Positions 1 to 64,000 of a stretch of DNA of 64,000 nt are shown one piece after another. Made by a program: the position numbers and the translations under genes. The notes beneath the pieces were generated by a model, which did no database searches, was not told the origin of the DNA, and saw nothing but the letters and a program-made list of their open reading frames with translations. How positions within the stretch are numbered: the first letter of the stretch is position 1; the number at the start of each line of letters is the position of its first letter. Source of the stretch: a virus; the IMG/VR virus record IMGVR_UViG_3300032050_000011; one strand, written 5' to 3'.

Positions 1-42
1 GCGGACGCCTATACTCTTTTGTTAATAAACTAGGTGTGTTAG

Positions 43-147
43 ATGACGACTCTATTTAACGATGAGTTGGTTGATCTAGCACTAGTTCTGCTAAAGCTAG
101 ACATTATAACTTTCGAAGAATACTGGCATAACTTTAACATATATTAA
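43..147 (+). CDS. 34-aa microprotein (KLDIITFEE family)
   Basis: Manual translation MTTLFNDELVDLALVLLKLDIITFEEYWHNFNIY; shares KLDIITFEE with 2946..3065. Confidence 0.5.
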   Translation: MTTLFNDELVDLALVLLKLDIITFEEYWHNFNIY

Positions 148-316
148 GAGGCAATAATGAACAGTAATCAGATCTTCTATTTTGTCCTACTTATATTAAA
201 TGCTATAACTGCAACAACAACAGATATCATTTTATTACGCTTTATAACTCTAATTTTTGTTGGTTTTTGCGCTGCAATGATTTCTTTAGAAAGAAAGTCA
301 GATGATAGCTAGCCTT

Positions 317-330
317 AACAGAATCGATAT
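317..330 (+). promoter_or_regulatory. class A phage promoter motif (AACAGAATCGATAT)
   Basis: One of 11 copies of AACAGWTTCGATAW-like motif lying just upstream of + strand starts. Confidence 0.7.
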
Positions 331-446
331 AATCATATGAAAAAGGGGAAAATATGGATGACAATCGACTTGGTGTGTACATTTGGACTATATTAAATGG
401 CTGTGTAGTTCTTTATTTTATTAGAATTTTTAGCTAAGGAGGCATT

Positions 447-605
447 ATGTTAGTTTTTTCAGATGGAATGACTTTTGATACTTCTGGTGATCTAAGGATT
501 ATTTGGGAAAAAGATGGCTTATATGTGTGTGGCAAGGGCATTCTAGTTCCTGTTGGTACCTACGACGAAGCACTACTAGTAATTGAAAGACTGGAATTTG
601 CATAG
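447..605 (+). CDS. hypothetical protein, 52 aa
   Basis: AGGAGG RBS then ATG; MLVFSDGMTFDTSGDLRIIWEKDGLYVCGKG... Confidence 0.65.
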   Translation: MLVFSDGMTFDTSGDLRIIWEKDGLYVCGKGILVPVGTYDEALLVIERLEFA

Positions 606-619
606 ATAAAAGGACTAAA

Positions 620-1102
620 ATGGATGATTTAAAGCTGATAAACGCTAGACTTCAAGAGCTGAATAAAGAGTTCAGAGAGCTTTCTGCTCTGAAGAAAGAA
701 CTTCAAGATAAAAGTAAGGCCCAGACAGTAAAAGAGAAGTACGGCGATTTTAAGTTTATGATTAAGTCGCCAACATTAATTGAAGAAATAGACTTTGAAA
801 AGCTTATGAAAGAGGCTGACTTACAGGTAGGTAGAAATGAGTTTGGACTTCCTGTCATTGCTTATGATTTTGGTAACGGCTTATCTTATCTATCAATTGT
901 AAGAGATGAAAAAGAAGCAAAAGTGAGATTAGCAGTAGATGAGCTGCTTAAGATAGCTGACGCAGCAAAAGAAGATTTTAAGCTGAACAACAACAAGATA
1001 ACTGAGGCAACTGAGTTGTTTGTTAAGTTTGAGGAGGCGCTTGAATTCAACAGCAACGAAATTACGCGAGTTGTTACAGATTCAGAAAACCTATCTGAGT
1101 AA
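620..1102 (+). CDS. hypothetical protein (coiled-coil N-terminus)
   Basis: 160-aa ORF with AAGGA RBS. Confidence 0.75.
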   Translation: MDDLKLINARLQELNKEFRELSALKKELQDKSKAQTVKEKYGDFKFMIKSPTLIEEIDFEKLMKEADLQVGRNEFGLPVIAYDFGNGLSYLSIVRDEKEAKVRLAVDELLKIADAAKEDFKLNNNKITEATELFVKFEEALEFNSNEITRVVTDSENLSE

Positions 1103-1270
1103 TATCTGTCAGCAGCTGCGCAAACCTGAATATCAAAACGATGCTATGAATAGCTTAAAGAAGTCAGTAGAGACTGAGCTGGAGTCTCTTTCCTTTCAGC
1201 TTACATGGGCAGAGTCTGATATGCGCGGTGAACTTATAATGATTTTGACCAAATTGAAAATATGGACCTA

Positions 1271-1284
1271 AACCGATTCGATAT
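1271..1284 (+). promoter_or_regulatory. class A promoter motif (AACCGATTCGATAT)
   Basis: Motif copy 25 nt upstream of ATG 1310. Confidence 0.7.
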
Positions 1285-1309
1285 TTTGACAACATCATAA
1301 GGGGGTTTT

Positions 1310-1540
1310 ATGATTAAGTGGTATGCAACAGAAGAACAAAAAAGAATTGCGGCTCTTAAACTCGAATCAACTGATTCTTTTCTAGCGCGTGGTGGAAAAA
1401 TTGAAGTTATTGGCTCAATGACTGAAGCAAAATCAAAGAAAATCGATGCACAAAAATTGCTCGATAAAGTAGTAGGCACTAAGCATGAAAAAGAAGTAAT
1501 GGCCTTGTTAAGATCACAGGGCATACAGGTGGAGGAGTAA
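1310..1540 (+). CDS. SutA-like RNA polymerase-binding protein (putative)
   Basis: DSFLARGGKIEVI resembles the SutA RNAP-binding core (EEFLSRGGKVQEI); paralogue at 22488. Confidence 0.5.
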   Translation: MIKWYATEEQKRIAALKLESTDSFLARGGKIEVIGSMTEAKSKKIDAQKLLDKVVGTKHEKEVMALLRSQGIQVEE

Positions 1541-1752
1541 TGGAAAATATAGATAGCTTAATTAAAGAAAAGAAAGTCCGTCAGCTAAGAATTGAACTGG
1601 ACTACACAAAGGAGAGCATACTTAGCCTTCTAGCTTCGCTGCAAAATCAAAATATAGTAGGCTCTCCAGCGCTAATCAGTTCACTAACTGATTCACTTGT
1701 TAAGGTTAGCTCTGTAAAGTCAGAATTGGATGATAAAATACTTCACTTTTAA
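1540..1752 (+). CDS. hypothetical protein
   Basis: GGAGG RBS, TAATG coupling to the upstream gene. Confidence 0.7.
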   Translation: MENIDSLIKEKKVRQLRIELDYTKESILSLLASLQNQNIVGSPALISSLTDSLVKVSSVKSELDDKILHF

Positions 1753-1761
1753 AGGAGTCGT

Positions 1762-2073
1762 ATGAGCATTAACGAAGACGCAATTATTTGCACTTATAAT
1801 GGCTATCATTTAATAGAGGAGAAAGAGTACGAAGAGGACAACATAAAGAACTTTCATTTAGTATACGATGGCGACAAGTACGTCGGTATGATGCCATACT
1901 CTCCATATAACAGACCGAGTGGTGCAGTGTTTAAGATGTGGATTGACTGCGGCAGGCCTTCATATGAAGATATGCATGGTCAAAACGATAAGGCTATTCA
2001 TAGATACTACACTCAATGGCTAGATAGACAAATAGATAAACTATTAGTAGAAGAGATGACAAATGCGCTTTGA
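1762..2073 (+). CDS. hypothetical protein
   Basis: AGGAG RBS, 103 aa. Confidence 0.75.
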   Translation: MSINEDAIICTYNGYHLIEEKEYEEDNIKNFHLVYDGDKYVGMMPYSPYNRPSGAVFKMWIDCGRPSYEDMHGQNDKAIHRYYTQWLDRQIDKLLVEEMTNAL

Positions 2074-2251
2074 AGAACATCCGACCTGGCGAATGCTAGA
2101 AGAAGGCAAGCAGTACTTCAAGTTTCTTGAAGAAACTACTATTTCTGCAGACCTTGCTTCTACTGCTCGCCAGGCAATGACGTCGCTATACAGTCTTCAG
2201 CTTGAGGTTGAAAATCAACTTACTAATCAGGAGGACGAGGGTGAACAGTGA
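2063..2251 (+). CDS. hypothetical protein
   Basis: Overlapping operon-style ORF. Confidence 0.6.
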   Translation: MRFEEHPTWRMLEEGKQYFKFLEETTISADLASTARQAMTSLYSLQLEVENQLTNQEDEGEQ

Positions 2252-2639
2252 TGCGATTAGATTATTTAAACTAATACAAGAGCGCAACGCCCTAGCGTTT
2301 GACAGAAGTCGCAAGCGATCTAAGGCTGGTAGACTAAGAGATAAGTTTAAAAAAACAGATTCTTTATCAAAAGAGCTTATTAAAGAATTTAACTTAGCAT
2401 TTACAGGCTATAAAAATGCCTGCAAAAAACTTGCAACATTTACTAAAAAGCACAGAAAATTCAGAAATTATGCTAAAAGTAAGTATCTAACAAGGCAAAA
2501 AACTGATGCGTCAAACCACATAGTGGGAATCTCGCTTATGCTAGATGGTCAACGAAATTTTTTTAGTATTAAAGCCATTGAGACGTGTTTGCAAGAAGTA
2601 GAGATTGAGCAGATCTTACTAGGGTTACCTCAGATATGA
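2241..2639 (+). CDS. basic hypothetical protein
   Basis: ORF 2202..2639; GTG at 2241 follows a GGAGG RBS. Confidence 0.65.
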   Translation: MNSDAIRLFKLIQERNALAFDRSRKRSKAGRLRDKFKKTDSLSKELIKEFNLAFTGYKNACKKLATFTKKHRKFRNYAKSKYLTRQKTDASNHIVGISLMLDGQRNFFSIKAIETCLQEVEIEQILLGLPQI

Positions 2640-2974
2640 GAATATTAGCAATAGACGACACACGTGAACTCACTGAGGCTCATGTGCTGGTAAGAAATTT
2701 TAATGAAGGCATAAGGCAGCTAGAGCGAAATGGTCCATGGGATCTGCTACTACTTGATCATGATCTGGCTTCTTTTGATTCAGATGGCAGAGAAAAAACA
2801 GGCTATGATATCATGTGCTTTTTAGAAGAAAATCTGCACCTTGCTCCTAAAAAGATCGAGTGTGTTAGCGCTAATCCAGTAGGCAGATCAAGAATTACAG
2901 CTATGATAGTGAGGTTAAATGAAAAAATTAAACAGGCATCAGGCGATGGCGACAATATACAGGATATTCTATAA
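2636..2974 (+). CDS. cyclic-phosphate-processing receiver (cREC)-like domain protein
   Basis: RILAIDD, LLLDHDL, TGYD, SANPVG motifs. Confidence 0.65.
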   Translation: MRILAIDDTRELTEAHVLVRNFNEGIRQLERNGPWDLLLLDHDLASFDSDGREKTGYDIMCFLEENLHLAPKKIECVSANPVGRSRITAMIVRLNEKIKQASGDGDNIQDIL

Positions 2975-3065
2975 ATTAGATATTATAACTTTTGAAGAAC
3001 TAGACACGAGTGTAGATGGACTTCAAGTACTCATGCTGCATGACTGGTTCAAAGGAGATAGCTAG
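2946..3065 (+). CDS. 39-aa microprotein (KLDIITFEE family)
   Basis: MATIYRIFYKLDIITFEELDTSVDGLQVLMLHDWFKGDS; fills the gap to 3065. Confidence 0.5.
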   Translation: MATIYRIFYKLDIITFEELDTSVDGLQVLMLHDWFKGDS

Positions 3066-3316
3066 TGTTTTCACTTATTTTTCTAGCTGCTACAATTATT
3101 TATTTTTTTAAGTTTCATCATAAAGTATTGGATAGGCTTGGACTATCTGAACGAGATGATAATCTTATGGCCATTGGACTATTTTCAGGTGTAGTGCTTA
3201 GAAACGCCGCTATATTTCTTGAAGCCTTATTTGTCAGTGGCACAATATTTATGGGTGAACTATTAATTGCTCTTATCTTTATTTTTCTAATAAAGTCTAG
3301 ATACGATAAGTTATAA
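3065..3316 (+). CDS. small membrane protein
   Basis: Three hydrophobic segments. Confidence 0.6.
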   Translation: MFSLIFLAATIIYFFKFHHKVLDRLGLSERDDNLMAIGLFSGVVLRNAAIFLEALFVSGTIFMGELLIALIFIFLIKSRYDKL

Positions 3317-3361
3317 TATAACAGGCTCGATTTCATATCATGAAAAACAAAAGGGGTTTGT

Positions 3362-3592
3362 ATGTTTAGAACAGAAGTCGGTGAGTATAAAGGCCATAAG
3401 ACTATCTCCATATTTAATGATGATAAGTTTGTTGTTAGTTTTGGGATTAGCAAGGCGAAAGCAATACTAGAGGTTTTAGACGACGTAAAAGAGTTTGTCG
3501 AAAAAAATCAAACTAATAGTTCTTCAAAGATTAATTTTGATTCTCTTACTGAAGAGCAGAAAAAAGCCATTATGCAGTTCATAAAGGGTTAA
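3362..3592 (+). CDS. hypothetical protein (EYKG...SFGxxKAKAIL family)
   Basis: AGGGG RBS; degenerate class A motif at 3320-3333. Confidence 0.7.
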   Translation: MFRTEVGEYKGHKTISIFNDDKFVVSFGISKAKAILEVLDDVKEFVEKNQTNSSSKINFDSLTEEQKKAIMQFIKG

Positions 3593-3744
3593 TGTGAAGA
3601 AGAATGCTTTACTAAAAGTTTTAGCGGCACTCGTTGTACCAGGCGCAGTGCCGCTTGTAATTGCTTATTATGCTTATAAATTGATTAAGTATAAGAATAA
3701 ATGAAAGGACCGAATGTCTCGGTCTTAGCAACATAAGGATTTTT

Positions 3745-4257
3745 ATGGCCCAAAATCAGCGGGAAGCAACGTTTCAGGCAATCACTAGTGTGTTGGAAAA
3801 CAGCGGTGTGAGCTTTAATCCTGGTGAAGACGTCAAAAGTGTTATCACCTCAGATCACAAGAAAAAAGTAAGAGAAATTCTAATAACTGGTCTCAAAGAT
3901 GGATCAATAACTTCTTCTACAGAATTTGCAGGAAAGATGACTAGCGACGTAGATTATAGTAAGTATTGCAGCGGATTAATCTCTAACTGGATTAAGAAGG
4001 ATCCGCGCTTGAATGGCAATGTAAAGCATCAGAGCTCTAGTGGTTCAGGTAAATCTGTTTCTCGTGTAGGTAACGGCGATTCACAGGTAAAAGAGCTTCG
4101 TAAATTACTTAAAGCAACTGCAGGTACAGACTCCGAGCAAGAAGTTCAAGAAGCCCTTAATTCCAGACTAGAAGAGTTAAAGGTTGAAAAAACTTCAAAA
4201 GCAAAGAGCTCAATAGTCGCGGAATCTGTGCCTGAAAATCTTAGGCACTTAGTTTAA
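3745..4257 (+). CDS. hypothetical protein
   Basis: 170-aa ORF, AAGGA RBS. Confidence 0.75.
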   Translation: MAQNQREATFQAITSVLENSGVSFNPGEDVKSVITSDHKKKVREILITGLKDGSITSSTEFAGKMTSDVDYSKYCSGLISNWIKKDPRLNGNVKHQSSSGSGKSVSRVGNGDSQVKELRKLLKATAGTDSEQEVQEALNSRLEELKVEKTSKAKSSIVAESVPENLRHLV

Positions 4258-4323
4258 TATGGATCCCATAGTAAAAAATATAATAATACTATTGTTTTGT
4301 GTAACGCTTTTATCAGAGTTTAA

Positions 4324-4503
4324 ATGACCAGATGTGAAAAGCATCCTAAATTTAACGGTAAAAAAATGCCCAAGCATCAATGCTTGGGCTGTCTAAATCT
4401 ATACATTAAAATGCACAAATCGCCTAGAGCACCACATAAGCCCTCTAAAACTTTTAAGAGTGCTAAAACCTATACAAGAAAAACAAAATATAAAAAGGAC
4501 TAG
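4324..4503 (+). CDS. 59-aa basic protein with C/H zinc-type motif and YTRKTKYK tail
   Basis: Manual translation MTRCEKHPKFNGKKMPKHQCLGC...FKSAKTYTRKTKYKKD. Confidence 0.55.
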   Translation: MTRCEKHPKFNGKKMPKHQCLGCLNLYIKMHKSPRAPHKPSKTFKSAKTYTRKTKYKKD

Positions 4504-4507
4504 CGTT

Positions 4508-4990
4508 ATGGATCAAAGAGAGTACCTAGCTCTACGAGATAAGGGTAGAAAGCACATGATAACTACATTAAAATGTTTTGAGTTTTGGGGACAAAGAGTA
4601 GGCCGCATAAACGGCGACATTAAGAATAAGTGGAGCGAAGCAAGATGGTATGCAGACCTAGGCTCAAGTTCTTTATTTGAGTTATTGAATGTTGATGTAG
4701 TATATAAGTCTGATCCAGATAAAGGTTTTAGATATAGAGTGCTGGATACTGCCAATCGAATCTCAATAAATCTATTCTTATTTAGATATATGGTTATTCT
4801 ATATAAGTTGTTTTTTTATAATGTAGCATACACTGCGGCCATGCTTAAGAATCCAGAGCATGCTAGAGACATAGTGTTGTCCGCTGACCATAGAAATAAA
4901 ATTATACTAGCAAAACCTTTTATTTTTACAGTTAAAATTTATTACGGAGTTAGGCGGTGGATTGCCGGTAAAATTCAGCGGGGGCGCTGA
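4508..4990 (+). CDS. hypothetical protein
   Basis: ORF 4460..4990; ATG 4508 follows AAGGA and the stop of the preceding small ORF. Confidence 0.65.
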   Translation: MDQREYLALRDKGRKHMITTLKCFEFWGQRVGRINGDIKNKWSEARWYADLGSSSLFELLNVDVVYKSDPDKGFRYRVLDTANRISINLFLFRYMVILYKLFFYNVAYTAAMLKNPEHARDIVLSADHRNKIILAKPFIFTVKIYYGVRRWIAGKIQRGR

Positions 4991-5021
4991 CACTGCTACG
5001 CCGAATACCGCTATAGGCTAC

Positions 5022-5035
5022 AACAGAATCGATAT
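5022..5035 (+). promoter_or_regulatory. class A promoter motif (AACAGAATCGATAT)
   Basis: Upstream of ATG 5054. Confidence 0.7.
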
Positions 5036-5053
5036 ATTTCTAAAAGGATAACT

Positions 5054-5539
5054 ATGAGTAAATTTGTTGGAATCAAAAAAGGTGACATTGTTCGTGTAAA
5101 GTTCATTGAGATGCGCGATCTTGTTGGCGTCAAAGGTACGAATAAAAGAAGACAAAGCTATCAGCTTGTAGGTGAATGGGAACTCGGAGCTAACATACTT
5201 GCCTTTACCTATGGCGGAGACTTTCTAGTTAAGAAAGACTTTCCTGACAACGCTAGTCCTCAAGAAACGCTTGAGCTACTTAACCATCTTGATGGTGGCG
5301 AATTTGACATACCTCAAGATATAGTAGCAGCTATTGATGTTATAGATGCTGCTTATAAGTTTGTAAGCGAAGACCATAAGATCTGCATGATCATGTCCGA
5401 CAGTGAATTGCTTATAAATGGAGAAAAACTTACCAATACAGGCGATGAAAAGCATCTAGATTTATTTGTCGAATTCGTAGAACGATATTTAACTAGTAAA
5501 GCGATAAATGATTCGCTTAAAAAGGAGAAGGATGTTTAA
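5054..5539 (+). CDS. hypothetical protein, paralogue of 33391..33933
   Basis: Shared GIKKxDIVRxKF, GGDFLV, NHLD and ELxING motifs. Confidence 0.75.
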   Translation: MSKFVGIKKGDIVRVKFIEMRDLVGVKGTNKRRQSYQLVGEWELGANILAFTYGGDFLVKKDFPDNASPQETLELLNHLDGGEFDIPQDIVAAIDVIDAAYKFVSEDHKICMIMSDSELLINGEKLTNTGDEKHLDLFVEFVERYLTSKAINDSLKKEKDV

Positions 5540-5543
5540 GGTA

Positions 5544-5873
5544 CTATTTATATTCTTTATTCTTACAACCGGAAGCGTCGCTGGTGCAGCTATTATGGCA
5601 GCTATGATTTCTATCTCCGTATATTCCAATATTGACAGCACCCTTGATAAGCTCAGGAGTAACAGGTTCGTTGAACGGTTCATTAAGCCTATCTGGGCAT
5701 AGCTTGCTATATATTCTAGCTGTAGAAACAGAGCGCAGCTCCATGTAGCCGCAGCTCCTGCACTTCATCCAGTCCCGCGAATACTCGCTCATCCAGTGAG
5801 ATGAGAAAGTATAACCTTTACATAAAGGGCAAAGATTCATGAATGATTGCATATCATGGTCACTATAAGTCAT
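5544..5873 (-). CDS. zinc-ribbon protein (CPLC...CRSC)
   Basis: Two CxxC; GTATAAT 7 nt upstream of ATG 5873; C-terminal part overlaps a + strand membrane ORF. Confidence 0.5.
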   Translation of the reverse strand: MTYSDHDMQSFMNLCPLCKGYTFSSHWMSEYSRDWMKCRSCGYMELRSVSTARIYSKLCPDRLNEPFNEPVTPELIKGAVNIGIYGDRNHSCHNSCTSDASGCKNKEYK

Positions 5874-5949
5874 GTAAAACATTATACTTTGTAATAGGGC
5901 TTACTTGACTAAATATATGATATAATTAAGTTATTATAACTTCTTAAAA

Positions 5950-6348
5950 GTGGGGGTTATGGGACGTGGCAAGAAAGATTCACCAGAAGACTGGAAAAGA
6001 TACAAGAAGCTGGAGCAAGAGAACGAAAAATTAAAAAGAGAAGTTACAAAACTTAGAAAATTAGTAAATTCAAATTGCATAGACCAGCTTGAAGAAAGAG
6101 AAGAGAAGGTAAAGGAAAGTCGCAGTAGAGGTATTGAGATTGAGCCTATAGAGCCTATATGTGAAAATTGTGGCAAAACAGAGTTTAAAAAGATTCAATT
6201 TAAAAGACTAGACGGTGAGTTTGAAATAAAAGTTTGTGCTGTCTGCTCTTACAGAGGTAATCTAAAAAAACTTAAGGTAAAAGATGAGCAAAGAAGTCTT
6301 AAAGATATCAAGCAACGGCCAATGGACTCTGGAGAAGAGCCTCAATAA
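5950..6348 (+). CDS. coiled-coil + zinc-ribbon protein
   Basis: CENC...CAVC. Confidence 0.65.
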   Translation: MGVMGRGKKDSPEDWKRYKKLEQENEKLKREVTKLRKLVNSNCIDQLEEREEKVKESRSRGIEIEPIEPICENCGKTEFKKIQFKRLDGEFEIKVCAVCSYRGNLKKLKVKDEQRSLKDIKQRPMDSGEEPQ

Positions 6349-6907
6349 GGCTTCACTGTTTACTGCAGCTGCACTAGCGGGCATGCTGTCGCAGGATCCA
6401 GGTCAACTAAACACACAGAAAATTCCCTACGCTCCGCAAGATAGCAGTTCAAACGAGCAGGTGAGCCTTCATCCAGATCTTCATCACATTGCTTTCATAG
6501 AAAGTTCTAGTGGTAAAAACAAGAAACATAAGACGGTAAACTACGGATTGAATAGAGGTGATTCAGCTGCTGGCCTAACAGGTCTAATGCCTCATACTAT
6601 TAAAGAGATAGTCGGAAAAAACCCCGACATCAAAGCTAAGTATGGGTCACTCTTAGATAAAGATCATAATGAGATAACCTCATATGTAAACTCGAATGAA
6701 AACGCAGACAAAGAGCTTGCCAACAAACACTGGAGCAGGCTGTCTAGAGTCTTTCCAAGAGATGAACTAAGACGCGTCTATGCCTGGAAGAACGGCGTGA
6801 CGGGCGCAATTAAAGCATCGGATGACCAGGTAAAAAGCCATCCGTATGTTAGAAAATATCTCAACTTAAAATATCAAGAAAGAAGTCCCGCAAATACTAT
6901 AAAATAG
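6284..6907 (+). CDS. lytic transglycosylase (SLT-like) with N-terminal leader
   Basis: IAFIESS (catalytic Glu), GLTGLMP, AWKNG, PYVRK motifs. Confidence 0.7.
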   Translation: MSKEVLKISSNGQWTLEKSLNKASLFTAAALAGMLSQDPGQLNTQKIPYAPQDSSSNEQVSLHPDLHHIAFIESSSGKNKKHKTVNYGLNRGDSAAGLTGLMPHTIKEIVGKNPDIKAKYGSLLDKDHNEITSYVNSNENADKELANKHWSRLSRVFPRDELRRVYAWKNGVTGAIKASDDQVKSHPYVRKYLNLKYQERSPANTIK

Positions 6908-6916
6908 TGCGAGAGA

Positions 6917-8626
6917 TTAACTCTCGCACGATTTACACTCATCGCCTCTACTAGCCATGTCCCCTTTTATAACCGAGCTAGATCTGCAATAATACAGAGT
7001 CTTTACACCGGCTTTCCAGGCATCTATATGTACTTCGTGGAACCATTTAGGATCCGCGTCTGCTGGAAAGAATAGGTTTAAAGACTGGGCTTGATCTATG
7101 AATTTTTGTCTTTGACCTGCTTGTCTAATGATAGATTTCTGATTTATCTCGTATGCAGTCTTAAATACTTCTTTCTCTGATTCAGATAGAAATTTTAACT
7201 GCTGAACCGAACCGTTGTCTACAAGTATTGATCTCCAGGTCTCGTCTGTGTTCTTGCCATATTTGTCTAGTATGACAGCAAGTTCTTTATTCTTTCTGAT
7301 GAATACGCCTTTAGCCGTTTTGTCTGTATAGGCATTTGCTATGATCGGCTCAATACCAGGACTCACATCGCCGGATATGATAGAGTTTGACCTAGTAGGA
7401 GCAACTGCAATAAGATGTGAGTTGTACATTCCAGTTCCTCTGCACCACTCAGGCTCGCCATGTATTTTTGCCATCTTGCGCGATTCATCAACAGCAGACT
7501 CATGTATGTTCTTAAAAACCTCTGCGTTTAGCATCATAGAGTCAAATGAATCAAATGGCAGATTCTTCTGCTGAAGCAGAGTATGCCAACCTAAAACACC
7601 TATGCCAATGGCTCTACCCTTGACGGCTGATCTCACCGAGCGCACGAAGCCTGGCAGATGTCTAGCTCTGTTGATGAACTCATTTAGTACACCATTTAAA
7701 AACTGGACCGTCAGGTTGACGAGATCAGTATTCTTCCACTCATCCCATTTGACTAGATTTATAGACGATAGGCAGCATATAAAACTGTGATCATCGTCTG
7801 TAAACAGAGTAATCTCACTGCAAATATTGGTCATTGATACTTTTAGATTATTATTCTTATAGGCTTGAGGAGCAGAGTTGTTGACTGTATCCTCAAACAT
7901 GATGTAGGGTTCGCCTGTTTCAAGTCTAGTTTTAAGCAGCTCGATCCAGCGTTGTCTTGCTTCTGAATTTCCGTTCTCTACCTTATTCATAAAATCATCT
8001 GAGACAACTGCACACTGATGCAGATTAAGACACTGCCTGTTTACATCACCTTGAGGTCGTCTAATCGACAGGAACTCTTCAAAATCTTTATGTGTAACTC
8101 TTAGGTTAAGAGAGGCTGCTCCGCGACGAACATTACCTTGTGAAGTAGCGATAATAGCTGTATCATAGCATTTTGCCCATGGCACTATACCCTCAGACTT
8201 TCCATTTGATCCGCCTCTAATTAACTCTCCGCGAGCTCTTATTCTATCTAGCGATATTCCTACTCCGCCACCATGCTTTGTAAGCATAGCCATCTCATGT
8301 AGTGATTTATAGATGCCATCTACAGAATCTGGTGTATCAATACCGAAGCAAGATATAGGAAGTCCTCTGTTAGTGCCGAGATTACTGAGCACCGGCGAAG
8401 CAGGGCAAAGCCAGTTCTTGTTGTACATTACGTCAAAAAACCTAGCCTCAAGCTGCTTGTTGTTTATGGCTTCTGCTGCAGCTCTAGCTACTCTTCTATA
8501 CATAGAGCGCGGAGTTTCGCCCTCTAGTAGATAGCCTTTTGAGATAGTAGCGTAGCCTTCTTCGGTCATCCAGTCTGGCGCTTCACCTTTTGATTTCAAC
8601 TCTTCTAGCTTAGTCGTTTTCTGCAT
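6917..8626 (-). CDS. nrdA: ribonucleotide reductase class I alpha subunit (no ATP cone)
   Basis: PISCF, TNICSEI, CCLSS, APTRSNS, LYYCR, C-terminal CKSC; ATG 8626 after GGAGG. Confidence 0.95.
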   Translation of the reverse strand: MQKTTKLEELKSKGEAPDWMTEEGYATISKGYLLEGETPRSMYRRVARAAAEAINNKQLEARFFDVMYNKNWLCPASPVLSNLGTNRGLPISCFGIDTPDSVDGIYKSLHEMAMLTKHGGGVGISLDRIRARGELIRGGSNGKSEGIVPWAKCYDTAIIATSQGNVRRGAASLNLRVTHKDFEEFLSIRRPQGDVNRQCLNLHQCAVVSDDFMNKVENGNSEARQRWIELLKTRLETGEPYIMFEDTVNNSAPQAYKNNNLKVSMTNICSEITLFTDDDHSFICCLSSINLVKWDEWKNTDLVNLTVQFLNGVLNEFINRARHLPGFVRSVRSAVKGRAIGIGVLGWHTLLQQKNLPFDSFDSMMLNAEVFKNIHESAVDESRKMAKIHGEPEWCRGTGMYNSHLIAVAPTRSNSIISGDVSPGIEPIIANAYTDKTAKGVFIRKNKELAVILDKYGKNTDETWRSILVDNGSVQQLKFLSESEKEVFKTAYEINQKSIIRQAGQRQKFIDQAQSLNLFFPADADPKWFHEVHIDAWKAGVKTLYYCRSSSVIKGDMASRGDECKSCES

Positions 8627-9638
8627 CGCTACCTCCAAATACATAGTCAATATTCCAATTAGAACTTACACCCTTAGAGTAAGTAGTAACTCTCTGTGCA
8701 AAGAAATCCTGAAACTCTACTCCAGCGCTGAGAGCGTCGAACCACTCCATGCGCTTTATTGCGTCCTTGTCTATATTCTTCCAGTTACTAGAGTAACCTA
8801 GATCCTGAAGCTTAGTGTTAGTTCTATATCTGATGTATTGCTTTAGGTCGTCTTTATCTAGACCCTCAACACCTAGGTTGAACATCTTATCTACTGATAC
8901 GTCGCCAGTAGGACTTTTGAAGCACATATCAATGAAGTCGTCTTCTAGCTTAACAGTAAGTCTTGCAGCCTCATAGATATCTTCTTCTACGGCCTCTTTG
9001 ACGCCTGGATTTTCTTTGCAGTATTCTCTGAATAACCAGCAACCAGCTTCACTATGAAGCGACTCGTCTCTAATAGACCAAGTTACTATTTGACCAACGC
9101 CTTTTAATTTATTAAAGCGAGAAAAGTTTAGTAGGATGGCAAAACTAGAGAACAAGTGTACGCCTTCTGTGAAGGCAGAAAATACAGCGAGTGATCTTGC
9201 TATCTCTTCTTTGCTTGTCTTTATTGCTTTAATATCTTTTAATCTATTTAATTTTGCAACCGTTGCGTCATCTTTAAGAAATGCTGCATAGTCGTCGAGA
9301 CCAAGAGAATCATTGAGATAAGAATAACCCCAGATATGTATCGCCTCCATGCCTGCAAAAGTATTTGCCATCATGCAAACTTCTGGTTTAACAAACCATT
9401 TAGCAACTTTTCTAGACCAATAGTCTTCTACATGAATTTCTGCTTGAGTAAAGCCTTTAAGGACGTTGCCAACAACCGATCTCTCTACTTCATTAAGAGA
9501 AGTTTTCCAATCGTTTATGTCCCCTGCCATACTTACTTCTGTTGGAAGCCAGTGAGCCTGCTGTTGTTTTTCAAAATACTCGAAGGCTTTTGGATACTCG
9601 AAAGGTTTATATACTTCTCGTTTCTGAGTAAGAGACAT
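8610..9638 (-). CDS. nrdB: ribonucleotide reductase class I beta subunit
   Basis: KPFEYP, HWLPTEV, EAIH..Y, TEG, DESLH, DFFAQRVTTY. Confidence 0.95.
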   Translation of the reverse strand: MSLTQKREVYKPFEYPKAFEYFEKQQQAHWLPTEVSMAGDINDWKTSLNEVERSVVGNVLKGFTQAEIHVEDYWSRKVAKWFVKPEVCMMANTFAGMEAIHIWGYSYLNDSLGLDDYAAFLKDDATVAKLNRLKDIKAIKTSKEEIARSLAVFSAFTEGVHLFSSFAILLNFSRFNKLKGVGQIVTWSIRDESLHSEAGCWLFREYCKENPGVKEAVEEDIYEAARLTVKLEDDFIDMCFKSPTGDVSVDKMFNLGVEGLDKDDLKQYIRYRTNTKLQDLGYSSNWKNIDKDAIKRMEWFDALSAGVEFQDFFAQRVTTYSKGVSSNWNIDYVFGGSDAEND

Positions 9639-9797
9639 CGCTACTCCTTTTATGAGCTTTTCTATTTTTGCTTGTTTAGCGTAGAATAACTAGTGCATTA
9701 GATACGTGGGTGATAGTTAATTCTTGAATATGATAAGTTATTGAATTTATTATATCTATTTTTCATCTATTTCCCTTATCCGCATTGTGTTATGAAA

Positions 9798-9840
9798 ATT
9801 ATACCATGCACTAGCCATTAAACATCAACAGATTCGATTT
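9798..9840. promoter_or_regulatory. back-to-back promoters: class B GGTATAAT (- strand, 9798-9805, nrdBA) and class A AACAGATTCGATTT (+ strand, 9827-9840)
   Basis: Motifs read directly in a divergent intergenic region. Confidence 0.6.
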
Positions 9841-9860
9841 TTTTTTAACGGAGGATTTAC

Positions 9861-10178
9861 ATGAGTAAAATTATAGTTTGCACTTGTTGCCAATGTGAAT
9901 TTGAGCTAACACCTAAAAAACCTGGAAAAATAGGCGTATGCGAAGATTGCGCTAACGAAACTGTTACTAGGTATACTGGTAATATGATCTTTGATCACAA
10001 AACAGGAGCAGATATTCAGATCAACTCTGACCCTGAGCTTACTAAGTATATTATTGAATCAACTAAATTGCGCAGCAAGACTTCTAATCTAGGAAATAAT
10101 CTGAAGGCTAACTCCGGTAAGTCGCGCTCATCTGGGCTTGTTTACGCTGCAGGCGGTAGAAATCGTCGTCGTGAATAG
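9861..10178 (+). CDS. zinc-finger hypothetical protein
   Basis: CTCC...CEDC; GGAGG RBS. Confidence 0.7.
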   Translation: MSKIIVCTCCQCEFELTPKKPGKIGVCEDCANETVTRYTGNMIFDHKTGADIQINSDPELTKYIIESTKLRSKTSNLGNNLKANSGKSRSSGLVYAAGGRNRRRE

Positions 10179-10202
10179 TATAATTAAACAAAGGAGGTAA
10201 GC

Positions 10203-10373
10203 ATGGATTTAATAAGGACGATCGTGCTTCTGTGCAGTGTTACGTCTGGCAGAGATTCCGCTGACTATGTTGAAAAACTCCAGTTAAAATGCCAGCAGCA
10301 TTATGTTAAGTGTTTAGAGAATACAAGTACATACAGAGATCTTTCTAGATGTATAAAAGAAAGAAAATTATGA
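10203..10373 (+). CDS. small Cys-rich protein, 56 aa
   Basis: AGGAGG RBS; GTATAAT at 10178-10184; hydrophobic N-terminus, 4 Cys. Confidence 0.6.
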   Translation: MDLIRTIVLLCSVTSGRDSADYVEKLQLKCQQHYVKCLENTSTYRDLSRCIKERKL

Positions 10374-10380
10374 GGTTAAT

Positions 10381-10719
10381 ATGTCAAGCACTAAAGAACT
10401 AACGGATGTTGCAGTCGCAGAAAAAGAGAGTATACGAGAGCCGTCAAAGTATGACGTTATAGTTCACAATAACCAGCACACCTCATATGACGAGGTCATA
10501 ATCATACTATCTAATGCCTTTGAGATGAATTATCAGCAGGCACTAGATTTAGCAAATGTTGTTCACACAGAAGGCAAAGGCAGATGCGGAACTTATAGTA
10601 AAGAGGTCGCAGAAATGAAGCTAGTGCTTATAAACACTATAAAAGAATCACTGTCTCAAATAGTACCACAGAGAGCTAAAGAAATAAAGATGCTATTATT
10701 TACAATAGAGAAGAACTAG
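10381..10719 (+). CDS. clpS: ATP-dependent Clp protease adaptor ClpS-like
   Basis: YDVIVHN..T..EV, VHTEGKGRCG, EVAEMK; immediately upstream of clpA. Confidence 0.85.
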   Translation: MSSTKELTDVAVAEKESIREPSKYDVIVHNNQHTSYDEVIIILSNAFEMNYQQALDLANVVHTEGKGRCGTYSKEVAEMKLVLINTIKESLSQIVPQRAKEIKMLLFTIEKN

Positions 10720-10726
10720 GAGCAAT

Positions 10727-13027
10727 ATGACTAACAAGATTACAGAAGAAGTCATTAATGGTGTTATAGCTGAGTCTAATATAAACACAATATCTGTATG
10801 TAAGTTCTTTCGCTATTGTCTAAAAGAAGATTTTAAAGAAAATATATCTTTTTTAAAAGCAAAAGGCGCAGACATAGAGTTCTTAAAAGATTCTCTAGAC
10901 AATCATATAGAGGTAGAAGACGCACAACTTGAGATATTTAGTCAAGTTAAAACACTTATGAACAGATCATCTCAACTGGAACCAGCAATGACTCCAGAGT
11001 TGAGCAAAGTATTTGATCTTATGAAAAAAGCTGCAAGCAAAGATCAGCGACCAATGTATTTTGAAGATATGATAAATGCCATACATGTGCTAGGAAAGTC
11101 TGATCCTGACATGTACATAATCTACTTCTTAAAAAAATCTGGCTACAAGCATGATCCAGAATCTTCGCCTGGCGCACGCGGTAAATATAAGTTTATAGGA
11201 GAACTATGCGATGACTTAAATGCCAGAGCAAGCAAGAAACTCATAGATCCACTAATTGGTAGACGAAAAGAAGTAGAGCGGATGGTAGAAATTCTAGCTC
11301 ATTATAAGAAGAAAAACCCTATGCTTGTTGGTTTACCAGGTGTTGGTAAAACAGCAGTAGTCGAGGGTCTAGCCTCTATGATTGAGCAGAATTTAGTACC
11401 AGAGTCACTTAAAAAATCAAGAATATACTCATTGAATGTAGGCAACATATTGGCTGGTTCAAAGTTTCGTGGTGAATTTGAAGACAAGGTCAAGGGTGTA
11501 CTGCAAGATCTTAAGACTATGAAAGAAAAAGAAGGCATTAACGCCATACTATTCATAGACGAAGTGCATCAGGTGATGGGCGCAGGCGCAGGTGGAAGCA
11601 AGGAAGGTGTGGATCTAGCTAACATGATTAAGCCTGGTCTTGCCAATGGCGATCTTAGCTGTATCGGTGCAACAACAGATGATGAATACAACCAGAAGAT
11701 TCTTAAAGATAAAGCACTTATGCGCAGATTTCAGGTAGTAAAAATTGAAGAGCCTTCAGCAGAAGAGACTCTTCGCATACTAGAACAGGGAATAAAGCCC
11801 GTACTAGAGTCTTATCACGGAGTTAAATACTCTAGAGAAGTTCTAGAGCGAATAGTCGATCTATCAAAACAGTATGTAACCAGTCAGTTTTTTCCGGACA
11901 AGGCCATATCTATAGCCGACTCAGTCGGTGCTAGAATTAAAACTACACTTAAGGCGGAAAGAGTTGATGCTACAGTAGACGACGTAGAGGAGATAGTTTC
12001 TTCCATTACTGGAACGCCGGTGTCTGCTTTCAAAAAAACTCGTAGTAAAGAAACTTATGTCGATATAGCTAAAAATATAAAATCTACTATTTTTGGTCAG
12101 GATTCGGCGATTGATCGAGTAACTGAGCAGGTCGAATTAGCCAAAGCTGGATTGCGAGACGAGGGTCAGCCGATAGGTTCTTTTTTATTGCTAGGCCCAA
12201 CAGGAACAGGGAAGACCGAGTTGGCAAAGCAGATAGCTGCACAAACTGACTCGCATTTCTTTCAGCTCAATATGTCAGAATTCTCTGAAGAGCACGCCGT
12301 TGCAAAGTTGTTCGGAGCTCCTCCAGGCTATGAGGGACACGATCAAGGTGGTGTACTCACCAATGAGATAATGAAGTATCCGCACACTATCTTGCTTCTT
12401 GATGAGATTGAAAAGGCAAATAAGAAAGTCTATGACGCATTATTAGGCATCATTGACGGTGCGCAGATGACAGATGGCAGAGATAATAAGGTAGATTTTG
12501 GCAATGTGCTTATACTAATGACATCGAATGCTGGAGCTTCACAGGCCGCTAGAACTAAAAAACCGGTTGGAATAACTAGCGATGATGACGATGCAAAGAA
12601 TGCAAAAGCAAAGAGTATGGATGGCGTATTAAAGGATACATTTAGCCCGGAATTTAGAAACAAACTTACAGGCGTTGTATTGTTTGATTCATTGCAAAAA
12701 GATGTTATCATTAAAATAGTAGAAAAATTTATAAAAGTTGCACAAGTAAAGCTAATGGCAAAAGGCATAAAATTAACTGCAAGTAAAAAGGCAAAAGAAT
12801 TCATGGCAGACAAAGGCTATGATCCAGAGATGGGTGCTAGGCCTATTAAAAAGCTAATAGATGATCTTATAGTCAAACCTCTTGTTAAACCACTTCTTAA
12901 AAAAGAAGTTGAAGCTGGTGATACAGTAAAAGTTATATTAGTAGATAACGAGATTAAACTTGAATTCATAAAACCAAAGCAGCAAGAGGAGGTGGCGGAT
13001 GCAGTTGACCCTGGCACAGCAGGATAG
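10727..13027 (+). CDS. clpA: ClpA-type AAA+ unfoldase
   Basis: DPLIGR, GLPGVGKT, FIDEVH, FFPDKAI, GPTGTGKT, LLDEIEKA, GARP; no ClpB middle domain; VGI loop. Confidence 0.9.
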   Translation: MTNKITEEVINGVIAESNINTISVCKFFRYCLKEDFKENISFLKAKGADIEFLKDSLDNHIEVEDAQLEIFSQVKTLMNRSSQLEPAMTPELSKVFDLMKKAASKDQRPMYFEDMINAIHVLGKSDPDMYIIYFLKKSGYKHDPESSPGARGKYKFIGELCDDLNARASKKLIDPLIGRRKEVERMVEILAHYKKKNPMLVGLPGVGKTAVVEGLASMIEQNLVPESLKKSRIYSLNVGNILAGSKFRGEFEDKVKGVLQDLKTMKEKEGINAILFIDEVHQVMGAGAGGSKEGVDLANMIKPGLANGDLSCIGATTDDEYNQKILKDKALMRRFQVVKIEEPSAEETLRILEQGIKPVLESYHGVKYSREVLERIVDLSKQYVTSQFFPDKAISIADSVGARIKTTLKAERVDATVDDVEEIVSSITGTPVSAFKKTRSKETYVDIAKNIKSTIFGQDSAIDRVTEQVELAKAGLRDEGQPIGSFLLLGPTGTGKTELAKQIAAQTDSHFFQLNMSEFSEEHAVAKLFGAPPGYEGHDQGGVLTNEIMKYPHTILLLDEIEKANKKVYDALLGIIDGAQMTDGRDNKVDFGNVLILMTSNAGASQAARTKKPVGITSDDDDAKNAKAKSMDGVLKDTFSPEFRNKLTGVVLFDSLQKDVIIKIVEKFIKVAQVKLMAKGIKLTASKKAKEFMADKGYDPEMGARPIKKLIDDLIVKPLVKPLLKKEVEAGDTVKVILVDNEIKLEFIKPKQQEEVADAVDPGTAG

Positions 13028-13145
13028 CGTTCGCTACTATAGATTAGTAGCTTTTTTGGTAAAACTTGAATTAGAAATAGAGATGACTCCAGCGATGGAA
13101 TATGTACTCTACAATACTATTAACTGGAGCCTAGCGCCAGAGTAA
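12999..13145 (+). CDS. 48-aa microprotein
   Basis: GGAGG RBS; MQLTLAQQDSVRYYRLVAFLVKLELEIEM... Confidence 0.45.
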   Translation: MQLTLAQQDSVRYYRLVAFLVKLELEIEMTPAMEYVLYNTINWSLAPE

Positions 13146-13152
13146 GGAAAAG

Positions 13153-13398
13153 ATGCTTAATCTTTATAGTTTTGGAGAGACATCAAAAAAGATACTGGCT
13201 GCTTTTATGTACATAAGTTATTCATTAAATATGTTAGGCATTTTTATGTTTGGCTATAGTATAATTATTGCAATAGCGATTCAGTTTTTAGTAGATTTTA
13301 CGGTAGTCGCAGTTCTTTCCTATAGAGAAACTTTACAGGAAGTAGACTACCACATAAAGTTAAAAGCTACAAAAAGTGTATATAGATTATTAAAATAA
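13153..13398 (+). CDS. small membrane protein
   Basis: Hydrophobic segments. Confidence 0.55.
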   Translation: MLNLYSFGETSKKILAAFMYISYSLNMLGIFMFGYSIIIAIAIQFLVDFTVVAVLSYRETLQEVDYHIKLKATKSVYRLLK

Positions 13399-13408
13399 AT
13401 GAGGGTAC

Positions 13409-14113
13409 ATGCAAGTAAGGCTTGTAGCACATACAAAGATAGACGATTCATATATGAACCATCTACTTGAATCAGATGACGGTGCTGATGTCTTTATTAA
13501 TAATGTGCAGTCGCTAGAAGGTCTAGTCGCTTACATGGCTAGAGTAAGCTCTTCAGATCAGAAAAATCCTAGCTACGCAGGCCTCATCAGATACTGCATG
13601 AATCATGGTCACTGGTCAATATTAGAAACAGGTAACGCTACATTTGAGATAGAGACTTCCAGAGCTATCTCGGCTCAGATACTTAGGCATAGATCGTTCA
13701 GCTTCCAGGAGTTTAGTCAGCGCTATCAGTCGGTTGACGAAAGCGGTATAGAGTTGTTTGTAGCAAGAAGACAAGATGTAAAAAACAGACAGAACTCTAT
13801 AGACGATCTAGATGAAGCAGTAAAGCAAGAATGGGAAGATCGCCAACTAGAAAACTGGCGGTCAGCATTTGATCACTATAAGTGGGCTTTGGACAACGGT
13901 ATAGCTAAAGAAACTGCTCGCGCAGTGCTTCCGGTGCAAGCCAGAACTCGTATGTTCATGAACGGCACTCTAAGATCATGGGTGCACTATGTTAATTTAA
14001 GAACTGATCCGTCAACTCAGAAAGAGCACAGAGATATTGCTGAAGAAATAAAAAGTCAGCTAACACAGGCTTTTCCAGTTATAGCAGAGGCGGCAGGTTG
14101 GAAAACCAGATGA
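13409..14113 (+). CDS. thyX: flavin-dependent thymidylate synthase
   Basis: RHRSFSFQEFSQRY signature, GHWSILE, AKETARAVLP. Confidence 0.95.
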   Translation: MQVRLVAHTKIDDSYMNHLLESDDGADVFINNVQSLEGLVAYMARVSSSDQKNPSYAGLIRYCMNHGHWSILETGNATFEIETSRAISAQILRHRSFSFQEFSQRYQSVDESGIELFVARRQDVKNRQNSIDDLDEAVKQEWEDRQLENWRSAFDHYKWALDNGIAKETARAVLPVQARTRMFMNGTLRSWVHYVNLRTDPSTQKEHRDIAEEIKSQLTQAFPVIAEAAGWKTR

Positions 14114-14550
14114 AAAAAGAGCATATACTCATATTGCTTGAAAGAGTAGAAGAGATGCTTATTTCTAGTACGCCAGAAAATTGGCCAAATGGAATTAATT
14201 ACGAGGTTCGCTATGACGAACGCATAATAAATAAGATGCAGTTTACACTTAAGCGTTGTTTTATAACTTTATGGGAGAGTAGTAGCGGTAAGGGTATATC
14301 TTTGCAGTTTAGCGTTGGATCAAACTGCATAAATAGTTCCTATGAGGCACCTAACTTTTTCGTAAGATGGCTATGCCCCGTTTGGCGAACATGGAAAAGA
14401 ATTAAGTGGAGGCTTATGTACTTACATAAGCAGAATAAGAAAATTATAGCAAAAAAAGAATTAGACGAGCAAATAGCAGTATTTAATAATCTATATTACA
14501 CTCAGTTTCCTGACGATATAGACGACATTTTTTTAGACGATGAAGACTAG
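14110..14550 (+). CDS. hypothetical protein
   Basis: ATGA overlap with the thyX stop. Confidence 0.65.
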   Translation: MKKEHILILLERVEEMLISSTPENWPNGINYEVRYDERIINKMQFTLKRCFITLWESSSGKGISLQFSVGSNCINSSYEAPNFFVRWLCPVWRTWKRIKWRLMYLHKQNKKIIAKKELDEQIAVFNNLYYTQFPDDIDDIFLDDED

Positions 14551-14558
14551 GAGGTCTT

Positions 14559-14912
14559 ATGATGGATTTACTCAGATTCATGCTCTGCTCTCAGGTTGCA
14601 TTTGTAGAAAAGCGCATATATGAGCCAAATAACTCTAAAGCTTTTAAAGAGCAAGCACTGCAATTGATAGCACTAACTACGGAAAAGTCCAATAACTTAG
14701 ATACTTTTAAGCTAGGTGTTAATCTTGCAAAAATTAAGCTTGATGACAAAAAACCTAATTATATTGTGGCGTTGTTTTCAGATGACTATAAATACAAAAT
14801 GTTAGCTATAGAATTAGCAGAAGACATAGCAAGTAGTATAGATACAAGATTTGTGTCCGGAGGCTCAAAAGCCTATCTTGGTCTTTTGCCAGAGGTGAAA
14901 TTTATATGTTAA
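14559..14912 (+). CDS. hypothetical protein
   Basis: GGAGG RBS. Confidence 0.65.
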   Translation: MMDLLRFMLCSQVAFVEKRIYEPNNSKAFKEQALQLIALTTEKSNNLDTFKLGVNLAKIKLDDKKPNYIVALFSDDYKYKMLAIELAEDIASSIDTRFVSGGSKAYLGLLPEVKFIC

Positions 14913-15130
14913 AACATGATCGCTATATGGTCGATAATATGGTTAAAAACAGTATAAATGCCTATCCTCCACCCTATGAAGCAGTAGGATGGCCTCCTGG
15001 TATACAGGACTTTATAAGGCAAGTAGCTCATGCAGCAGCAATGGAGATTATAGAAAATATCTATACACAGCTAGAACTAGAAGATAAAGCAGAGAGAATT
15101 ATTCTTTCTGAGGATAACCATATCAAATAG
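14906..15130 (+). CDS. hypothetical protein
   Basis: GAGG RBS. Confidence 0.6.
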   Translation: MLKHDRYMVDNMVKNSINAYPPPYEAVGWPPGIQDFIRQVAHAAAMEIIENIYTQLELEDKAERIILSEDNHIK

Positions 15131-15160
15131 CAGATATTTGCTTTTGATAAAAAGGATTTT

Positions 15161-15832
15161 ATGTCTGACAATTCGATCGATGACATTGTGGTTAACGAAT
15201 TTACAGAACAGTCTGCGAGAAACTTTAGAAAGCATTTGATTTCTAGAGCGGTAAGTGATCCTGGAGTCCCCATCATAGTCTACATAGACTCATATGGTGG
15301 TTCACTTGATTCACTTAATTCTATGCTGGAAACCATAGAGCAGGTCGCCAGTCCTATAATCACCGTGTGTATGGGTAAAGCAATGAGCTGCGGTGCAGTC
15401 TTGCTTGCTGCAGGTGATCATCGTTTCTGCGGAAGATCATCGAGGGTGATGATACATCAGGCTACTGGTGGTGACTATGGTCCTATAGAGAGTCTACAGA
15501 AAAATGTAGATGAGTGCAAAAGAATGAACGAGTCTTTTATGGCTTTTCTCGCTAAACGCTGCGGAAAATCCTTAGATCAACTTAAAAAAATAATTAAAGA
15601 CAACGATTCTCGCGATCTATATCTTAGTGCAGAAGACTGCAGGAAGTTTGGTATAGTCGACTTCATAGGTATGCCTCACATAAAGCCTCTAACTATGTAT
15701 CAAATAGATATTGCACCAGAAAAAACATACGGAAAAGTTTTGAACTTGGAAAAGAAGAACTTAAACAGATTCGATAAAAAAACAAAAAAGAGGAGGACAA
15801 ATGCCAGATCAAACAGACGAAGTAAAAAATAA
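15161..15832 (+). CDS. clpP: ClpP-like serine protease (ClpP1)
   Basis: IDSYGG, AMSCG (Ser), VMIHQ (His), RDLYLSA (Asp), FGIVD. Confidence 0.9.
   Translation: MSDNSIDDIVVNEFTEQSARNFRKHLISRAVSDPGVPIIVYIDSYGGSLDSLNSMLETIEQVASPIITVCMGKAMSCGAVLLAAGDHRFCGRSSRVMIHQATGGDYGPIESLQKNVDECKRMNESFMAFLAKRCGKSLDQLKKIIKDNDSRDLYLSAEDCRKFGIVDFIGMPHIKPLTMYQIDIAPEKTYGKVLNLEKKNLNRFDKKTKKRRTNARSNRRSKK
15764..15777 (+). promoter_or_regulatory. class A promoter motif (AACAGATTCGATAA)
   Basis: Upstream of GGAGG-ATG 15801. Confidence 0.7.
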
Positions 15833-16133
15833 AGTAACGATTTCAAACGAAGATTGTGCAAATGTTATAAAGTATGCCACACACTTTAACGTGCCGTTAT
15901 CAGCTGAGTTGCAAGTTGCATTAGATAAATTTACAGCTGACAATTCGTTTGAAAATCAACTAGAGATTAAGCTTGAAATGTGCAAATGGATGCTGTCTAG
16001 CGCTCATGAGTCTTTTCAAGATAGTCTATGGGATGCACCAAAAAAAGCAGCAGAGTCCGTTGTCTTCAATCTTCAATTTGATAAAGATGTGAAAGACGTG
16101 CTTACTAAGGGCGACGATTCTGCCCAGGAATAG
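15801..16133 (+). CDS. hypothetical protein
   Basis: Strong RBS. Confidence 0.75.
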   Translation: MPDQTDEVKNKVTISNEDCANVIKYATHFNVPLSAELQVALDKFTADNSFENQLEIKLEMCKWMLSSAHESFQDSLWDAPKKAAESVVFNLQFDKDVKDVLTKGDDSAQE

Positions 16134-16584
16134 GTGGTGGTTGGTTATCGGATGGTAAAGATGGTGGCAGATCGTTGGCCTCTGGCATAGGCGGTGGCAG
16201 ATCGCCACTCTCTGGTAGAGCCGGAGGTGTTTCTTTTGCAGCAGATGCTTGCTTTTGTTTAGCGGCGCTAGCTCTTGAAGCCAACTCAACCGCTGGATCT
16301 ACGACTCCTTCCTTGCCGAAGGATCTGTTTCCAGTGCAATGATCTTGCATTATGCCATCAATTCTTGATCTGGCGTATGTTCTAAATCCGGATGCACCGT
16401 GTTTTTGACTATCAAAATCACGTATTGCAAGCATTAGTCCATGCAATCCAGCATCATAGAGATCATTTGGATGAGTAATTCTATCCGGATACTTTTTGGA
16501 TTTGCGCGATGCAAGCTCATGTATATCTGGTAGATATTCTTTAAATAGGTCTTCTATTAGTTTTTGATGATGCTCATTTTTCAT
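16105..16584 (-). CDS. truncated sigma70-family factor (region 2 only, FliA/WhiG-like) with Pro-rich tail
   Basis: LFKEYLP..., DLYDAGLHGLMLAIRDFD, FRTYARSRIDGIMQD; no region 4 HTH; leaderless after GGTATAAT. Confidence 0.75.
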   Translation of the reverse strand: MKNEHHQKLIEDLFKEYLPDIHELASRKSKKYPDRITHPNDLYDAGLHGLMLAIRDFDSQKHGASGFRTYARSRIDGIMQDHCTGNRSFGKEGVVDPAVELASRASAAKQKQASAAKETPPALPESGDLPPPMPEANDLPPSLPSDNQPPPIPGQNRRP

Positions 16585-16615
16585 GTCACTATTATACCAT
16601 TAGCAGGAGGTATAA

Positions 16616-16897
16616 ATGAATTATATGTTTTACGAGTCTACTAGAATAGTAGAGAAACAAGAAAAACACGAAAAATCAAGAGCTTACGATCTTATTGAAT
16701 CTTTAGAAAAAAGCGGATTAGACAATCATCATCTGTTTTGTGCGCTGGAGTTGATGAGCAAAAGAGCACAGTCTGAATTTGAGTCAGCCGTCATTTTAAA
16801 AGCCAAACAGATACTCATAGCTCACAAGGAGAAAAATGAAACAGATGACATTAGTATTATTAGTCGCTTTAGTAGCTGCGTGCGCTCCCAAAGCTAG
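16616..16897 (+). CDS. hypothetical protein
   Basis: GGAGG RBS. Confidence 0.55.
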   Translation: MNYMFYESTRIVEKQEKHEKSRAYDLIESLEKSGLDNHHLFCALELMSKRAQSEFESAVILKAKQILIAHKEKNETDDISIISRFSSCVRSQS

Positions 16898-17654
16898 CAA
16901 TGAAATTAGCCAAGCAAACAGCTATAGGGTTGTAAAGCCAACAAGCGGCAAGCATCACGCTATCTTCCAAATTAGAAGTCCAAATGGTGGTGGCTGTACT
17001 GCTTTTGTTATCTCTAATAGAAGAGCTATTACGGCTGGTCATTGTGTGGAAATTTCAAAGCAACTTTTAGAAAACAAAAAAGAAATTCAAACGACAACTG
17101 CTGGTTTTGTAAAAGCTATAGCTATAGAAATAGAGAGAACTGATTGTACAAATGTCCATCCCAAGTTTCTTTGTGAAAAGAGACTAAGAGAAATGAGAGC
17201 TATGCTTAAAAATTCTAACTCTCTTCTTACAAGGCTGATTAATAATCAACCAGATAAATTTAAAGTACTAGATTCTGAAGGCAAAGAGCTTAAAGTTGAG
17301 CCAATTGCACTAACTAGTGAATTTTCTTTTAGAGACTTTGCGGTTCTTCAGGGTGATTTTTCTGAGTTTGAGAAGCTTCCTTTAGCTGAAAGTGTTGATC
17401 TGTTGCCAGGTGAACTTCTGCGAACTTGCGGGTTTGCGAATCTTAAAATTCCTGCAGCCTGTACAAACTTTATTGCCTTAGGCAACGAAGGATTCGCTTA
17501 CAAGGGCAACGGTTACTTAGTAAAAGGCATGAGTGGTGGACCTGTTATCAATAGCAAAGGTGAAGTAGTAGGAATCAACGTCGCCGTAGGCGCAGACGCA
17601 GTATTTATGACTCCGGTAGTGGGAGTTCTAGATCGTTTTGCTAAGGAGGACTAG
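16836..17654 (+). CDS. trypsin-like (S1) serine protease, lipoprotein
   Basis: Lipobox LVAAC; TAGHC, DFAVL, GMSGGP. Confidence 0.85.
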   Translation: MKQMTLVLLVALVAACAPKASNEISQANSYRVVKPTSGKHHAIFQIRSPNGGGCTAFVISNRRAITAGHCVEISKQLLENKKEIQTTTAGFVKAIAIEIERTDCTNVHPKFLCEKRLREMRAMLKNSNSLLTRLINNQPDKFKVLDSEGKELKVEPIALTSEFSFRDFAVLQGDFSEFEKLPLAESVDLLPGELLRTCGFANLKIPAACTNFIALGNEGFAYKGNGYLVKGMSGGPVINSKGEVVGINVAVGADAVFMTPVVGVLDRFAKED

Positions 17655-18904
17655 TGAAAGAGCTCGATATTTTGCAGGCTATATCTGATGAGAGCAGTAA
17701 GAATGGTAAATTTGCTTTACTTAAAAAATATTCTAGCGATCAGCGTCTAGCTCAACTACTAGACGCTGCGCTTAACTACAAAAGAATCTTCTACATAAAT
17801 AAAATGGATCTAGGTCAGTCATTGATTAATGAAGGCGTAGCTTTCCCAGACCTACATGATGAATTCATGCAGTTACTTTCTAGACTAGAAAAGCGCGAAA
17901 TAACTGGCAATGAAGCTAGAATAGAGGTTGTATTCTTTCTAATCAAGTGCTCCAAGCAGCAGCAAGACTGGTATCTTAAAATTTTAAGAAAAGATCTTAA
18001 GGCGGGTTTCAGCGCTGAAACAGCAGCAGAAGCTGGGTTTGACATACCGCTATTTGACGTAATGTTGGCCAAAGACGGAAAATCTTGCAAGAACCTGAAA
18101 GATATAATTTCTAAAGGCGTCTATGCTAGTCCTAAGTTTGATGGCTACAGATGCCTAGCTGTAATAAATGAAGGCGAAGTAACTCTCTACTCTAGGGCTG
18201 GAACAGAGTTTCACAACTTTCCATCCATAGTAGAGTCATTAAAGCGCAGCTTTCCTAGTGGTCAACATGTGTTTGATGGTGAGATTATGTCTGATGACTT
18301 TCAGTCTATGCAGAAGTCAGCGTTTGCCAGCAAGCGAGGGACTGTGGTCGGTGACGTCAAGTACTATGTATTTGGATATGTTCCCTATCAAGAATGGGAC
18401 AGCAAGCAGTTCAAGCTAAAAACAAAAGAAAGGCTAGATATATTAGGTAATCTTCAAAAATCATTTGAGCCTAACGTTGTAATGGTGTCACAAAAATTCA
18501 TAAACTCACTAGACGAAGCTCTTAAATTTGAGCGAGACTGCTTGAGCTACGGCTATGAAGGCGCAATGCTACTGCCAGATATTCCATATTATCTTGGCAA
18601 AAAATCTAATAAACTACTTAAATTAAAGACTATGCAGTCACAGGATTGCACTGTTAGAGGTTTTTATGAAGGCGAAGCAGGCACTAGAAATCAAGGCACA
18701 CTTGGTGGTCTAGAATTAATCCAAGAGAATGGCATTGCCTGCAGATGCGGCACTGGCTTCTCTGACGAAGATAGACTATATATCTGGAGCAACGGTCAAG
18801 AATTTATAGGGCGAATAGCAGAGATAAAATACCAGGAGCTAACTGAGGACGGAGTCATGCGTTTTCCTGTTTTTATGAGATGGCGTGATGATAAGGCTAA
18901 GTAA
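17654..18904 (+). CDS. lig: ATP-dependent DNA ligase
   Basis: PKFDGYR, FDGE, GYEG, KLK, CGTGFSD, RFPVF. Confidence 0.95.
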   Translation: MKELDILQAISDESSKNGKFALLKKYSSDQRLAQLLDAALNYKRIFYINKMDLGQSLINEGVAFPDLHDEFMQLLSRLEKREITGNEARIEVVFFLIKCSKQQQDWYLKILRKDLKAGFSAETAAEAGFDIPLFDVMLAKDGKSCKNLKDIISKGVYASPKFDGYRCLAVINEGEVTLYSRAGTEFHNFPSIVESLKRSFPSGQHVFDGEIMSDDFQSMQKSAFASKRGTVVGDVKYYVFGYVPYQEWDSKQFKLKTKERLDILGNLQKSFEPNVVMVSQKFINSLDEALKFERDCLSYGYEGAMLLPDIPYYLGKKSNKLLKLKTMQSQDCTVRGFYEGEAGTRNQGTLGGLELIQENGIACRCGTGFSDEDRLYIWSNGQEFIGRIAEIKYQELTEDGVMRFPVFMRWRDDKAK

Positions 18905-18905
18905 T

Positions 18906-19097
18906 ATGAATCAAGAGGTAGACGCTGTAGATGTATGCCTGAACTTAATTTTGGTTCTTCAACGACTAAATCTAGGCGTACGTCACGTTAGAAGAACACC
19001 TATGGCATTTGAGTTAGCCATACTATTAGACGAAGGTAAAACAGCTCTAGACGCATACAGAAAAGAGCACAGCATAGGTTCAAGTTGGTGGGGATAA
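18906..19097 (+). CDS. hypothetical microprotein
   Basis: ORF 18885..19097, likely ATG 18906. Confidence 0.5.
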   Translation: MNQEVDAVDVCLNLILVLQRLNLGVRHVRRTPMAFELAILLDEGKTALDAYRKEHSIGSSWWG

Positions 19098-19256
19098 GCA
19101 CTTTTATTATGACGTTTAATTTAAAATCCGCTGACAGGATGCAGATGTATCTTGAAAGTGCCATAATAATGGATTATCTTGAGTTTTTAGCTAATATAAA
19201 CATCATATATATCGATCGTGCATTGCTAGAAGATATTGGAGAAGGGAGTCGATTGC

Positions 19257-19550
19257 ATGTCTACATTGAATAACAAGATAGAGTGCTTAAAAAGACTTAT
19301 AAAGCTAGATCATCATCATGAGCTTATGTACTGGATGGTTGAGTCTAGGCTAGCTGCTGCCGATATAATGAGCTCGAAGAACAAATCAGATCAGCATATA
19401 GCAGAAGTAATTTATCTAAACTTACAGCAAGCTAAAATCGATGAAAAGATAATTCTACTAGACTATGAATGGACCATACTGCCTAGAGAACATATCAAGA
19501 TAATGGTTGTCACCGAGAAAGAGTCACAGACATTCATTTACGAAGCTTAA
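19257..19550 (+). CDS. hypothetical protein
   Basis: ORF 19236..19550; GGGAG before ATG 19257. Confidence 0.55.
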   Translation: MSTLNNKIECLKRLIKLDHHHELMYWMVESRLAAADIMSSKNKSDQHIAEVIYLNLQQAKIDEKIILLDYEWTILPREHIKIMVVTEKESQTFIYEA

Positions 19551-19609
19551 AATAAAATTTGTATAATATCATTATTGCATGATGCAATAATAACGTTTTA
19601 GGAGGAAGC

Positions 19610-19804
19610 ATGGTTTCTGTTTCACGAAAAAAGAAAAAAGTACCAAAATCATTTGAGCAAGCAACTAGAATTCTGCTTGAATGGCAATTTGAACAAAATC
19701 TAAAAGAAAAAATAGATGGCTTTTATCAAAAAAAACTTAAAGAATTAGATCAAGAAATTGCTCAACTTGAAATTGAAAATAACAATAAAAACTTAAACAA
19801 ATAA
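19610..19804 (+). CDS. small basic coiled-coil protein
   Basis: AGGAGG RBS; GTATAAT at 19561. Confidence 0.65.
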   Translation: MVSVSRKKKKVPKSFEQATRILLEWQFEQNLKEKIDGFYQKKLKELDQEIAQLEIENNNKNLNK

Positions 19805-19811
19805 AAACAAT

Positions 19812-19825
19812 AACAAATTCGATAT
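19812..19825 (+). promoter_or_regulatory. class A promoter motif (AACAAATTCGATAT)
   Basis: Upstream of the thioredoxin gene. Confidence 0.6.
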
Positions 19826-19839
19826 AAAAAAGAGGTTTT

Positions 19840-20169
19840 ATGAAAGCATTATTAATTTTAACTACTTTATGTTTTTCGCTTGCTGCAAGTGCAGAAGTAA
19901 GAATAATTAAATTTTCAGCCGAGTGGTGCAAGCCGTGCAAAGACTACAAGCCGGTTATCGATAAAGTAGTAAAAGAACTAAAGCTTGACATGCAAGAGGT
20001 CGACATCGATAAGAATCCTAACCTAGCGAATAAATTTGCAGTTGAAGGCGTGCCAACGACAGTGTTCCTTGAAGGCGATAAAGAGGTTGCTAGAATTTTA
20101 GGTTCTGTTGACGAAAAATTTTTAAAACAATTTACTGAGAATGTAATAAAATCAACAAAGGGGAAATAG
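19840..20169 (+). CDS. thioredoxin with signal peptide
   Basis: MKALLILTTLCFSLAASA|E signal; FSAEWCKPC; GVPT. Confidence 0.85.
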   Translation: MKALLILTTLCFSLAASAEVRIIKFSAEWCKPCKDYKPVIDKVVKELKLDMQEVDIDKNPNLANKFAVEGVPTTVFLEGDKEVARILGSVDEKFLKQFTENVIKSTKGK

Positions 20170-20170
20170 C

Positions 20171-20590
20171 ATGTTGTCACTTATCTATGGCGGTATTACA
20201 CATCATTATTTAGCAAAAGACCTTCCCTACTGTAATCCTATTAAAGGCGGTATGGGAACGATCCATAATGAGTATGTTATAGCCATGGCTGGCTCTAAAG
20301 ATTTCAGACTTGGTCTAATATCGGGTAAAGACTCTGCATGCGGAAATATAATGGGTCCAATATCTGCAACTAAAATAAGTGACAATATTGATTTTATGCT
20401 AGGCGGTTACAATACTAATTTCAAAAAATTTCGTGACAGAATGATAGAACCACCTTCAATCGGCGGGATAACGCCTGTTGTTGGGCTTGATTTTAAAATA
20501 CCACTATTCGAGTACGAAGATACTAAATTGTCACTAGATACTTTAGTATCTTTCGGAGTGATAACGCACGCAATAAATCTTAGTTTTTGA
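20171..20590 (+). CDS. hypothetical protein, possibly PagP-like beta-barrel
   Basis: GGITHHY N-terminus, alternating beta pattern, C-terminal Phe; no clear signal peptide. Confidence 0.35.
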   Translation: MLSLIYGGITHHYLAKDLPYCNPIKGGMGTIHNEYVIAMAGSKDFRLGLISGKDSACGNIMGPISATKISDNIDFMLGGYNTNFKKFRDRMIEPPSIGGITPVVGLDFKIPLFEYEDTKLSLDTLVSFGVITHAINLSF

Positions 20591-20597
20591 GGTTAAT

Positions 20598-20756
20598 ATG
20601 TATACATTAATACTAATAGTTGTGTCTCTGGGACAATACCCTGCAGTAACATCTATTGACTTTGACAATAGTGCAACGTGTCTTAAGGCTTTATCTACCT
20701 CTCTGGAGTTAGAGGGTCAGGGCTTAAAAATTAAAGCAAGGTGTGTACCAAAATGA
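20598..20756 (+). CDS. small putative secreted protein with Cys pair
   Basis: GAGG RBS; MYTLILIVVSLG...C...ARCVPK. Confidence 0.5.
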   Translation: MYTLILIVVSLGQYPAVTSIDFDNSATCLKALSTSLELEGQGLKIKARCVPK

Positions 20757-21183
20757 TTAGATTATTTTTAGCAAGCGCAGGCTTAGGCCTAAGTTGTAAA
20801 TTGTTCTACATATCAGAAGATTTTGTAACGCAAACCATATGTCTGCTATTTATTCCGCTTTTCGTACTAGGCGTTAACTCTGCGATAAAGCAAATAGCGG
20901 TAGATGATAATGATGAGTAACATGGAATGCCCTTTCTGTTCAGTTCCGTGCCGCACCAAATGGTGTCCGTATAATGAGCAAGAGGATACGGAGGGCAAAG
21001 TGAAGAGATCAGACATGAGAAAGATCATATATGAAACACTTGAGTCGGGCTGGTCGCACCCGGAGGCTAATGCAAAACTTGCAGAAGACATTTTAGTAGC
21101 CATAGAGCGAGCAGGCATGCTACCGCCAATAGCTTTTTTACCTAAACTTAAAATATCAGATAATGCATGGGAGTCGGAGCAAG

Positions 21184-21468
21184 ATGGCTAAGGTTATAGT
21201 CCACAAACCAACTCATGTATTTGATTACGAAACAGTAAACAGTATGACGGTTTGTTTGTGGAACCTGCAGTTGCGACTATTTGAACTAGATGAAGAGACT
21301 CTTATAAATTACTTTAACACTGTATTTGTGTCTGATATCTACGAGAACAACAGATATACCAATAAGATACTAAAGATATGCACACTTGAATGGCCAATGT
21401 CTGAGCAAGACAGACTGTGTTTGGCTACCCATATTGCGGTTCAACTGCTGGGACTAGGAGAGTTATGA
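21184..21468 (+). CDS. hypothetical protein
   Basis: GGAG before ATG 21184. Confidence 0.55.
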   Translation: MAKVIVHKPTHVFDYETVNSMTVCLWNLQLRLFELDEETLINYFNTVFVSDIYENNRYTNKILKICTLEWPMSEQDRLCLATHIAVQLLGLGEL

Positions 21469-21824
21469 ATTACACTAGGTACTTACTATTGATGATACTT
21501 GGACTGACGCTGTGTTTTCCTCCCGCTATTCTTATGCTAGTGATTTTAAGTGCAATACTTAATTATTTCTTTTTTAGCAATAGTATATTGTTTGGTGGAC
21601 TCTTGGTAATCTATTCTCTTTATAAGATGGCTAAAATCTATTCTGCCAGAAAGGAATGGGATGATTAGGATGTGGTTGCTAGTTATTCAAATGAGTCACG
21701 GATATGTGGAGCAAGGCTTCTTCATTGAAAGAGATAACTGTATAAAAATGGGTAAAGAGATTGTTGGCAAGTCTAAGTATATGACCTATGAATGCAAGAG
21801 GCGAAAAGTCAAAATTAAATAATA

Positions 21825-22394
21825 TTAGTCGTCTTCGCCCTCTATCTCGTCTATTAGACCTAGATCAAGAGCTTTTTCTGAAGAAATATAAGTATCAAAG
21901 TCCATCATTTTTTGGAGTTGCGCTAGCTTAAAACCTGAATCTTTTTCATTTATCTTAGATAAATAAATAGCCATGCAGATCTTATCCATCTCATCATTTT
22001 CTTGTACTGCACGCTTAACATCATTAAAATGACCATTGACATCCATCTGACCTCTATGTATCATCAATCTTGAATGCTTACTCATGACTCTAACATCTGC
22101 CGCTTGCAATATGATGCTACCCATACTCATCGCTACGCCTATTACCTTAACGGTAACAGCATTTCCGCAGTCTTTTATAGCATCATAGGCCGCAAAACCA
22201 AGATTGACATCTCCGCCGCTTGAGTCAAGCACTACTAATATTTCGCCATCTGTTTTATCTAGATACTTTATCAACTTAACAAACTTATGTATGTTCTCAC
22301 TGTCGACTTCGCCCTGCAAGTAGATTATTCTGCCGCGTATATCTATACCATGCTCTATGAGAATATCAAAATCAGTCTGTCGCCTGTCGTTCAT
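21825..22394 (-). CDS. clpP: ClpP-like serine protease (ClpP2)
   Basis: RIIYLQGEV, DSSGG, AMSMG (Ser), LMIHR (His), FDTYISS (Asp), LGLIDEI; start 22394 after AAGGGA. Confidence 0.9.
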   Translation of the reverse strand: MNDRRQTDFDILIEHGIDIRGRIIYLQGEVDSENIHKFVKLIKYLDKTDGEILVVLDSSGGDVNLGFAAYDAIKDCGNAVTVKVIGVAMSMGSIILQAADVRVMSKHSRLMIHRGQMDVNGHFNDVKRAVQENDEMDKICMAIYLSKINEKDSGFKLAQLQKMMDFDTYISSEKALDLGLIDEIEGEDD

Positions 22395-22436
22395 ATATGT
22401 CCCTTGACACTGCCACGGCAGCATACTATATCTAGC

Positions 22437-22470
22437 ATTATACCTGGTCTTGCTTTGGCAGATTCGATAT
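22437..22470. promoter_or_regulatory. back-to-back promoters: class B GGTATAAT (- strand, 22437-22444, clpP2) and class A GCAGATTCGATAT (+ strand, 22458-22470)
   Basis: Motifs read directly. Confidence 0.6.
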
Positions 22471-22487
22471 AAAATCAAGAGGTTAAG

Positions 22488-22781
22488 ATGAGTAAAACAA
22501 ATGAAGAACTTGTAAGAGAATTTTTAGAAAAAGGTGGAAAAATAGAAGTGCTACCACCTGCTGACAATAATCAGGTAAATCCTATATCTAGTATTACAAG
22601 TCAGCCAGTTAAACTTCTCTCGCTAGAAGAGGCAGAGTCCCTATACGGCGAAAAAACAGAAAGAAAAAGTAAGGCTAAAAAGCCTGACCTAAAAAACATA
22701 AACATGAATCTAATACCCGATCATTTGAAGAAATACATATTGTCGAAGTTCGACAATGATATTACAAAGGAGAACGAATGA
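22488..22781 (+). CDS. SutA-like RNA polymerase-binding protein (putative)
   Basis: VREFLEKGGKIEVLP motif. Confidence 0.5.
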   Translation: MSKTNEELVREFLEKGGKIEVLPPADNNQVNPISSITSQPVKLLSLEEAESLYGEKTERKSKAKKPDLKNINMNLIPDHLKKYILSKFDNDITKENE

Positions 22782-23935
22782 AGCCAATTAGAATCTTAGA
22801 GGTGCTAAAGCTTGCAATGGCAGCACGCAAGAATGACGATGTATTTAATCCGCTATTTACAGGCGATGCTGGTCTGGGTAAATCTCAGATCTGTCAAAAG
22901 TTTGTAGATGTAATGAGGGTCACGGGTTTTCCAGAGGCAGGTATCGATGCAGATCCTGATTTCGGTTTTCTTGACCTACGCATTGCCTACTACGAAGCTC
23001 CCGACCTTATCGGGTTTCCTGAAACTGTCTCAGATGACAGAGGCACCAAGCGCACGACTCATTGTCTACCTGATTTCTGGCCAACAAGAGGCCAAGGTCT
23101 TATTCTTCTCGAGGAACCTAACCGCGGCACAACCGGTGTCATGAACTGTCTCATGCAGCTTCTAACCGACCGTAAAATAAATAAATACGAGCTGCCACAA
23201 GGCTGGATCGTAGCGTCCTGTATCAACCCAGACACGGCAGAATATGATGTGAATGCCATGGATGCCGCTCTTCGTAACCGCTTCGAGGAATACGAGGTCG
23301 AATACGATGCAATCTCCTTCATTGATTACATCGAATCAGCAGGCTGGCATGACACAGTGCAGATGTTCATTAAATCAGGTGTCTGGGTCTACAAGGACAC
23401 AAAGTCCATCGGCGACAACGGCAAGTATATCTCGCCTCGTACCTGGTCCAAAGTCAATGCTGCGGAGAAAGCAGGTGTAGGTGCAGATCGTCGTCTCCAC
23501 CGCGAGACCATGACATCCATTCTAGGCCGTGACATCGGTAATGAGTATCACAAGTTCTGTTATGACGAAGCTCCGGTTACTGCTAAAGATCTTATTGCAG
23601 ACAAAAAGAAAGCTCTCAAGCGTCTTGAAAAGCAATCTGATCCTAACTCTTATAAAGGCGATATGATTGCTGTTACAGTGGAATCAATCGCTCAGTATTA
23701 TTCTTGTACGATCGACGATGACAAAGATAAAGGTCTTGTTGGCGAGAATACAATGGCAGAGGTTGCCAAGATCATTCCTTCCGATCAGGCCATCAATCTT
23801 ATCAAGCAGTGCGGTTTCAAGCAGAGCAAAGGTTCTATCACCACTTTCTTCCGTGATTTTGTTGCTCGCCACCCTGACTTGACAAAAGTATTGAAAGGTA
23901 ATATTAGATTAGATAGAAGCGTAGGAAAAGATTAA
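22778..23935 (+). CDS. MoxR-like AAA+ ATPase
   Basis: GDAGLGKS, LLEEPNR, MDAALRNRF, SPRTW. Confidence 0.85.
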   Translation: MKPIRILEVLKLAMAARKNDDVFNPLFTGDAGLGKSQICQKFVDVMRVTGFPEAGIDADPDFGFLDLRIAYYEAPDLIGFPETVSDDRGTKRTTHCLPDFWPTRGQGLILLEEPNRGTTGVMNCLMQLLTDRKINKYELPQGWIVASCINPDTAEYDVNAMDAALRNRFEEYEVEYDAISFIDYIESAGWHDTVQMFIKSGVWVYKDTKSIGDNGKYISPRTWSKVNAAEKAGVGADRRLHRETMTSILGRDIGNEYHKFCYDEAPVTAKDLIADKKKALKRLEKQSDPNSYKGDMIAVTVESIAQYYSCTIDDDKDKGLVGENTMAEVAKIIPSDQAINLIKQCGFKQSKGSITTFFRDFVARHPDLTKVLKGNIRLDRSVGKD

Positions 23936-23973
23936 CCAATACGCTTTTAAGCCTGTAGAATTATAGGCAATTC

Positions 23974-24012
23974 GGCCGCATGGTTTATCCCTTTGTCCAT
24001 GCGGCCTTTTTT
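23974..24012 (+). terminator. rho-independent terminator
   Basis: GGCCGCATGG-13 nt-CCATGCGGCC followed by T6. Confidence 0.85.
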
Positions 24013-24024
24013 AAATGAGGTTTT

Positions 24025-24363
24025 ATGAATAATGAGATGCTCACTAAAGTAATAAATCTAGTTAATTCAACTAATGAAATGATAAAACTTAGAAACGAAG
24101 AAATACAACTTTATCATAAACTTACTAGGGCTATCATTGGTCAAAAACTATTAAAAGACCAAAAATCTAAAGAAGTTAAATCTATCGAACTACCCGTAAA
24201 GACACAAAATATTCTGAAAGAGCACGGCGTAAGATTTGGTTGGCCACATGGAACAAGCATTAAATTATATGACTCTGGTGCAGTAGAAGTATTAGCAAGT
24301 ATAAAAAATACAACTACTTATATATTCGTAATTGAAGATAATACTATATTAATTCCAGCTTAG
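24025..24363 (+). CDS. hypothetical protein
   Basis: GAGG RBS. Confidence 0.65.
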   Translation: MNNEMLTKVINLVNSTNEMIKLRNEEIQLYHKLTRAIIGQKLLKDQKSKEVKSIELPVKTQNILKEHGVRFGWPHGTSIKLYDSGAVEVLASIKNTTTYIFVIEDNTILIPA

Positions 24364-24375
24364 GTAAGTACCATA

Positions 24376-25134
24376 ATGGCAAGAAAAAAGAAAGTTCTAA
24401 GAGAATACAACGTCTGCAAGTGCTTAGTAACTAACATACAGTCAGTTACAGGGCATAAAACACACGAGATACTATCATATATGCATTCTCTAGCAGAGAA
24501 CTGCATAAAAGAGAATGGATTAAGAGTAGATAAATATGAAGAAGTGTCCTACTACGAGCCGACTATAATTGACTACTCCTATTATCCTAACACTAAGATA
24601 TATCTAGCCGTATCTATTAGTAGAATTTCTAATCTAATAGAAGAAGACAATTCCGACGACTTAGTACAGTGCATGTATGTAGACTACAAGTTCTACACGC
24701 CTTCTTCTATTAAAAAACTAACACAAGAACAGTTTGACGATATAGTTATCGATGCAATGCTGACTGACTTTTCTATGGACTTTGATCCGCCTGCTATAAA
24801 GAAAAGAAAGACGCTTGTTCAACTAAAGAAAGAAGAAAAAGAGCGTGAGGCTAAAGAAAAAGTAAGACAAATTAATTATCTAAAAAAAGAACTAAAAAGT
24901 CTTCTTAGGCAAACTCTAGAATATAAAGCAAATGCTGTAGATGACAGTTCCACTAAATCTACAAGAAACTACTATGTTAGACAATTTAAAAAAAGTGAAA
25001 GAGAAATAAACTATGTAATTAATCAGCTAAAAAACCTAGGCGATAAAACACATGAGGTGCTTTTGACCCCAACAGATTCGATAAATAATCAAACGGAGGG
25101 CAAATGTCAAACCAAAGTCAAACTCAAGCTCTAG
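24376..25134 (+). CDS. hypothetical protein
   Basis: 252-aa ORF. Confidence 0.7.
   Translation: MARKKKVLREYNVCKCLVTNIQSVTGHKTHEILSYMHSLAENCIKENGLRVDKYEEVSYYEPTIIDYSYYPNTKIYLAVSISRISNLIEEDNSDDLVQCMYVDYKFYTPSSIKKLTQEQFDDIVIDAMLTDFSMDFDPPAIKKRKTLVQLKKEEKEREAKEKVRQINYLKKELKSLLRQTLEYKANAVDDSSTKSTRNYYVRQFKKSEREINYVINQLKNLGDKTHEVLLTPTDSINNQTEGKCQTKVKLKL
25071..25084 (+). promoter_or_regulatory. class A promoter motif (AACAGATTCGATAA)
   Basis: Upstream of GGAGG-ATG 25104. Confidence 0.7.
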
Positions 25135-26585
25135 ATCTCACAGAAGAAGAGAAACAACATCTTGAAGAACTAAAGCGCAAAGCCAAAGAAGCTGGCATGC
25201 GATCTCGTGAAGAAGCCCTAGAAGCTGCGAAGCGCGAAATGGTGGGTGCAGACGAACAAAAGCAATGTTTGCAAACCGCAATATTTCAGACGACTAAAAC
25301 AAATCCATTCATGGGCTCTGTACTTCAGTGTATGAACATGACCTATAGCCACGTGATTCCAACTGCTGGTGTTATGTTTAATGCTGAGTTGAAGCGCTGG
25401 GATATGCTGTTAAATCCATATTTTTTCTGTCGTAAACTAAATGAAGTACAACGTAAAGCAGTTTTATTGCATGAGCTCTATCATATTACTCACAAGCATC
25501 CGCTACGTGTTCCATTCATGAAACTATCAAGCCATAAGCGTCAGCTCATGAACATCGCTATGGACATGGCAATTAACCAATTCATTAAAGATCTTCCAGC
25601 CGGATGCCCTCAGTGTCCGCCGCGTAAGCCAGGCCAATTCGCGTCCTTGCCATGCGAAAATCCAGACTGCTGTGGCTCAGGTATCGACATCAAAGATTTC
25701 TTCGACACAGACAAAAATGGCAAAATAGTTCAATGGGAAGCACGTCAGCCAGCTGAGCACTATTACGAAAAGCTAATGGAAAGATTTCAGGATCCAGATC
25801 CGGAAGATCAAGACAATAAGGATGGCAACGCAGGTGGTGGTGCAAGCAGCGGCGATCTTCCAAAAACAACTGATGTTCACCACTGGGATGGCTCAAGTGA
25901 AGAAAAAGATATGCTTGAAGCAACTGAAGATCTAGTTAAGCGTGCAATGATTAAATGCAAGTTTGGCCACGATGAGCTGCCAGGTCATATCAGAGAACTA
26001 CTTGACCATATTAAGCAGCGCAGAGCAGAGCTAGACTACAAACGTCTGATTCTTCAGGCGATGAAGTCCTCGCTTCCTGCCAACTTTCGCGTCAAATCAT
26101 GGACTCGTAAGAGCAAACGCTATGGCGCAAAAGCACCAGGCAATAAGAATGGAGAAGAACCTAAGCTAGATAATTTTATCGACACATCAGGATCTATCTC
26201 CATCGAAGAAGCAAATAACTTCCTAGATATCGTAGATGAGTTCTTGCGTGTTGGCGCTAGGAAGTGTACACTCAATATGTTTCATACTTCTAACTATTAT
26301 CGCGAAGACTACAAGCGAGGTCAGCGTATCAAGCGTGAAGATATTCAGTCAGGCGGAACATGCCTAGAAGATTCATTCCGCGTGATTGCAAAATCTAGAC
26401 CTGACCTAGCGATTATCTTAACCGATGGCTACTACAGCCATGTTGATACAAAGAAGCTGGTAGGCCCAAATGGCAGGTTTCCAAATACTGTGTTTATCAT
26501 CAGCAAGGATGGTACTACGGATCATCCGTTTAAAAATGAACCGTGGGCAAAGACAGTACAGATTCCAGGCAGTGTGAAGCGATGA
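25104..26585 (+). CDS. metallopeptidase-like (HExxH) + VWA domain protein (DUF2201-type), MoxR partner
   Basis: LHELYH, NIAMDMAIN, IDTSGSI MIDAS, GGT, LTDG. Confidence 0.85.
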   Translation: MSNQSQTQALDLTEEEKQHLEELKRKAKEAGMRSREEALEAAKREMVGADEQKQCLQTAIFQTTKTNPFMGSVLQCMNMTYSHVIPTAGVMFNAELKRWDMLLNPYFFCRKLNEVQRKAVLLHELYHITHKHPLRVPFMKLSSHKRQLMNIAMDMAINQFIKDLPAGCPQCPPRKPGQFASLPCENPDCCGSGIDIKDFFDTDKNGKIVQWEARQPAEHYYEKLMERFQDPDPEDQDNKDGNAGGGASSGDLPKTTDVHHWDGSSEEKDMLEATEDLVKRAMIKCKFGHDELPGHIRELLDHIKQRRAELDYKRLILQAMKSSLPANFRVKSWTRKSKRYGAKAPGNKNGEEPKLDNFIDTSGSISIEEANNFLDIVDEFLRVGARKCTLNMFHTSNYYREDYKRGQRIKREDIQSGGTCLEDSFRVIAKSRPDLAIILTDGYYSHVDTKKLVGPNGRFPNTVFIISKDGTTDHPFKNEPWAKTVQIPGSVKR

Positions 26586-26795
26586 GTAACTTTGGCTTAA
26601 ACTTAAGAAGCCACAAATGGCGCTGGACCTATGACGAGCAAGGTACAGACGCCTACAATGTATTGGGTGCACTAGAGTGCACTCTTTATAATTTAAGCAT
26701 AATGGCGCCATTAAATAATTATTGGAATATGGATGAAATGGAGCGTTTTGGTTTTGAGTTTAGCTTCTTAACCAAGCGAAACATAAAGGACAACT

Positions 26796-27014
26796 GTGGA
26801 CAATAGTAGGATCGCCTTAAAAGGCCTCAGAAAGAACGATCAAGGAGACATAGTCGAGTATGATCTTAGCATAAAATTAAATGAAATAACTGTAATCTCT
26901 ATGGTTAGAGATGAGGCCTATGTATCTATATTTAATGGTCGTTGTTATAGGGTTAGTCATAGTTTTGATGAATTAAAAAGACTAATAGAAAACACAGAAA
27001 CAAGCCAACTGTAG
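26796..27014 (+). CDS. hypothetical protein
   Basis: AAGGA RBS, GTG start. Confidence 0.55.
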   Translation: MDNSRIALKGLRKNDQGDIVEYDLSIKLNEITVISMVRDEAYVSIFNGRCYRVSHSFDELKRLIENTETSQL

Positions 27015-27060
27015 CAGTGTCAGAGGCTATTTATAGTAAATTATATGGTATAATATAGGT

Positions 27061-27576
27061 ATGGAAAACACTAAGCTGCTTGATTCTTTACAAGAAATTT
27101 ATGATGACCTAATCTGGCTCGAAGAGCAGGTTGCCTCTGATCTAAATAAGGGGCCCAACTATTGGAAAGACAAGGACCCGGCTAAGTATAAGAAAATGCT
27201 AACAAAATTGCGAAGAGATCGCAAAACACCTGGCCATAAAGAGCGCGGCTATCAGCAGGTTCTTCAGGCTAAGCGGCGTGAAAAAGGTAAGCCTGGCACG
27301 CGTAGCGGCCAAAATGGCAAGAAGGGTCACTCTTCAGGGCATATGAAGACTAAGACAGGTGCTGCAGCGAAGCGCTATGCTTCTGCCGAGAAAAAGCATG
27401 GTAAGAAGATGTCAATGAACCGCAAGAACAACAATAAAGGATACGCCTCGGGCAACGTAAAGCTTATATCTCAGAAATACAATAAGGGCGACGAAAAGTA
27501 TTCTAGAAAAGCACCTGAAAATAATCTTAAAAGTAAATTAAAAAAACTAAAAAAAGCATTACTTGATTATCTTTAA
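27061..27576 (+). CDS. very basic protein with degenerate HNH-like motif; putative internal head protein
   Basis: SMNRKNNNKGYASGNV; acidic leader ending LNKG; leaderless after GGTATAAT (27047-27054). Confidence 0.5.
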   Translation: MENTKLLDSLQEIYDDLIWLEEQVASDLNKGPNYWKDKDPAKYKKMLTKLRRDRKTPGHKERGYQQVLQAKRREKGKPGTRSGQNGKKGHSSGHMKTKTGAAAKRYASAEKKHGKKMSMNRKNNNKGYASGNVKLISQKYNKGDEKYSRKAPENNLKSKLKKLKKALLDYL

Positions 27577-27582
27577 TTAAAT

Positions 27583-28143
27583 ATGGAAAAACTACACATA
27601 TCTGAAAATGGTCAGTGGCAGCTAAATAAAGTTTTACTAAATTCAATAAGTCCTGCGGACGCAGAAGTTAAGAATCCAGAAGCAGACAGAAGAAATATAT
27701 CGGTGGTAAACAAGCAGCTGCCAAACGGTCTGATCTATAAGCAGTTTAAAGTACGCGGAAGCAACAGCAACGCTAGAATTCATACGTTATATGAGAAAAA
27801 TAACCCCGAACCTGTAAGCATAATGAATACATCAGATTCTCAAGATGTCGGCAACGACAAAATCTATAAGAATACAGTTAACTGGGCGTCAACTATACCA
27901 GAGCATCAAAAAAAAGGTCTTGGTAGACAGCTATATTTGGCCGCACTAATGCATTTGGGCACAATACACTCTGATGATAACATATCTCCGCATATACATA
28001 AACTCTGGGGCAGTCTATCAAAGATACCTGGGCTTTCGGTGCGACTGAGTGCTGGAGATAGTGAACTGCATAGACACAGAGCAGAACTAGATCCAAGCAA
28101 AAAACTAGATCTTAATTCGCTATTTCATAGTATAAATCTCTAA
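27583..28143 (+). CDS. GNAT-like acetyltransferase with N-terminal leader
   Basis: PEHQKKGLGRQLY acetyl-CoA motif A; leader shared with 6284. Confidence 0.55.
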   Translation: MEKLHISENGQWQLNKVLLNSISPADAEVKNPEADRRNISVVNKQLPNGLIYKQFKVRGSNSNARIHTLYEKNNPEPVSIMNTSDSQDVGNDKIYKNTVNWASTIPEHQKKGLGRQLYLAALMHLGTIHSDDNISPHIHKLWGSLSKIPGLSVRLSAGDSELHRHRAELDPSKKLDLNSLFHSINL

Positions 28144-28169
28144 TAGCGTAAAATTAAAGCCACAACCAT

Positions 28170-28511
28170 ATGACAGCTAATTATAAAAGAAAAAGACTTA
28201 TTGAAAAAAATAGCTCGGATAGGGAGACGACTGCGATTCGTAAGCAGCTCAATTCCTCAGAGAGAATTAAGACAAAAAATGAGATTAAAAAAAATATAAG
28301 CGATAGAATACAAATAGCTCAAGAACTAAGATGGGAGTTCGAGGTGAAGCAGTCATCAGAATGCCATCATAATGAAATATTTGGCCCACACGTGCATATG
28401 CAAACAATGCTAGCACTGCTGGATGTAGGTGATTTCGATCTATATCGCTGCACATGCCTAGACACTTACAAACTATCCGATGAACAGATATTGAAAATGT
28501 TTGGCCTATAA
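28170..28511 (+). CDS. hypothetical protein (His/Cys C-terminus)
   Basis: 113-aa ORF. Confidence 0.55.
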   Translation: MTANYKRKRLIEKNSSDRETTAIRKQLNSSERIKTKNEIKKNISDRIQIAQELRWEFEVKQSSECHHNEIFGPHVHMQTMLALLDVGDFDLYRCTCLDTYKLSDEQILKMFGL

Positions 28512-28566
28512 TTACTCTGTAATTTCATAAACGTATAATATCTTTAAGATTATAAAAAGAGGTAGT

Positions 28567-29583
28567 ATGCGACTTGGCTTTGCCTGCAAATATATGCATG
28601 ATATTGAGCTTCCAGCAAAAGAGCTAGAGGCTATCGAGTCACGACTTAACTGTCGTACGACCACGTTTACGTGGGCAAATAAACAGAAGCGCTCTGTCGC
28701 AGAGGAGCGATTGCACTCAATACTAGATCATAACCTAGCTGCACTCGGCGGAATTATAGACTATGTGGGAACACTGGATCCTGAATTGCGTATGTTTCGC
28801 ATCAGCAGTGATATATGCCCGCTATACACACATCCAAATTGGATCAGCTTCTGGAAAAGCTGCGAACTACAATCGAAGCTTGAAAAAGAATTAACGCATA
28901 TAGGTGGCAAGACGCGGGATCTAGGCATCAAGGTTTCCTTTCACCCAGCTCAGTTTACTGTGCTAGCGAGTGACAAGGACGATGTGGTAGACAGGTCACT
29001 AGAAGAGTTTGAATATCATGCGGATATGGCTCGATGGCTTGGCTACGGCAAATCTTTTCAAGATGGCTGCAAGATAAATATACATATTGGTGGTAAAGGC
29101 GGTACCTCTACGCTTATAAAAAACCTAGGTCGACTATCTGATGTGGCTAGAAATCTAATCACAATAGAAAATGACGAGTTTAGTTATAGCCTAGATGAGA
29201 CAATTAAACTTAAACAACATGTCGCATTAGTTTTAGATGTACACCATCACTGGATAAACACAGGCAAATATATCGAACCTGACTCAGACAGCGTTAAGCA
29301 GGTTATAGAAAGTTGGCGAGGTATAAGACCTAGTATGCACTATAGTATATCTAAACAATCAGTTTTTGCCGATCATTCGTCAGATGAAAAACCTGATCTT
29401 GCACTACTATTAAGTGCTGGCTACAAAAAAACAGCTTTAAGAGCTCATTCAGACGACTACTGGAATCTGGCATGCAATGACTGGATCTCGGGCTTCAGAA
29501 AAGACTTTGACATAATGTGTGAAAGCAAGAGTAAGAATTTAGCCTCTATAAAATTGTTAGATTATTTGCGAGGTAAACAATGA
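28567..29583 (+). CDS. uvsE: UV damage endonuclease
   Basis: RLGFACK, FRISS, SFHPAQF, INIH, TIENDE, LDVHHH, RAHSD, IMCESKSK. Confidence 0.93.
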   Translation: MRLGFACKYMHDIELPAKELEAIESRLNCRTTTFTWANKQKRSVAEERLHSILDHNLAALGGIIDYVGTLDPELRMFRISSDICPLYTHPNWISFWKSCELQSKLEKELTHIGGKTRDLGIKVSFHPAQFTVLASDKDDVVDRSLEEFEYHADMARWLGYGKSFQDGCKINIHIGGKGGTSTLIKNLGRLSDVARNLITIENDEFSYSLDETIKLKQHVALVLDVHHHWINTGKYIEPDSDSVKQVIESWRGIRPSMHYSISKQSVFADHSSDEKPDLALLLSAGYKKTALRAHSDDYWNLACNDWISGFRKDFDIMCESKSKNLASIKLLDYLRGKQ

Positions 29584-29774
29584 ACGCAATTATTCTAGGT
29601 TGGCTTTTCATAGGATCAGTCGTAAATCTTTTCATACATTACAGAAACGCTGATAAATTTGGCACTGCACTTATGGGTGGACAGCTCAACATACTTGTAT
29701 TTCTACTTATGGGCTTCACTAATCATATACTTTGGCCACTCGCTCTCTACACCGAACTCACTAGAAAACTCTGA
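29580..29774 (+). CDS. small membrane protein
   Basis: Two hydrophobic segments, LWP motif. Confidence 0.6.
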   Translation: MNAIILGWLFIGSVVNLFIHYRNADKFGTALMGGQLNILVFLLMGFTNHILWPLALYTELTRKL

Positions 29775-29786
29775 CAGATTCGATAT
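29773..29786 (+). promoter_or_regulatory. class A promoter motif with leaderless ATG 6 nt downstream
   Basis: GACAGATTCGATAT-taatac-ATG(29793). Confidence 0.7.
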
Positions 29787-30171
29787 TAATACATGAGAGT
29801 TAGTGATAAAATTCAGATAGTTGAAAATTTTTTGGCATGCTTGGACAAACTTGTTGAATTTACTCAAGTAGAATCAGATACTGGCATTGAGACTAGTGAT
29901 CTAGTTCTAGTTCTAAGAATTGGAATTTATATAGATTAAATGCTAGAACAGATTAACCCCGCTGTTCTATCATCGGGCACAACTAATAGGATTTGGTTGT
30001 GCCCTCTTTATAAGAGGAATATGCTGCCAGAAGGATCGAAGTCCATAATAAAACTAATATCTTTTCTAGATAATCTAGATTTATTGATTTTTTATAGCGG
30101 AAATTCAGAAACACTCATGTGGGAGTTTGCTACTCCCGGAACAAAAATAGGTCAAAAACTGGAGGTACTAG

Positions 30172-30456
30172 ATGCTAAGCTCTACACAGATGAAATATAT
30201 CGAGCTAGAGAAGAAGAAAGAGGCTTACAAGAAGTTCTTGGAAGAATTAAAGGAGGCTACTCAGGCAGTAGTGAATGAAGTCGGAGTCGGCGGTCATTTT
30301 CAAGATGCTGAAGGTACCGTTTATCAGGTTGAAGAATCTGACGGGAAATTCGTGTACTTTGACAGATTCGAAATTAAACGCACGAGACGTAGTGGCGAAA
30401 AATCTGGCACACTATCTCTAACAAAAGCAAAAGAACTAGGTTATGGAGTAGCATAG
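30172..30456 (+). CDS. hypothetical protein
   Basis: GGAGG RBS. Confidence 0.7.
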   Translation: MLSSTQMKYIELEKKKEAYKKFLEELKEATQAVVNEVGVGGHFQDAEGTVYQVEESDGKFVYFDRFEIKRTRRSGEKSGTLSLTKAKELGYGVA

Positions 30457-30488
30457 CTTGTTAAATTTCAAACGTTTTAGGAGTTACC

Positions 30489-31199
30489 ATGTCTATTTTT
30501 AAAGATCGTGTCTATGAAGAGATGGATGACATATCCAGGCTTATTGAGCCATATCAATGTGGTCTGAACGAAGACCTATCGAAGTTTCCAGATAGGCTAG
30601 AAATTGATCCAGATCAGCTAGAGTCTACATGGGGAACAAACGTGCGTGATATAGTTAGAAGATATGCAAAATCTGCGGAGCTCAATGCTCTTTCAGAAAA
30701 CGTCTGGGACCTAGATCCTAATTTCTTTCAGTTTGAGATAGTTAACTCAGAAGGTGAGCAAACAGATTCACTGCGTTACAATTTTGCTACTAAAGAAATA
30801 GACGGCAAAATTTTTCTAGTGAAGAAAATGTTCTGCGTTGAAGACGACGGTGTCATGAACATAATTATTAAAAATGTAGAAAATAAACTTAGCATGTATA
30901 ATCGTCACGCTGATTCAAAAAGAATAAATGAGATTGCTGATCTATTCAATGCAGAAGAAGTAAAGCAGAAAAGATCAGCCAGTAAAAAAATGCGTTGTCT
31001 AAGAAATCATATAGTTGGTCTGATTAAGTCTAAAAAGCTAGACATACGAGATGCAGAGCTTGCCGCTAGATTCAGCAACTGGATAGTGCTCTATGCTAAT
31101 GATGGAAGTTTACCTGCGCTTGCAAATATTACGAAGCTAAAAATTATGACTCATCAGAATAAACCTATATATTCAATTGATGAAAGGAGCACCGTATGA
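30489..31199 (+). CDS. hypothetical protein
   Basis: AGGAG RBS, 236 aa. Confidence 0.75.
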   Translation: MSIFKDRVYEEMDDISRLIEPYQCGLNEDLSKFPDRLEIDPDQLESTWGTNVRDIVRRYAKSAELNALSENVWDLDPNFFQFEIVNSEGEQTDSLRYNFATKEIDGKIFLVKKMFCVEDDGVMNIIIKNVENKLSMYNRHADSKRINEIADLFNAEEVKQKRSASKKMRCLRNHIVGLIKSKKLDIRDAELAARFSNWIVLYANDGSLPALANITKLKIMTHQNKPIYSIDERSTV

Positions 31200-31705
31200 A
31201 GTTTGATGATCGCCTAAAGTCTTTAACAAGTAGTATTGATCCAGGTGCACCTCTTATAAGACTAAAGATGTCTAGTGATTTGAAGACAATAAGAGCAGAG
31301 TCGATGCCGTGGTTTCCTCCTGCCGACGATCCTAGTTTTCTAGGTCGATTAATCACTGAGTGTGTTAGACGTACTCAGACTATTAATGGCTATACGATAG
31401 ATTATGCTGCAACTAAGTCAAATATAACTGAGTCAGTTGTAGATAATTTTTCTCATCTATATACAAGGGTATCTACGAATAAAGAACCAACTAGAACCAA
31501 GACATTTAAGGCAATTAAGCAGCTGCAGCGAAAAGCACGTCGCGAAGAAGATATATTCGAAGACTTTTTTGCTATTGCAGAATACAATGATCAGGTTACT
31601 AGAGAAGACAGTATTACAAGTGTGAGCAATCAAGTTCATCGTAAAAATATACTCTATTTAATAGAGTCACTAGTGAGGAAGCATGGAAGTGAGAACAATA
31701 ACTAA
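31196..31705 (+). CDS. hypothetical protein
   Basis: ATGA coupling. Confidence 0.7.
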   Translation: MKFDDRLKSLTSSIDPGAPLIRLKMSSDLKTIRAESMPWFPPADDPSFLGRLITECVRRTQTINGYTIDYAATKSNITESVVDNFSHLYTRVSTNKEPTRTKTFKAIKQLQRKARREEDIFEDFFAIAEYNDQVTREDSITSVSNQVHRKNILYLIESLVRKHGSENNN

Positions 31706-32048
31706 TGAAATGGTGCTTAAATATGCACCGATGATTGAAAGCTACATGGCTAATTCAGTTAGAAAAAACTGGAACGAGGCCTGTCTAAGTAAAAACAATG
31801 ATTGCGTAAGCTTAGGCAACAGCGGCTGGACTATGGCCGATATCCGCTCATATCTAATGACGGAAGTTTTTATAGCATTACGCAACTATAGCCCAGACCA
31901 CAATACGAAAGAGTCTACTTTTGTATATGGCCATCTTAGTAAGCGAGTTGGTTCACTAATGAAAAAACTAACAAATAAATCAAAAGGCTATGGGTTTTGG
32001 TCTCTTAATTTAGAGACGGTACTTGGTGAAACTGAATATGATGATTAA
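31683..32048 (+). CDS. divergent sigma region-2-like protein
   Basis: MVLKYAPMI...DIRSYLMTEVFIALRNYSPDHNTKESTFVYGHL resembles the sigma region 2 pattern (xYDPxxxxKFSTYAY). Confidence 0.5.
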   Translation: MEVRTITNEMVLKYAPMIESYMANSVRKNWNEACLSKNNDCVSLGNSGWTMADIRSYLMTEVFIALRNYSPDHNTKESTFVYGHLSKRVGSLMKKLTNKSKGYGFWSLNLETVLGETEYDD

Positions 32049-32070
32049 GTATAATTGTCATGGAGGGGAC

Positions 32071-32871
32071 ATGAAGAAATTTAACAATATACATGAAGCA
32101 TATCTAGGTGTTCTAGCTGACGTCTATGATAATCCAGATCACATTTGTTCACCGCGAGGTCAGCGAGTCCGTGAGAAGATGTATTATGCCTTTCAGATCG
32201 CAGAGCCAAAAAGTGAGACGATAGTTACACATGATGCCGCACGCAACAAGACTATTGCAAGCTATACAGCGAAAGAATGTGGACTCTACAATTCTGGCTC
32301 CAACAAAGCAGTCGACTTTGCTGAAGCATCTAAGTTTTGGCTTGATATCGCAAATCCAGATGATACAATAAACTCAGCTTATGGCTATCTAGTTAAGCAT
32401 AACAAGTCGCATGGCAACCCTAAGTATGAGCTGTTTAATAATCTGCAAGGTCTTATCTCAGATCAGGTGGTCAATTATCTTATTGACAATAGCGGCAGAG
32501 TTATGCGAACTCCCTGGGAGTGGTGCGTTGATGCGCTGAGATCTGATAAGGATACACGGCAGGCTATACTGCGTTTTAGCTTACCAGAGCATTTCTATAA
32601 GGGTAACAAGGATATGACTTGTACCTTAGACGGCAACTTCCATATCAGGGATGATAGGTTGTTGTTCAGAGTTCACATGCGAAGCAACGATCTTACTTTA
32701 GGTCTAGTCTATGACTTGCCGTGGTTTATATCGCTAGCAGAAGATATGATTAAAGAGCTCAGTGATATCTACCCAGATCTGAAGCTAGGTCCATATACAC
32801 ATATGGTTGACTCTATTCATACCTATGACAGAGATGAAGAAAAAATCCTCAAGATGCTAGGAAGGCGATGA
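32071..32871 (+). CDS. thymidylate-synthase-fold enzyme, dCMP hydroxymethylase/methylase-like
   Basis: SPRG, INSAYG, DTRQA, DMTCT, MRSND, GLVYD (Asp at the TS Asn177 position), SIHTYD; start 32071 after GGAGG. Confidence 0.75.
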   Translation: MKKFNNIHEAYLGVLADVYDNPDHICSPRGQRVREKMYYAFQIAEPKSETIVTHDAARNKTIASYTAKECGLYNSGSNKAVDFAEASKFWLDIANPDDTINSAYGYLVKHNKSHGNPKYELFNNLQGLISDQVVNYLIDNSGRVMRTPWEWCVDALRSDKDTRQAILRFSLPEHFYKGNKDMTCTLDGNFHIRDDRLLFRVHMRSNDLTLGLVYDLPWFISLAEDMIKELSDIYPDLKLGPYTHMVDSIHTYDRDEEKILKMLGRR

Positions 32872-33398
32872 TGGACGACGCAGTAACAAAAGCCTATATA
32901 GATTCAGTAATGGGGGCTAGTGGTGCGAACGTAAATCCAATTATTAGCACTACGGGCACAAGTTCAGGTCACTTAACCATCAATCCAGCCTATTCACTGC
33001 ATATAGGGCCTGGGTTGTCATCTAAAGAAGAAGTGGAATTGAAAGAACTTCAACTTGAACATGAAAAGCTGTTAAGACAAAAAAGAATACAGATGTTTAA
33101 GAACATGCCAGCATCATTTAGGCAGTTTATAGTAGATACCATAAATGTAAATGATTTTGTAAGTAGTCTAAAGTCTGCTACAGTAGATGACTCAGAGCTG
33201 GTAGAAAAAATTAGCCAACTTAAGTCTAGAGACTCTAGGTTTCATCTCAGTGGGCATTATGGTGAAGGCATCTACTTGTCTGTTCCATATCAGCTGCTTG
33301 AACTTATATCAGTTGAAGAATTAAGGGATGCTCATGCTACTCAGACTCTAGAAGAGGAACTATCTGCTTCGACAGATTCGATAAATAAACATGAATAA
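32868..33398 (+). CDS. hypothetical protein
   Basis: Operon-coupled ORF. Confidence 0.65.
   Translation: MMDDAVTKAYIDSVMGASGANVNPIISTTGTSSGHLTINPAYSLHIGPGLSSKEEVELKELQLEHEKLLRQKRIQMFKNMPASFRQFIVDTINVNDFVSSLKSATVDDSELVEKISQLKSRDSRFHLSGHYGEGIYLSVPYQLLELISVEELRDAHATQTLEEELSASTDSINKHE
33371..33384 (+). promoter_or_regulatory. class A promoter motif with leaderless ATG 6 nt downstream
   Basis: GACAGATTCGATAA-ataaac-ATG(33391). Confidence 0.7.
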
Positions 33399-33933
33399 AA
33401 TACGAGATCTTGGCATTAAAAAAAATGACATAGTGCGAATCAAGTTTAAAAACTTGAATTCAATCGTTAAAGAATCTGGTATTACCTTTCAAGACTTAGA
33501 CGACCACTTGCGATTAAGCTGCAACATGAGAGCCTATTATAGCGGCGGAGATTTTCTGGTTGGCGAAAATTTTGATAAGGAGCTCTACGACCTTTCTTTT
33601 GGCGATTGCATTATGGTGCGAAATCACCTTGATCATGACACTAGCTTTCAGGTTTACGATTTTGCAATTGACTCTATAGAAATAGTGGATGATGCTAGGC
33701 GATTCATCTCATCAGAGCTTGATTTAATAGTTGTGAGAGTAGAAGACGAATTATTTATAAATGGCAAGCCACTGATAGGCGATGAGCTACAAAAAAAGAA
33801 AGATCATAATCGCTATAGCAAGAATGAAGATAAAGAGTATCAAAATGAAAATAGAAAACTACTCAAAATATTTGAGGAGTTTATAGCAGACTTGGCAGTG
33901 AGAGATTCAATTGACAGTAGGGGGTCAAAATGA
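33391..33933 (+). CDS. hypothetical protein, paralogue of 5054..5539
   Basis: Shared motifs, see 5054. Confidence 0.75.
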   Translation: MNKIRDLGIKKNDIVRIKFKNLNSIVKESGITFQDLDDHLRLSCNMRAYYSGGDFLVGENFDKELYDLSFGDCIMVRNHLDHDTSFQVYDFAIDSIEIVDDARRFISSELDLIVVRVEDELFINGKPLIGDELQKKKDHNRYSKNEDKEYQNENRKLLKIFEEFIADLAVRDSIDSRGSK

Positions 33934-34403
33934 GCTTTATTCCAGATTCAACTCAAAGTCACAAAGACAAAGTTTCACCTAAGAAAGATGACAGTCTAAC
34001 TGTGGCCAAACCACTGACTCAGTCAGAAGATTTCTGTGCAGAGCTTATGGAAGGCACGATGGATTTCTCTAAAATTATAAATGAGAAGTTTATTGTTGCA
34101 GTCAATACTGGTTCTAGAAATAAACCTAATATACTAGCCTCAACAATGCGAGGCCCGTTCGACTTCTATGAGATGGTTGAAACAGTTGGTTGCATGTGGG
34201 AGCGCGAGCAACATCATGCGATGGTCTATGCTTTAACCAAAGACTTCAATAAGTCTTCGGCATTTTTAGACGAAGGCACAGTAGATTATATCGAGGCAAA
34301 TTGGGAAGATATCGTGGCTACTGGAATTCTTGAGGCTGCCCTTTCAGATGACGGCCCAGTGATTCCTGCAGGCCTTATTGAGGCTAATAAAGAGGAAGAA
34401 TAG
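33930..34403 (+). CDS. hypothetical protein
   Basis: Operon-coupled ORF. Confidence 0.7.
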   Translation: MSFIPDSTQSHKDKVSPKKDDSLTVAKPLTQSEDFCAELMEGTMDFSKIINEKFIVAVNTGSRNKPNILASTMRGPFDFYEMVETVGCMWEREQHHAMVYALTKDFNKSSAFLDEGTVDYIEANWEDIVATGILEAALSDDGPVIPAGLIEANKEEE

Positions 34404-34954
34404 TGCTGCTAAACAAGATTAATTTGCTAGACAAAGGTTTTGTGGCGCCCTTATCTTTTGCGGGCGATGGCAGACTGCTGCAGGATCTGCAGGATCATTA
34501 CTTTAGAGCGAAAACCAACGTTAAACTGCTAGAGATATCTTCTGCAGTTTTAGTTATAAAATGTCCACTTTTTGTGCAGTTAAATCTGTCACAATACGGC
34601 CTCAACATTATCACAACCCCCTCTGAGAATGTTGAGGCCTATATTCCTGATGTATCTTCTATAGATGGCGAAACTCTAGAAGACAAGAGTGAGATTGCGA
34701 ACTATATAAAAATAACAACAGAAGCCTTACTGCTAAATCATAAGGGGATAGTTATGGACGGAGCTTCTAGATTTACAGCTCAGCTACTAACACCAATAAC
34801 TGTTTATAATGAACTTATAGTGGCGGGTAGGTTGTCAAATTGGGTTTCTTTTCTTAGGCAAAAGAAATTACCAAAAGAAATAGAGAATTATAGAAAAGTC
34901 ATAGAGGGTATTCTAAGGGTAGAATGGAAGAATCTAGATCAATTCATAAAATAG
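34403..34954 (+). CDS. degenerate ThyX-like protein
   Basis: KINLLDKGFV, IKCPLFV, GASRFTAQLLTP..YNEL..G.LSNW..FL follow the ThyX layout, but the RHRxxSxxxxSxRY motif is absent. Confidence 0.55.
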   Translation: MLLNKINLLDKGFVAPLSFAGDGRLLQDLQDHYFRAKTNVKLLEISSAVLVIKCPLFVQLNLSQYGLNIITTPSENVEAYIPDVSSIDGETLEDKSEIANYIKITTEALLLNHKGIVMDGASRFTAQLLTPITVYNELIVAGRLSNWVSFLRQKKLPKEIENYRKVIEGILRVEWKNLDQFIK

Positions 34955-34962
34955 AGGACAGT

Positions 34963-35784
34963 ATGGACGTGACGCTTTCAGAAGAAGATAAAAAAAGAAT
35001 TAAAAACGCAGAATATTATGAGCAAAGTAAAACCATAATGAAGTCTTTTGAAGACTACGCTCATGTAAATGTAGGTGAAGTTTATTCGATAGTCTGGATT
35101 TCTACAGATAAAACAAGAAACTATGTCAGGCGACATGGCAGCGGCAATAAAACTAAATTCCTAGTTGTTCATAAGGATGAAGGTTTCGTATTCGCAAAAG
35201 CAATTAATTCAAGTGGCGGTTTAGGCAAAGACGTGGTCTGCTTAACAATAAGATATCCTAGTCGATCATATGAACTTGAACTAGATGATGCTCAAGCAGA
35301 AGCCATAATCTTTTCAAAAGAAAATGACTTTGATCCATTTAAAGAAGGCAAGCAGCTAGCAAAAAAGAAAAATAAAGCTAGAAATCTTAATAAGAAAAAA
35401 ATAATAGCATTTAGCACTGAACAAGAAGCTTATAATTTTGCAACTAATCTTAAAATCGGCGATACGATATATGATGCAAATACGGCGTTTGGCGAAGCCA
35501 TTGTTAAATGGCAAATTAAGAATGTAATAATTACGCAGACAGACAAGACTCCGATGACAGACTGGAACGGCAGCGTCTACGCATATGGAAAAACTAACGA
35601 AGATCAGATTTATAATAAATTTGGATTTACTGACAAGGTACTCGTAGAAATAGAGGCTCAAGGTGAACTACCTAAACCTCGTCGCTGGATTTCAAGGTCT
35701 CGAACGCTGACTATCGAATCTTTCTTGTCTAAGAGACATAGAGACTGGTATTCGTCTAGACCACTAACAATTGACGACGTATGA
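34963..35784 (+). CDS. hypothetical protein
   Basis: ORF 34924..35784; GAGG before ATG 34963. Confidence 0.7.
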   Translation: MDVTLSEEDKKRIKNAEYYEQSKTIMKSFEDYAHVNVGEVYSIVWISTDKTRNYVRRHGSGNKTKFLVVHKDEGFVFAKAINSSGGLGKDVVCLTIRYPSRSYELELDDAQAEAIIFSKENDFDPFKEGKQLAKKKNKARNLNKKKIIAFSTEQEAYNFATNLKIGDTIYDANTAFGEAIVKWQIKNVIITQTDKTPMTDWNGSVYAYGKTNEDQIYNKFGFTDKVLVEIEAQGELPKPRRWISRSRTLTIESFLSKRHRDWYSSRPLTIDDV

Positions 35785-36224
35785 CGCGACCAAGTAAGCT
35801 AGAATACTGGATGAGCATGGCCGTAGCAGTGTCAGCTAGATCACATGATGCTGAAACTAAGGTTGGTGCTATTCTTATTAAGAACGATACCGGCATGGTG
35901 GTGGCAACTGCGCATAATGGCTTCGTTCGCGGTGCACCAGATCATCTACTGCCCAAGACTCGACCTGAAAAATACGAGTATATGATTCATGCTGAGGATA
36001 ATCTTATCTCGCACTGCGCTAAGTCTGGCATCTGCATAGATAACTGCACTCTAGTTATAACACTTAGTCCCTGCCAGAAATGCCTTAGACTAATGTGGCA
36101 GGCTGGAATAACGCAGGTTGTATGTAGAGATCTGTACAGAGATCATAACATAAACATGAAGGATCTTAGGATTGAACAAGAGACCACGCCGGAAGGCTTC
36201 TACAAACTCAGCTACAAACTTTGA
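35781..36224 (+). CDS. dCMP deaminase
   Basis: KVGA, NG, IHAEDN, SPCQKC. Confidence 0.9.
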   Translation: MTRPSKLEYWMSMAVAVSARSHDAETKVGAILIKNDTGMVVATAHNGFVRGAPDHLLPKTRPEKYEYMIHAEDNLISHCAKSGICIDNCTLVITLSPCQKCLRLMWQAGITQVVCRDLYRDHNINMKDLRIEQETTPEGFYKLSYKL

Positions 36225-36352
36225 TAGCTATGAGCACATCTTTGGAACGACTAGAAATAACACATTTAGGTTGTTGATTGTTTTTGCTAAATTAAAAGTC
36301 ATAGATTACTACGAAATGAACAGTACACTGACTAAAATAAAAAGATATTCAT

Positions 36353-36772
36353 ATGAGTTTGATCAAAAAGCAATTGATAATAGTAGGCAGTAATCCTAGC
36401 TCTGCGTCACCCGACTGTTCACCTTTTCACCCAACTACAAAATCACGACAGTTTATAGATAAGCTATTCAATGGCAGTGACTATGAGTTGACCTATATAA
36501 ATCTAGTTGACTATAAAACAGAAGGCAACAAGCCACTTAGTAATAAGGTTATCAAGCTAGAACTAGTCAATATCAAGCAAAAATTTCACGGAATCTTCGA
36601 TACGAAAATAATCACTCTTGGAAAACAGGCTTCTTACGGTTTAGGTCTAGCTGATATAGAGCACTTTGCTCTGCCTCATCCAAGTGGTCTATGTAGATTC
36701 TGGAACGACAGAGCGGCCTCTGAAGCTAAGATACAGGAGATGTTCGTATGGATAGAGTCGCGCTATTCGTAA
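36353..36772 (+). CDS. uracil-DNA-glycosylase-superfamily protein
   Basis: IVGSNPS, ITLG, LPHPSG. Confidence 0.7.
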   Translation: MSLIKKQLIIVGSNPSSASPDCSPFHPTTKSRQFIDKLFNGSDYELTYINLVDYKTEGNKPLSNKVIKLELVNIKQKFHGIFDTKIITLGKQASYGLGLADIEHFALPHPSGLCRFWNDRAASEAKIQEMFVWIESRYS

Positions 36773-36830
36773 AAGGTCTGCATAGAACTGAAATGTATTG
36801 GCTGCTAGTTAAGCTCGGTATAATAGTTAA

Positions 36831-37625
36831 ATGAATGAAGACCTAGAGAAGCAGGCCGAAAAGATACGCAAGGGCTTTGTCTCTGTCACCGAAGACGAAG
36901 ACGAGGTGAGTCTATCTTTTCTAGACGAGATAAATCAACTAGTTAGAATAGTTCTCAAAGATGATCCCATAGATGTATATACACTCTTAACTCCAGCCGA
37001 ACTTGAACGCTGGCGCAAAGCTAAATTTAAGCGTCAGGTTAATAAGATTCTGAGTAAATTTTCATTTCAATTCATATCATATTTCATATTGCTAAGTACA
37101 ATCACGGGATTTCTGGTGAGTGAAGCCTTGCCTTTCTATGGCGAAGGCGAGATTACAGCAAAGACCTGGCTTCAGGCCATACTGACAGAGGTTTGCTTCA
37201 TATTCTTATCTGGCTACAGAGCAGATCCAGGTATTCAGAAATGGTTTGTAGGCATTCTTAGAGCATCGATTTTTGCCCTTATGTTGTTTGTGATTACTTC
37301 CGAGATCACGTTGAAGGGCACGCGAGATATTGATCAGATTGACAATCTTGCAGATCGTATCGCGCGTCTAGAGAAACAAATAGATTCAATAAACAAAGAG
37401 ATCGACTACTATAAGTCTATTGACTGGAAATGGCGAATGACTCAAGGTATCAAGAAGCGCGATGAGCTCGAGAAGCAGGTGCAAGAGTTGAAAGAGAAGC
37501 AGAGCGAGAGCGGCACTCGAGAAGTTTCAAAACTATTACAATACAAGATCTATGGCAAGGCAGCATTTAGGGTTATCTTACTGATGATATCGGTACTAAT
37601 AACACGAAGACTGTTTAAGTTTTGA
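36831..37625 (+). CDS. membrane protein with coiled coil
   Basis: About 4 TM segments around a coiled coil; leaderless after GGTATAAT (36817-36824). Confidence 0.7.
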   Translation: MNEDLEKQAEKIRKGFVSVTEDEDEVSLSFLDEINQLVRIVLKDDPIDVYTLLTPAELERWRKAKFKRQVNKILSKFSFQFISYFILLSTITGFLVSEALPFYGEGEITAKTWLQAILTEVCFIFLSGYRADPGIQKWFVGILRASIFALMLFVITSEITLKGTRDIDQIDNLADRIARLEKQIDSINKEIDYYKSIDWKWRMTQGIKKRDELEKQVQELKEKQSESGTREVSKLLQYKIYGKAAFRVILLMISVLITRRLFKF

Positions 37626-37646
37626 TTATATATTTTTTTAAATTTA

Positions 37647-40223
37647 CTATATTATCATAACGCCTGAATAAGGTAACTGATTGAAGAGTATTAGTCCATC
37701 AGAAAAAATAATTAAGCTACCGTAAACTGAGCTGTATTTTATTCCAGTCAATGAATTCTGAGATCCAGAAGTTGTGGCTTTTGTTCCAGGTACTACATCT
37801 AGGTTGTCGCTAAACGCTGTATCAAATACACCTGATGTGCTTAATTTAGCTATGTGATTAGCATTATTGGCAGTATTTTTAAATTGAGTAAAAAATCCAG
37901 CAACATACAAAATAGTACCGACAATTGCAATACCCCAAACAGAGCTATTAAACCCAGAAGTTGTGGCTTTTACTCCAGATACTACGTCTAGATTATCGCT
38001 AAACGCTGTATCGAATACGCCTGATGTGCTTAATTTAGCTATATATTTGGCATTATTAGCGGTATTTTTAAATTGAGTAAAAAATCCAGCAACATATAGA
38101 CTAGTTCCATCAATAGCCATTGTATAAACGGCATTATTAAATCCAGAAGTTGCGGCCTTTGTTCCAGGCACTACATCTAGGTTGTCGCTAAACGCTGTAT
38201 CAAATACGCCTGATGTGCTTAATTTAGCTATATATTTGGCATTATTAGCAGTATTACCAAATTGAGTAAAACCTCCACCTACATATAGGCTAGTTCCATT
38301 AATAGCCATTGTGTAAACGATACTATTAAACCCAGAAGTTGTGGCTTTTACTCCAGATACTACGTCTAGATTATCACTAAACGCTGTATCAAATACGCCT
38401 GATGTGCTTAATTTAGCTATGCGATTAGCATTATTAGCGGTATTTTTAAATTGAGTGAATTGTCCGCCTACATATAGACTAGTTCCATCAATGGCTATTG
38501 CCCCAACATAATTATTAAAACCAGAAGTTGTGGCTTTTGTTCCAGACACTACATCTAGGTTGTTGCTAAAAGCTGTATCAAATACGCCTGATGTGCTTAA
38601 TTTAGCTATGTATCTTGCGTTATTAGCAGTATTACCAAATTGAGTGAATTGTCCGCCTACATATAGGCTAGTTCCGTCAATGACTATTGTGAGAACCCTG
38701 CCATTAAATCCTATGCCTATATTATTTTGAAATGCAGTATCTAAGGTGCCGTTTGGTAAAATTTTACATATTGATTGAGTTCTAGTTCCGTTGTAAGTAA
38801 CAGTTCCTATATAGATATTACCATTAGCGTCTACGGCACATGAATCTGCATTACCGGATCCGTATTTATTTTGTATAAGATTTTGAAATACGCCAGAAGT
38901 GTTTAACTTTGCAAAACCTAAGCACGCAGAATTTTTAAATGCAAGCATATCTCCACCTACATATAGGTCTGTTCCTTTTATAGCCACACATCTTACAGTG
39001 CAAGAACCAACAGTTCCTGTTAGTGAAGTAGGGCTAAAACCAGAAGTTGTGGCTTTTACTCCAGACACTACATCTAGGTTATTGCTAAAAGCTGTATCAA
39101 ATACGCCTGATGTGCTTAATTTAGCTACACCTCTAGCGTTATTGGTAGCATTAAAGTCGTATATACGTCCACCTACATATAGGCTAGTTCCATCAATGAC
39201 TATTGCATAGACATCGCCATTCCCAAAAGAGGAGCTGGTTACATTATTACCGAAAACCGTATCAAATACGCCTGATGTGCTTAATTTAGCTATCTTTCTA
39301 GCATTAGCAATATTTTTAAATTGAGTAAACTCTCCGCCCACATATAGGCTAGTTACATCAATGGCTATTGTGTAAACCCTATTATTAAAACCAGAAGTTG
39401 TGGCTTTTGTTCCAGGTACTACATCTAGGTTGTCGCTAAATGCTGTATCAAATACGCCTGATGTGCTTAATTTAGCTATGCGATTAGCATTATTGGCAGT
39501 ATTACCAAATTGAGTAAAACCTCCACCTACATATAGGCTAGTTACATCAATGGCTATTGTGTTAACAGCACTGTTAAAACCAGAAGTTGTGGCTTTTGTT
39601 CCAGGTACTACATCTAGGTTGTCGCTAAATGCTGTATCAAATACGCCTGATGTGCTTAATTTAGCTATGCGATTAGCATTATTGGCAGTATTTTTAAATT
39701 GAGTGAATTGTCCGCCTACATATAGGCTAGTTACATCAATGGCTATTGTGTTAACAGCACTGTTAAAACCAGAAGTTGCAAATGATTTAGTTCCAGATAC
39801 TAAATCTAGGTTGTCGCTAAACGCTGTATCAAATACACCTGATGTGCTTAATTTAGCTATATATTTGGCATTATTAGCAGTATTACCAAATTGAGTAAAA
39901 CCTCCACCTACATATAGGCTAGTTCCGTCAGTAGCTATTGTATTAGTATTACCATTAAATCCTAAACCTGCGTTATTTTGAAATGTAGTGTCTATGCTAC
40001 CATCCGCTAAAAATTTGACAATATTACCACAATAATAATTAATACCGTTAGGATCAACGAAGCCGATAAATGAGCCAACAACAATAATTGAATCATCTGG
40101 TAAAATCAATATGTCTTGTATTTCTAGTGTAGGTCCGTATAGTCCCCTATATTCTGCATTTTGTAATTTGTTTAAAATGGTAGTTGTTCTTTTTTTTAAA
40201 AAAGAAAAAGGTTTGGACGACAT
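37647..40223 (-). CDS. beta-propeller repeat protein (delta-60-like), putative receptor-binding protein
   Basis: About 14 blades; 10 copies of AKLSTSGVFDT; LYVGGxFTQF. Confidence 0.75.
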   Translation of the reverse strand: MSSKPFSFLKKRTTTILNKLQNAEYRGLYGPTLEIQDILILPDDSIIVVGSFIGFVDPNGINYYCGNIVKFLADGSIDTTFQNNAGLGFNGNTNTIATDGTSLYVGGGFTQFGNTANNAKYIAKLSTSGVFDTAFSDNLDLVSGTKSFATSGFNSAVNTIAIDVTSLYVGGQFTQFKNTANNANRIAKLSTSGVFDTAFSDNLDVVPGTKATTSGFNSAVNTIAIDVTSLYVGGGFTQFGNTANNANRIAKLSTSGVFDTAFSDNLDVVPGTKATTSGFNNRVYTIAIDVTSLYVGGEFTQFKNIANARKIAKLSTSGVFDTVFGNNVTSSSFGNGDVYAIVIDGTSLYVGGRIYDFNATNNARGVAKLSTSGVFDTAFSNNLDVVSGVKATTSGFSPTSLTGTVGSCTVRCVAIKGTDLYVGGDMLAFKNSACLGFAKLNTSGVFQNLIQNKYGSGNADSCAVDANGNIYIGTVTYNGTRTQSICKILPNGTLDTAFQNNIGIGFNGRVLTIVIDGTSLYVGGQFTQFGNTANNARYIAKLSTSGVFDTAFSNNLDVVSGTKATTSGFNNYVGAIAIDGTSLYVGGQFTQFKNTANNANRIAKLSTSGVFDTAFSDNLDVVSGVKATTSGFNSIVYTMAINGTSLYVGGGFTQFGNTANNAKYIAKLSTSGVFDTAFSDNLDVVPGTKAATSGFNNAVYTMAIDGTSLYVAGFFTQFKNTANNAKYIAKLSTSGVFDTAFSDNLDVVSGVKATTSGFNSSVWGIAIVGTILYVAGFFTQFKNTANNANHIAKLSTSGVFDTAFSDNLDVVPGTKATTSGSQNSLTGIKYSSVYGSLIIFSDGLILFNQLPYSGVMII
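37760..39930. repeat. about 189-bp near-identical intragenic tandem repeats
   Basis: tatcaaatacgcctgatgtgcttaatttagcta recurs about 10 times. Confidence 0.9.
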
Positions 40224-40237
40224 CTAGCTCTCCATAA

Positions 40238-42400
40238 TTAAACGTTAGAAAGACCAGTTACTGATGACAAATAAGTTTTACTATTTGCCCTAATAAAAGT
40301 ATACACTGCAGCAGAATTTGCTGCAATTTGTAATGTGCCGGCTTCTTTGTATATACCAGAAGGAAAAGATACCGTAAGGGTCAAACCAGAAGTATTTGTT
40401 AAAATTATAGAGATACACTTTCCTTCAACTAAATTAGAGAAAGTGAAAGTGGAACTTAGTGAGATGTCTCTATAGAATATCTCTGATAAACTCCAGTCAA
40501 TGTCCAGGGCAGAAATTAAAGAAGCAGAGTAGGCTGATCCAACAACTAAATTACCTGATCCTAGTATAGAAGAACCATTTATGGTCTTTATGTTTGTCGC
40601 AGAAACGAGAGTGGCTTGCTTTTCCGTATTTAATTCATTAATTGCAGCTTGTACTGTTGTAGACGATATAGTACCAGAAGGTGTGTTAGTGACTGCTGTA
40701 GCGTTTAGCGTTTGAAAAGTTTTATCGCCGCGCCAATATTGAGAAGTCGTGCCAGCCGTTATGGTAGCTTGTTTTGTATCCAGTTGAGTCTGAATTGCTG
40801 AAGTTACCCCATTAAGATAATCAAATTCTGCATTTGATACTAGGCCTGAGCCAATTTTTGAAGCGTCTATTGTTACTGCTTGAACTGCAGTCGTAAAATC
40901 AGATATAGTAGAAGCTAGCTGCGCACCAGTATGAGTTGCCCTATCTCTTAGATTTGCTGCGCTTACATTATCTACATCTGATAAGCCTATATCTGACTTA
41001 GTTAATACTACGTCTCCAGTTTGTGTATTTACAGAGGTTACAGCTCCACCACCTCCACTAATAACTAGATCACCTGATCCTAGGATAGAAGATCCGTTTA
41101 TAGTCTTTATGTTGGTCGCAGAAACTAGTAGGTCTTGTTTTAAAGCTAGCGCAGAGCTATCTGCCTTTAAATCTAGCGCTGTCTGGGTAGCTGTACTAAC
41201 TGGCTTATCTGCATCACTAGTATTATCTACATCTGATAAGCCTATATCTGACTTAGTTAATACTACGTCTCCAGTTTGTGTATTTACAGAGGTTACAGCC
41301 CCACCACCTCCACTAATAACTAGATCACCTGATCCTAGGATAGAAGATCCGTTTATAGTCTTTATGTTGGTCGCAGAAACTAGTAGGTCTTGTTTTAAGG
41401 CTATATCTGATTCAAGCACGACTAACTCAGATTGAAGTGTAGCTAATCCTGGCACACTAGGCGAATCTGCGGTTCCGCTTAAATCACCGCTTAATTGTAT
41501 GATACCTTTTGTAGTAGTTGTAGCGTCAGCCCCACCACCTCCACTAATAACTAGATCACCTGATCCTAGGATAGAAGATCCGTTTATAGTCTTTATGTTG
41601 GTCGCAGAAACTAGTAGGTCTTGTTTTTGAGATAGCTGAGAAACAGTGACTGCATCTTGTGCACTTGTACCGTTTATTAAGTTTGTTATTTTACCTAATG
41701 TCTGAAAGTTCATTTCAGTATTAGTTAAAACACTACCCCTAGTTCCTGTAGCAGTACCTGTATATAATAGGATGTTGCCAGAGTTGCCAGCAGACGCGTT
41801 ACCTGAAACAAGCTCAATAGGGCCAGTGCTTTGTGCGGCTCCAGTACGTACAATCGCAGCTCCAGAGCTTGAACCTCCGGTTCCAGATAGCAATCTAGCA
41901 GCTCCGGAAACTCCTCCAGTAGCAGGGCCAGAAAAAATATCCACCATTCCAGAGTTTCCACTTACTTGCGCGTCGCCTGAACCAACCTGTACTAGTCCAG
42001 AATTAGCTCCAGATGTAAAACCTGAAGCAAGAACGACTCTTTTAGAAGCGGTTCCAGCAAAGGCTCCTAGTTGATCTCCTGATCCTGCATAGAATTGCTT
42101 TGGACTACCGTCTTCCATCACGACAGCAAGGTAATTAGGACCCCAAGAAGGAACTCCTATATTTAAGTCAAGAAATTCCGCTGCATTTCCTGAAACAGGA
42201 TTTACGGTAAGTGTACCTGACATCGTATCGCCAGTCTTACTAACTTTATTGTCTAAGGCATCTTTGATAGGACCATTAGCTGCCAAACTGCTAACTTTTA
42301 TCTTTTTTGTTTGTGTATTTGCTATGTCTACTACGGGCAGAATGTCATTTGCGCCGATAGATGTGGTCTCTGTTAGTTCACTTATTTTTACGTTAGCCAT
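40238..42400 (-). CDS. tail fibre-like protein with internal repeats
   Basis: MANVKISEL, KTGDTMSG, Gly-rich beta repeats, DATTTTKGIIQL, VTSVN, IKTINGSSILGSG x4. Confidence 0.75.
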   Translation of the reverse strand: MANVKISELTETTSIGANDILPVVDIANTQTKKIKVSSLAANGPIKDALDNKVSKTGDTMSGTLTVNPVSGNAAEFLDLNIGVPSWGPNYLAVVMEDGSPKQFYAGSGDQLGAFAGTASKRVVLASGFTSGANSGLVQVGSGDAQVSGNSGMVDIFSGPATGGVSGAARLLSGTGGSSSGAAIVRTGAAQSTGPIELVSGNASAGNSGNILLYTGTATGTRGSVLTNTEMNFQTLGKITNLINGTSAQDAVTVSQLSQKQDLLVSATNIKTINGSSILGSGDLVISGGGGADATTTTKGIIQLSGDLSGTADSPSVPGLATLQSELVVLESDIALKQDLLVSATNIKTINGSSILGSGDLVISGGGGAVTSVNTQTGDVVLTKSDIGLSDVDNTSDADKPVSTATQTALDLKADSSALALKQDLLVSATNIKTINGSSILGSGDLVISGGGGAVTSVNTQTGDVVLTKSDIGLSDVDNVSAANLRDRATHTGAQLASTISDFTTAVQAVTIDASKIGSGLVSNAEFDYLNGVTSAIQTQLDTKQATITAGTTSQYWRGDKTFQTLNATAVTNTPSGTISSTTVQAAINELNTEKQATLVSATNIKTINGSSILGSGNLVVGSAYSASLISALDIDWSLSEIFYRDISLSSTFTFSNLVEGKCISIILTNTSGLTLTVSFPSGIYKEAGTLQIAANSAAVYTFIRANSKTYLSSVTGLSNV
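41046..41626. repeat. three identical about 95-bp repeats (41046-41140, 41301-41395, 41532-41626)
   Basis: Encode KQDLLVSATNIKTINGSSILGSGDLVISGGG. Confidence 0.9.
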
Positions 42401-42418
42401 GTTTCTCCTGTAAAGAAA

Positions 42419-42434
42419 GAGGTCCTAGGACCTC
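42419..42434 (-). terminator. perfect palindrome GAGGTCCTAGGACCTC, probable terminator
   Basis: Followed by TTTCTTT on the - strand. Confidence 0.55.
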
Positions 42435-42640
42435 ATTCCCTTATAGTCTCTTTTTAATTTTCTTCTTCTTGACTACTTTTTCCGTGACATCATGCTCATC
42501 GCTTTCTGCATCATCTCTTTGATTTTCATCATTAGTTTCTGCATCATCGACTGCTTTGGCGCCATTTTCTTTTTGCGTGCCATTTAACAACCTCTCTAGT
42601 AAATTAGACATATTTAAAAACTTTATACTCATAAGTTGCC

Positions 42641-43102
42641 CTATGACTCAAGGATAGCCTTGATTGCAACAAGGTCTGCGTCTAGCGGATATGCTGCGAT
42701 TAGTAAATCGATAGCTTGTTCAGCTTTGCTCACCATATCAGCTACTTGCTTACCAAGTGACTTAGAAGCCATACCCTGACGACATACAGCTAGCAGTCCT
42801 TGCTTATGCTGACCTACTAAAGACTTATCTTCAGCTTCGACACTGAGTGAGTCAGCTTCGATGATAGCATCGATAGTAGTAATAGCGTCTGCTAATCGCT
42901 TGCCAAAAGCTTTGTGCGAGACTGCAGCTCTGCATCTACCTAGCGCTTTCTTGTCTGAGTTTTCTACCATTTCATTCTGTGAGATAGTAGTGAGAACCAT
43001 AGCTTCGATAGCTAAGATAGCAGTCGCCACCTCAGTTCCGGCTCTCTTGTGTTTGAGTGATGCTCTCATCACTCTTTCTAAACTTGCTTTATGTTGTGCC
43101 AT
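42641..43102 (-). CDS. hypothetical Ala-rich protein with three internal pseudo-repeats
   Basis: R.(A/G)..(H/S)K..G...A..I/V three times; AGGAG RBS. Confidence 0.7.
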   Translation of the reverse strand: MAQHKASLERVMRASLKHKRAGTEVATAILAIEAMVLTTISQNEMVENSDKKALGRCRAAVSHKAFGKRLADAITTIDAIIEADSLSVEAEDKSLVGQHKQGLLAVCRQGMASKSLGKQVADMVSKAEQAIDLLIAAYPLDADLVAIKAILES

Positions 43103-43170
43103 ATCGTCTCCTTTTGATAAGTCGCTGCTATTAGATCAGCGTCACAACGTTAATAAAACTATATAAATAC

Positions 43171-43983
43171 CTAGACTGGATAAATTTCAATTTTACTTAT
43201 TTTAACACTATAAGAGCCATTCCAACTTAAAGCAGATATTGTTAAATCTTTATATGATCCAAAGCGTCCCATCGCTGGCATTAGTATTTCTGAAAATCCA
43301 CCAGATAGAGTTGATCCCCAATGTCCTCCTATAGGATGGCTGGCTCCGCCGTACGGGTTCAATATATCTATTCTAACATCATCTTGAAAAGAACCAGATA
43401 GCACTTCCATATAAACTCTAACAGTAAAACTTGCACTAGAGTTTATAGGCATCTCTGGGAATAGTGTGTTGAATTCTACAGAGCCACTTGCACTCGTAGA
43501 TTGATTATAGACTAGGCTTACTCCATCTGGTAATTCTTGACCAGTTCCGGAAAGTGCAAATCCACTTAGTGTTGCATTATTGACTGGTGTAAAAATATGT
43601 TGCCAAAGATACGCAGCGCCTGGTGTCATATCAACATCGTAATCAGGATCAAACTCGGCTGCCGTTAATTCGCTTCTAATTACTTGAAAATAACCGCCAT
43701 CAAAGTCTCTAATGATTATTTTTTTCACTTTAAATATATCTCTAGCCTTATCAGAGACCAAGAAGTTAGTAGTTGGAGAGGCTAGCGCAGCATCAAATTT
43801 TAGTATTTCTTTTTGACCGTCAATTGTTGACTGGTAGTATATAAGCACTTCTTTCCAGTTGACGCTGTCTGAAAAGTAAAGGTCAGCTAGCACTGAAGTG
43901 ACTGCTGCTAGTGCTGACTTATCTAAGGTAAAACTGGCCGATTGGGCTTTTTCTATCGTGGCTGGTTTAGTTATTATAGGCAT
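43171..43983 (-). CDS. MPIITKP-family virion protein 5
   Basis: Conserved about 115-aa N-terminus, unique C-terminus. Confidence 0.75.
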   Translation of the reverse strand: MPIITKPATIEKAQSASFTLDKSALAAVTSVLADLYFSDSVNWKEVLIYYQSTIDGQKEILKFDAALASPTTNFLVSDKARDIFKVKKIIIRDFDGGYFQVIRSELTAAEFDPDYDVDMTPGAAYLWQHIFTPVNNATLSGFALSGTGQELPDGVSLVYNQSTSASGSVEFNTLFPEMPINSSASFTVRVYMEVLSGSFQDDVRIDILNPYGGASHPIGGHWGSTLSGGFSEILMPAMGRFGSYKDLTISALSWNGSYSVKISKIEIYPV

Positions 43984-43992
43984 ACGCTATCC

Positions 43993-44796
43993 TTAAGCTT
44001 CAAAAATTTCTATTTTTGTTATTTCAATTTGACCTGCACCCAGAGATAAGTTCTGAACTACAATTTTAAACCAATTTTGTGGAGCACTTTGTCCCCAAAA
44101 AAATCCGCTTTGGAAATTAAATTCCACGTAACCACCTGCATTTAATTGTAAGTCCTTATTTGCATCATACGCTCCATAGAAAAATGGAGGAATTTCAAAG
44201 ATTACGTTTGTGCCGTACCCATATAGGCTCTGTAAGTATAGGATAGGAAATCCAGAGGTTTTATTTGCACTCTTTATGTATATTCTTGCTTTATAGTTAG
44301 AATACGGAGCAAACACAGATTCTGTTACAAAAAGTTCTCCACTTTCTAGAAATTTAGCACTAGCGTTAGATAAAATCGGTGCTACACCAGATATAAGAGA
44401 TACGTTAGCGGGTAAAACACCTTGAGTAAAATCTAGGGTTTGATAGGGAAGAGGTCCTCCCATATCAATATCAAATTCAGCTACTATTAGTTCGCCTCTA
44501 AGAATCGTAAACTTTCCGCCGTCAAAATCGTTAATGACTATTTTTTTTATCTCAAATACGTCTCTGGCTTTAGCTGACGCGTAGAAACTAGCTAGTGGAC
44601 TAAGCTGAGCTGCGTCAAACTTAATTACTTTTCGCTGATTTCCTGGGTTACTTACAAAAACCATATCTACCGATTTCCAGTTATCTGAATCTTGAAAATA
44701 TAGATTAGAAACTATTGCAGCTAGAGCTGATTTATCTAGTTCAAATTCTGCTTTTTGACCTTTAGCAGGTGTTTGATTTTTAGTTAAAATAGGCAT
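43993..44796 (-). CDS. MPIITKP-family virion protein 4
   Basis: Conserved N-terminus, unique C-terminus. Confidence 0.75.
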   Translation of the reverse strand: MPILTKNQTPAKGQKAEFELDKSALAAIVSNLYFQDSDNWKSVDMVFVSNPGNQRKVIKFDAAQLSPLASFYASAKARDVFEIKKIVINDFDGGKFTILRGELIVAEFDIDMGGPLPYQTLDFTQGVLPANVSLISGVAPILSNASAKFLESGELFVTESVFAPYSNYKARIYIKSANKTSGFPILYLQSLYGYGTNVIFEIPPFFYGAYDANKDLQLNAGGYVEFNFQSGFFWGQSAPQNWFKIVVQNLSLGAGQIEITKIEIFEA

Positions 44797-44811
44797 ACAT
44801 TATTCCTTATA

Positions 44812-46140
44812 TTAAATTATAACACTTGAAGATATTAATGTTCCACCAGATGTAGCTAGTGATGCAATTGGTTTAATATTTGGAGCAGTGGCAACGGATG
44901 TGGTATAAATCACATCGCTATCGATATACATCGTTACAACTCCAGCTATTCTTGTAATTCTAAAAGCTTTATTGCTAGGATCACCCGCTGATGATACCCA
45001 TATATTATTTATGTGAGGTCTAGAACCTCCACCACCCGCAACAATTCCACAAAAAGTAGGCGTGGATGTATTTGGACCGCTTTCAGAAGCATCAAAAAAT
45101 CCAAATGCCGTGTCAGTTGGAAAGCTTCCAATATTGAAAGTTATATCAATATCTCCACCTGCTGTTGCAGTTTGAGTGTTAGAAAAAGCATTGTAATATG
45201 TGCTTCCACCTCTTCCGGCTCCATTTGTTAAACCGCCATCCGCTTCAGCATTATAGCTATTAGAAATTGGTTCCCATATAATAGCATTACCTGAAAGCGT
45301 AGTAGCTAAGCAGGTAACATCCGTACTGTTGGATCTGATAAATGGTTTATATGCATTTAGAGTGTATTGGATTGATTCTGTCCAAATAAGTGTTGAGTTA
45401 TAATAGTATCTATATTGAGTGCTTGTTTGTTCTATTCTAAATGTTAAAGATGAACCTATACTTGAACTTAAAATTACTTGCTGATTGCTAGCTACATCAA
45501 ATCTTACAATATTAGAATCTAGAATCAAAATATAGAATCTTGTATAGCTTGCTGGACCGCTATCCTCAGTAATCCCATCAACACCCTCAGTTAAACCAAT
45601 TCTTATATTTTTACCACTAGACATGTTCGATAGATTAAATGTTATGTCAAGTAGAGCAGCTCCACTACCTAATGAATTTTCATCTAATCCATAGGACATT
45701 GATTGTGAGGATGGAAGATTAATACTATTTCCGCTTCTTGTTACTCCAGTAGAAATAGTTTCAAAATAGAGTTCATTTAATGCAGGAGCCGCACTTGTAT
45801 CAATATCAAACTCAGATGTAGTAAGCTGAGATCTAGGAATAGTAATACTACCTGCATCAAAATCTACGATTACAATTTTCTGAACTTCGAATATATCGAG
45901 AGCTTTATCAGATACTAAAAAGTCAGCTGTTGGAGAAGAAACTGTAGCGTTGAATTTTAAGATCTCTCTTTGATTCCCTGTACTAGATCTATAATAAATA
46001 AGTACTTCTTTCCAGTTATCGGAGTCTGAGAAGTAATCGTCAGCAACAACAGAAGATACAGCAGCTAAAGCTGCTTTGTCTAGCGAGATTTCTGCTGGGG
46101 AATTTTTATCTATTGTGGAAGGCTTAGTTATTATAGGCAT
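44812..46140 (-). CDS. MPIITKP-family virion protein 3 (two beta-sandwich/lectin-like domains)
   Basis: Conserved N-terminus; DITFN...FRI repeated twice. Confidence 0.75.
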   Translation of the reverse strand: MPIITKPSTIDKNSPAEISLDKAALAAVSSVVADDYFSDSDNWKEVLIYYRSSTGNQREILKFNATVSSPTADFLVSDKALDIFEVQKIVIVDFDAGSITIPRSQLTTSEFDIDTSAAPALNELYFETISTGVTRSGNSINLPSSQSMSYGLDENSLGSGAALLDITFNLSNMSSGKNIRIGLTEGVDGITEDSGPASYTRFYILILDSNIVRFDVASNQQVILSSSIGSSLTFRIEQTSTQYRYYYNSTLIWTESIQYTLNAYKPFIRSNSTDVTCLATTLSGNAIIWEPISNSYNAEADGGLTNGAGRGGSTYYNAFSNTQTATAGGDIDITFNIGSFPTDTAFGFFDASESGPNTSTPTFCGIVAGGGGSRPHINNIWVSSAGDPSNKAFRITRIAGVVTMYIDSDVIYTTSVATAPNIKPIASLATSGGTLISSSVII

Positions 46141-46160
46141 ATGTTATTCCTTTTAGGTTA

Positions 46161-47495
46161 TTAAACCTCTCCGCCAATTTGAATTTTTGTTATTCTTAAA
46201 AGCTTGCCCGGTGTAGGGGTATTCTGAAACCATATAGTAGGTAGGTAACTTGTTCCAATAGTATATCCACTGGCAAACTCTGTATCAAAATATCCATTTT
46301 GAATTTCAGTTAAAGTAAGCGTTCTACTTGAATAAGCAAATGATGACTGATTTCCATTTCCTGTTTTAAAATTCAATCCTACCTCAGCAGTTGTCGTATC
46401 AAAAAATACTCTTGCTGCTCTCATTTGAAAAGCAGGGGAACTTGGAGATTGTGGGTAGCTAAATTGATAAATGTAACTACCAAGTTGAAGTGCATTATCT
46501 ATTATTGGGTTGCCATTAAATATCTCACCCCACCCAGAAGGTTCAGTTGTAGAGAAATCTCTCTGGATAAAGATATTTGGCAAGTCATTATCAATGACAG
46601 CAACAGCACTTGTTAATGTATGCTGGAAAGAACTTCTAAGGAATGGATAGGCATACGGTTTACTTGTGTTCGCTATTGTAATCGTATTAATAAGGTTGCC
46701 ATCTTGATAAATCTTTAATTGGTTATCACCTTCTTGAAGGAGTCTTATAGATTTTGTTGTACCAGAAACACCCGTGCTTGAGGCATATCCTGCTGTTCCA
46801 ATTGTAACAGTTCCCATGCTTGAATTTGTATCGACAACTAATCCATAAGTAGATGTTTCATAATTGGTAGAGACTTCACTCATACTTATACTGCCTGAAT
46901 CAGAGTCAGAAAATAAAATCCCAATCCATGTACCATATCCTGAGGTATTAGATAGATTATCAAGATTGAATGTTACATCGAAATTACCAACACCAGAAGA
47001 TAATGCCCCTAGTGATTGATTACTTAGGGCAATTGAAATAGGAGTATAAATACTATTAAAAGTTCTGGTGAGAGTTGTAGGGTCAACAGAAGGTGAGAAC
47101 GTTGGATAGTTCTGGAACAATTCAAACGTTACTGGATCTATAGTTGGTCCTCCCATATCAATATCAAATTCAGTTGTAGCATTTGGTATATCAACTCTAA
47201 GAATCGTAAACTTTCCGCCGTCAAAATCGTTAATCACTATTTTTTTTATCTCAAATATATTTTCAGCTTTAGCTGACGCATAGAAACTAGCTAGTGGACT
47301 AAGCTGAGCTGCGTCAAACTTAATTACTTTTCGCTGATTTCCTGGGTTACTTACAAAAACCATATCTACTGATTTCCAGTTATCTGAATCTTGAAAATAT
47401 AGATTAGAAACTATTGCAGCTAGAGCTGATTTGTCTAGAGATATTTCGGCAAGAGAATTTTTTTCAATACTAGCTGGTTTAGTTATAATTGGCAT
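46161..47495 (-). CDS. MPIITKP-family virion protein 2
   Basis: Conserved N-terminus, unique C-terminus. Confidence 0.75.
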   Translation of the reverse strand: MPIITKPASIEKNSLAEISLDKSALAAIVSNLYFQDSDNWKSVDMVFVSNPGNQRKVIKFDAAQLSPLASFYASAKAENIFEIKKIVINDFDGGKFTILRVDIPNATTEFDIDMGGPTIDPVTFELFQNYPTFSPSVDPTTLTRTFNSIYTPISIALSNQSLGALSSGVGNFDVTFNLDNLSNTSGYGTWIGILFSDSDSGSISMSEVSTNYETSTYGLVVDTNSSMGTVTIGTAGYASSTGVSGTTKSIRLLQEGDNQLKIYQDGNLINTITIANTSKPYAYPFLRSSFQHTLTSAVAVIDNDLPNIFIQRDFSTTEPSGWGEIFNGNPIIDNALQLGSYIYQFSYPQSPSSPAFQMRAARVFFDTTTAEVGLNFKTGNGNQSSFAYSSRTLTLTEIQNGYFDTEFASGYTIGTSYLPTIWFQNTPTPGKLLRITKIQIGGEV

Positions 47496-47527
47496 TTAAC
47501 ACTCTCTCTTTTTATAGTTCTATTTAA

Positions 47528-48847
47528 TTATACGTACGGTTTTATAAGTTCAATTTTAGAAATTGTAACCAAACCCCCGTCATTTGGATTTTCGGCATCA
47601 TCATAGGATGCTATACGGTTCTGTTGGGGAAAGCTTAAGTTTGGATCACTCGCACTCATAATTTTTTCAATAAATCCTTGTTGAACTTCTTGACTAGTTA
47701 TCGTATGTACATCTAGCGAAGGTCCATCTTTTAGCCATATTGTATTTCCAACACTCCCGGTAACTAAGTGAAGTCTATATTTAATAGCAGTGTATGGAAT
47801 ATTAAAATCATCGGGATTTGGAAATATTGCAGCATAATATAAAGGAGTGCTTTCTGGAGTAGTACTGTTTAATATTAAGTTGCCACCACTTATAGTTCCT
47901 CCAAATTCATACCATCCTTGAGTGGAGTATACACCCCCAACAGGAGGTGGATTTTCGTGGGGTTGAGAAAAGTCTCTGGTATATATTAAATTCGCAGGAG
48001 GAGGTGCAGACGCAGTAAAGAAAGATTTTGTTATTGTTCCCCCCAACCTAGTTTCAGGATACAGAGTCGAGTTAACACTCGGAGTAAAACTAGCTATTTG
48101 ATTATTATTTATGTAAAAACTCAATACACCGCTCACTCTTTTAACTTTAAAAGTATTTATCCCTGAAAGAATAGAGCTGCTAAGATTTGAAGCTAAAACT
48201 TGTCCTTCAGCATAAATACGGAATTCAGGGGTTGGATTTGGATTAATAACGTCATTATAAAATATGTATTGATTTTCTCCGCTTTCTGGATCTTGAAGAG
48301 ACTTGGACACCCCTGCTTGCCAGTATGGCCCTATATCTGTATTTAATGCTTCAAATGTTATTTCAAAATCATCATTAAATCCTTGAGTTGATCTTGGCAT
48401 CAAGTTAGTTAATTCTCCTGTTCTAGATATTCCGCCTTCAGATCCTAATGTATAACCACTAGTGTAAATATTCCAATCTACATAGTTAACAGAACCTGAA
48501 CTCATATCAACTTCAAATTCTGAACTATTTAACTCGGAGGCATTGACAACCGTAGATCCACCATCAAAATCTTGAATAATAATTTTTTGTACTTGGAATA
48601 TGTCTCTTGCCTTATCTGAAACTAGAAAACTAGCAGTTGGCGATGACAAAGTTGCATCAAATCGCAATAATTCTTTTTGGTTACCAATGCTTGATTTATA
48701 ATAAATTGTAACATTTTTCCAGTTAGTTTGAATTGAAAAATACGGATCATTTAGAACACTGGTAATTTGCGCTAAATCTGATTTATTTAATGTAAAAATA
48801 GCAGGAGAATTTTTTTCAATGGTCGATGGTTTAGTTATTATGGGCAT
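47528..48847 (-). CDS. MPIITKP-family virion protein 1
   Basis: Conserved N-terminus, unique C-terminus. Confidence 0.75.
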   Translation of the reverse strand: MPIITKPSTIEKNSPAIFTLNKSDLAQITSVLNDPYFSIQTNWKNVTIYYKSSIGNQKELLRFDATLSSPTASFLVSDKARDIFQVQKIIIQDFDGGSTVVNASELNSSEFEVDMSSGSVNYVDWNIYTSGYTLGSEGGISRTGELTNLMPRSTQGFNDDFEITFEALNTDIGPYWQAGVSKSLQDPESGENQYIFYNDVINPNPTPEFRIYAEGQVLASNLSSSILSGINTFKVKRVSGVLSFYINNNQIASFTPSVNSTLYPETRLGGTITKSFFTASAPPPANLIYTRDFSQPHENPPPVGGVYSTQGWYEFGGTISGGNLILNSTTPESTPLYYAAIFPNPDDFNIPYTAIKYRLHLVTGSVGNTIWLKDGPSLDVHTITSQEVQQGFIEKIMSASDPNLSFPQQNRIASYDDAENPNDGGLVTISKIELIKPYV

Positions 48848-48850
48848 ATA

Positions 48851-49216
48851 CTATCCTTTTAATAAACTTATTAATCCGTATAATGCTCCAGCGATAGCTG
48901 ATATCCAACCAGCCCACACAGCTATAGTAGTTAGAGTACGAGCGGGAACCTCTAGATTCTCTATCCGCTTCTCATTGTCTTTATGCAGTTGTTCTAGTAG
49001 CTCTGTGCGACGTATATGGTCTGCAAGCTGCTGATTCTGAATTTCATCTAGAGATTCTATCTTAGACAAGCGCTCACTTGTCTCTATCTCTATCTTTGTT
49101 AGCTTTTCTTGTAGTTTTGAATTAGCCTCTCTAACTTCTTTTCTGAACTCAGCTGACTCTTCTTTTTCTTCTTTAATTATATCATAGATAAGATCTATTT
49201 TATCGCTCACACACAT
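48851..49216 (-). CDS. coiled-coil protein with C-terminal TM helix (holin/XhlA-like candidate)
   Basis: Heptad pattern then one hydrophobic helix. Confidence 0.45.
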   Translation of the reverse strand: MCVSDKIDLIYDIIKEEKEESAEFRKEVREANSKLQEKLTKIEIETSERLSKIESLDEIQNQQLADHIRRTELLEQLHKDNEKRIENLEVPARTLTTIAVWAGWISAIAGALYGLISLLKG

Positions 49217-49279
49217 CCCCTTAAAACGTGAAACTATACATGAAAGTACAATTGATAAGCGGTATAATTATATCAGAAA

Positions 49280-49471
49280 ATGAGGTTAGATATGCAAGAC
49301 AAGATAGTCTCTAGAATAGAAGATATATCTAATAAAATCAGCAGTCTTCTGGCTGATAGAGAGAGATGCTTACGCGAGTTAAATTCAATAAGTCTAGAGA
49401 TAGATAAGCATTCTGCTATAATATTTGAACTAAAGTCTCTACTAGATTCAGCCGAGCCTAAATTAGACTAG
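49280..49471 (+). CDS. small coiled-coil protein
   Basis: GGTATAAT at 49261; GAGG before ATG 49292. Confidence 0.55.
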   Translation: MRLDMQDKIVSRIEDISNKISSLLADRERCLRELNSISLEIDKHSAIIFELKSLLDSAEPKLD

Positions 49472-51567
49472 TAGATCTCTCTCCACTGCAATCCGCACAC
49501 AACCTGAGCTTGAACGTTATTTCCAGGTTCTACAGTACTAACTAATATGACGTAAACCTCTGAATCTGTGCTATCTATATTCTGAGATATTATGTTTTTC
49601 TTTGCCGAAGTAAGTGTACCTGACACAGCCGCAGCAAGACTGTTCTGGCTTGAACCAGAGGATACAAAACCCGTTGCAAAACGATCTGCGTCTGCACTCA
49701 CAAAATCAGTAGCGTTGACGCAGTATTCTACGCCGCTAGACATATCTGCAGGTGTCCAGACAAGCACCCCGGCATTTAAAGTGGTAGATAGACTAGATAC
49801 GGAAGATAGTTTAACTACTTCGTACATTACACTTTCGCCTGTGCAATATATTGACAGCTGATTAGGCCTGACGCTTAAACGATTAGGATACCCGTTAAAT
49901 GAGTTTTTTAATCTTATTGCCATAAGTGGAAGCCTAGTCTGACCTATGGCTGGAGTTGTTCTCTTGGGACTTGTTACTGCAAAATCAATGCCACTCTCGA
50001 CATAACCACCTTCGCTAGCAACAGTAGAACAGATCTGATCCATGGATCCGCCAGTGGTTATTCCGGTATTGAATATCTCACATCTTACTGGCAGATTTGG
50101 GTTGCTTATATAGACTTCAGGTAGCACGTTTGAATGATAATACTCATGAGCAATTACGAATGCGCCATCGTGCACAAATCCACATCTGACTCTACCTACT
50201 CCAAGCCATTGAAAGTCCATCCAGGCTAGCTGCGTTTTTGAAGTATCTAGATTAAAACCGGACGCACCAGTGCCATCGCACTTATCTATGTTCCATTGAC
50301 TCTGAGGAACCCTTCTTATATACGAGCCAACAGCTGCCTCTGACGCAGTTCCACTAGTGTAACTTCTTATTACCCAGTTAAGTTGACCATTGCTTGTGCC
50401 ATCAGCATCGTTGTTCCCGACTTGTTCAAAATATATGCCATCACGATCGTCATAGTAGCCAGTTCTCTTTGTGACATTTTTTTGTGCATACCCAAGGCAA
50501 GAAGACGTTAAGATCAACTGACTTTTACCTGGCTGATAGTGATGATACATTTTTGTCTGATGCACTGCACTAGATAATGTATTGCTAGTGGTAGATAATG
50601 TAGCACAAGCCTTATCTTGATTATAGGTTACGCTACCGCCATTTAATTTTCTATCAAGAAAATTTGGATCAATCGCATAAACATGTTTATAGTCACCTAG
50701 TGTAAACGGCTCGCTCATGCGAGTTCTTCCAAACGCATCAGGGTTAATTCCTGGAAGGGTGCCCGTTATAGTAGCGCTTACATTACCATTAACTGTCCAC
50801 GGATTAGTGCCTTGATTAGCAGTTACTGTGCCATTTACTGGAACTGGGTTGCCACTATCGTTCTTAATCTCTAGCTCAACCGATGAAACTATGGCAACAT
50901 TCTGCGTCGCCGGAAAATTTCCTATGTTTACAGTTCCATCTACCGTAAGTGATCCACCATTATCGGTCACATTTATTGAGCCATCTGAGTTGATTTCTAG
51001 TGTATGAGTGCCGTCACCTATGCGTACAGAATCGTGAACGTCACCGACATCGGGTACATTGTCTTGATGCGATAGCTGAACCTCTAGCTCAGCATTAACG
51101 GTTCCTATTGATATGGATCCGTCTGATAGCTCAACAGGAACAGGGTTGGACTTGCTATAGCTTCTACCAAGCCAGTCAACTGCATGAGTACGCATTGCAA
51201 CTGTTGGCTCTTCTTCATATGTTTGTCGCTGTATCTCTAGCAATTCTATTACAGGGCGCTTGTCTTGGGCTAACTCCACCGTAGCAGTGTCAGCTGTCAA
51301 TAGATCAGACATGTCTAGCTTGTTTAGTGTTGCAACTGAATCTTTAGGATCTATCACTATGAACTGACTAGTTGATATTACACGCTTTACTTTAGCCAGT
51401 CTTATAGCTACAGAAGATGACTTAAACTTAAGTGTTTGGCCAACTTTAATTCTATATGTAGATGCTACTGTTATGGTGCCATCTGAACTACCATTTGCTG
51501 TCAGCAGCATTGGTGCGAGTGCTAGATAGCGCTTTTCCGTAATATGCGGTAGTCCAAAATCTGCCAC
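49468..51567 (-). CDS. virion structural protein (beta-rich)
   Basis: DAFGRTRMSEP, YQPGKSQ, DFQWLGVG motifs; position in the virion module. Confidence 0.65.
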   Translation of the reverse strand: MADFGLPHITEKRYLALAPMLLTANGSSDGTITVASTYRIKVGQTLKFKSSSVAIRLAKVKRVISTSQFIVIDPKDSVATLNKLDMSDLLTADTATVELAQDKRPVIELLEIQRQTYEEEPTVAMRTHAVDWLGRSYSKSNPVPVELSDGSISIGTVNAELEVQLSHQDNVPDVGDVHDSVRIGDGTHTLEINSDGSINVTDNGGSLTVDGTVNIGNFPATQNVAIVSSVELEIKNDSGNPVPVNGTVTANQGTNPWTVNGNVSATITGTLPGINPDAFGRTRMSEPFTLGDYKHVYAIDPNFLDRKLNGGSVTYNQDKACATLSTTSNTLSSAVHQTKMYHHYQPGKSQLILTSSCLGYAQKNVTKRTGYYDDRDGIYFEQVGNNDADGTSNGQLNWVIRSYTSGTASEAAVGSYIRRVPQSQWNIDKCDGTGASGFNLDTSKTQLAWMDFQWLGVGRVRCGFVHDGAFVIAHEYYHSNVLPEVYISNPNLPVRCEIFNTGITTGGSMDQICSTVASEGGYVESGIDFAVTSPKRTTPAIGQTRLPLMAIRLKNSFNGYPNRLSVRPNQLSIYCTGESVMYEVVKLSSVSSLSTTLNAGVLVWTPADMSSGVEYCVNATDFVSADADRFATGFVSSGSSQNSLAAAVSGTLTSAKKNIISQNIDSTDSEVYVILVSTVEPGNNVQAQVVCGLQWREIY

Positions 51568-51624
51568 AACCTCTCCTAAGACTCTAACCCATGCTAGAGA
51601 ATTTTAATCGTATCGGAATCTTTG

Positions 51625-51921
51625 TTAAAAATCGCCATCGTTACCAATATGCATGTTTCTTCTTAATCGCTCTTCTTCTGTAAGTGTGCTGTTAAACGAC
51701 TTTCCATCGCCCCAGTCTTCTTCTTTATTGTCAACAAATTTATTAGCTTCAGAATACCACTTATTTAACTTATCTTGATACTCAGCTTCTGCCTTCTTTA
51801 TCTGCTCTTCAGTCCTAACAAGATGACCAAATAGCTCTTCATCAGAAGCTTGCAGCTTTACGCGAGCGCTCTTCTTTAGTTGCTCTTCTTCTTTACTCCA
51901 GTCTGGCCACTGCTTGCTCAT
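51625..51921 (-). CDS. hypothetical head-region protein
   Basis: Coupled ORF, LKKS/IKKA motifs. Confidence 0.6.
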   Translation of the reverse strand: MSKQWPDWSKEEEQLKKSARVKLQASDEELFGHLVRTEEQIKKAEAEYQDKLNKWYSEANKFVDNKEEDWGDGKSFNSTLTEEERLRRNMHIGNDGDF

Positions 51922-52367
51922 CAGCACTTCCATCTTCTGCGAGCTTTACAGGCACGCTTCTCTGGTGTTTTCTTGCAGTTTATATTATGCATGCGTATTT
52001 GGCCGCCATTTCTAGCACAGAAACTTCTTTTACGAGGTCCGCCACCTGGCTGCGGAGCTTTGAGGTTTCCGCCTGTAGCTTTATTGTATGAGGCTCTACC
52101 TGCGGCAGTAAGGCCACCTTTATCAGATTTGTGTTTTGCTTTTGGTGACCACTCTTTTTTCTCTAAGACTTCTTCATAGCCTTTGGCTAGTATAGATTTA
52201 ACCAGAATATCTTCTGTTTTATCAGACACGTTTTCGCCTAACATAAGATCGATATCTTTGTTGTCAAATATCTCTACTTGTATGTGTGATTTTTCGAATT
52301 CTTCTAGATATGTTTTTCTATTTTTAGAATTCTTAGGCGCAACCTTGATCTTGCTGTCCTTATTCAT
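51921..52367 (-). CDS. basic head-region protein (DUF6321-like)
   Basis: [35 protein letters not shown]; ATG 52367 overlaps the upstream stop. Confidence 0.6.
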
Positions 52368-53781
52368 TTGAAGATTCCTTTTTGGACTTTTTCTCTTTAA
52401 TTTTATTCTTAGCATCTACTACCATCTGCTCTGCCTTTAGCGCTGCCTGATGTTGCTTTATTTGTAGATCTAACGCCATTTCTTTTTTAGCTCGCTCATA
52501 CTCAAGATCTAGCATACGCTTTTGATGTTCTGAATCATCTAGCTTAGAGGCTGGAATATCTTTTTTGGCTTTTTCTTGCTCTATTTCTCTTAATTTTCTT
52601 TTATGTTCTGAATCATCTTCTGATTCTAGTTTTCTGCGCTCTTTTTCGTACTCAAGTTCAAGCATACGTTTCTTATGCTCTTGCTCTAGTTTCATTAGGG
52701 AGACTTTGTGATCGAGCTCTGCATTATTTAGCTTTTCATGGTGACCACTTTTTAAAGCATGATCTTTTTGCTTAATCTGCATCTCCATATCTTGTAGAGA
52801 TAATTCACCCTGTCTTCTTGCTTGTTCAGTTTTTGCTTTCTCATCTGAGACTTGATCAATGTCTGGAAAATGATGCCCGTGCATTATAAACGCTATTTCA
52901 GCATCTGAGTGTCCAGATTGTTTTAGCATTTCTGCTATATCTTCAGGTGAAGGCTGTTGTTCACCATCGGCTTGTTGAGCCTGCATCATGGCTTGCTCTT
53001 CAGGTGAAGGCTGTTGTTCACCATCGGCTTGTTGAGCCTGCATCATGGCTTGCTCTTCAGGTGAAGGCTGTTGTTCACCATCGGCTTGTTGAGCCTGCAT
53101 CATGGCTTGCTCTTCAGGTGAAGGCTGTTGTTCGCCATCGGCTTGTTGAGCCTGTATCATGGCTTGCTCTTCAGGTGAAGGCTGTTGTTCGCCATCGGCT
53201 TGTTGAGCCTGCTCCTCATCTTCATCTTGCATAGAATCTTCTATATCTAAGAATGCGTCGTCCGCCATTGCCTTCTTAAGCTTTATCCATTTGTCTTTAA
53301 GCTGCTTTAATGAAAAGTCGTAGTCCTGCTGTGAATCTTGATAATTAGATTGAGCAGCTCTTGCGCCAAATTTATCCAATTCTTCTTTGCCATAATCTAG
53401 CTCTTGCTTGCCATCTGACTCTTTATCTATTCTTAACTTATCTTTTTTCTTTATCGACTTTTTGCTATTTTTTTCTATTTGTTTAAGCTTAATATAATAA
53501 TCTTTATCCTCGCTAAGATGATCCATAGCTATTTCTTTGGCAATTTTTTTATTCTTAGTATGCTCGCGCTCCACTTTTGTACCTTGTCTTATAGCTCTGC
53601 TACTAAAATCTTTTTCTGTTTTTTTGTCTGCTAGTCCACCCTTAAGTTCATCTTTCTTGAGAGATTTTCCTGCTTTAGAATAAGCTATAGCAACTGCCTG
53701 TTTTTGTGGCTTACCAGCTTCAACTTCTGTTTTTATATTTTCAGCAATAACTTCTTTGCTTGATCCTTGCTTAAGCGGCAT
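52360..53781 (-). CDS. modular head-region protein ([11 protein letters not shown] and VEREHT..EIAMDHL modules, Q-rich repeats, coiled coil)
   Basis: Motifs read in the translation. Confidence 0.7.
52941..53212. repeat. 57-bp tandem repeat, about 4.7 copies
   Basis: Encodes [19 protein letters not shown]. Confidence 0.95.
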
Positions 53782-53790
53782 ACTTGTCCT

Positions 53791-54627
53791 CTAAAAGAAA
53801 TCGATATTCCATCTTTTCTGATAATAACCTTTAATTGCGTCTTTTTGCATTTGTATAAGATCACCAAGATCTTTTATTCTTGCAGCTAAAAATTGAGGTC
53901 CTGGAGTGCCTACTGACTGGCTTACTCCATCGATACTTACACCCACTGAGGTGTGCGGAAATATAAGCGGGCCGATAAAAGTTAGTATCTTATAAGCTGC
54001 TAAATTCTCTATTAGTTCAATTATAGCTGCGGGAACCTTGTCTTTCTCAAATCCTGCCTGATATTTTACCCTCACAGCTCCTGGAAAGTTATCTAGGCCG
54101 ATAGCTCTTAGTGCATGAAACTGTGTACCAGAAAAAGCAGATAGTAAAAAACCAGATAAGCTAGTTCCAAATGCTGGAACAAGTTGCATGACGCCTTCTT
54201 GTGGCATAAGATGAACATGCTCCATTGGAAACTGAACAAAGCCTAGATTTGTTTGATCATTAGAGAAGCTTAGCTGTACTTCCTCTATTGATATAACATT
54301 CGGATGATTTAACTTAAGATAATTATAGTTCCAATTAAACTCATGCCTATTGTAGTCATGTTTCTCTTCGAATGTTACCGGCGTTATGTATAAGTCCAGT
54401 TCATGTTCTATCTGAGATATCGCACTATCTATATAGTGCTTTATGGTGTCGTCTGAGATTGATTCATTAGTGAGCGCAGAGGTTAGCGGTATTCCAAATA
54501 GTGCTCGCTTCCTGAGATTTTCTGGAGTTGGAAGCGGCATATATCTTTCAAATGTTCCACTAGTATCTTGACCGTCTTTTGCCCATAACGGATAAAGTCC
54601 TACTCGTGGTGTTCTTGACATTGGCAT
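53791..54627 (-). CDS. putative head completion/neck protein
   Basis: AISQIEHEL, VKYQAGF..VP, SIDGVSQS pattern; downstream of the capsid gene. Confidence 0.55.
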   Translation of the reverse strand: MPMSRTPRVGLYPLWAKDGQDTSGTFERYMPLPTPENLRKRALFGIPLTSALTNESISDDTIKHYIDSAISQIEHELDLYITPVTFEEKHDYNRHEFNWNYNYLKLNHPNVISIEEVQLSFSNDQTNLGFVQFPMEHVHLMPQEGVMQLVPAFGTSLSGFLLSAFSGTQFHALRAIGLDNFPGAVRVKYQAGFEKDKVPAAIIELIENLAAYKILTFIGPLIFPHTSVGVSIDGVSQSVGTPGPQFLAARIKDLGDLIQMQKDAIKGYYQKRWNIDFF

Positions 54628-55937
54628 TAATTACCACCGTTTTTTTTGATGCCCTGTACATGCTTTAATCTAGAAAGCTGCTCAGGTGCAAGTCTCTCTA
54701 CTATTTTTTGCTGCAACTCTTTCACAAATTCTGGATTGGCTTGGCTTATCTTTAAGGCTGGATCTACTTTAGTGTTAACGTTAGTGCCTCTTCCTTCATC
54801 CTCTTTTATTCCGCCAGCGGACTGTGCAGCGCCTTCTTTTATAGACTTGGTTCCCTGTACAGAAGAAGCGTCGTCGTGTCCTTGAAAACTAAATAAATCA
54901 TCTGCGCTTTCGCCAGAACTCATGCCTGCCGTTGCTACTTGTGCTTCGGCCTCTTGCCTTTTTTCATTTCTTAGTTTATTATTTTCTTTCGCTATCTGAC
55001 TTACGCGATCTACTGCTTCAATTTTTTTCTGACTATGTTGAGGATTATTTCTAGCAAAATCATGCTTAAACTTAATTATTAATTTTGTTTTTTCTTTTGG
55101 GTCGGTTATGTGTGCTATACTTTTATTATATTCTTCTAGTGCTTGATCTAGGTCTCCTCCTACCTCAGACATTATTTTATTTTTATTTGAGCTTAAGTGG
55201 AGTACAGGATTTTCTGACGGATCTGATAACAGGCCCGTTTTATGCTGATGATTAGATAGCCAACCAGTGGCGGCCTCTTTAAGATTTTGCAACATAGCAG
55301 AAGATGGCTCGCTAGGCTTTATTCCTCTTGAAATTATTTGATCATGTGTTAATATATCGTGAGCTCCAGCAAGTCTTTCTGCTTCTCTTGGACTATAGCC
55401 CTGACTTATAAATTTCTTTATAGCTTCTACATGATGAGGTGCGTAACTACTTTTAGCTGACCATTCTGATCTACTTCCAGATGCAGCGGCAGTAGGCTTT
55501 TCAGCTACTGGCTGTTGAGTAGTGGGGTCAGCTTGCACTTTTTCCTGCTTAGGAGGAGCTTTCTGCTGTTGCTGTTGCTGTGATTGCCACTCACGAATAG
55601 CGCGCTCTTGCGCTGTGTCTTCTTCATCTGATTGCGAATAAGAAGGCTCTTCTTCATCATATTGCTCAGTGTTATCTTCATCTTCTGGATCTCTATCATA
55701 GGACTGCGGCGCATCTTCATCTGAGAACTCATCGTCATATTGCTCTGGATTATCCAGACCGCCGCCTATTTGTCGCTCCCATAAACTTTGACCGTAATCT
55801 GAATCTTCATCGTCATCATACACTGCTTTAACAAAACGTTCTTCTATAGCATGAAAAAGTTCTGGATTGTTCTTAAATAGCTCGCTATTGTCTTTAATTT
55901 TTTTTGAAATTGATCTTAATAGTTGCTCTATATTCAT
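54627..55937 (-). CDS. hypothetical head-region protein (acidic/Q-rich)
   Basis: 436-aa ORF; FVKA after a short leader. Confidence 0.7.
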   Translation of the reverse strand: MNIEQLLRSISKKIKDNSELFKNNPELFHAIEERFVKAVYDDDEDSDYGQSLWERQIGGGLDNPEQYDDEFSDEDAPQSYDRDPEDEDNTEQYDEEEPSYSQSDEEDTAQERAIREWQSQQQQQQKAPPKQEKVQADPTTQQPVAEKPTAAASGSRSEWSAKSSYAPHHVEAIKKFISQGYSPREAERLAGAHDILTHDQIISRGIKPSEPSSAMLQNLKEAATGWLSNHQHKTGLLSDPSENPVLHLSSNKNKIMSEVGGDLDQALEEYNKSIAHITDPKEKTKLIIKFKHDFARNNPQHSQKKIEAVDRVSQIAKENNKLRNEKRQEAEAQVATAGMSSGESADDLFSFQGHDDASSVQGTKSIKEGAAQSAGGIKEDEGRGTNVNTKVDPALKISQANPEFVKELQQKIVERLAPEQLSRLKHVQGIKKNGGN

Positions 55938-55938
55938 G

Positions 55939-57060
55939 TTATGGCTTTTTGGCTTTTATTTCTGCAAGCCTTCGCATTGCATCTTCTTTTCCAAGTTTTT
56001 TATCAGCTGAACTGGACGTTATCACCGGCGGTTTTTCCATCCTGTCCCAGTCACTGCGATTGCTGTCTTTACCTATTACCGGGGGTATCTCTGCGTTGAA
56101 CTTTACATTACTTAAATCCTGTGATGCCGCAGTTTGAGTTGATTGCTGTGGTCTAGAAGTAACACCCATTCTTGCCAGGTGACTGTCTGTATCTAGCGGA
56201 GACACTTGTGCATGTGCTGGACTAGACTTGCCTTTTCCAGCAGGTCTTTCTTGGTATGAATCAAGGAAGTCCATCATTTGATTTGCCTCAAAATCACGCA
56301 TTGAGTTTTCATAGTTAGCATGATGCGCCCCAGATAGGTCAGCGTTTGACATTCCGTAATATGAGAATATCGGCGCGCTATCAAACGGATGCGGCTCGTA
56401 GTAGCCTTTTGATTTATGATCGTGATCTATATCGATATGCTTTCCATTTATGTGTGTCTCTTCAAGAGGCCAAGCGCCTTTATGTCCGTGACCATGAACT
56501 TCCTCAGCATAACTAAAATGAGGCGCTTGAGATAAGTAGTCGTATGTAGAATGTTCTCTCGCTAAACCTTTTGTAGCAGTGGAGTAGTGCTCTTGCTTGT
56601 ATGGGTTATCTATGCTTGATATTCCGCTCTTGTTCTGAAACTGATTTCTTTCCCAGGGCTTTGGATCAACCCAGTCTGCCTTTAGTGCTCCATTAGTGTG
56701 GTCTATGCTGCCGTCATTTATCATCTTATCTGTTAGATGAAGCATTTTCATAATTTGACGCATGTGCTGACCGGCAAGTTTTTTATTACCAGATTTTAAT
56801 GCAGCAGAATATCTAGTAGCATGATGAGATAGAGCACCATGCATCATATCTGCAAGTATTGGCGTTTGTCTTATATTTTTAGCAAAATCTAAAACTGCAG
56901 TATTGGGTTTTTTTGTGCCTTTTTGCTTTGCCATTTTTTGCAGAGACTCAACTACATAGTCATATAGTTTTTGATCTGCCAATGACTCTATAAAGGAATT
57001 CAGCCCGTTATTAGCTGCTGTTTTTCTCAATAAGATTTGTTTAAAATTAGCTATTCTCAT
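55939..57060 (-). CDS. hypothetical head-region protein (His-rich)
   Basis: 373-aa ORF. Confidence 0.7.
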   Translation of the reverse strand: MRIANFKQILLRKTAANNGLNSFIESLADQKLYDYVVESLQKMAKQKGTKKPNTAVLDFAKNIRQTPILADMMHGALSHHATRYSAALKSGNKKLAGQHMRQIMKMLHLTDKMINDGSIDHTNGALKADWVDPKPWERNQFQNKSGISSIDNPYKQEHYSTATKGLAREHSTYDYLSQAPHFSYAEEVHGHGHKGAWPLEETHINGKHIDIDHDHKSKGYYEPHPFDSAPIFSYYGMSNADLSGAHHANYENSMRDFEANQMMDFLDSYQERPAGKGKSSPAHAQVSPLDTDSHLARMGVTSRPQQSTQTAASQDLSNVKFNAEIPPVIGKDSNRSDWDRMEKPPVITSSSADKKLGKEDAMRRLAEIKAKKP

Positions 57061-57068
57061 GACATCTC

Positions 57069-57395
57069 CTAGATCTCAAGAAGCTCAGCTCTCACGGGGT
57101 TTGCACTTGCTCTGATATATTTAGCTTGACATAGAACGTAGTGATCTCCAGCAAGAACTTTCACAGCAGGAGACGTGGTTGCTGTAACTGCCGCGCCAGA
57201 TGTGTCATCGCTAAACGCTACATAAGTATCAGCGGAAACCTGGATCCTCAGGATATTTCCTTGACCTACTTCTACCCAGCTAGAGGACAGATTTGCAGAA
57301 ATAACTTTACCTGGAATTAGAAGAGCCTGAAGTGCTTGTGCTACATCGACTGTACTTAGGGTAACTAGTTTTCTTACTTTGCTTAGAGATGACAT
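57069..57395 (-). CDS. small virion protein
   Basis: AGGAG RBS; GGTATAAT at 57428-57435. Confidence 0.65.
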   Translation of the reverse strand: MSSLSKVRKLVTLSTVDVAQALQALLIPGKVISANLSSSWVEVGQGNILRIQVSADTYVAFSDDTSGAAVTATTSPAVKVLAGDHYVLCQAKYIRASANPVRAELLEI

Positions 57396-57453
57396 CGTGA
57401 CTCCTATATGGCCAATAATACTAGATTATTATACCAGAATAAAGAGCCAGAGA

Positions 57454-59082
57454 CTAGAGTCTATATTTGCCATTTATAGCATTTATAAGCTGACGTTGGC
57501 CATTAGAATAGACTAGGCATGATGAGTTGAGCCAAGAACTCGGACCTATATTGTAGCCTAATTTTAATTTTGAACTTGTACCAACCTGCCAAGCACCGCG
57601 AAGTATCTCAGGTGAGTGGCTGTGCCCTGTGACCGAATTTCCATAAGCAAATTCCATAGACTGAAGCCCACCCCTGGCGCCATTGGCCCCCTTGTCTCCA
57701 TGGGCACCTAGCTGTATTTCTGCTATGCGTAAATCTTGATCTCGCTTTAACCACTTGATTTTATTGATGCATTTAGGATCTAAATTGGCCATTACTTCTA
57801 TGCCATAGCGCAATGGATCTTCGCTTGTAGTAACGTAATGCAGCGCAAGCTCTAGAAAAGACTTATAGTTATACGGATCATTTTTAAAATCGCCACGCTG
57901 AAGAAATCTGTCTAGAAATTCATCATGATTAGATTTTACGACAACCACCTCATCTGCAAGCATAGTTAGATACTCTAGATCACGTGCTACAATATTCAAT
58001 TCTTCGCGCAGATTAAGTTGACCTAGTTCAGCACGTTTTGCCTTAGTGTCAATATTGTGAGCCTCATGGTGATTAATTGACTTGCCATCAAAAAGATCAT
58101 GCATAACTAGTCGCTTTGGCTTAAGCGTTCTGCAGACGTCATCCCATACAATTTTAGTCATAGGACATGTGCTGCCTGAGTGCCAGTCGCCTAGAACAAA
58201 AGCCTCTGGTCTAACTTTTTTTGTTGCGCCAGATGGCGAATACTCTACTCCAAGATCGATAAGTTTGCCATTATTGTCACATTGAAATTGCCTAAAATGA
58301 TACTCATCTGAGTCGCCTATCTCTACTATTAGACCACCCATCACATGATCATAGGCGGCAATATATGCAGTACGATTAGACATATAGTTTGCAGATGTAT
58401 AGTCAGGCACAGTTACAGCGCCTGTCGTCATGAGAAAGTGAGGCAATTTAGTATTAGATACAGGGCTAGACTTTAGTCGCTGCTTGGGCGATGCATATAC
58501 AAAACTGCCCTCACGCTGCCCTATTCGACCTAGACCGATTATAGGATCAATGTGCTTGGCAGCTAGCTTAATTGTAGAAAGAAATATATTTGAGTTTAAC
58601 TCTGTATCTTCTAAAACAATAGCTTCATTAGTTAATCGCTTATCTACTCTGCCAAGCGATCCTCTGTCTAGATTAGAAGCAGGATCAGAGGCTATGAGTA
58701 TTAGCAATGCTGCATCATTTTTTTTACAATAAGACTTAACAGATTTATACATCTTATTATCAAGCTCACAGCCTGTAACAGCTGTTGTGATAACAAATTT
58801 TTTGTTGTTTGCTACAGTTGATCGTAATTTATCTAGCTGTTGCTCGGTCATTAAATCTTCAATGTAAACATCTAGAAAACACCTAGGATACTTCCTACGA
58901 GCCTCTTCATCAAGATTAGACAGAGATCCGTAATGATGCTTGAGCATGTCTTTTGTATATTCTGTATTAGAAGTAAAGTCTTCTACACTAAGATCACAGC
59001 GCATCTTCTTACGAAGAGTCGCATAATCTCGCAGCATAGTCTTCTTCTTATCTGAGACGTTGTTTTGCTTATTAGTTGTCAT
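57454..59082 (-). CDS. metallophosphoesterase-domain protein, T5 A1-like (putative nuclease)
   Basis: GDWH, HDLFDG, SNHD, HGD, GHSH; N-terminal FVITTA, TTGAVT, FRQ. Confidence 0.65.
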   Translation of the reverse strand: MTTNKQNNVSDKKKTMLRDYATLRKKMRCDLSVEDFTSNTEYTKDMLKHHYGSLSNLDEEARRKYPRCFLDVYIEDLMTEQQLDKLRSTVANNKKFVITTAVTGCELDNKMYKSVKSYCKKNDAALLILIASDPASNLDRGSLGRVDKRLTNEAIVLEDTELNSNIFLSTIKLAAKHIDPIIGLGRIGQREGSFVYASPKQRLKSSPVSNTKLPHFLMTTGAVTVPDYTSANYMSNRTAYIAAYDHVMGGLIVEIGDSDEYHFRQFQCDNNGKLIDLGVEYSPSGATKKVRPEAFVLGDWHSGSTCPMTKIVWDDVCRTLKPKRLVMHDLFDGKSINHHEAHNIDTKAKRAELGQLNLREELNIVARDLEYLTMLADEVVVVKSNHDEFLDRFLQRGDFKNDPYNYKSFLELALHYVTTSEDPLRYGIEVMANLDPKCINKIKWLKRDQDLRIAEIQLGAHGDKGANGARGGLQSMEFAYGNSVTGHSHSPEILRGAWQVGTSSKLKLGYNIGPSSWLNSSCLVYSNGQRQLINAINGKYRL

Positions 59083-59464
59083 TAAGGCATTCCTTTAATA
59101 TATATCTATTTATGTACCAGATTGCTTTTTGCAAATCTTCTTTTGTTCTTGTCGGATCTTTTTTACCTGCACGTGAAATATACTTTAGAGCATTAGCGAG
59201 CCTAAAGTCTAATTGCCAGTCTTCAATAACGTCAATTGGCTCTATGGTTGCAAAATTGTAGTGCTTAGGCTTATTGATTACATCTTCTTTTTTGGCAGTG
59301 CTGCTAGTCTGTCTGAGTTTAGCAAATCTAGTTGAATCCTCTTCAAGATAGGTTTCTTGTGGAAGATTTCTTATGATCGCGCAATTACTGCACATACTGT
59401 CATTTTTAGAATATATATCTATGTGTGTATTCATGCCACATTTAGTGCAAGGCCAAACGCTCAT
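59072..59464 (-). CDS. DUF3310-like protein with N-terminal zinc finger
   Basis: INKPKHY, IEPIDVI, NALKYISRAGKK, EDLQKAIWY; CTKC..CSNC. Confidence 0.8.
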   Translation of the reverse strand: MSVWPCTKCGMNTHIDIYSKNDSMCSNCAIIRNLPQETYLEEDSTRFAKLRQTSSTAKKEDVINKPKHYNFATIEPIDVIEDWQLDFRLANALKYISRAGKKDPTRTKEDLQKAIWYINRYILKECLNDN

Positions 59465-59907
59465 CGATCCTCCCAGAGTTTCTTATATATCTTATCGCTT
59501 CTAGGCTGTCTTTTACCGCTGAATGTTTCCAACGGTTCTTTTACTACGAATATAGCACTCTCTAATTCTTCAGAGTCTTTAGTAGAAGACTGCAACGCCA
59601 AATAAACATTTAGATAATGTGCACCCATAGCTTCATTGCCATAAACTACACCTTTATCTGCAGTTATAGCAAAGCATGGTCCTACAATAACATTCGACAC
59701 AATTTTAGTTATATCATGAGATACCTGAGCGACTATGCTTGGTGTTAAATCTGATCTAAAATTTAAATGTAGTACTGTTTTTTCGTACTCAGCAAGAACT
59801 ACTGGCCTTGCATCATCTAAGTAATATATTTCGGCAAGATTATCTACCATCTCGGCATAATATCTTCCGTCTATTGCTAGTTGTTTTAGAATTTTTTTAA
59901 GTGACAA
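59461..59907 (-). CDS. hypothetical protein
   Basis: TTG start, AGGA RBS inside a hairpin. Confidence 0.65.
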   Translation of the reverse strand: MSLKKILKQLAIDGRYYAEMVDNLAEIYYLDDARPVVLAEYEKTVLHLNFRSDLTPSIVAQVSHDITKIVSNVIVGPCFAITADKGVVYGNEAMGAHYLNVYLALQSSTKDSEELESAIFVVKEPLETFSGKRQPRSDKIYKKLWEDR

Positions 59908-59958
59908 TTTTAATCCTATTTTTTATAATAGGATTATACGATGATTTATATTAATGAG

Positions 59959-60819
59959 TTATGGTACTTTAGGGAGTTTTGTCTGAATAGTATCTGGTGT
60001 AGTTGGTACACTTGGAGATTCAGTTAATTTACTTTTTTTTCTTTTTGGCGTTTCTTCTCCGTGATTATTTTCGCCGTCAGTAAAGCTATTGAGTGTAAAC
60101 GTATGAGATATCCAGGGTTTTCCATCTACATGATAGATATCTTGATCATTTGGGTCAACTTGTCCATGTGGAGAGTGGTGTATAGTTACTTTGTCTGGGT
60201 GCGAGAAGTCTACCTGATAATCTTCACTTATGCCCTCTTTTATATACCTATTTAAACTATCTAATTTATTTTGCCTGTCATTAATCTGTGATGGATCTAG
60301 TAGTGAGCGTGATTTCGGACTCAGACTTTCTTCAAGTAGCTCTTTATGATAATTGTTTGTAAATTTTTTCTGTAGATTAACTATATGTCGAGCTCTAAGA
60401 ACGTGCTTCCTGGTTTCTTTATCATCGCGCTTAATTTTTTTAGTATTTGAGGTTAAGAAAAAACGTTCAGGGTCTTTATTTACTGCGTTTATAAGATTTG
60501 CATATATTTTACGCTGATTTGGAGTTACTTCCCTTCCTCCTCTTTTTTTAATTGTGTTATTTACACCTAAAAAAAATGTACCAAGTGTTTCTTTAATTTC
60601 TTGACTTATTCTTTCTTGATCTGCTTTGTTAGAGTGCCAATCGTACGCGCCTAAGCTATGATTCCATATTGGTGTGTATGGGCCGTTCGGATGCTTATCG
60701 TTCTTACTTACTGGAGGTTTAGCTTTTATTAAAAAATCTATGTAGTCTTCTCTAGAGATATGTAGTTTCTCAAGAGTTGAGTCTATATTTTTATGAAGGA
60801 TCCAGTTGTTCCAATTCAT
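59959..60819 (-). CDS. putative internal head protein with WNNWIL leader
   Basis: ATG 60819 (ATGA overlap); leader paralogous to 60816..61340. Confidence 0.65.
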   Translation of the reverse strand: MNWNNWILHKNIDSTLEKLHISREDYIDFLIKAKPPVSKNDKHPNGPYTPIWNHSLGAYDWHSNKADQERISQEIKETLGTFFLGVNNTIKKRGGREVTPNQRKIYANLINAVNKDPERFFLTSNTKKIKRDDKETRKHVLRARHIVNLQKKFTNNYHKELLEESLSPKSRSLLDPSQINDRQNKLDSLNRYIKEGISEDYQVDFSHPDKVTIHHSPHGQVDPNDQDIYHVDGKPWISHTFTLNSFTDGENNHGEETPKRKKSKLTESPSVPTTPDTIQTKLPKVP

Positions 60820-61340
60820 GGCTGAGTTGTCTTTGCTGCTATTGGCTGCCAATTATTGTTACTTAGCGAGTGAGTTGGTTCAGGCATCTTGCTGCCATAA
60901 GGAATCACGTGGGCCTTTATTGTTTTTTGACCACTGTTAAGTGCTTTCCACGCTCTATGCGAACCATCAGCTATATGATAACCACCATCTGCTTGACCCA
61001 TTACTACGATAGGATACTTTAGATCTGACGCTTCAGACCTTGTGTTAAACGCTGGTGAGTTTATGGGTTCATCTGCTTTAAATCCAGTGTGATTCTGAAA
61101 CAAATGACTTAAATGAGATAAATCAAAATCTTGCGCTGGATGATTCGACTGCGCGTGAGACACTAGCTGACCAACGTTCCAGCCTTTACCAGATTCATTA
61201 TCTCCGTATACTTGATTTTTCCAGTCTATTTTGGCTAACTGATTAACTGTTTTAATATAGTCATTTTTAGATAAGCCTAGTTTATCTAGGGTAAATTCAG
61301 CATTTTTTTGAAGTATCCAGTTGTTCCAGTCGGTGCGCAT
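60816..61340 (-). CDS. ParB/Srx N-terminal-like domain protein with WNNWIL leader
   Basis: YPIVV...YHIADGSHRAWKA. Confidence 0.7.
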   Translation of the reverse strand: MRTDWNNWILQKNAEFTLDKLGLSKNDYIKTVNQLAKIDWKNQVYGDNESGKGWNVGQLVSHAQSNHPAQDFDLSHLSHLFQNHTGFKADEPINSPAFNTRSEASDLKYPIVVMGQADGGYHIADGSHRAWKALNSGQKTIKAHVIPYGSKMPEPTHSLSNNNWQPIAAKTTQP

Positions 61341-61354
61341 ACTTTTTCTTCAAT

Positions 61355-61381
61355 AAAAAGGCGACCGAAGTCGCCTTTTTT
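61355..61381 (-). terminator. rho-independent terminator after the capsid gene (cUUCGg loop)
   Basis: AAAAAGGCGAC-CGAA-GTCGCCTTTTTT. Confidence 0.9.
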
Positions 61382-61403
61382 AAATTAAGCTTTTAGTCTA
61401 AAA

Positions 61404-62852
61404 CTATTTGCCTACGTTTCTGAACAAGCAGTTGAATCGTGGAGTGTACACGAAAAGTGCTCCGTAAAGAACAATCGCGAACTCAAGTGCAGTCGTAACG
61501 ATCGCAAAGTTGATTTTAGAAAGAGGAGCAAGTTGCTTGAAGCGCATACATTCAGAAGACATGTCAAGTAGGAAAGCTTCGCCAAGACCAGCGCCTTTAG
61601 CACCAGAATCAGTTATGACTCCAGCGGACTTGTAATTTCCGATGAAAGCTTCAGAACCAGCAGCAGCACCAGCAGCACGACGATAAACTTTATAGAATTT
61701 AGCGCCCGATACAACAGCTACATCAATCTGAGCAGATCCATTAGATTGAACAGTGATAGTGCCAGAAGTTGCTGGAGATCCTTCTCCGTGATCATTAACT
61801 GCAGTCACTGAGTAAACAAAATCTTCACCGCTAGTTAAAGATCCAACTGGGTTTGATGGAGCAACAGGGGCTGCTACAGAAGTTGGAGCAGCTGGAGCAC
61901 CAGCGATACCTACTGAACGAACTCGTCCACGCGGACGTAGGAAAAGATTCGGTTTGAACTCGATGCTACCAGCAGAAGTAGTCATCTTGCTTACATCGTA
62001 ACCTACTGTTTGATTGCTCAAACCTGGGTTAGATCTAAATTGAGGATAGAATTGTTTAATAAAAGAACTTAGAGCAAGTGGCTCAATATGAAGATCGCTT
62101 GGAGATCCAAAGTTCTCAAGAGCAATAACTGCTAGATCTTCTAGATCGTCCTGAGTAAGAACTGCACCAGCAAGATCTTTAGCGATAGAACGAGATTCGC
62201 CCCATCCTTCGAATTCTTTTGATTTTTGTTGAGTATCTTCGTCACCTTTTAAAAGCTGCTGAAGAAGACCGTTCATGGCAATTGAATTTGCTGGAAGATC
62301 TGAAAGCGCACCGTCTTGAGCACCTGTAGCTGCATTAGCAAAGTGAGCATGACCCCAGTACATTTCGCGCTCAACACTCTTAAGAAGGTGCATTGTTCCT
62401 TCTTTTGCTTGTTGCGCAACAACATCACCAACAGTTGAACGAACCAATGTCATCTGGTGACTTACCTTACGGCGAGTACCAAAGAACACGATCCTTTGAC
62501 CATCTCTGATGTATGTTGAATCTTCTTCACGTGGTGCTCCACCTTCTCCGATATATGGAGATGAGTCAGAGCCGACGCCGATTAAACGGTTATATTGCTC
62601 GAATAGGTTATAAGCTTTGTCTACTGAAATAGCTGGCCACATTTTCAAGTTCTTCATGTCGAAAGTAACACTCTTAAGAGTACTTTCTAATGACTCAGCC
62701 TGAAGCACACCGCCATAAACTAGGTCAGTTGGTTTACCCGCACCGCCGTATCCAGCAGTGAGAGCCTTGTTAAGAGCCTCGATTTCTTCAGAAGATACAA
62801 TCCCCTGCTCTAGCCCCTGATTGATTTGGTCTACAGTTTCGTTTCTGTACAT
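61404..62852 (-). CDS. major capsid protein (Herelleviridae-like) with FN3-like insertion
   Basis: LNK|ALTAGYG, GGVLQAESL, EGG, NGL..L, QLAPLSKI, LYGAL; YSVTAVNDHGEG FN3-like segment; strong terminator. Confidence 0.88.
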   Translation of the reverse strand: MYRNETVDQINQGLEQGIVSSEEIEALNKALTAGYGGAGKPTDLVYGGVLQAESLESTLKSVTFDMKNLKMWPAISVDKAYNLFEQYNRLIGVGSDSSPYIGEGGAPREEDSTYIRDGQRIVFFGTRRKVSHQMTLVRSTVGDVVAQQAKEGTMHLLKSVEREMYWGHAHFANAATGAQDGALSDLPANSIAMNGLLQQLLKGDEDTQQKSKEFEGWGESRSIAKDLAGAVLTQDDLEDLAVIALENFGSPSDLHIEPLALSSFIKQFYPQFRSNPGLSNQTVGYDVSKMTTSAGSIEFKPNLFLRPRGRVRSVGIAGAPAAPTSVAAPVAPSNPVGSLTSGEDFVYSVTAVNDHGEGSPATSGTITVQSNGSAQIDVAVVSGAKFYKVYRRAAGAAAGSEAFIGNYKSAGVITDSGAKGAGLGEAFLLDMSSECMRFKQLAPLSKINFAIVTTALEFAIVLYGALFVYTPRFNCLFRNVGK

Positions 62853-62868
62853 TGTCTATCTCCTTAAA

Positions 62869-63549
62869 TTATCTCAGCCCGTATTTACTGGCAATTTCTA
62901 CAACTGTTAAATCATTACCTGTTTCAACTTTAAAAATGTCGGCAGAATCTACTTGTGTACCAGACTTTTTAAGTTCAAACAATTTATTAGCTACCTGCGA
63001 CTTTGAAAGAGGCGCAATTTCCTCTTGTGACTTATGAAGAGGCGATACTCCTGCTGGAACTCCACGACGTTGAACTGGAGCATCAGCTATTGCCTCTACG
63101 ATATTTACTAATCTAGAAATAGTTTTTTCTAGATCACCAATTTTCGAGTCAACATATGACTTCATGAGATCTTGAGTATCTCTGAGAGACTTTTTCATGT
63201 CCTCTTTTTTACTCATTTTTTTCTTATCCTCATCTTCGTCCTCATCTTCGTCTTCATCTTCGTCTTCATCTTCAGCTTTATCCATGCAGTCAGCCTTATC
63301 CATATCGTCTTCGGCCTTGTCCATGTCATCATCTCTTTCATCTTCTTCGTCTTCTTCTTCATCTTCGTCTTCGGCTTTTTTGGCTTCTAGTTTGCCATTT
63401 TTAGACTTGTCGGAAATTCCGCTCTTGTCATCGCCTAGAGAAATTTCTGAAGCTGCGAATTTAGATTTCTTAATCTCTTCAATTTCTTCAAGTGTTTCAT
63501 CAATTAAAGAAGTGAGAGATTTTACCATTTCTTCGTTAGTGAATTCCAT
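62869..63549 (-). CDS. acidic scaffold-like protein
   Basis: Directly upstream of the capsid gene; D/E tracts; repeated KS/KA sites (MDKA x3). Confidence 0.7.
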   Translation of the reverse strand: MEFTNEEMVKSLTSLIDETLEEIEEIKKSKFAASEISLGDDKSGISDKSKNGKLEAKKAEDEDEEEDEEDERDDDMDKAEDDMDKADCMDKAEDEDEDEDEDEDEDEDKKKMSKKEDMKKSLRDTQDLMKSYVDSKIGDLEKTISRLVNIVEAIADAPVQRRGVPAGVSPLHKSQEEIAPLSKSQVANKLFELKKSGTQVDSADIFKVETGNDLTVVEIASKYGLR

Positions 63550-63580
63550 AGTAGCTTCTCCTTAAATAAACTTCTTTATA

Positions 63581-63931
63581 TTATTGGCCCATTCCGTTAA
63601 GATCAGCATGACCAGGCAATTCGCCAGCAGGAATAACTACTGTATTGGCATGGCCGCATACGATACGTAGAACCTGAAATTCAGCAATAGAAGCTGGATC
63701 TGTATCGAGCACGATTTTTCCAGGATTGGCTACGCCGATCCCTAAAAAAGGAGACGCTGATGAATCAATTCCCATCATTGGGGATGTTGCTGGACTTAGC
63801 ACAGCTGCATCTTCATAAGAAATTTCTATTCCTTCAGCAATAAGAAGATCAGCGCTAGGTCTAGATACTGAAAGACCTCTCTGCTGACAGTTTCTCTGGA
63901 TTTTATCCAAAATTTGTACGCTCATAGCCAT
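63581..63931 (-). CDS. hypothetical head-region protein
   Basis: AGGAG RBS. Confidence 0.65.
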   Translation of the reverse strand: MAMSVQILDKIQRNCQQRGLSVSRPSADLLIAEGIEISYEDAAVLSPATSPMMGIDSSASPFLGIGVANPGKIVLDTDPASIAEFQVLRIVCGHANTVVIPAGELPGHADLNGMGQ

Positions 63932-64000
63932 TGTTTGTCTCCTTTACGAGTTCATTAAAAAACTTACATATTACAATGTATCAGATGTTTAAGCTTAAAC

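What the first reader, a model, noticed from the sequence alone, without database searches (positions are those of the whole stretch)
317..33384. Recurrent AACAGATTCGATAW element: a single-block phage promoter class
Seen: 11 near-identical copies, all on the + strand and all shortly upstream of gene starts (317, 1271, 3320, 5022, 9827, 15764, 19812, 22457, 25071, 29773, 33371). At 29773 and 33371 the ATG lies exactly 6 nt after CGATAW with no RBS. This is the geometry of a -10 element driving a leaderless mRNA. No conserved -35 box is visible. Known: CGATA is the core of sigma28/FliA -10 elements. Inference: a phage-specific -10-only promoter read by a dedicated sigma or activator.
Basis: partly seen in the sequence, partly recalled or inferred. 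Interest (0 to 1): 0.8.

Follow-up and report, generated by a model that had tools for sequence, protein, structure and literature searches.

The report
Phage promoter class for mini-sigma
A 14-base signal repeated in front of the non-structural genes of an uncultured large phage is very probably a phage-specific promoter without a -35 box, most likely read by the phage's own tiny FliA-like sigma factor; it is a new example of a known strategy.

Summary
All 11 listed copies exist. They lie only on the + strand (13 matches against 1.75 expected), and none occur among the minus-strand structural genes. Twelve more copies lie just upstream of the window. The core ACMGRNYCGA occurs 54 times on the sense strand and 0 times on the antisense strand in seven related phage contigs.

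A pyrimidine-purine step, usually CA, sits 6-7 nt after the block in about 90% of sites, as expected for a transcription start. Most sites lie 14-50 nt before an SD-led start codon. At 29773 and 33371 the ATG sits on the predicted +1. This layout is conserved in one relative, while two more distant relatives keep the motif but add an SD leader.

The window encodes a 159-aa sigma with only domain 2 (16105-16584, minus strand). Its closest matches are FliA/WhiG. In every relative it is expressed from a leaderless TGGTATAAT promoter. Where its equivalent of sigma-28 Asp87 (a residue that contacts G-12/C-13) is replaced, the CG of the motif is no longer conserved.

This makes it a new member of the -35-less phage sigma/promoter kind (phiEco32 gp36, T4 gp55). 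All evidence is computational and no transcription start has been mapped. The scan's index shows no earlier report of this motif on other DNA.

The parts
317..330 (+). Promoter block AACAGAATCGATAT. The predicted +1 is at 337, the A of a 19-codon ATG mini-ORF. An SD-led gene follows at 447.
1271..1284 (+). Promoter block AACCGATTCGATAT, 25 nt before the SD-led ATG at 1310.
   Evidence: The block is conserved at the orthologous site L001:365 while its flanks diverge.
3320..3333 (+). Promoter block AACAGGCTCGATTT, the weakest listed copy, 28 nt before the ATG at 3362.
   Evidence: The ortholog at L001:2418 has the full core.
5022..5035 (+). Promoter block AACAGAATCGATAT, 18 nt before the ATG at 5054. 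The element TGACACTGCTACGCC lies 33 nt upstream.
9827..9840 (+). Promoter block AACAGATTCGATTT in the divergent intergenic region between the minus-strand nrdAB-like (RNR) operon and the + strand ClpS/Clp-ATPase operon. It is the only conserved + strand element in that region.
15764..15777 (+). Promoter block AACAGATTCGATAA inside the 3' end of a ClpP-like gene, 23 nt before the ATG at 15801. Its transcripts run convergently into the mini-sigma gene.
19812..19825 (+). Promoter block AACAAATTCGATAT, 14 nt before the ATG at 19840 (thioredoxin-like gene).
22457..22470 (+). Promoter block GGCAGATTCGATAT in the divergent region after a minus-strand ClpP gene, 17 nt before the ATG at 22488.
25071..25084 (+). 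Promoter block AACAGATTCGATAA, 19 nt before the ATG at 25104.
   Evidence: The ortholog is at L093:2112.
29773..29786 (+). Promoter block GACAGATTCGATAT. The ATG at 29793 lies on the predicted +1.
29793..29939 (+). Candidate leaderless 48-aa gene with no SD.
   Evidence: A 48-aa ortholog (45% identity) starts at the same distance from the motif in L093.
30361..30374 (+). It lies upstream of the operon that contains the 121-aa sigma-2-like gene.
   Evidence: It is conserved at L093:6987.
33371..33384 (+). Promoter block GACAGATTCGATAA inside the 3' end of the upstream gene. The ATG at 33391 lies on the predicted +1.
33391..33933 (+). Candidate leaderless 180-aa gene with no SD.
   Evidence: The ortholog in G001 has the same motif, a 6-nt gap and the ATG. 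Orthologs in G002 and G003 keep the motif but have an SD-containing leader.
16105..16584 (-). Mini sigma factor of 159 aa: sigma domain 2, one further helix and a Pro-rich tail. It is FliA/WhiG-like and is the proposed reader of the motif.
   Evidence: Pfam Sigma70_r2; NCBIfam FliA 1.3e-9; best PDB sequence matches are WhiG and FliA; AF2 model and Foldseek, top hit the sigma-28 open complex; syntenic homologs; co-variation with the motif
16591..16599 (-). Extended -10 promoter TGGTATAAT, followed 6 nt later by the ATG of the mini-sigma gene (leaderless layout).
   Evidence: The same layout is present in L001-L005, L090, L091, L096, L097 and L098.
31683..32048 (+). A second candidate sigma-2-only protein (121 aa), very conserved, lying inside an operon driven by this promoter class. 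It is the rival or next-stage sigma.

Best explanation
The element RACMGAWTCGAWWW is a phage-specific promoter. Host RNA polymerase core, carrying the phage's 159-aa sigma that has only domain 2 (window 16105-16584, minus strand), binds the block and melts the A/T-rich stretch that begins at the A after CG. It starts at the conserved purine 7 nt after the block.

The sigma gene itself is transcribed from a conserved, leaderless TGGTATAAT promoter, which needs no -35 box. That promoter could be read by host sigma-A or by the phage's own RpoD-like sigma lacking region 4. The mini sigma then switches on about two dozen units of small-protein, nucleotide-metabolism, Clp and ligase genes on the + strand. 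Two transcripts (29793 and 33391) start at the A of their ATG and are translated without a leader.

Shown by sequence analysis: the motif, its strand and gene association, its conservation, the Y-R step, the sigma and its affinities, and the co-variation. Inferred: that transcription starts there, which sigma reads it, and the order of events.
For: 1. Occurrence. There are 13 matches against 1.75 expected, all on the + strand. The core occurs 54 times sense and 0 times antisense in the window plus its upstream flank and six relatives. Three relatives show strand ratios of 15/2, 1/14 and 2/17, with reversed-pattern controls of 1-6. A complete 166.6-kb relative has 15 forward and 3 reverse matches, the forward ones lying only at 9-35 kb and 122-165 kb.

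2. Start-site signature. A pyrimidine lies 6 nt after the block in 48/54 sites and a purine at 7 nt in 49/54 (A in 43). The stretch between is A/T-rich.

3. Gene association. Of 22 sites, 14 have an SD-led start within 60 nt, against a random mean of 3.9 and a maximum of 11 in 2000 trials. Sites 9827 and 22457 lie where a + strand unit must begin after minus-strand genes.

4. Conservation. Orthologous sites keep the block while their flanks diverge. The 180-aa gene keeps the motif in four phages, twice leaderless and twice with an SD leader.

5. Geometry. The same spacing of hexamer, 6 nt and ATG occurs at canonical TGGTATAAT promoters (16599 minus strand, 27046 + strand) and is conserved for the sigma gene in 10 relatives.

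6. No competing promoter type. Classical -35/-10 promoters are not enriched: 50 against 55.5 expected, and 53 against 63.

7. Sigma affinity. The best matches of the 159-aa sigma are FliA/WhiG. It keeps Y70, R74 and D81, which align with Pa sigma-28 Y76, R80 and D87. Those residues stack on A-11 and contact G-12/C-13 of GCCGATAA (alignment; PMC12784957). As in sigma-28 promoters, -7 is not conserved.

8. Co-variation. With the CG masked, 11 loci whose sigma keeps D81-H82 have CG at 55/57 sites. Four loci with D81 replaced (E, N, S or A) have non-CG at 8/14 sites. Fisher's test gives 1e-5 by site and 7e-4 by locus.
Against: - No transcript 5' end, expression data or binding data exist, and the host is unknown.
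- A second sigma-2-like protein (121 aa, 31683-32048) is a possible reader. In the most informative variant genome (G006) it has also diverged, so that genome does not separate the two candidates.
- Relative L091 has T74/N81 in its mini sigma but still has CG at 4 of 6 sites. The residue-to-base mapping is therefore loose.
- The loci are phylogenetically related, so the Fisher values overstate independence.
- If A of CGA is -11 as in sigma-28, the conserved purine would be -1 rather than +1. The spacing is one base shorter than in the sigma-28 structure.
- It is unexplained how a sigma without domains 3 and 4 would read the upstream half (AACAGA, about -20 to -15).
- If the small-protein genes upstream of the window are the earliest genes, they would need this sigma at time zero.
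Confidence: 0.62

Rival explanations
1. The element is a promoter, but a different sigma reads it. Candidates are the very conserved 121-aa sigma-2-like protein (31683-32048) and a host sigma-28/SigD-type factor. The 159-aa sigma would then serve another class.
For: - The 121-aa protein folds like sigma domain 2: pLDDT 85, with Foldseek top hits FliA, SigA and the SigE N-terminal domain at probability 0.95-0.97.
- It is 65-86% identical across more than 180 clusters, as conserved as the motif itself.
- In G006 it has diverged along with the motif.
- TCGATAT resembles the host sigma-28/SigD -10 element.
Against: - The 121-aa gene lies inside an operon driven by this same promoter class (30361 and 29773 upstream), so it could not start the class.
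- Its sequence match to sigma is weak: E 0.004 with the family profile, hhalign probability 4%, and no PDB sequence hit.
- It lacks the R80/D87 equivalents of sigma-28.
- A host sigma-28 would need the TAAA -35 box and the GC extension, both absent.
- The residue that co-varies with the motif is in the 159-aa sigma.
Confidence: 0.15
2. The element is a host sigma-A promoter with a weak -10 (GATAWW). The conserved AACAGAWTC half would be the binding site of a phage activator or appropriator, in the manner of T4 MotA/AsiA.
For: - Some copies contain good TATAAT-like hexamers (317: TCGATATAAT).
- The upstream half lies beyond the reach expected of sigma domain 2.
- Many phage ORFs nearby have no assigned function.
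Against: - Many copies have no usable sigma-A -10 (CGATTTTTTT, CGAAAAAAAT).
- The T at -7, which is essential for sigma-A, is not conserved.
- The invariant CGA has no role in a sigma-A -10.
- No DNA-binding activator was identified.
- The motif co-varies with a sigma residue.
Confidence: 0.1
3. The element acts in RNA or in DNA without starting transcription. It could be a processing site for a phage endoribonuclease, a translational operator, or a replication or packaging signal.
For: - It lies shortly before ribosome-binding sites, like T4 RegB/RegA targets.
- It sometimes lies inside the 3' end of the upstream gene (15764, 25071, 33371).
Against: - Sites 9827 and 22457 follow minus-strand genes, where no upstream + strand RNA is expected, yet a + strand unit must begin there.
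- The distance to the start codon varies from 0 to 50 nt, while the distance to the Y-R step is fixed.
- No conserved secondary structure or Rfam family was found.
- The geometry is identical to that of bona fide TGGTATAAT promoters.
Confidence: 0.05

Closest known systems
phiEco32 gp36-dependent middle/late promoters (tAATGTAtA)
   Same: A single conserved block with no -35 box. Transcription starts 6-8 bp downstream. It is read by a phage-encoded sigma that has no region 4 and that works with host core polymerase (PMC8948821).
   Different: - The consensus is unrelated (RACMGAWTCGAWWW) and longer: 14 bp reaching about -20.
- The sigma belongs to a different family (FliA-like domain 2, 100-160 aa).
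- Function here is predicted only.
T4 late promoters with gp55 (plus gp33 and the gp45 clamp)
   Same: A -35-less promoter read by a very small phage protein made essentially of sigma domain 2. gp55 is described as the smallest sigma-70 family member and has a variable linker with a short acidic/hydrophobic C-terminal epitope (PMC2988020). The mini sigmas here also end in a Pro-rich linker with an acidic tip.
   Different: - No detectable sequence relationship to gp55: the PHROG hit is only to the generic sigma family 351.
- The consensus differs. The T4 motif TATAAATA is quoted from my own knowledge.
- The genes driven here are non-structural, not late.
- Dependence on a clamp or co-activator is unknown.
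Bacterial sigma-28 (FliA/SigD/WhiG) promoters: TAAA-N15-GCCGATAA
   Same: The CGAT(A/T) core with a conserved A after CG, and no conservation at -7. The phage sigma's domain 2 is most similar to this group and keeps the residues that contact A-11 and G-12/C-13.
   Different: - There is no GC extension: W-T occupies those positions.
- There is no -35 TAAA box, and the sigma has no domains 3 and 4.
- A conserved AACAGA block sits directly upstream instead.
- The spacing to the start is one base shorter.
SPO1 late promoters read by gp34 (with gp33)
   Same: The phage is a distant relative of SPO1-like phages: major capsid protein about 30% identical. SPO1 uses small phage sigmas for later classes (PMC13401047). 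From my own knowledge, the SPO1 late -10 is GATATT, which resembles GATAWW.
   Different: From my own knowledge, SPO1 late promoters also have a -35 element (CGTTAGA). No homology between gp34 and the 159-aa sigma was detected by tblastn against cultured phages. No direct comparison was run.

Membership tests
Sigma-28/FliA-type promoter | -10 core CGATAA with a conserved A at -11 and G at -12 | tested here: met
   CGA is present in all 11 sites used to build the matrix. With those positions masked, CG appears at 55/57 sites in 11 loci.
Sigma-28/FliA-type promoter | GC extension at -15/-14 | tested here: not met
   These positions are W (A 19, T 26, C 9) and T (50/54).
Sigma-28/FliA-type promoter | -35 element TAAA(G) about 15 nt upstream, read by sigma domain 4 | tested here: not met
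   There is no information content at those positions. The phage sigma has no domain 4.
Phage -35-less single-block promoter with a region-4-less sigma (phiEco32 gp36 / T4 gp55 kind) | One conserved block near -10 and no -35 box | tested here: met
Phage -35-less single-block promoter with a region-4-less sigma (phiEco32 gp36 / T4 gp55 kind) | The phage encodes a sigma lacking region 4 | tested here: met
   The 159-aa protein consists of Sigma70_r2 plus one helix and a disordered tail. Homologs are 100-160 aa.
Phage -35-less single-block promoter with a region-4-less sigma (phiEco32 gp36 / T4 gp55 kind) | Transcription starts 6-9 bp downstream of the block and depends on that sigma | not testable with these tools
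   Only indirect evidence exists: a Y-R step at +6/+7 in about 90% of sites and sigma-motif co-variation.
Phage -35-less single-block promoter with a region-4-less sigma (phiEco32 gp36 / T4 gp55 kind) | Sequence homology of the sigma to gp55 or gp36 | tested here: not met
   tblastn against 50,697 phage records gives no hit better than E 0.2. The PHROG match is only to the generic family 351.
Extended -10 sigma-A promoter (TGnTATAAT) | TG at -15/-14 and TATAAT with a T at -7 | tested here: not met
   The motif has W-T at -15/-14 and no conserved T at -7. True TGnTATAAT sites form a separate class in the same window.
Leaderless mRNA | The start codon lies at the transcript 5' end with no SD | tested here: inconclusive
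   The ATG lies on the predicted +1 with no SD at 29793 and 33391, and this is conserved in G001. The transcription start itself has not been measured. At 317 and 3320 the same ATG opens only 19- and 9-codon ORFs.

The most novel reading that the evidence does not exclude
A sigma of only 100-160 residues (domain 2 plus one helix) would be enough to specify a contiguous promoter of 14-19 bp reaching -20/-25. That would make it the smallest functional sigma known. It would form part of a programme of three sigmas (an RpoD-like sigma without region 4, the 159-aa mini sigma and the 121-aa mini sigma) that dispenses with -35 recognition entirely. The programme would use leaderless mRNAs, including the mRNA of the sigma itself, and convergent transcription from the sigma's own promoter class across the sigma gene would act as a built-in shut-off.
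Probability: 0.3. Interest if true: 0.75.

Novelty: new member of a known kind. Interest (0 to 1): 0.55.

Why it matters
- It gives a concrete, testable promoter-sigma pair for a widespread family of uncultured phages. Family contigs reach 184 kb, and one complete 166.6-kb genome is available.
- The motif allows operons and regulatory classes in these genomes to be annotated from sequence.
- A minimal FliA-like sigma shows how domain 2 alone might specify a long promoter.
- The short sigma with its 14-bp promoter could serve as a compact orthogonal expression part.
- The observed link between Asp81 and the CG dinucleotide predicts a specificity swap that can be tested directly.

Tried and rejected
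- **Megablast of 20 kb against cultured phages:** no match.
- **Whole genome:** none is held for this window. The flank was rebuilt from a near-identical ENA contig instead.
- **tRNA and Rfam scans:** nothing found, so no non-coding RNA explains the sites.
- **Host identification from the RpoD-like sigma:** about 50% identity to many phyla, which is uninformative.
- **tblastn of the mini sigma against cultured phages:** nothing found.
- **Word-based homolog search:** only 2 hits. The full HMMER search was needed.
- **More genomes with variant sigmas:** the family alignment was too diverse for a scan. Single-protein scans returned unrelated ECF-type sigmas or nothing. Several look-ups gave contigs of only 1-7 kb.
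- **De novo k-mer searches:** searches for a late-gene motif and for altered motifs in divergent loci were dominated by coding bias. TAAAATTG is not enriched: 7 matches against 6.3 expected.
- **Classical -35/-10 promoters:** not enriched.
- **AR9-type late promoter, AACA(N6)TW (recalled from memory):** rejected. The spacing does not fit, and no phage RNA polymerase gene is seen in the window.
- **121-aa protein against the mini-sigma profile:** the match is weak and there is no PDB sequence hit. Only the predicted fold supports a sigma-2 assignment.
- **Earlier notes of this scan:** no prior report of this motif on other DNA.

Full report
**1. The observation**

A search for AACAGATTCGATAW with up to 2 mismatches gives 13 matches, all on the + strand. 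Shuffles give 1.75 +/- 1.36, and none of 100 reaches 13. The eleventh (3320, AACAGGCTCGATTT) has three mismatches, but it scores 21.7 bits with a matrix built on the set. Its ortholog in a relative carries the full core. A twelfth good site at 30361 was not listed. No strong site lies on the minus strand or among the minus-strand structural genes at 37.6-64 kb.

**2. The organism**

The window comes from a large uncultured phage. It has no nucleotide match among cultured phages, and its major capsid protein is about 30% identical to those of SPO1-like phages. The + strand arm (1-37.6 kb) encodes:
- RNR (minus-strand insert), ClpS, a ClpC-like ATPase and two ClpP-like proteases;
- ThyX and a ThyA-like protein;
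- an ATP-dependent ligase, nucleases and many small ORFs.

A near-identical 118-kb ENA contig supplied 18.8 kb upstream of the window. That flank holds 12 more copies, often in the form GACAGACTCGATAT, all on the + strand.

**3. Conservation**

Six IMG/VR relatives (Clp ATPase 55-90% identical) carry the motif on the gene strand only. The core AC[AC]G[AG][ACT][TC]CGA occurs 54 times sense and 0 times antisense. About 1 per strand would be expected in the 83-kb composite by base composition (my arithmetic).

Whole records show strand ratios of 15/2, 1/14 and 2/17, with controls of 1-6. A complete 166.6-kb relative with terminal repeats has 15 forward and 3 reverse matches. The forward ones lie only at 9-35 kb and 122-165 kb.

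Orthologous sites keep the block while their flanks diverge. The family consensus is RACMGAWTCGAWWW.

**4. Evidence that the element is a promoter**

- Across the 54 sites, the base 6 nt after the block is a pyrimidine in 48 and the next base is a purine in 49 (A in 43). The interval between is A/T-rich. This is the usual signature of a start site at a fixed distance from a -10 element.
- Of 22 sites, 14 have an SD-led start within 60 nt, against a random mean of 3.9 and a maximum of 11 in 2000 draws. Typical distances are 14-50 nt.
- Sites 9827 and 22457 sit in divergent regions directly after minus-strand genes. A new + strand unit must begin there, and the motif is the only conserved + strand element.
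- Classical -35/-10 promoters are not enriched.
- Upstream of the block only a C 4 nt before it stands out, in 35 of 54 sites. There is no -35 box.

**5. Leaderless starts**

At 29773 and 33371 the ATG lies on the predicted +1 and no SD is present.

In relative G001 both arrangements are conserved. A 48-aa ortholog (45% identity) and a 180-aa ortholog (69% identity) each begin 6 nt after the block. In the more distant G002 and G003, the 180-aa ortholog (41-45% identity) keeps the motif but has a short SD-containing leader. The motif-to-start distance is therefore fixed, while the motif-to-ATG distance is not. This fits a promoter and not an RNA operator.

One caveat applies. Ten of 24 sites have ATG at that position, and most of these open only 2-19 codons before an SD-led gene. 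An ATG at +1 alone is therefore not proof of a leaderless gene.

The same geometry (hexamer, 6 nt, ATG) occurs at canonical TGGTATAAT promoters at 16599 (minus strand) and 27046 (+ strand).

**6. The candidate reader**

ORF 16105-16584 (minus strand, 159 aa) gave the following results:
- It matches Pfam Sigma70_r2.
- Its best NCBIfam models are FliA (1.3e-9) and FliA/WhiG.
- Its best PDB sequences are WhiG and FliA.
- The AF2 model shows domain 2, one further helix and a disordered Pro-rich tail.
- The top Foldseek hit is the Pseudomonas sigma-28 open complex. E-values are weak, but the leading hits are all sigma factors.

Syntenic homologs of 100-160 aa occur in all 16 family loci examined. 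Many more exist in metagenomes.

In the window and 10 relatives the gene is preceded by TGGTATAAT, 6 nt and ATG. One distant homolog has TGGTATAAT with an SD leader. The sigma can therefore be made from a promoter that needs no -35 box.

The genome also encodes an RpoD-like sigma that ends before region 4 (L009 4109-4798). This fits the TGnTATAAT class.

**7. Link between sigma and motif**

In sigma-28 promoters the -10 element is (-15)GCCGATAA(-8). A-11 stacks on Y76, R80 contacts G-12, D87 contacts G-12/C-13, and -7 is not conserved (PMC12784957).

The alignment places Y70, R74 and D81 of the phage sigma on these residues. The five-residue offset between chain and paper numbering is consistent for six residues.

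I then masked the CG in the matrix and rescanned the 16 loci. Antisense hits were essentially nil.
- Eleven loci whose sigma keeps D81-H82 have CG at 55 of 57 sites. The two exceptions are the lowest-scoring sites.
- Four loci have D81 replaced and show non-CG at 8 of 14 sites: L108 (W74, E81, R82), L091 (T74, N81, E82), L098 (Q74, S81) and L096 (A81). G006 adds one more non-CG site.
- Fisher's test gives 1e-5 by site and 7e-4 by locus.
- L091 is a close relative of the window (ligase 82% identical), so the changes are not confined to one clade.

Three limits apply. The loci are related. L091 keeps CG at 4 of 6 sites. In G006 the second sigma-like protein has also diverged.

**8. The second sigma-like protein**

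ORF 31683-32048 (121 aa) hits the mini-sigma profile weakly (E 0.004) and gives hhalign probability 4%. Its confident model (pLDDT 85) most resembles sigma domain 2 of FliA, SigA and SigE. It is 65-86% identical across more than 180 clusters.

It lies inside an operon driven by the motif (30361 and 29773 upstream). I therefore read it as a next-stage factor, though it remains the main rival reader.

**9. Comparison and verdict**

The closest characterised system is phiEco32 gp36. It has one block (tAATGTAtA), starts 6-8 bp downstream, and its sigma has no region 4. T4 gp55 is the classical domain-2-only sigma. Sigma-2-only proteins are reported as common in phages (bioRxiv 10.64898/2026.10.08.757525).

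The present element is a new member of that kind. It has a new consensus that combines a sigma-28-like CGAWW core with an adjacent AACAGA block. It also has a new, smaller sigma family. All of this is prediction from sequence, and no start site or binding has been measured.

Noticed in passing
window + strand 4988-5002 and 22405-22419; minus strand near 27021, 35833 and 51291; five more copies 8-11 kb upstream of the window (L009): A second conserved element, TGACACTGCYACG(CC), often lies right after a hairpin plus T-run and 28-53 nt upstream of the promoter block. It occurs on both strands. In five relatives it gives 17 matches, against 0 for the reversed control. Its function is unknown.
   Followed up: partly
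window 15764-16615: The promoter at 15764 drives a 110-aa gene that overlaps the 3' end of the convergent mini-sigma gene. No other + strand promoter precedes the ligase operon at 16616 onward, so transcripts of this class must cross the sigma gene in antisense. The layout is conserved in L001, L091 and L098. It may act as a built-in shut-off of the sigma.
   Followed up: partly
window 337, 3340; L009 8165, 9192, 9639, 12122: Ten of 24 sites have ATG at the predicted +1, followed by a stop after 2-19 codons (for example ATG AGA TAA) and then an SD-led gene. These may be 5'-terminal mini-ORFs that load ribosomes, or simply a preferred initial transcribed sequence.
   Followed up: no
L009 4109-4798 (minus strand), about 14 kb before the window: An RpoD-like sigma of 229 aa with regions 1.2, 2 and 3 but ending before region 4.2 (RpoD_Cterm model positions 1-193 of 238). 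It fits the TGnTATAAT promoters found before RNR, the mini sigma and several structural genes (9806, 16599, 44824, 49184, 49275 and 57436 on the minus strand; 5918 and 27046 on the + strand).
   Followed up: partly
window 27046-27576: TGGTATAAT, 6 nt, then the ATG of a 171-aa basic protein. This is another leaderless layout. The protein has weak PHROG hits to 'Srd anti-sigma factor' (4e-6) and to HNH endonucleases.
   Followed up: no
window 10381-13027, 15161-15832, 21825-22478: The phage carries a whole Clp system: ClpS, a 766-aa ClpC/ClpA-like ATPase and two ClpP-like proteases, one on each strand.
   Followed up: no
window 13409-14113 and 32023-32871: The window encodes both ThyX and a ThyA-like protein. 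The second could be a dUMP or dCMP hydroxymethylase, which would imply modified bases in the DNA, as in SPO1. That could matter for promoter recognition.
   Followed up: no
mini-sigma family (A1, P0003-P0028): The tails are Pro-rich linkers of variable length ending in an acidic tip, sometimes with Phe (…SSEDF, …EGSEF, …PEEE). This recalls the linker and clamp-binding epitope of T4 gp55, and suggests a partner protein.
   Followed up: no
window 37647-40223 (minus strand): Promoter-like hits recur every 189 nt inside the 858-aa gene (37892, 38081, 38270, 38459; 39518, 39707, 39899). This indicates tandem repeats of about 63 aa in a likely tail or fibre protein.
   Followed up: no
L002 14215, L004 10838, L005 13639, L103 and L098 7013: In several relatives one promoter copy is followed by a conserved stretch (…AATACGATTCTTCTCA… / …GATCTTCTCA…) with no obvious SD. 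This could be a small RNA or a conserved leader.
   Followed up: no

Follow-up and report, generated by a model that had tools for sequence, protein, structure and literature searches.

We have analysed a 64,000-nucleotide stretch of DNA (the window) from an uncultured freshwater phage of about 166 kb, whose clade consists of uncultured phages of 165–177 kb; the flanks of the window were rebuilt from loci 100% identical to it. A match to a Flavobacteriaceae MAG was set aside as a host pointer, as it is probably a binned phage contig. The window holds the genes of two putative minimal sigma factors, both conserved across the clade and present in 6/6 near-complete relatives, a gene of the head-neck operon whose orthologue is fused to one of them in relatives, and two classes of promoter, class A (CGATA) and class B (GTATAAT). 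Rfam and tRNA searches of the window gave no match. The promoters below were assigned by motif, those at 15766, 16591, 30363 and 57428 also by comparison between genomes.

16105..16584 (−), FliA/WhiG-like mini sigma of 159 aa: region 2, region-3.0-like helix and Pro-rich tail (Pfam, PDB, model, syntenic orthologues, profile search)
16591..16599 (−), class B promoter TGGTATAAT of the FliA-like gene; (G)TATAAT stands before all 8 free orthologues
31683..32048 (+), divergent protein of 121 aa with a predicted sigma2 fold, a clade core gene and the proposed late, gp55-like sigma for GTATAAT (model, fold matches, conservation)
54627..55937 (−), 436-aa "carrier" of the head-neck operon, with an acidic leader and FxKA site; relatives have its orthologue as a fusion with the FliA-like domain (fusion match E 6e-23, leader)
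319..330 (+), class A promoter
1273..1284 (+), class A promoter
5024..5035 (+), class A promoter with a TGACACTGCTAC element in front
9829..9840 (+), class A promoter, back to back with class B 9798–9804 (−) (ribonucleotide reductase)
15766..15777 (+), class A promoter; at the orthologous site, the −12 base is G in 4 D-type and T in 5 T-type genomes
19814..19825 (+), class A promoter with one mismatch
22459..22470 (+), class A promoter, back to back with class B 22437–22443 (−)
25073..25084 (+), class A promoter
29775..29786 (+), class A promoter
30363..30374 (+), class A promoter in front of genes 30489–32048, a run with the 121-aa sigma gene at its end
33373..33384 (+), class A promoter
32049..32055 (+), class B site right after the stop of the 121-aa sigma gene, ahead of a thymidylate-synthase-like gene
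47527..47533 (−), class B promoter among the virion genes
57428..57434 (−), class B promoter of the carrier/neck operon, in the same place in all 16 carrier-bearing genomes
59933..59939 (−), class B promoter in the virion-gene region

The 16105 protein matches Pfam Sigma70_r2 at residues 13–87 (E 4e-5; 23.8 bits against a cut-off of 24), its top PDB sequence matches are WhiG and FliA (E 7e-4 to 2e-3), and the fold search with its model returned sigma2 domains (Z 10.7–7; best rmsd 2.3 Å over 80 residues). In the model, sigma2 helices at residues 3–84 are followed by an extra, region-3.0-like helix at 97–116 and by a disordered Pro-rich tail in which the chain ends; Pfam gave no r3 or r4 match. 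Residues Y70, R74 and D81 correspond to the FliA region 2.3–2.4 residues Y76, R80 and D87, which contact the −10 element (PMC12784957). Free orthologues have 112–172 aa. A word search found an orthologue in one relative only, which reflects its sensitivity limit, since profile searches found one in 6/6 near-complete genomes. As the ATG of the FliA-like gene lies at +1 of TGGTATAAT, the transcript is probably leaderless. The preliminary description had taken this protein for a FliA/WhiG-like sigma region 2 encoded behind a GTATAAT promoter, and both points are confirmed; the tail that it saw as the only sequence after region 2 is preceded by the region-3.0-like helix, so that the protein is more than region 2.

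Searches of Pfam, PHROG and PDB sequences gave no significant match for the 121-aa protein, which lacks both the Trp dyad and region 1.2. Its model (pLDDT 85) has a sigma2 fold: the 18 best structural matches of 48,161 are all sigma-family chains (Z 8.1–6.1; top match with rmsd 2.8 Å over 81 residues), although small helical bundles can also score as high as the best Z of 8.1 by chance. Foldseek gave a probability of 0.99, but an E of 0.2. A relative of the protein (L054) matches Sigma70_r2 (E 0.0036). Identity to known sigmas is 8–16%, with 8% to gp55 in the structural alignment, and gp55 (7d7d_F) is among the fold matches of both mini sigmas (Z 6.3 and 7.2). HHalign compared the 121-aa family with the FliA-like family at a probability of only 7.8% and found nothing against the RpoD-like protein described below. 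The second, divergent region-2-like protein suggested earlier is confirmed at the level of the modelled fold. In a predicted complex with the clamp helices of E. coli beta-prime, used as a stand-in, the protein scored 0.50 against 0.01 for the best control (contacts agreeing to at least 89%, partner pLDDT of 67 or more). Of the solved pairs, 58/80 reached the score mark, as did 2/110 of the mismatched ones; at 0.60 or below, it was reached by only 7 of the solved pairs and by both mismatches, and such a score can also arise from likeness to solved sigma2-clamp complexes. The prediction hints that the 121-aa protein may bind the clamp helices.

Class A has the consensus aaC[A/C]GAt[t/c]CGAtw, with 12 matches in the window against 0.96 expected. 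Its core CGATAW equals FliA −13 to −8. No −35 box was found: at 88 sites, TTAAG or TAAAG at FliA spacing did not exceed the control, and with TT at −15/−14 these sites do not follow the FliA-type combination of GCCGATAA with a TAAAG-type −35. Class A also contains a block, C[A/C/T]GA at −19 to −16, beyond the reach of a bare sigma2, which counts against the reading proposed below. The third repeated DNA element, TGACACTGCTAC, was rejected as a −35 box, its distance to class A ranging from 11 to 51 nt.

The raw count of class B in the window is unenriched (19 against 13.6 expected), and 12 of the 19 sites lie at most 100 nt upstream of a same-strand start, compared with 10.6% for 139 anagrams. 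There is no −35 consensus for this class. It is marked by G at −13, not by TG; the TG extension occurs at 4/19 sites in the window, those of the FliA-like gene and the carrier operon included, and at only 73/315 upstream GTATAAT sites across genomes. TATAAT is also the box of host RpoD. Sigma70 promoters of the −35/−10 type showed no excess, and the motif search brought up no third oriented promoter motif. Considering the enrichment of class A, the position of class B before starts and the absence of a −35 consensus, we agree that both classes are real and without −35 boxes, as first described.

A one-to-one pairing of exactly two motifs with two sigmas, also proposed at first, is not upheld, because TGACACTGCTAC and two further sigma-type genes exist. 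A third, RpoD-like sigma gene, accessory and itself behind GTATAAT, lies about 14 kb before base 1 and occurs in only 1/6 near-complete relatives; its product keeps regions 1.2, 2 and 3 (E 2e-23), lacks region 4.2, and is, in this genome, a possible reader of GTATAAT. A stand-alone zinc-finger/region-4-like gene (own copy L089:7924-8274; Sigma70_r4, E 4e-6 to 5e-3), a core gene conserved clade-wide and also an intein target, lies about 1.7 kb past base 64000. Neither this protein nor the 121-aa protein is carried by any of the cultured phages searched. Both mini sigmas lack regions 3.2 and 4, so that the statement that neither has region 4 is right for the chains; given the separate region-4-like gene, it may not hold for the working complex.

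Comparison among relatives supports the earlier suggestion that the FliA-like protein reads class A, in that the −12 base follows the residues likely to read it. Seven relatives have K/V at the R80 place and T at the D87 place, and their class A promoters have T at −12. Intergenic class A sites have G:T counts at −12 of 64:18 in D-type and 18:74 in T-type genomes with no per-genome overlap, and orthologous class A promoters agree with the shift from G to T. The D-to-T change is one evolutionary event on the tree, and pooled P-values thus overstate the case. In addition, G018 is D-type yet has mixed G/T sites, and G001 keeps G despite a Ser at the R80 place. While these residues and the −12 base change, the 31683 protein and GTATAAT do not; the KESTF motif of the protein and GTATAAT are both invariant across the relatives compared. 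G012 (G) and G017/G022 (T) have almost the same region-2.4 helix in the 121-aa protein, which therefore does not track class A. By shared invariance and by exclusion, it may be linked to GTATAAT. We put the two assignments together, FliA-like protein to class A and 121-aa sigma to GTATAAT, at an even chance.

The two genes are wired reciprocally. Each of the 8 free FliA-like copies is preceded by (G)TATAAT, and class A lies upstream of the 121-aa orthologue in 9 G-type genomes, directly (28–82 nt) in three. This arrangement suggests cross-regulation of the two mini sigmas. No multisubunit RNA polymerase was found in 5 complete relatives, with positive search controls, and no DxDGD-type motif in large ORFs. 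We propose that the phage, apparently without an RNA polymerase of its own, may steer the host core enzyme through two minimal sigmas in a loop. The FliA-like protein would bind the beta-prime clamp helices and open class A promoters, which would drive a small-gene early cluster and many metabolism genes, including the 121-aa sigma gene. The 121-aa sigma would then read GTATAAT, with G at −13 and no −35, as T4 gp55 reads its box, and so drive virion genes together with part of the DNA-metabolism genes and the gene of the FliA-like protein. This early and late timing is suggested by gene content. The stand-alone zinc-finger/region-4 protein may serve as a flap-binding co-activator.

Since the FliA-like gene is itself class B, such a loop needs a starter, and as each sigma is switched on by the promoter type of the other, the early one may have to travel in the virus particle. 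Fusions of the FliA-like domain to the orthologue of 54627–55937, in two geometries, occur in 7 relatives that were examined in full. The leader motif [LFM]xK[AS], present in 13/16 carrier leaders against a 15% background, resembles the LNKA site of the capsid protein; free FliA-like copies, this one included, lack the LxKA leader. The carrier is unfused in G007, a neighbour of G012. An origin of the free form by splitting of an ancestral fusion was considered and dropped, because the two geometries and the unfused G007 carrier fit two separate fusions as well or better (node support 64–76). Two fusions to a head-operon protein, the operon and the leader point indirectly to virion delivery. 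In this model, the most likely starter, in fused lineages at least, would be FliA-like protein that enters the head together with the carrier and is then injected; for the genome studied here, leaky reading of the TG-extended FliA-like promoter by host RpoD would be about as likely. The full loop including virion delivery is plausible, at rather less than even odds. The most far-reaching version, with a rough probability of one in three, is a closed loop of two mini sigmas independent of every host sigma: an injected FliA-derived sigma2 domain of about 100 residues, free or fused to a protease-processed head protein, would start phage-only early promoters, and a second, sigma2-only late factor would then remake the first, perhaps with region 4 from the separate zinc-finger protein.

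Somewhat unlikely, in our view, is an open cascade with nothing packaged, in which host RpoD reads TG-extended class B at entry, the resulting FliA-like sigma reads class A, and the 121-aa or the RpoD-like sigma later boosts class B. It would account for TGGTATAAT with ATG at +1, which this genome and 4 close relatives have before the FliA-like gene, and for free copies without the head-cargo leader; moreover, TGnTATAAT serves primary sigmas without a −35 (PMC11598898). However, the TG-bearing free copies form one clade, the fused-gene promoter has no TG in 6/7 T-clade genomes, class B has no −35 consensus, and two separate fusions into a head-operon protein go unexplained.

We consider it unlikely that the reader of GTATAAT is host RpoD or, with help from the region-4-like protein, the truncated RpoD-like sigma, the 121-aa protein being an anti-host core binder or the reader of an unseen promoter. 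The regions 1.2, 2 and 3 of the RpoD-like protein fit TGnTATAAT, and the 121-aa protein has neither the Trp dyad nor region 1.2. Against this, 5/6 near-complete relatives retain GTATAAT and miss the RpoD-like gene, which itself sits behind GTATAAT, G at −13 rather than TG marks the class, and the motif search yielded no third oriented promoter motif.

Equally unlikely, and compatible with the reading that we prefer, is a two-subunit sigma, in which one mini acts only with the zinc-finger/region-4 protein, whose helix-turn-helix would read the −19 to −16 block or TGACACTGCTAC. The clade-wide region-4-like gene and its use as an intein target favour it, as does SigO-RsoA, where sigma2 and sigma4 are likewise encoded by separate genes (PMC8103513). 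Unlike in SigO-RsoA, the genes here are far apart and no −35 element exists. Neither class has a fixed-spacing upstream box, a fused sigma2-sigma4 form was not found in a weak test, and such a helix-turn-helix is common to many transcription factors. Finally, reading of class A by host FliA, with 16105 as a late decoy of core, FlgM or FliA, has on its side the FliA −10 core, the late-type promoter of the 16105 gene and attack-phase Bdellovibrio, where FliA reads TTAAG-N16-CCGATA before most genes (PMC3627812), but is very improbable: the 88 sites lack TTAAG/TAAAG at FliA spacing, the −12 base follows the phage protein rather than the invariant FliA consensus, a FlgM decoy would be expected to retain domains 3 and 4, the contacts of FlgM (PMC12784957), and the decoy role first considered is disfavoured because 16105 keeps its DNA-contacting residues, which follow the phage's own promoter.

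To our knowledge, the phage sigma cascades studied begin with a host sigma, and phages avoiding this carry a whole RNA polymerase. If true, packaging of a sigma domain would add a third and far cheaper route, allowing a start whatever sigma the host uses. Our literature search, which covered few subscription papers, found no virion-packaged sigma factor. New here are the co-variation of residues with the −12 base, the reciprocal wiring and the fusions of a FliA-like domain to a head-operon protein. The clade offers natural pairs of minimal sigma2 and promoter with a one-base specificity switch, which would test how little sigma suffices, and these pairs are possible orthogonal parts for engineering.

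In N4, phiKZ and AR9 (PMC4496689, PMC7598289), early promoters are read by a particle-borne protein, as we suppose here; those phages inject a whole polymerase, whereas here a specificity domain of about 100 residues would go in. The T4 system gp55/gp33/gp45 (PMC7892883) likewise has a sigma2-only factor on host core at a −10-only late promoter, an assignment that is inferred here, and a separate small partner is possible in our phage too. No sequence relation to gp55 was found, the 121-aa protein having no PHROG, PDB or cultured-phage match, and the box differs; our phage has two minis where T4 has one, the early genes of T4 depend on host sigma70, and the candidate partner is region-4-like, whereas gp33 is structurally unrelated to region 4. 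PF09116 (gp45) was found in 0/5 genomes, but no control genome passed the cut-off either. With the group 3 sigma28 factors FliA/WhiG (PMC12784957), 16105 shares the region 2 sequence, the Y76/R80/D87 equivalents and the CGATAW core; it differs in lacking regions 3.1–3.2 and 4 and the R97 equivalent, and class A differs from FliA promoters in having TT for GC at −15/−14, no −35 and the extra −19 to −16 block. The phiEco32 system gp36/gp79 (PMC12276001) likewise has a phage sigma acting on host core, there for middle/late genes, but gp36 has a sigma4-like domain and contacts the −35. The SPO1 cascade of sigmaA, gp28 and gp34/gp33 (PMC13401047) also lets two phage sigmas act on host core one after the other. 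Its first promoters are those of host sigmaA, with gp28 as an early gene, whereas here −35/−10 promoters are unenriched and the first sigma is behind a late-type promoter. The major capsid protein of our phage is about 30% identical to that of SPO1-like phages.

The source is an uncultured, tailed phage of ~166 kb, whose major capsid protein is ~30% identical to those of SPO1-like phages and whose window genes include ClpA/ClpS, ribonucleotide reductase, ligase and a thymidylate-synthase-like gene. Relatives were found via its 121-aa protein (25 IMG/VR records, 6 near-complete), and the complete sequences of 18 related records were used. No multisubunit RNA polymerase was found in the 5 complete relatives searched. 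The preliminary description, two small sigma factors and two promoter classes lacking a -35 box, mostly holds in view of a Sigma70_r2 match, sigma2 folds and the absence of a -35 box from both class A (CGATA-type) and class B (GTATAAT) promoters. However, the system has four sigma-derived parts rather than two, as an RpoD-like and a region-4-like protein accompany both small ones:

16105-16584(-), FliA-like protein, 159 aa
31683-32048(+), 121-aa protein
L085:4109-4798(-), ~14.0-14.7 kb before window base 1, RpoD-like sigma behind GGTATAAT, ATG at +1
L089:7924-8274(+) on the rebuilt flank, equal to window 65658-66008(-), region-4-like gene directly before the head protease gene
54627-55937(-), carrier protein of the head-neck operon, 436 aa

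The FliA-like protein matches Pfam Sigma70_r2 and, by sequence, WhiG and FliA in the PDB, and its model shows a sigma2 fold with one extra helix and a disordered tail. Relatives carry the gene at the same place, solitary on the opposite strand, and a profile search gave a match in all 6 near-complete relatives, which shows that it is a real gene. Its neighbours in relatives are a pair of ClpP-like genes on one side and a trypsin-like protease on the other. In the window, ClpS, ClpA, two ClpP-like genes and a trypsin-like protease lie around it (10381-13027, 15161-15832, 16836-17654, 21825-22478), and we speculate that they could time sigma turnover.

The 121-aa protein has no family match in Pfam or PHROG and is highly conserved, with 182 relatives and an identity of 64-86% in the aligned ones. 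The best 18 matches in a structure search with its model were all sigma-family chains, and feature-based Atlas placement put it beside Sigma70_r2 clusters. Aligned by eye, its invariant KESTF corresponds to sigma70 KFSTY, F80 lies at the Y430 place, and D53 matches the aspartate that binds core. The complex predicted with the E. coli clamp helices scored 0.50 (best control, 0.01; contact agreement at least 89%, pLDDT at least 67), where the mark is reached by 58/80 solved and 2/110 mismatched pairs, of which only 7 solved pairs but both mismatches fall at this level. This model lends weak support to the idea that the protein may bind the core clamp helices.

The third sigma, a 229-aa RpoD-like protein, contains regions 1.2, 2 and 3 and ends before the 4.2 helix-turn-helix; the same truncation occurs in two relatives (G005 and G023), and the gene is accessory (1/6 near-complete relatives). 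A search for region 4 revealed in most relatives a stand-alone 109-142-aa protein that combines four invariant Cys with a region-4.2-like helix-turn-helix. In one relative (P0162), an invariant Cys is the site of an intein-like LAGLIDADG insert, suggesting that the gene is essential.

Class A matches far exceed chance, lie on the + strand and are dense in a small-gene cluster starting ~11 kb before the window. Class B is enriched in position, not in raw count; it heads virion genes and some metabolism genes, often with ATG at +1, and 58% of upstream TATAAT have G at -13. Canonical sigma70 promoters are no more frequent than in shuffled sequence. At 9798-9840 and 22437-22470, class B(-) and class A(+) stand back to back, 15-25 nt apart, and could be mutually exclusive in use. 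The element TGACACTGCTAC, present in 15/19 genomes (1-9 copies each), occurs at ~4990-5001(+), 3838(-), 19296(-) and 28108(-), with 5 further copies 8-11 kb before base 1. It often lies 11-30 nt upstream of a class A promoter at varying spacing, has no Rfam match, and may serve as an operator or as a recombination core.

FliA reads its promoter through Y76, which stacks on A-11, and through R80 and D87, which touch -12G/-13C (PMC12784957). All three residues are kept in the 16105 protein, and the CGATAW of the FliA promoter equals the 3' end of class A. In 7 relatives, K/V and T replace R80 and D87, and class A has T at -12 while retaining the upstream C-n-G-A block and A-11 (G:T, 18:74, versus 64:18 in the D-type genomes). 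Orthologous promoters show the same difference. However, the T group is a single clade, one genome (G018) is mixed at -12, and another (G023) has W and E at these places and a variable -12, from 4-6 sites only. This covariation favours the earlier proposal that the FliA-like protein would read the CGATA class. G012 (G-type) and G017/G022 (T-type) have near-identical region-2.4 helices in their 121-aa proteins, indicating that the 121-aa protein is not the class A reader. Both GTATAAT and the core of the 121-aa protein are unchanged across all genomes; by invariance and exclusion, this protein may read GTATAAT, the weaker of the two assignments.

(G)TATAAT, first described before the FliA-like gene of the window, directly precedes all 8 free FliA-like genes, in at least 3 different gene neighbourhoods. 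Class A lies upstream of the 121-aa gene in 9 G-type genomes (28-82 nt away in 3), and related variants precede the same gene run in 4 T-type genomes. Accordingly, each sigma appears to be under the other's promoter, and the proposed two-sigma cascade is better supported than it was by the sequence alone.

In 9 further records, the FliA-like domain lies within a 499-641-aa protein, the remainder of which is homologous to the carrier; a 373-aa gene and the neck gene always flank the fusion gene. In the T clade, the domain interrupts the carrier just ahead of its last helix; in G012, it follows that helix. These two geometries suggest two fusions. Most carrier leaders are acidic, and 13/16 contain [LFM]xK[AS], resembling the site at the capsid protein start; we infer cleavage by the head protease. 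The operon promoter lacks the TG extension in 6/7 T-clade genomes, which makes initiation by host RpoD unlikely in these. In the window genome, the protein is free, without such a leader, and its promoter has TG; its expression may thus be started by the host.

A sigma2-only late factor (T4 gp55; PMC7892883) and a two-sigma cascade (SPO1; PMC13401047) are already known. What distinguishes the present clade is the FliA origin, the reciprocal wiring, the repeated fusion and the residue/base switch.

A class B-led gene at 27061-27576(+) has weak PHROG matches to 'Srd anti-sigma factor' and an endonuclease, probably reflecting a shared zinc finger. The window encodes ThyX (Thy1) as well as a ThyA-like gene (13409-14113 and 32023-32871), the latter of which may serve DNA base modification. 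Adjoining the neck gene, 52360-53781(-) encodes a 473-aa DUF5661 protein with five near-identical, Gln-rich 23-residue repeats.
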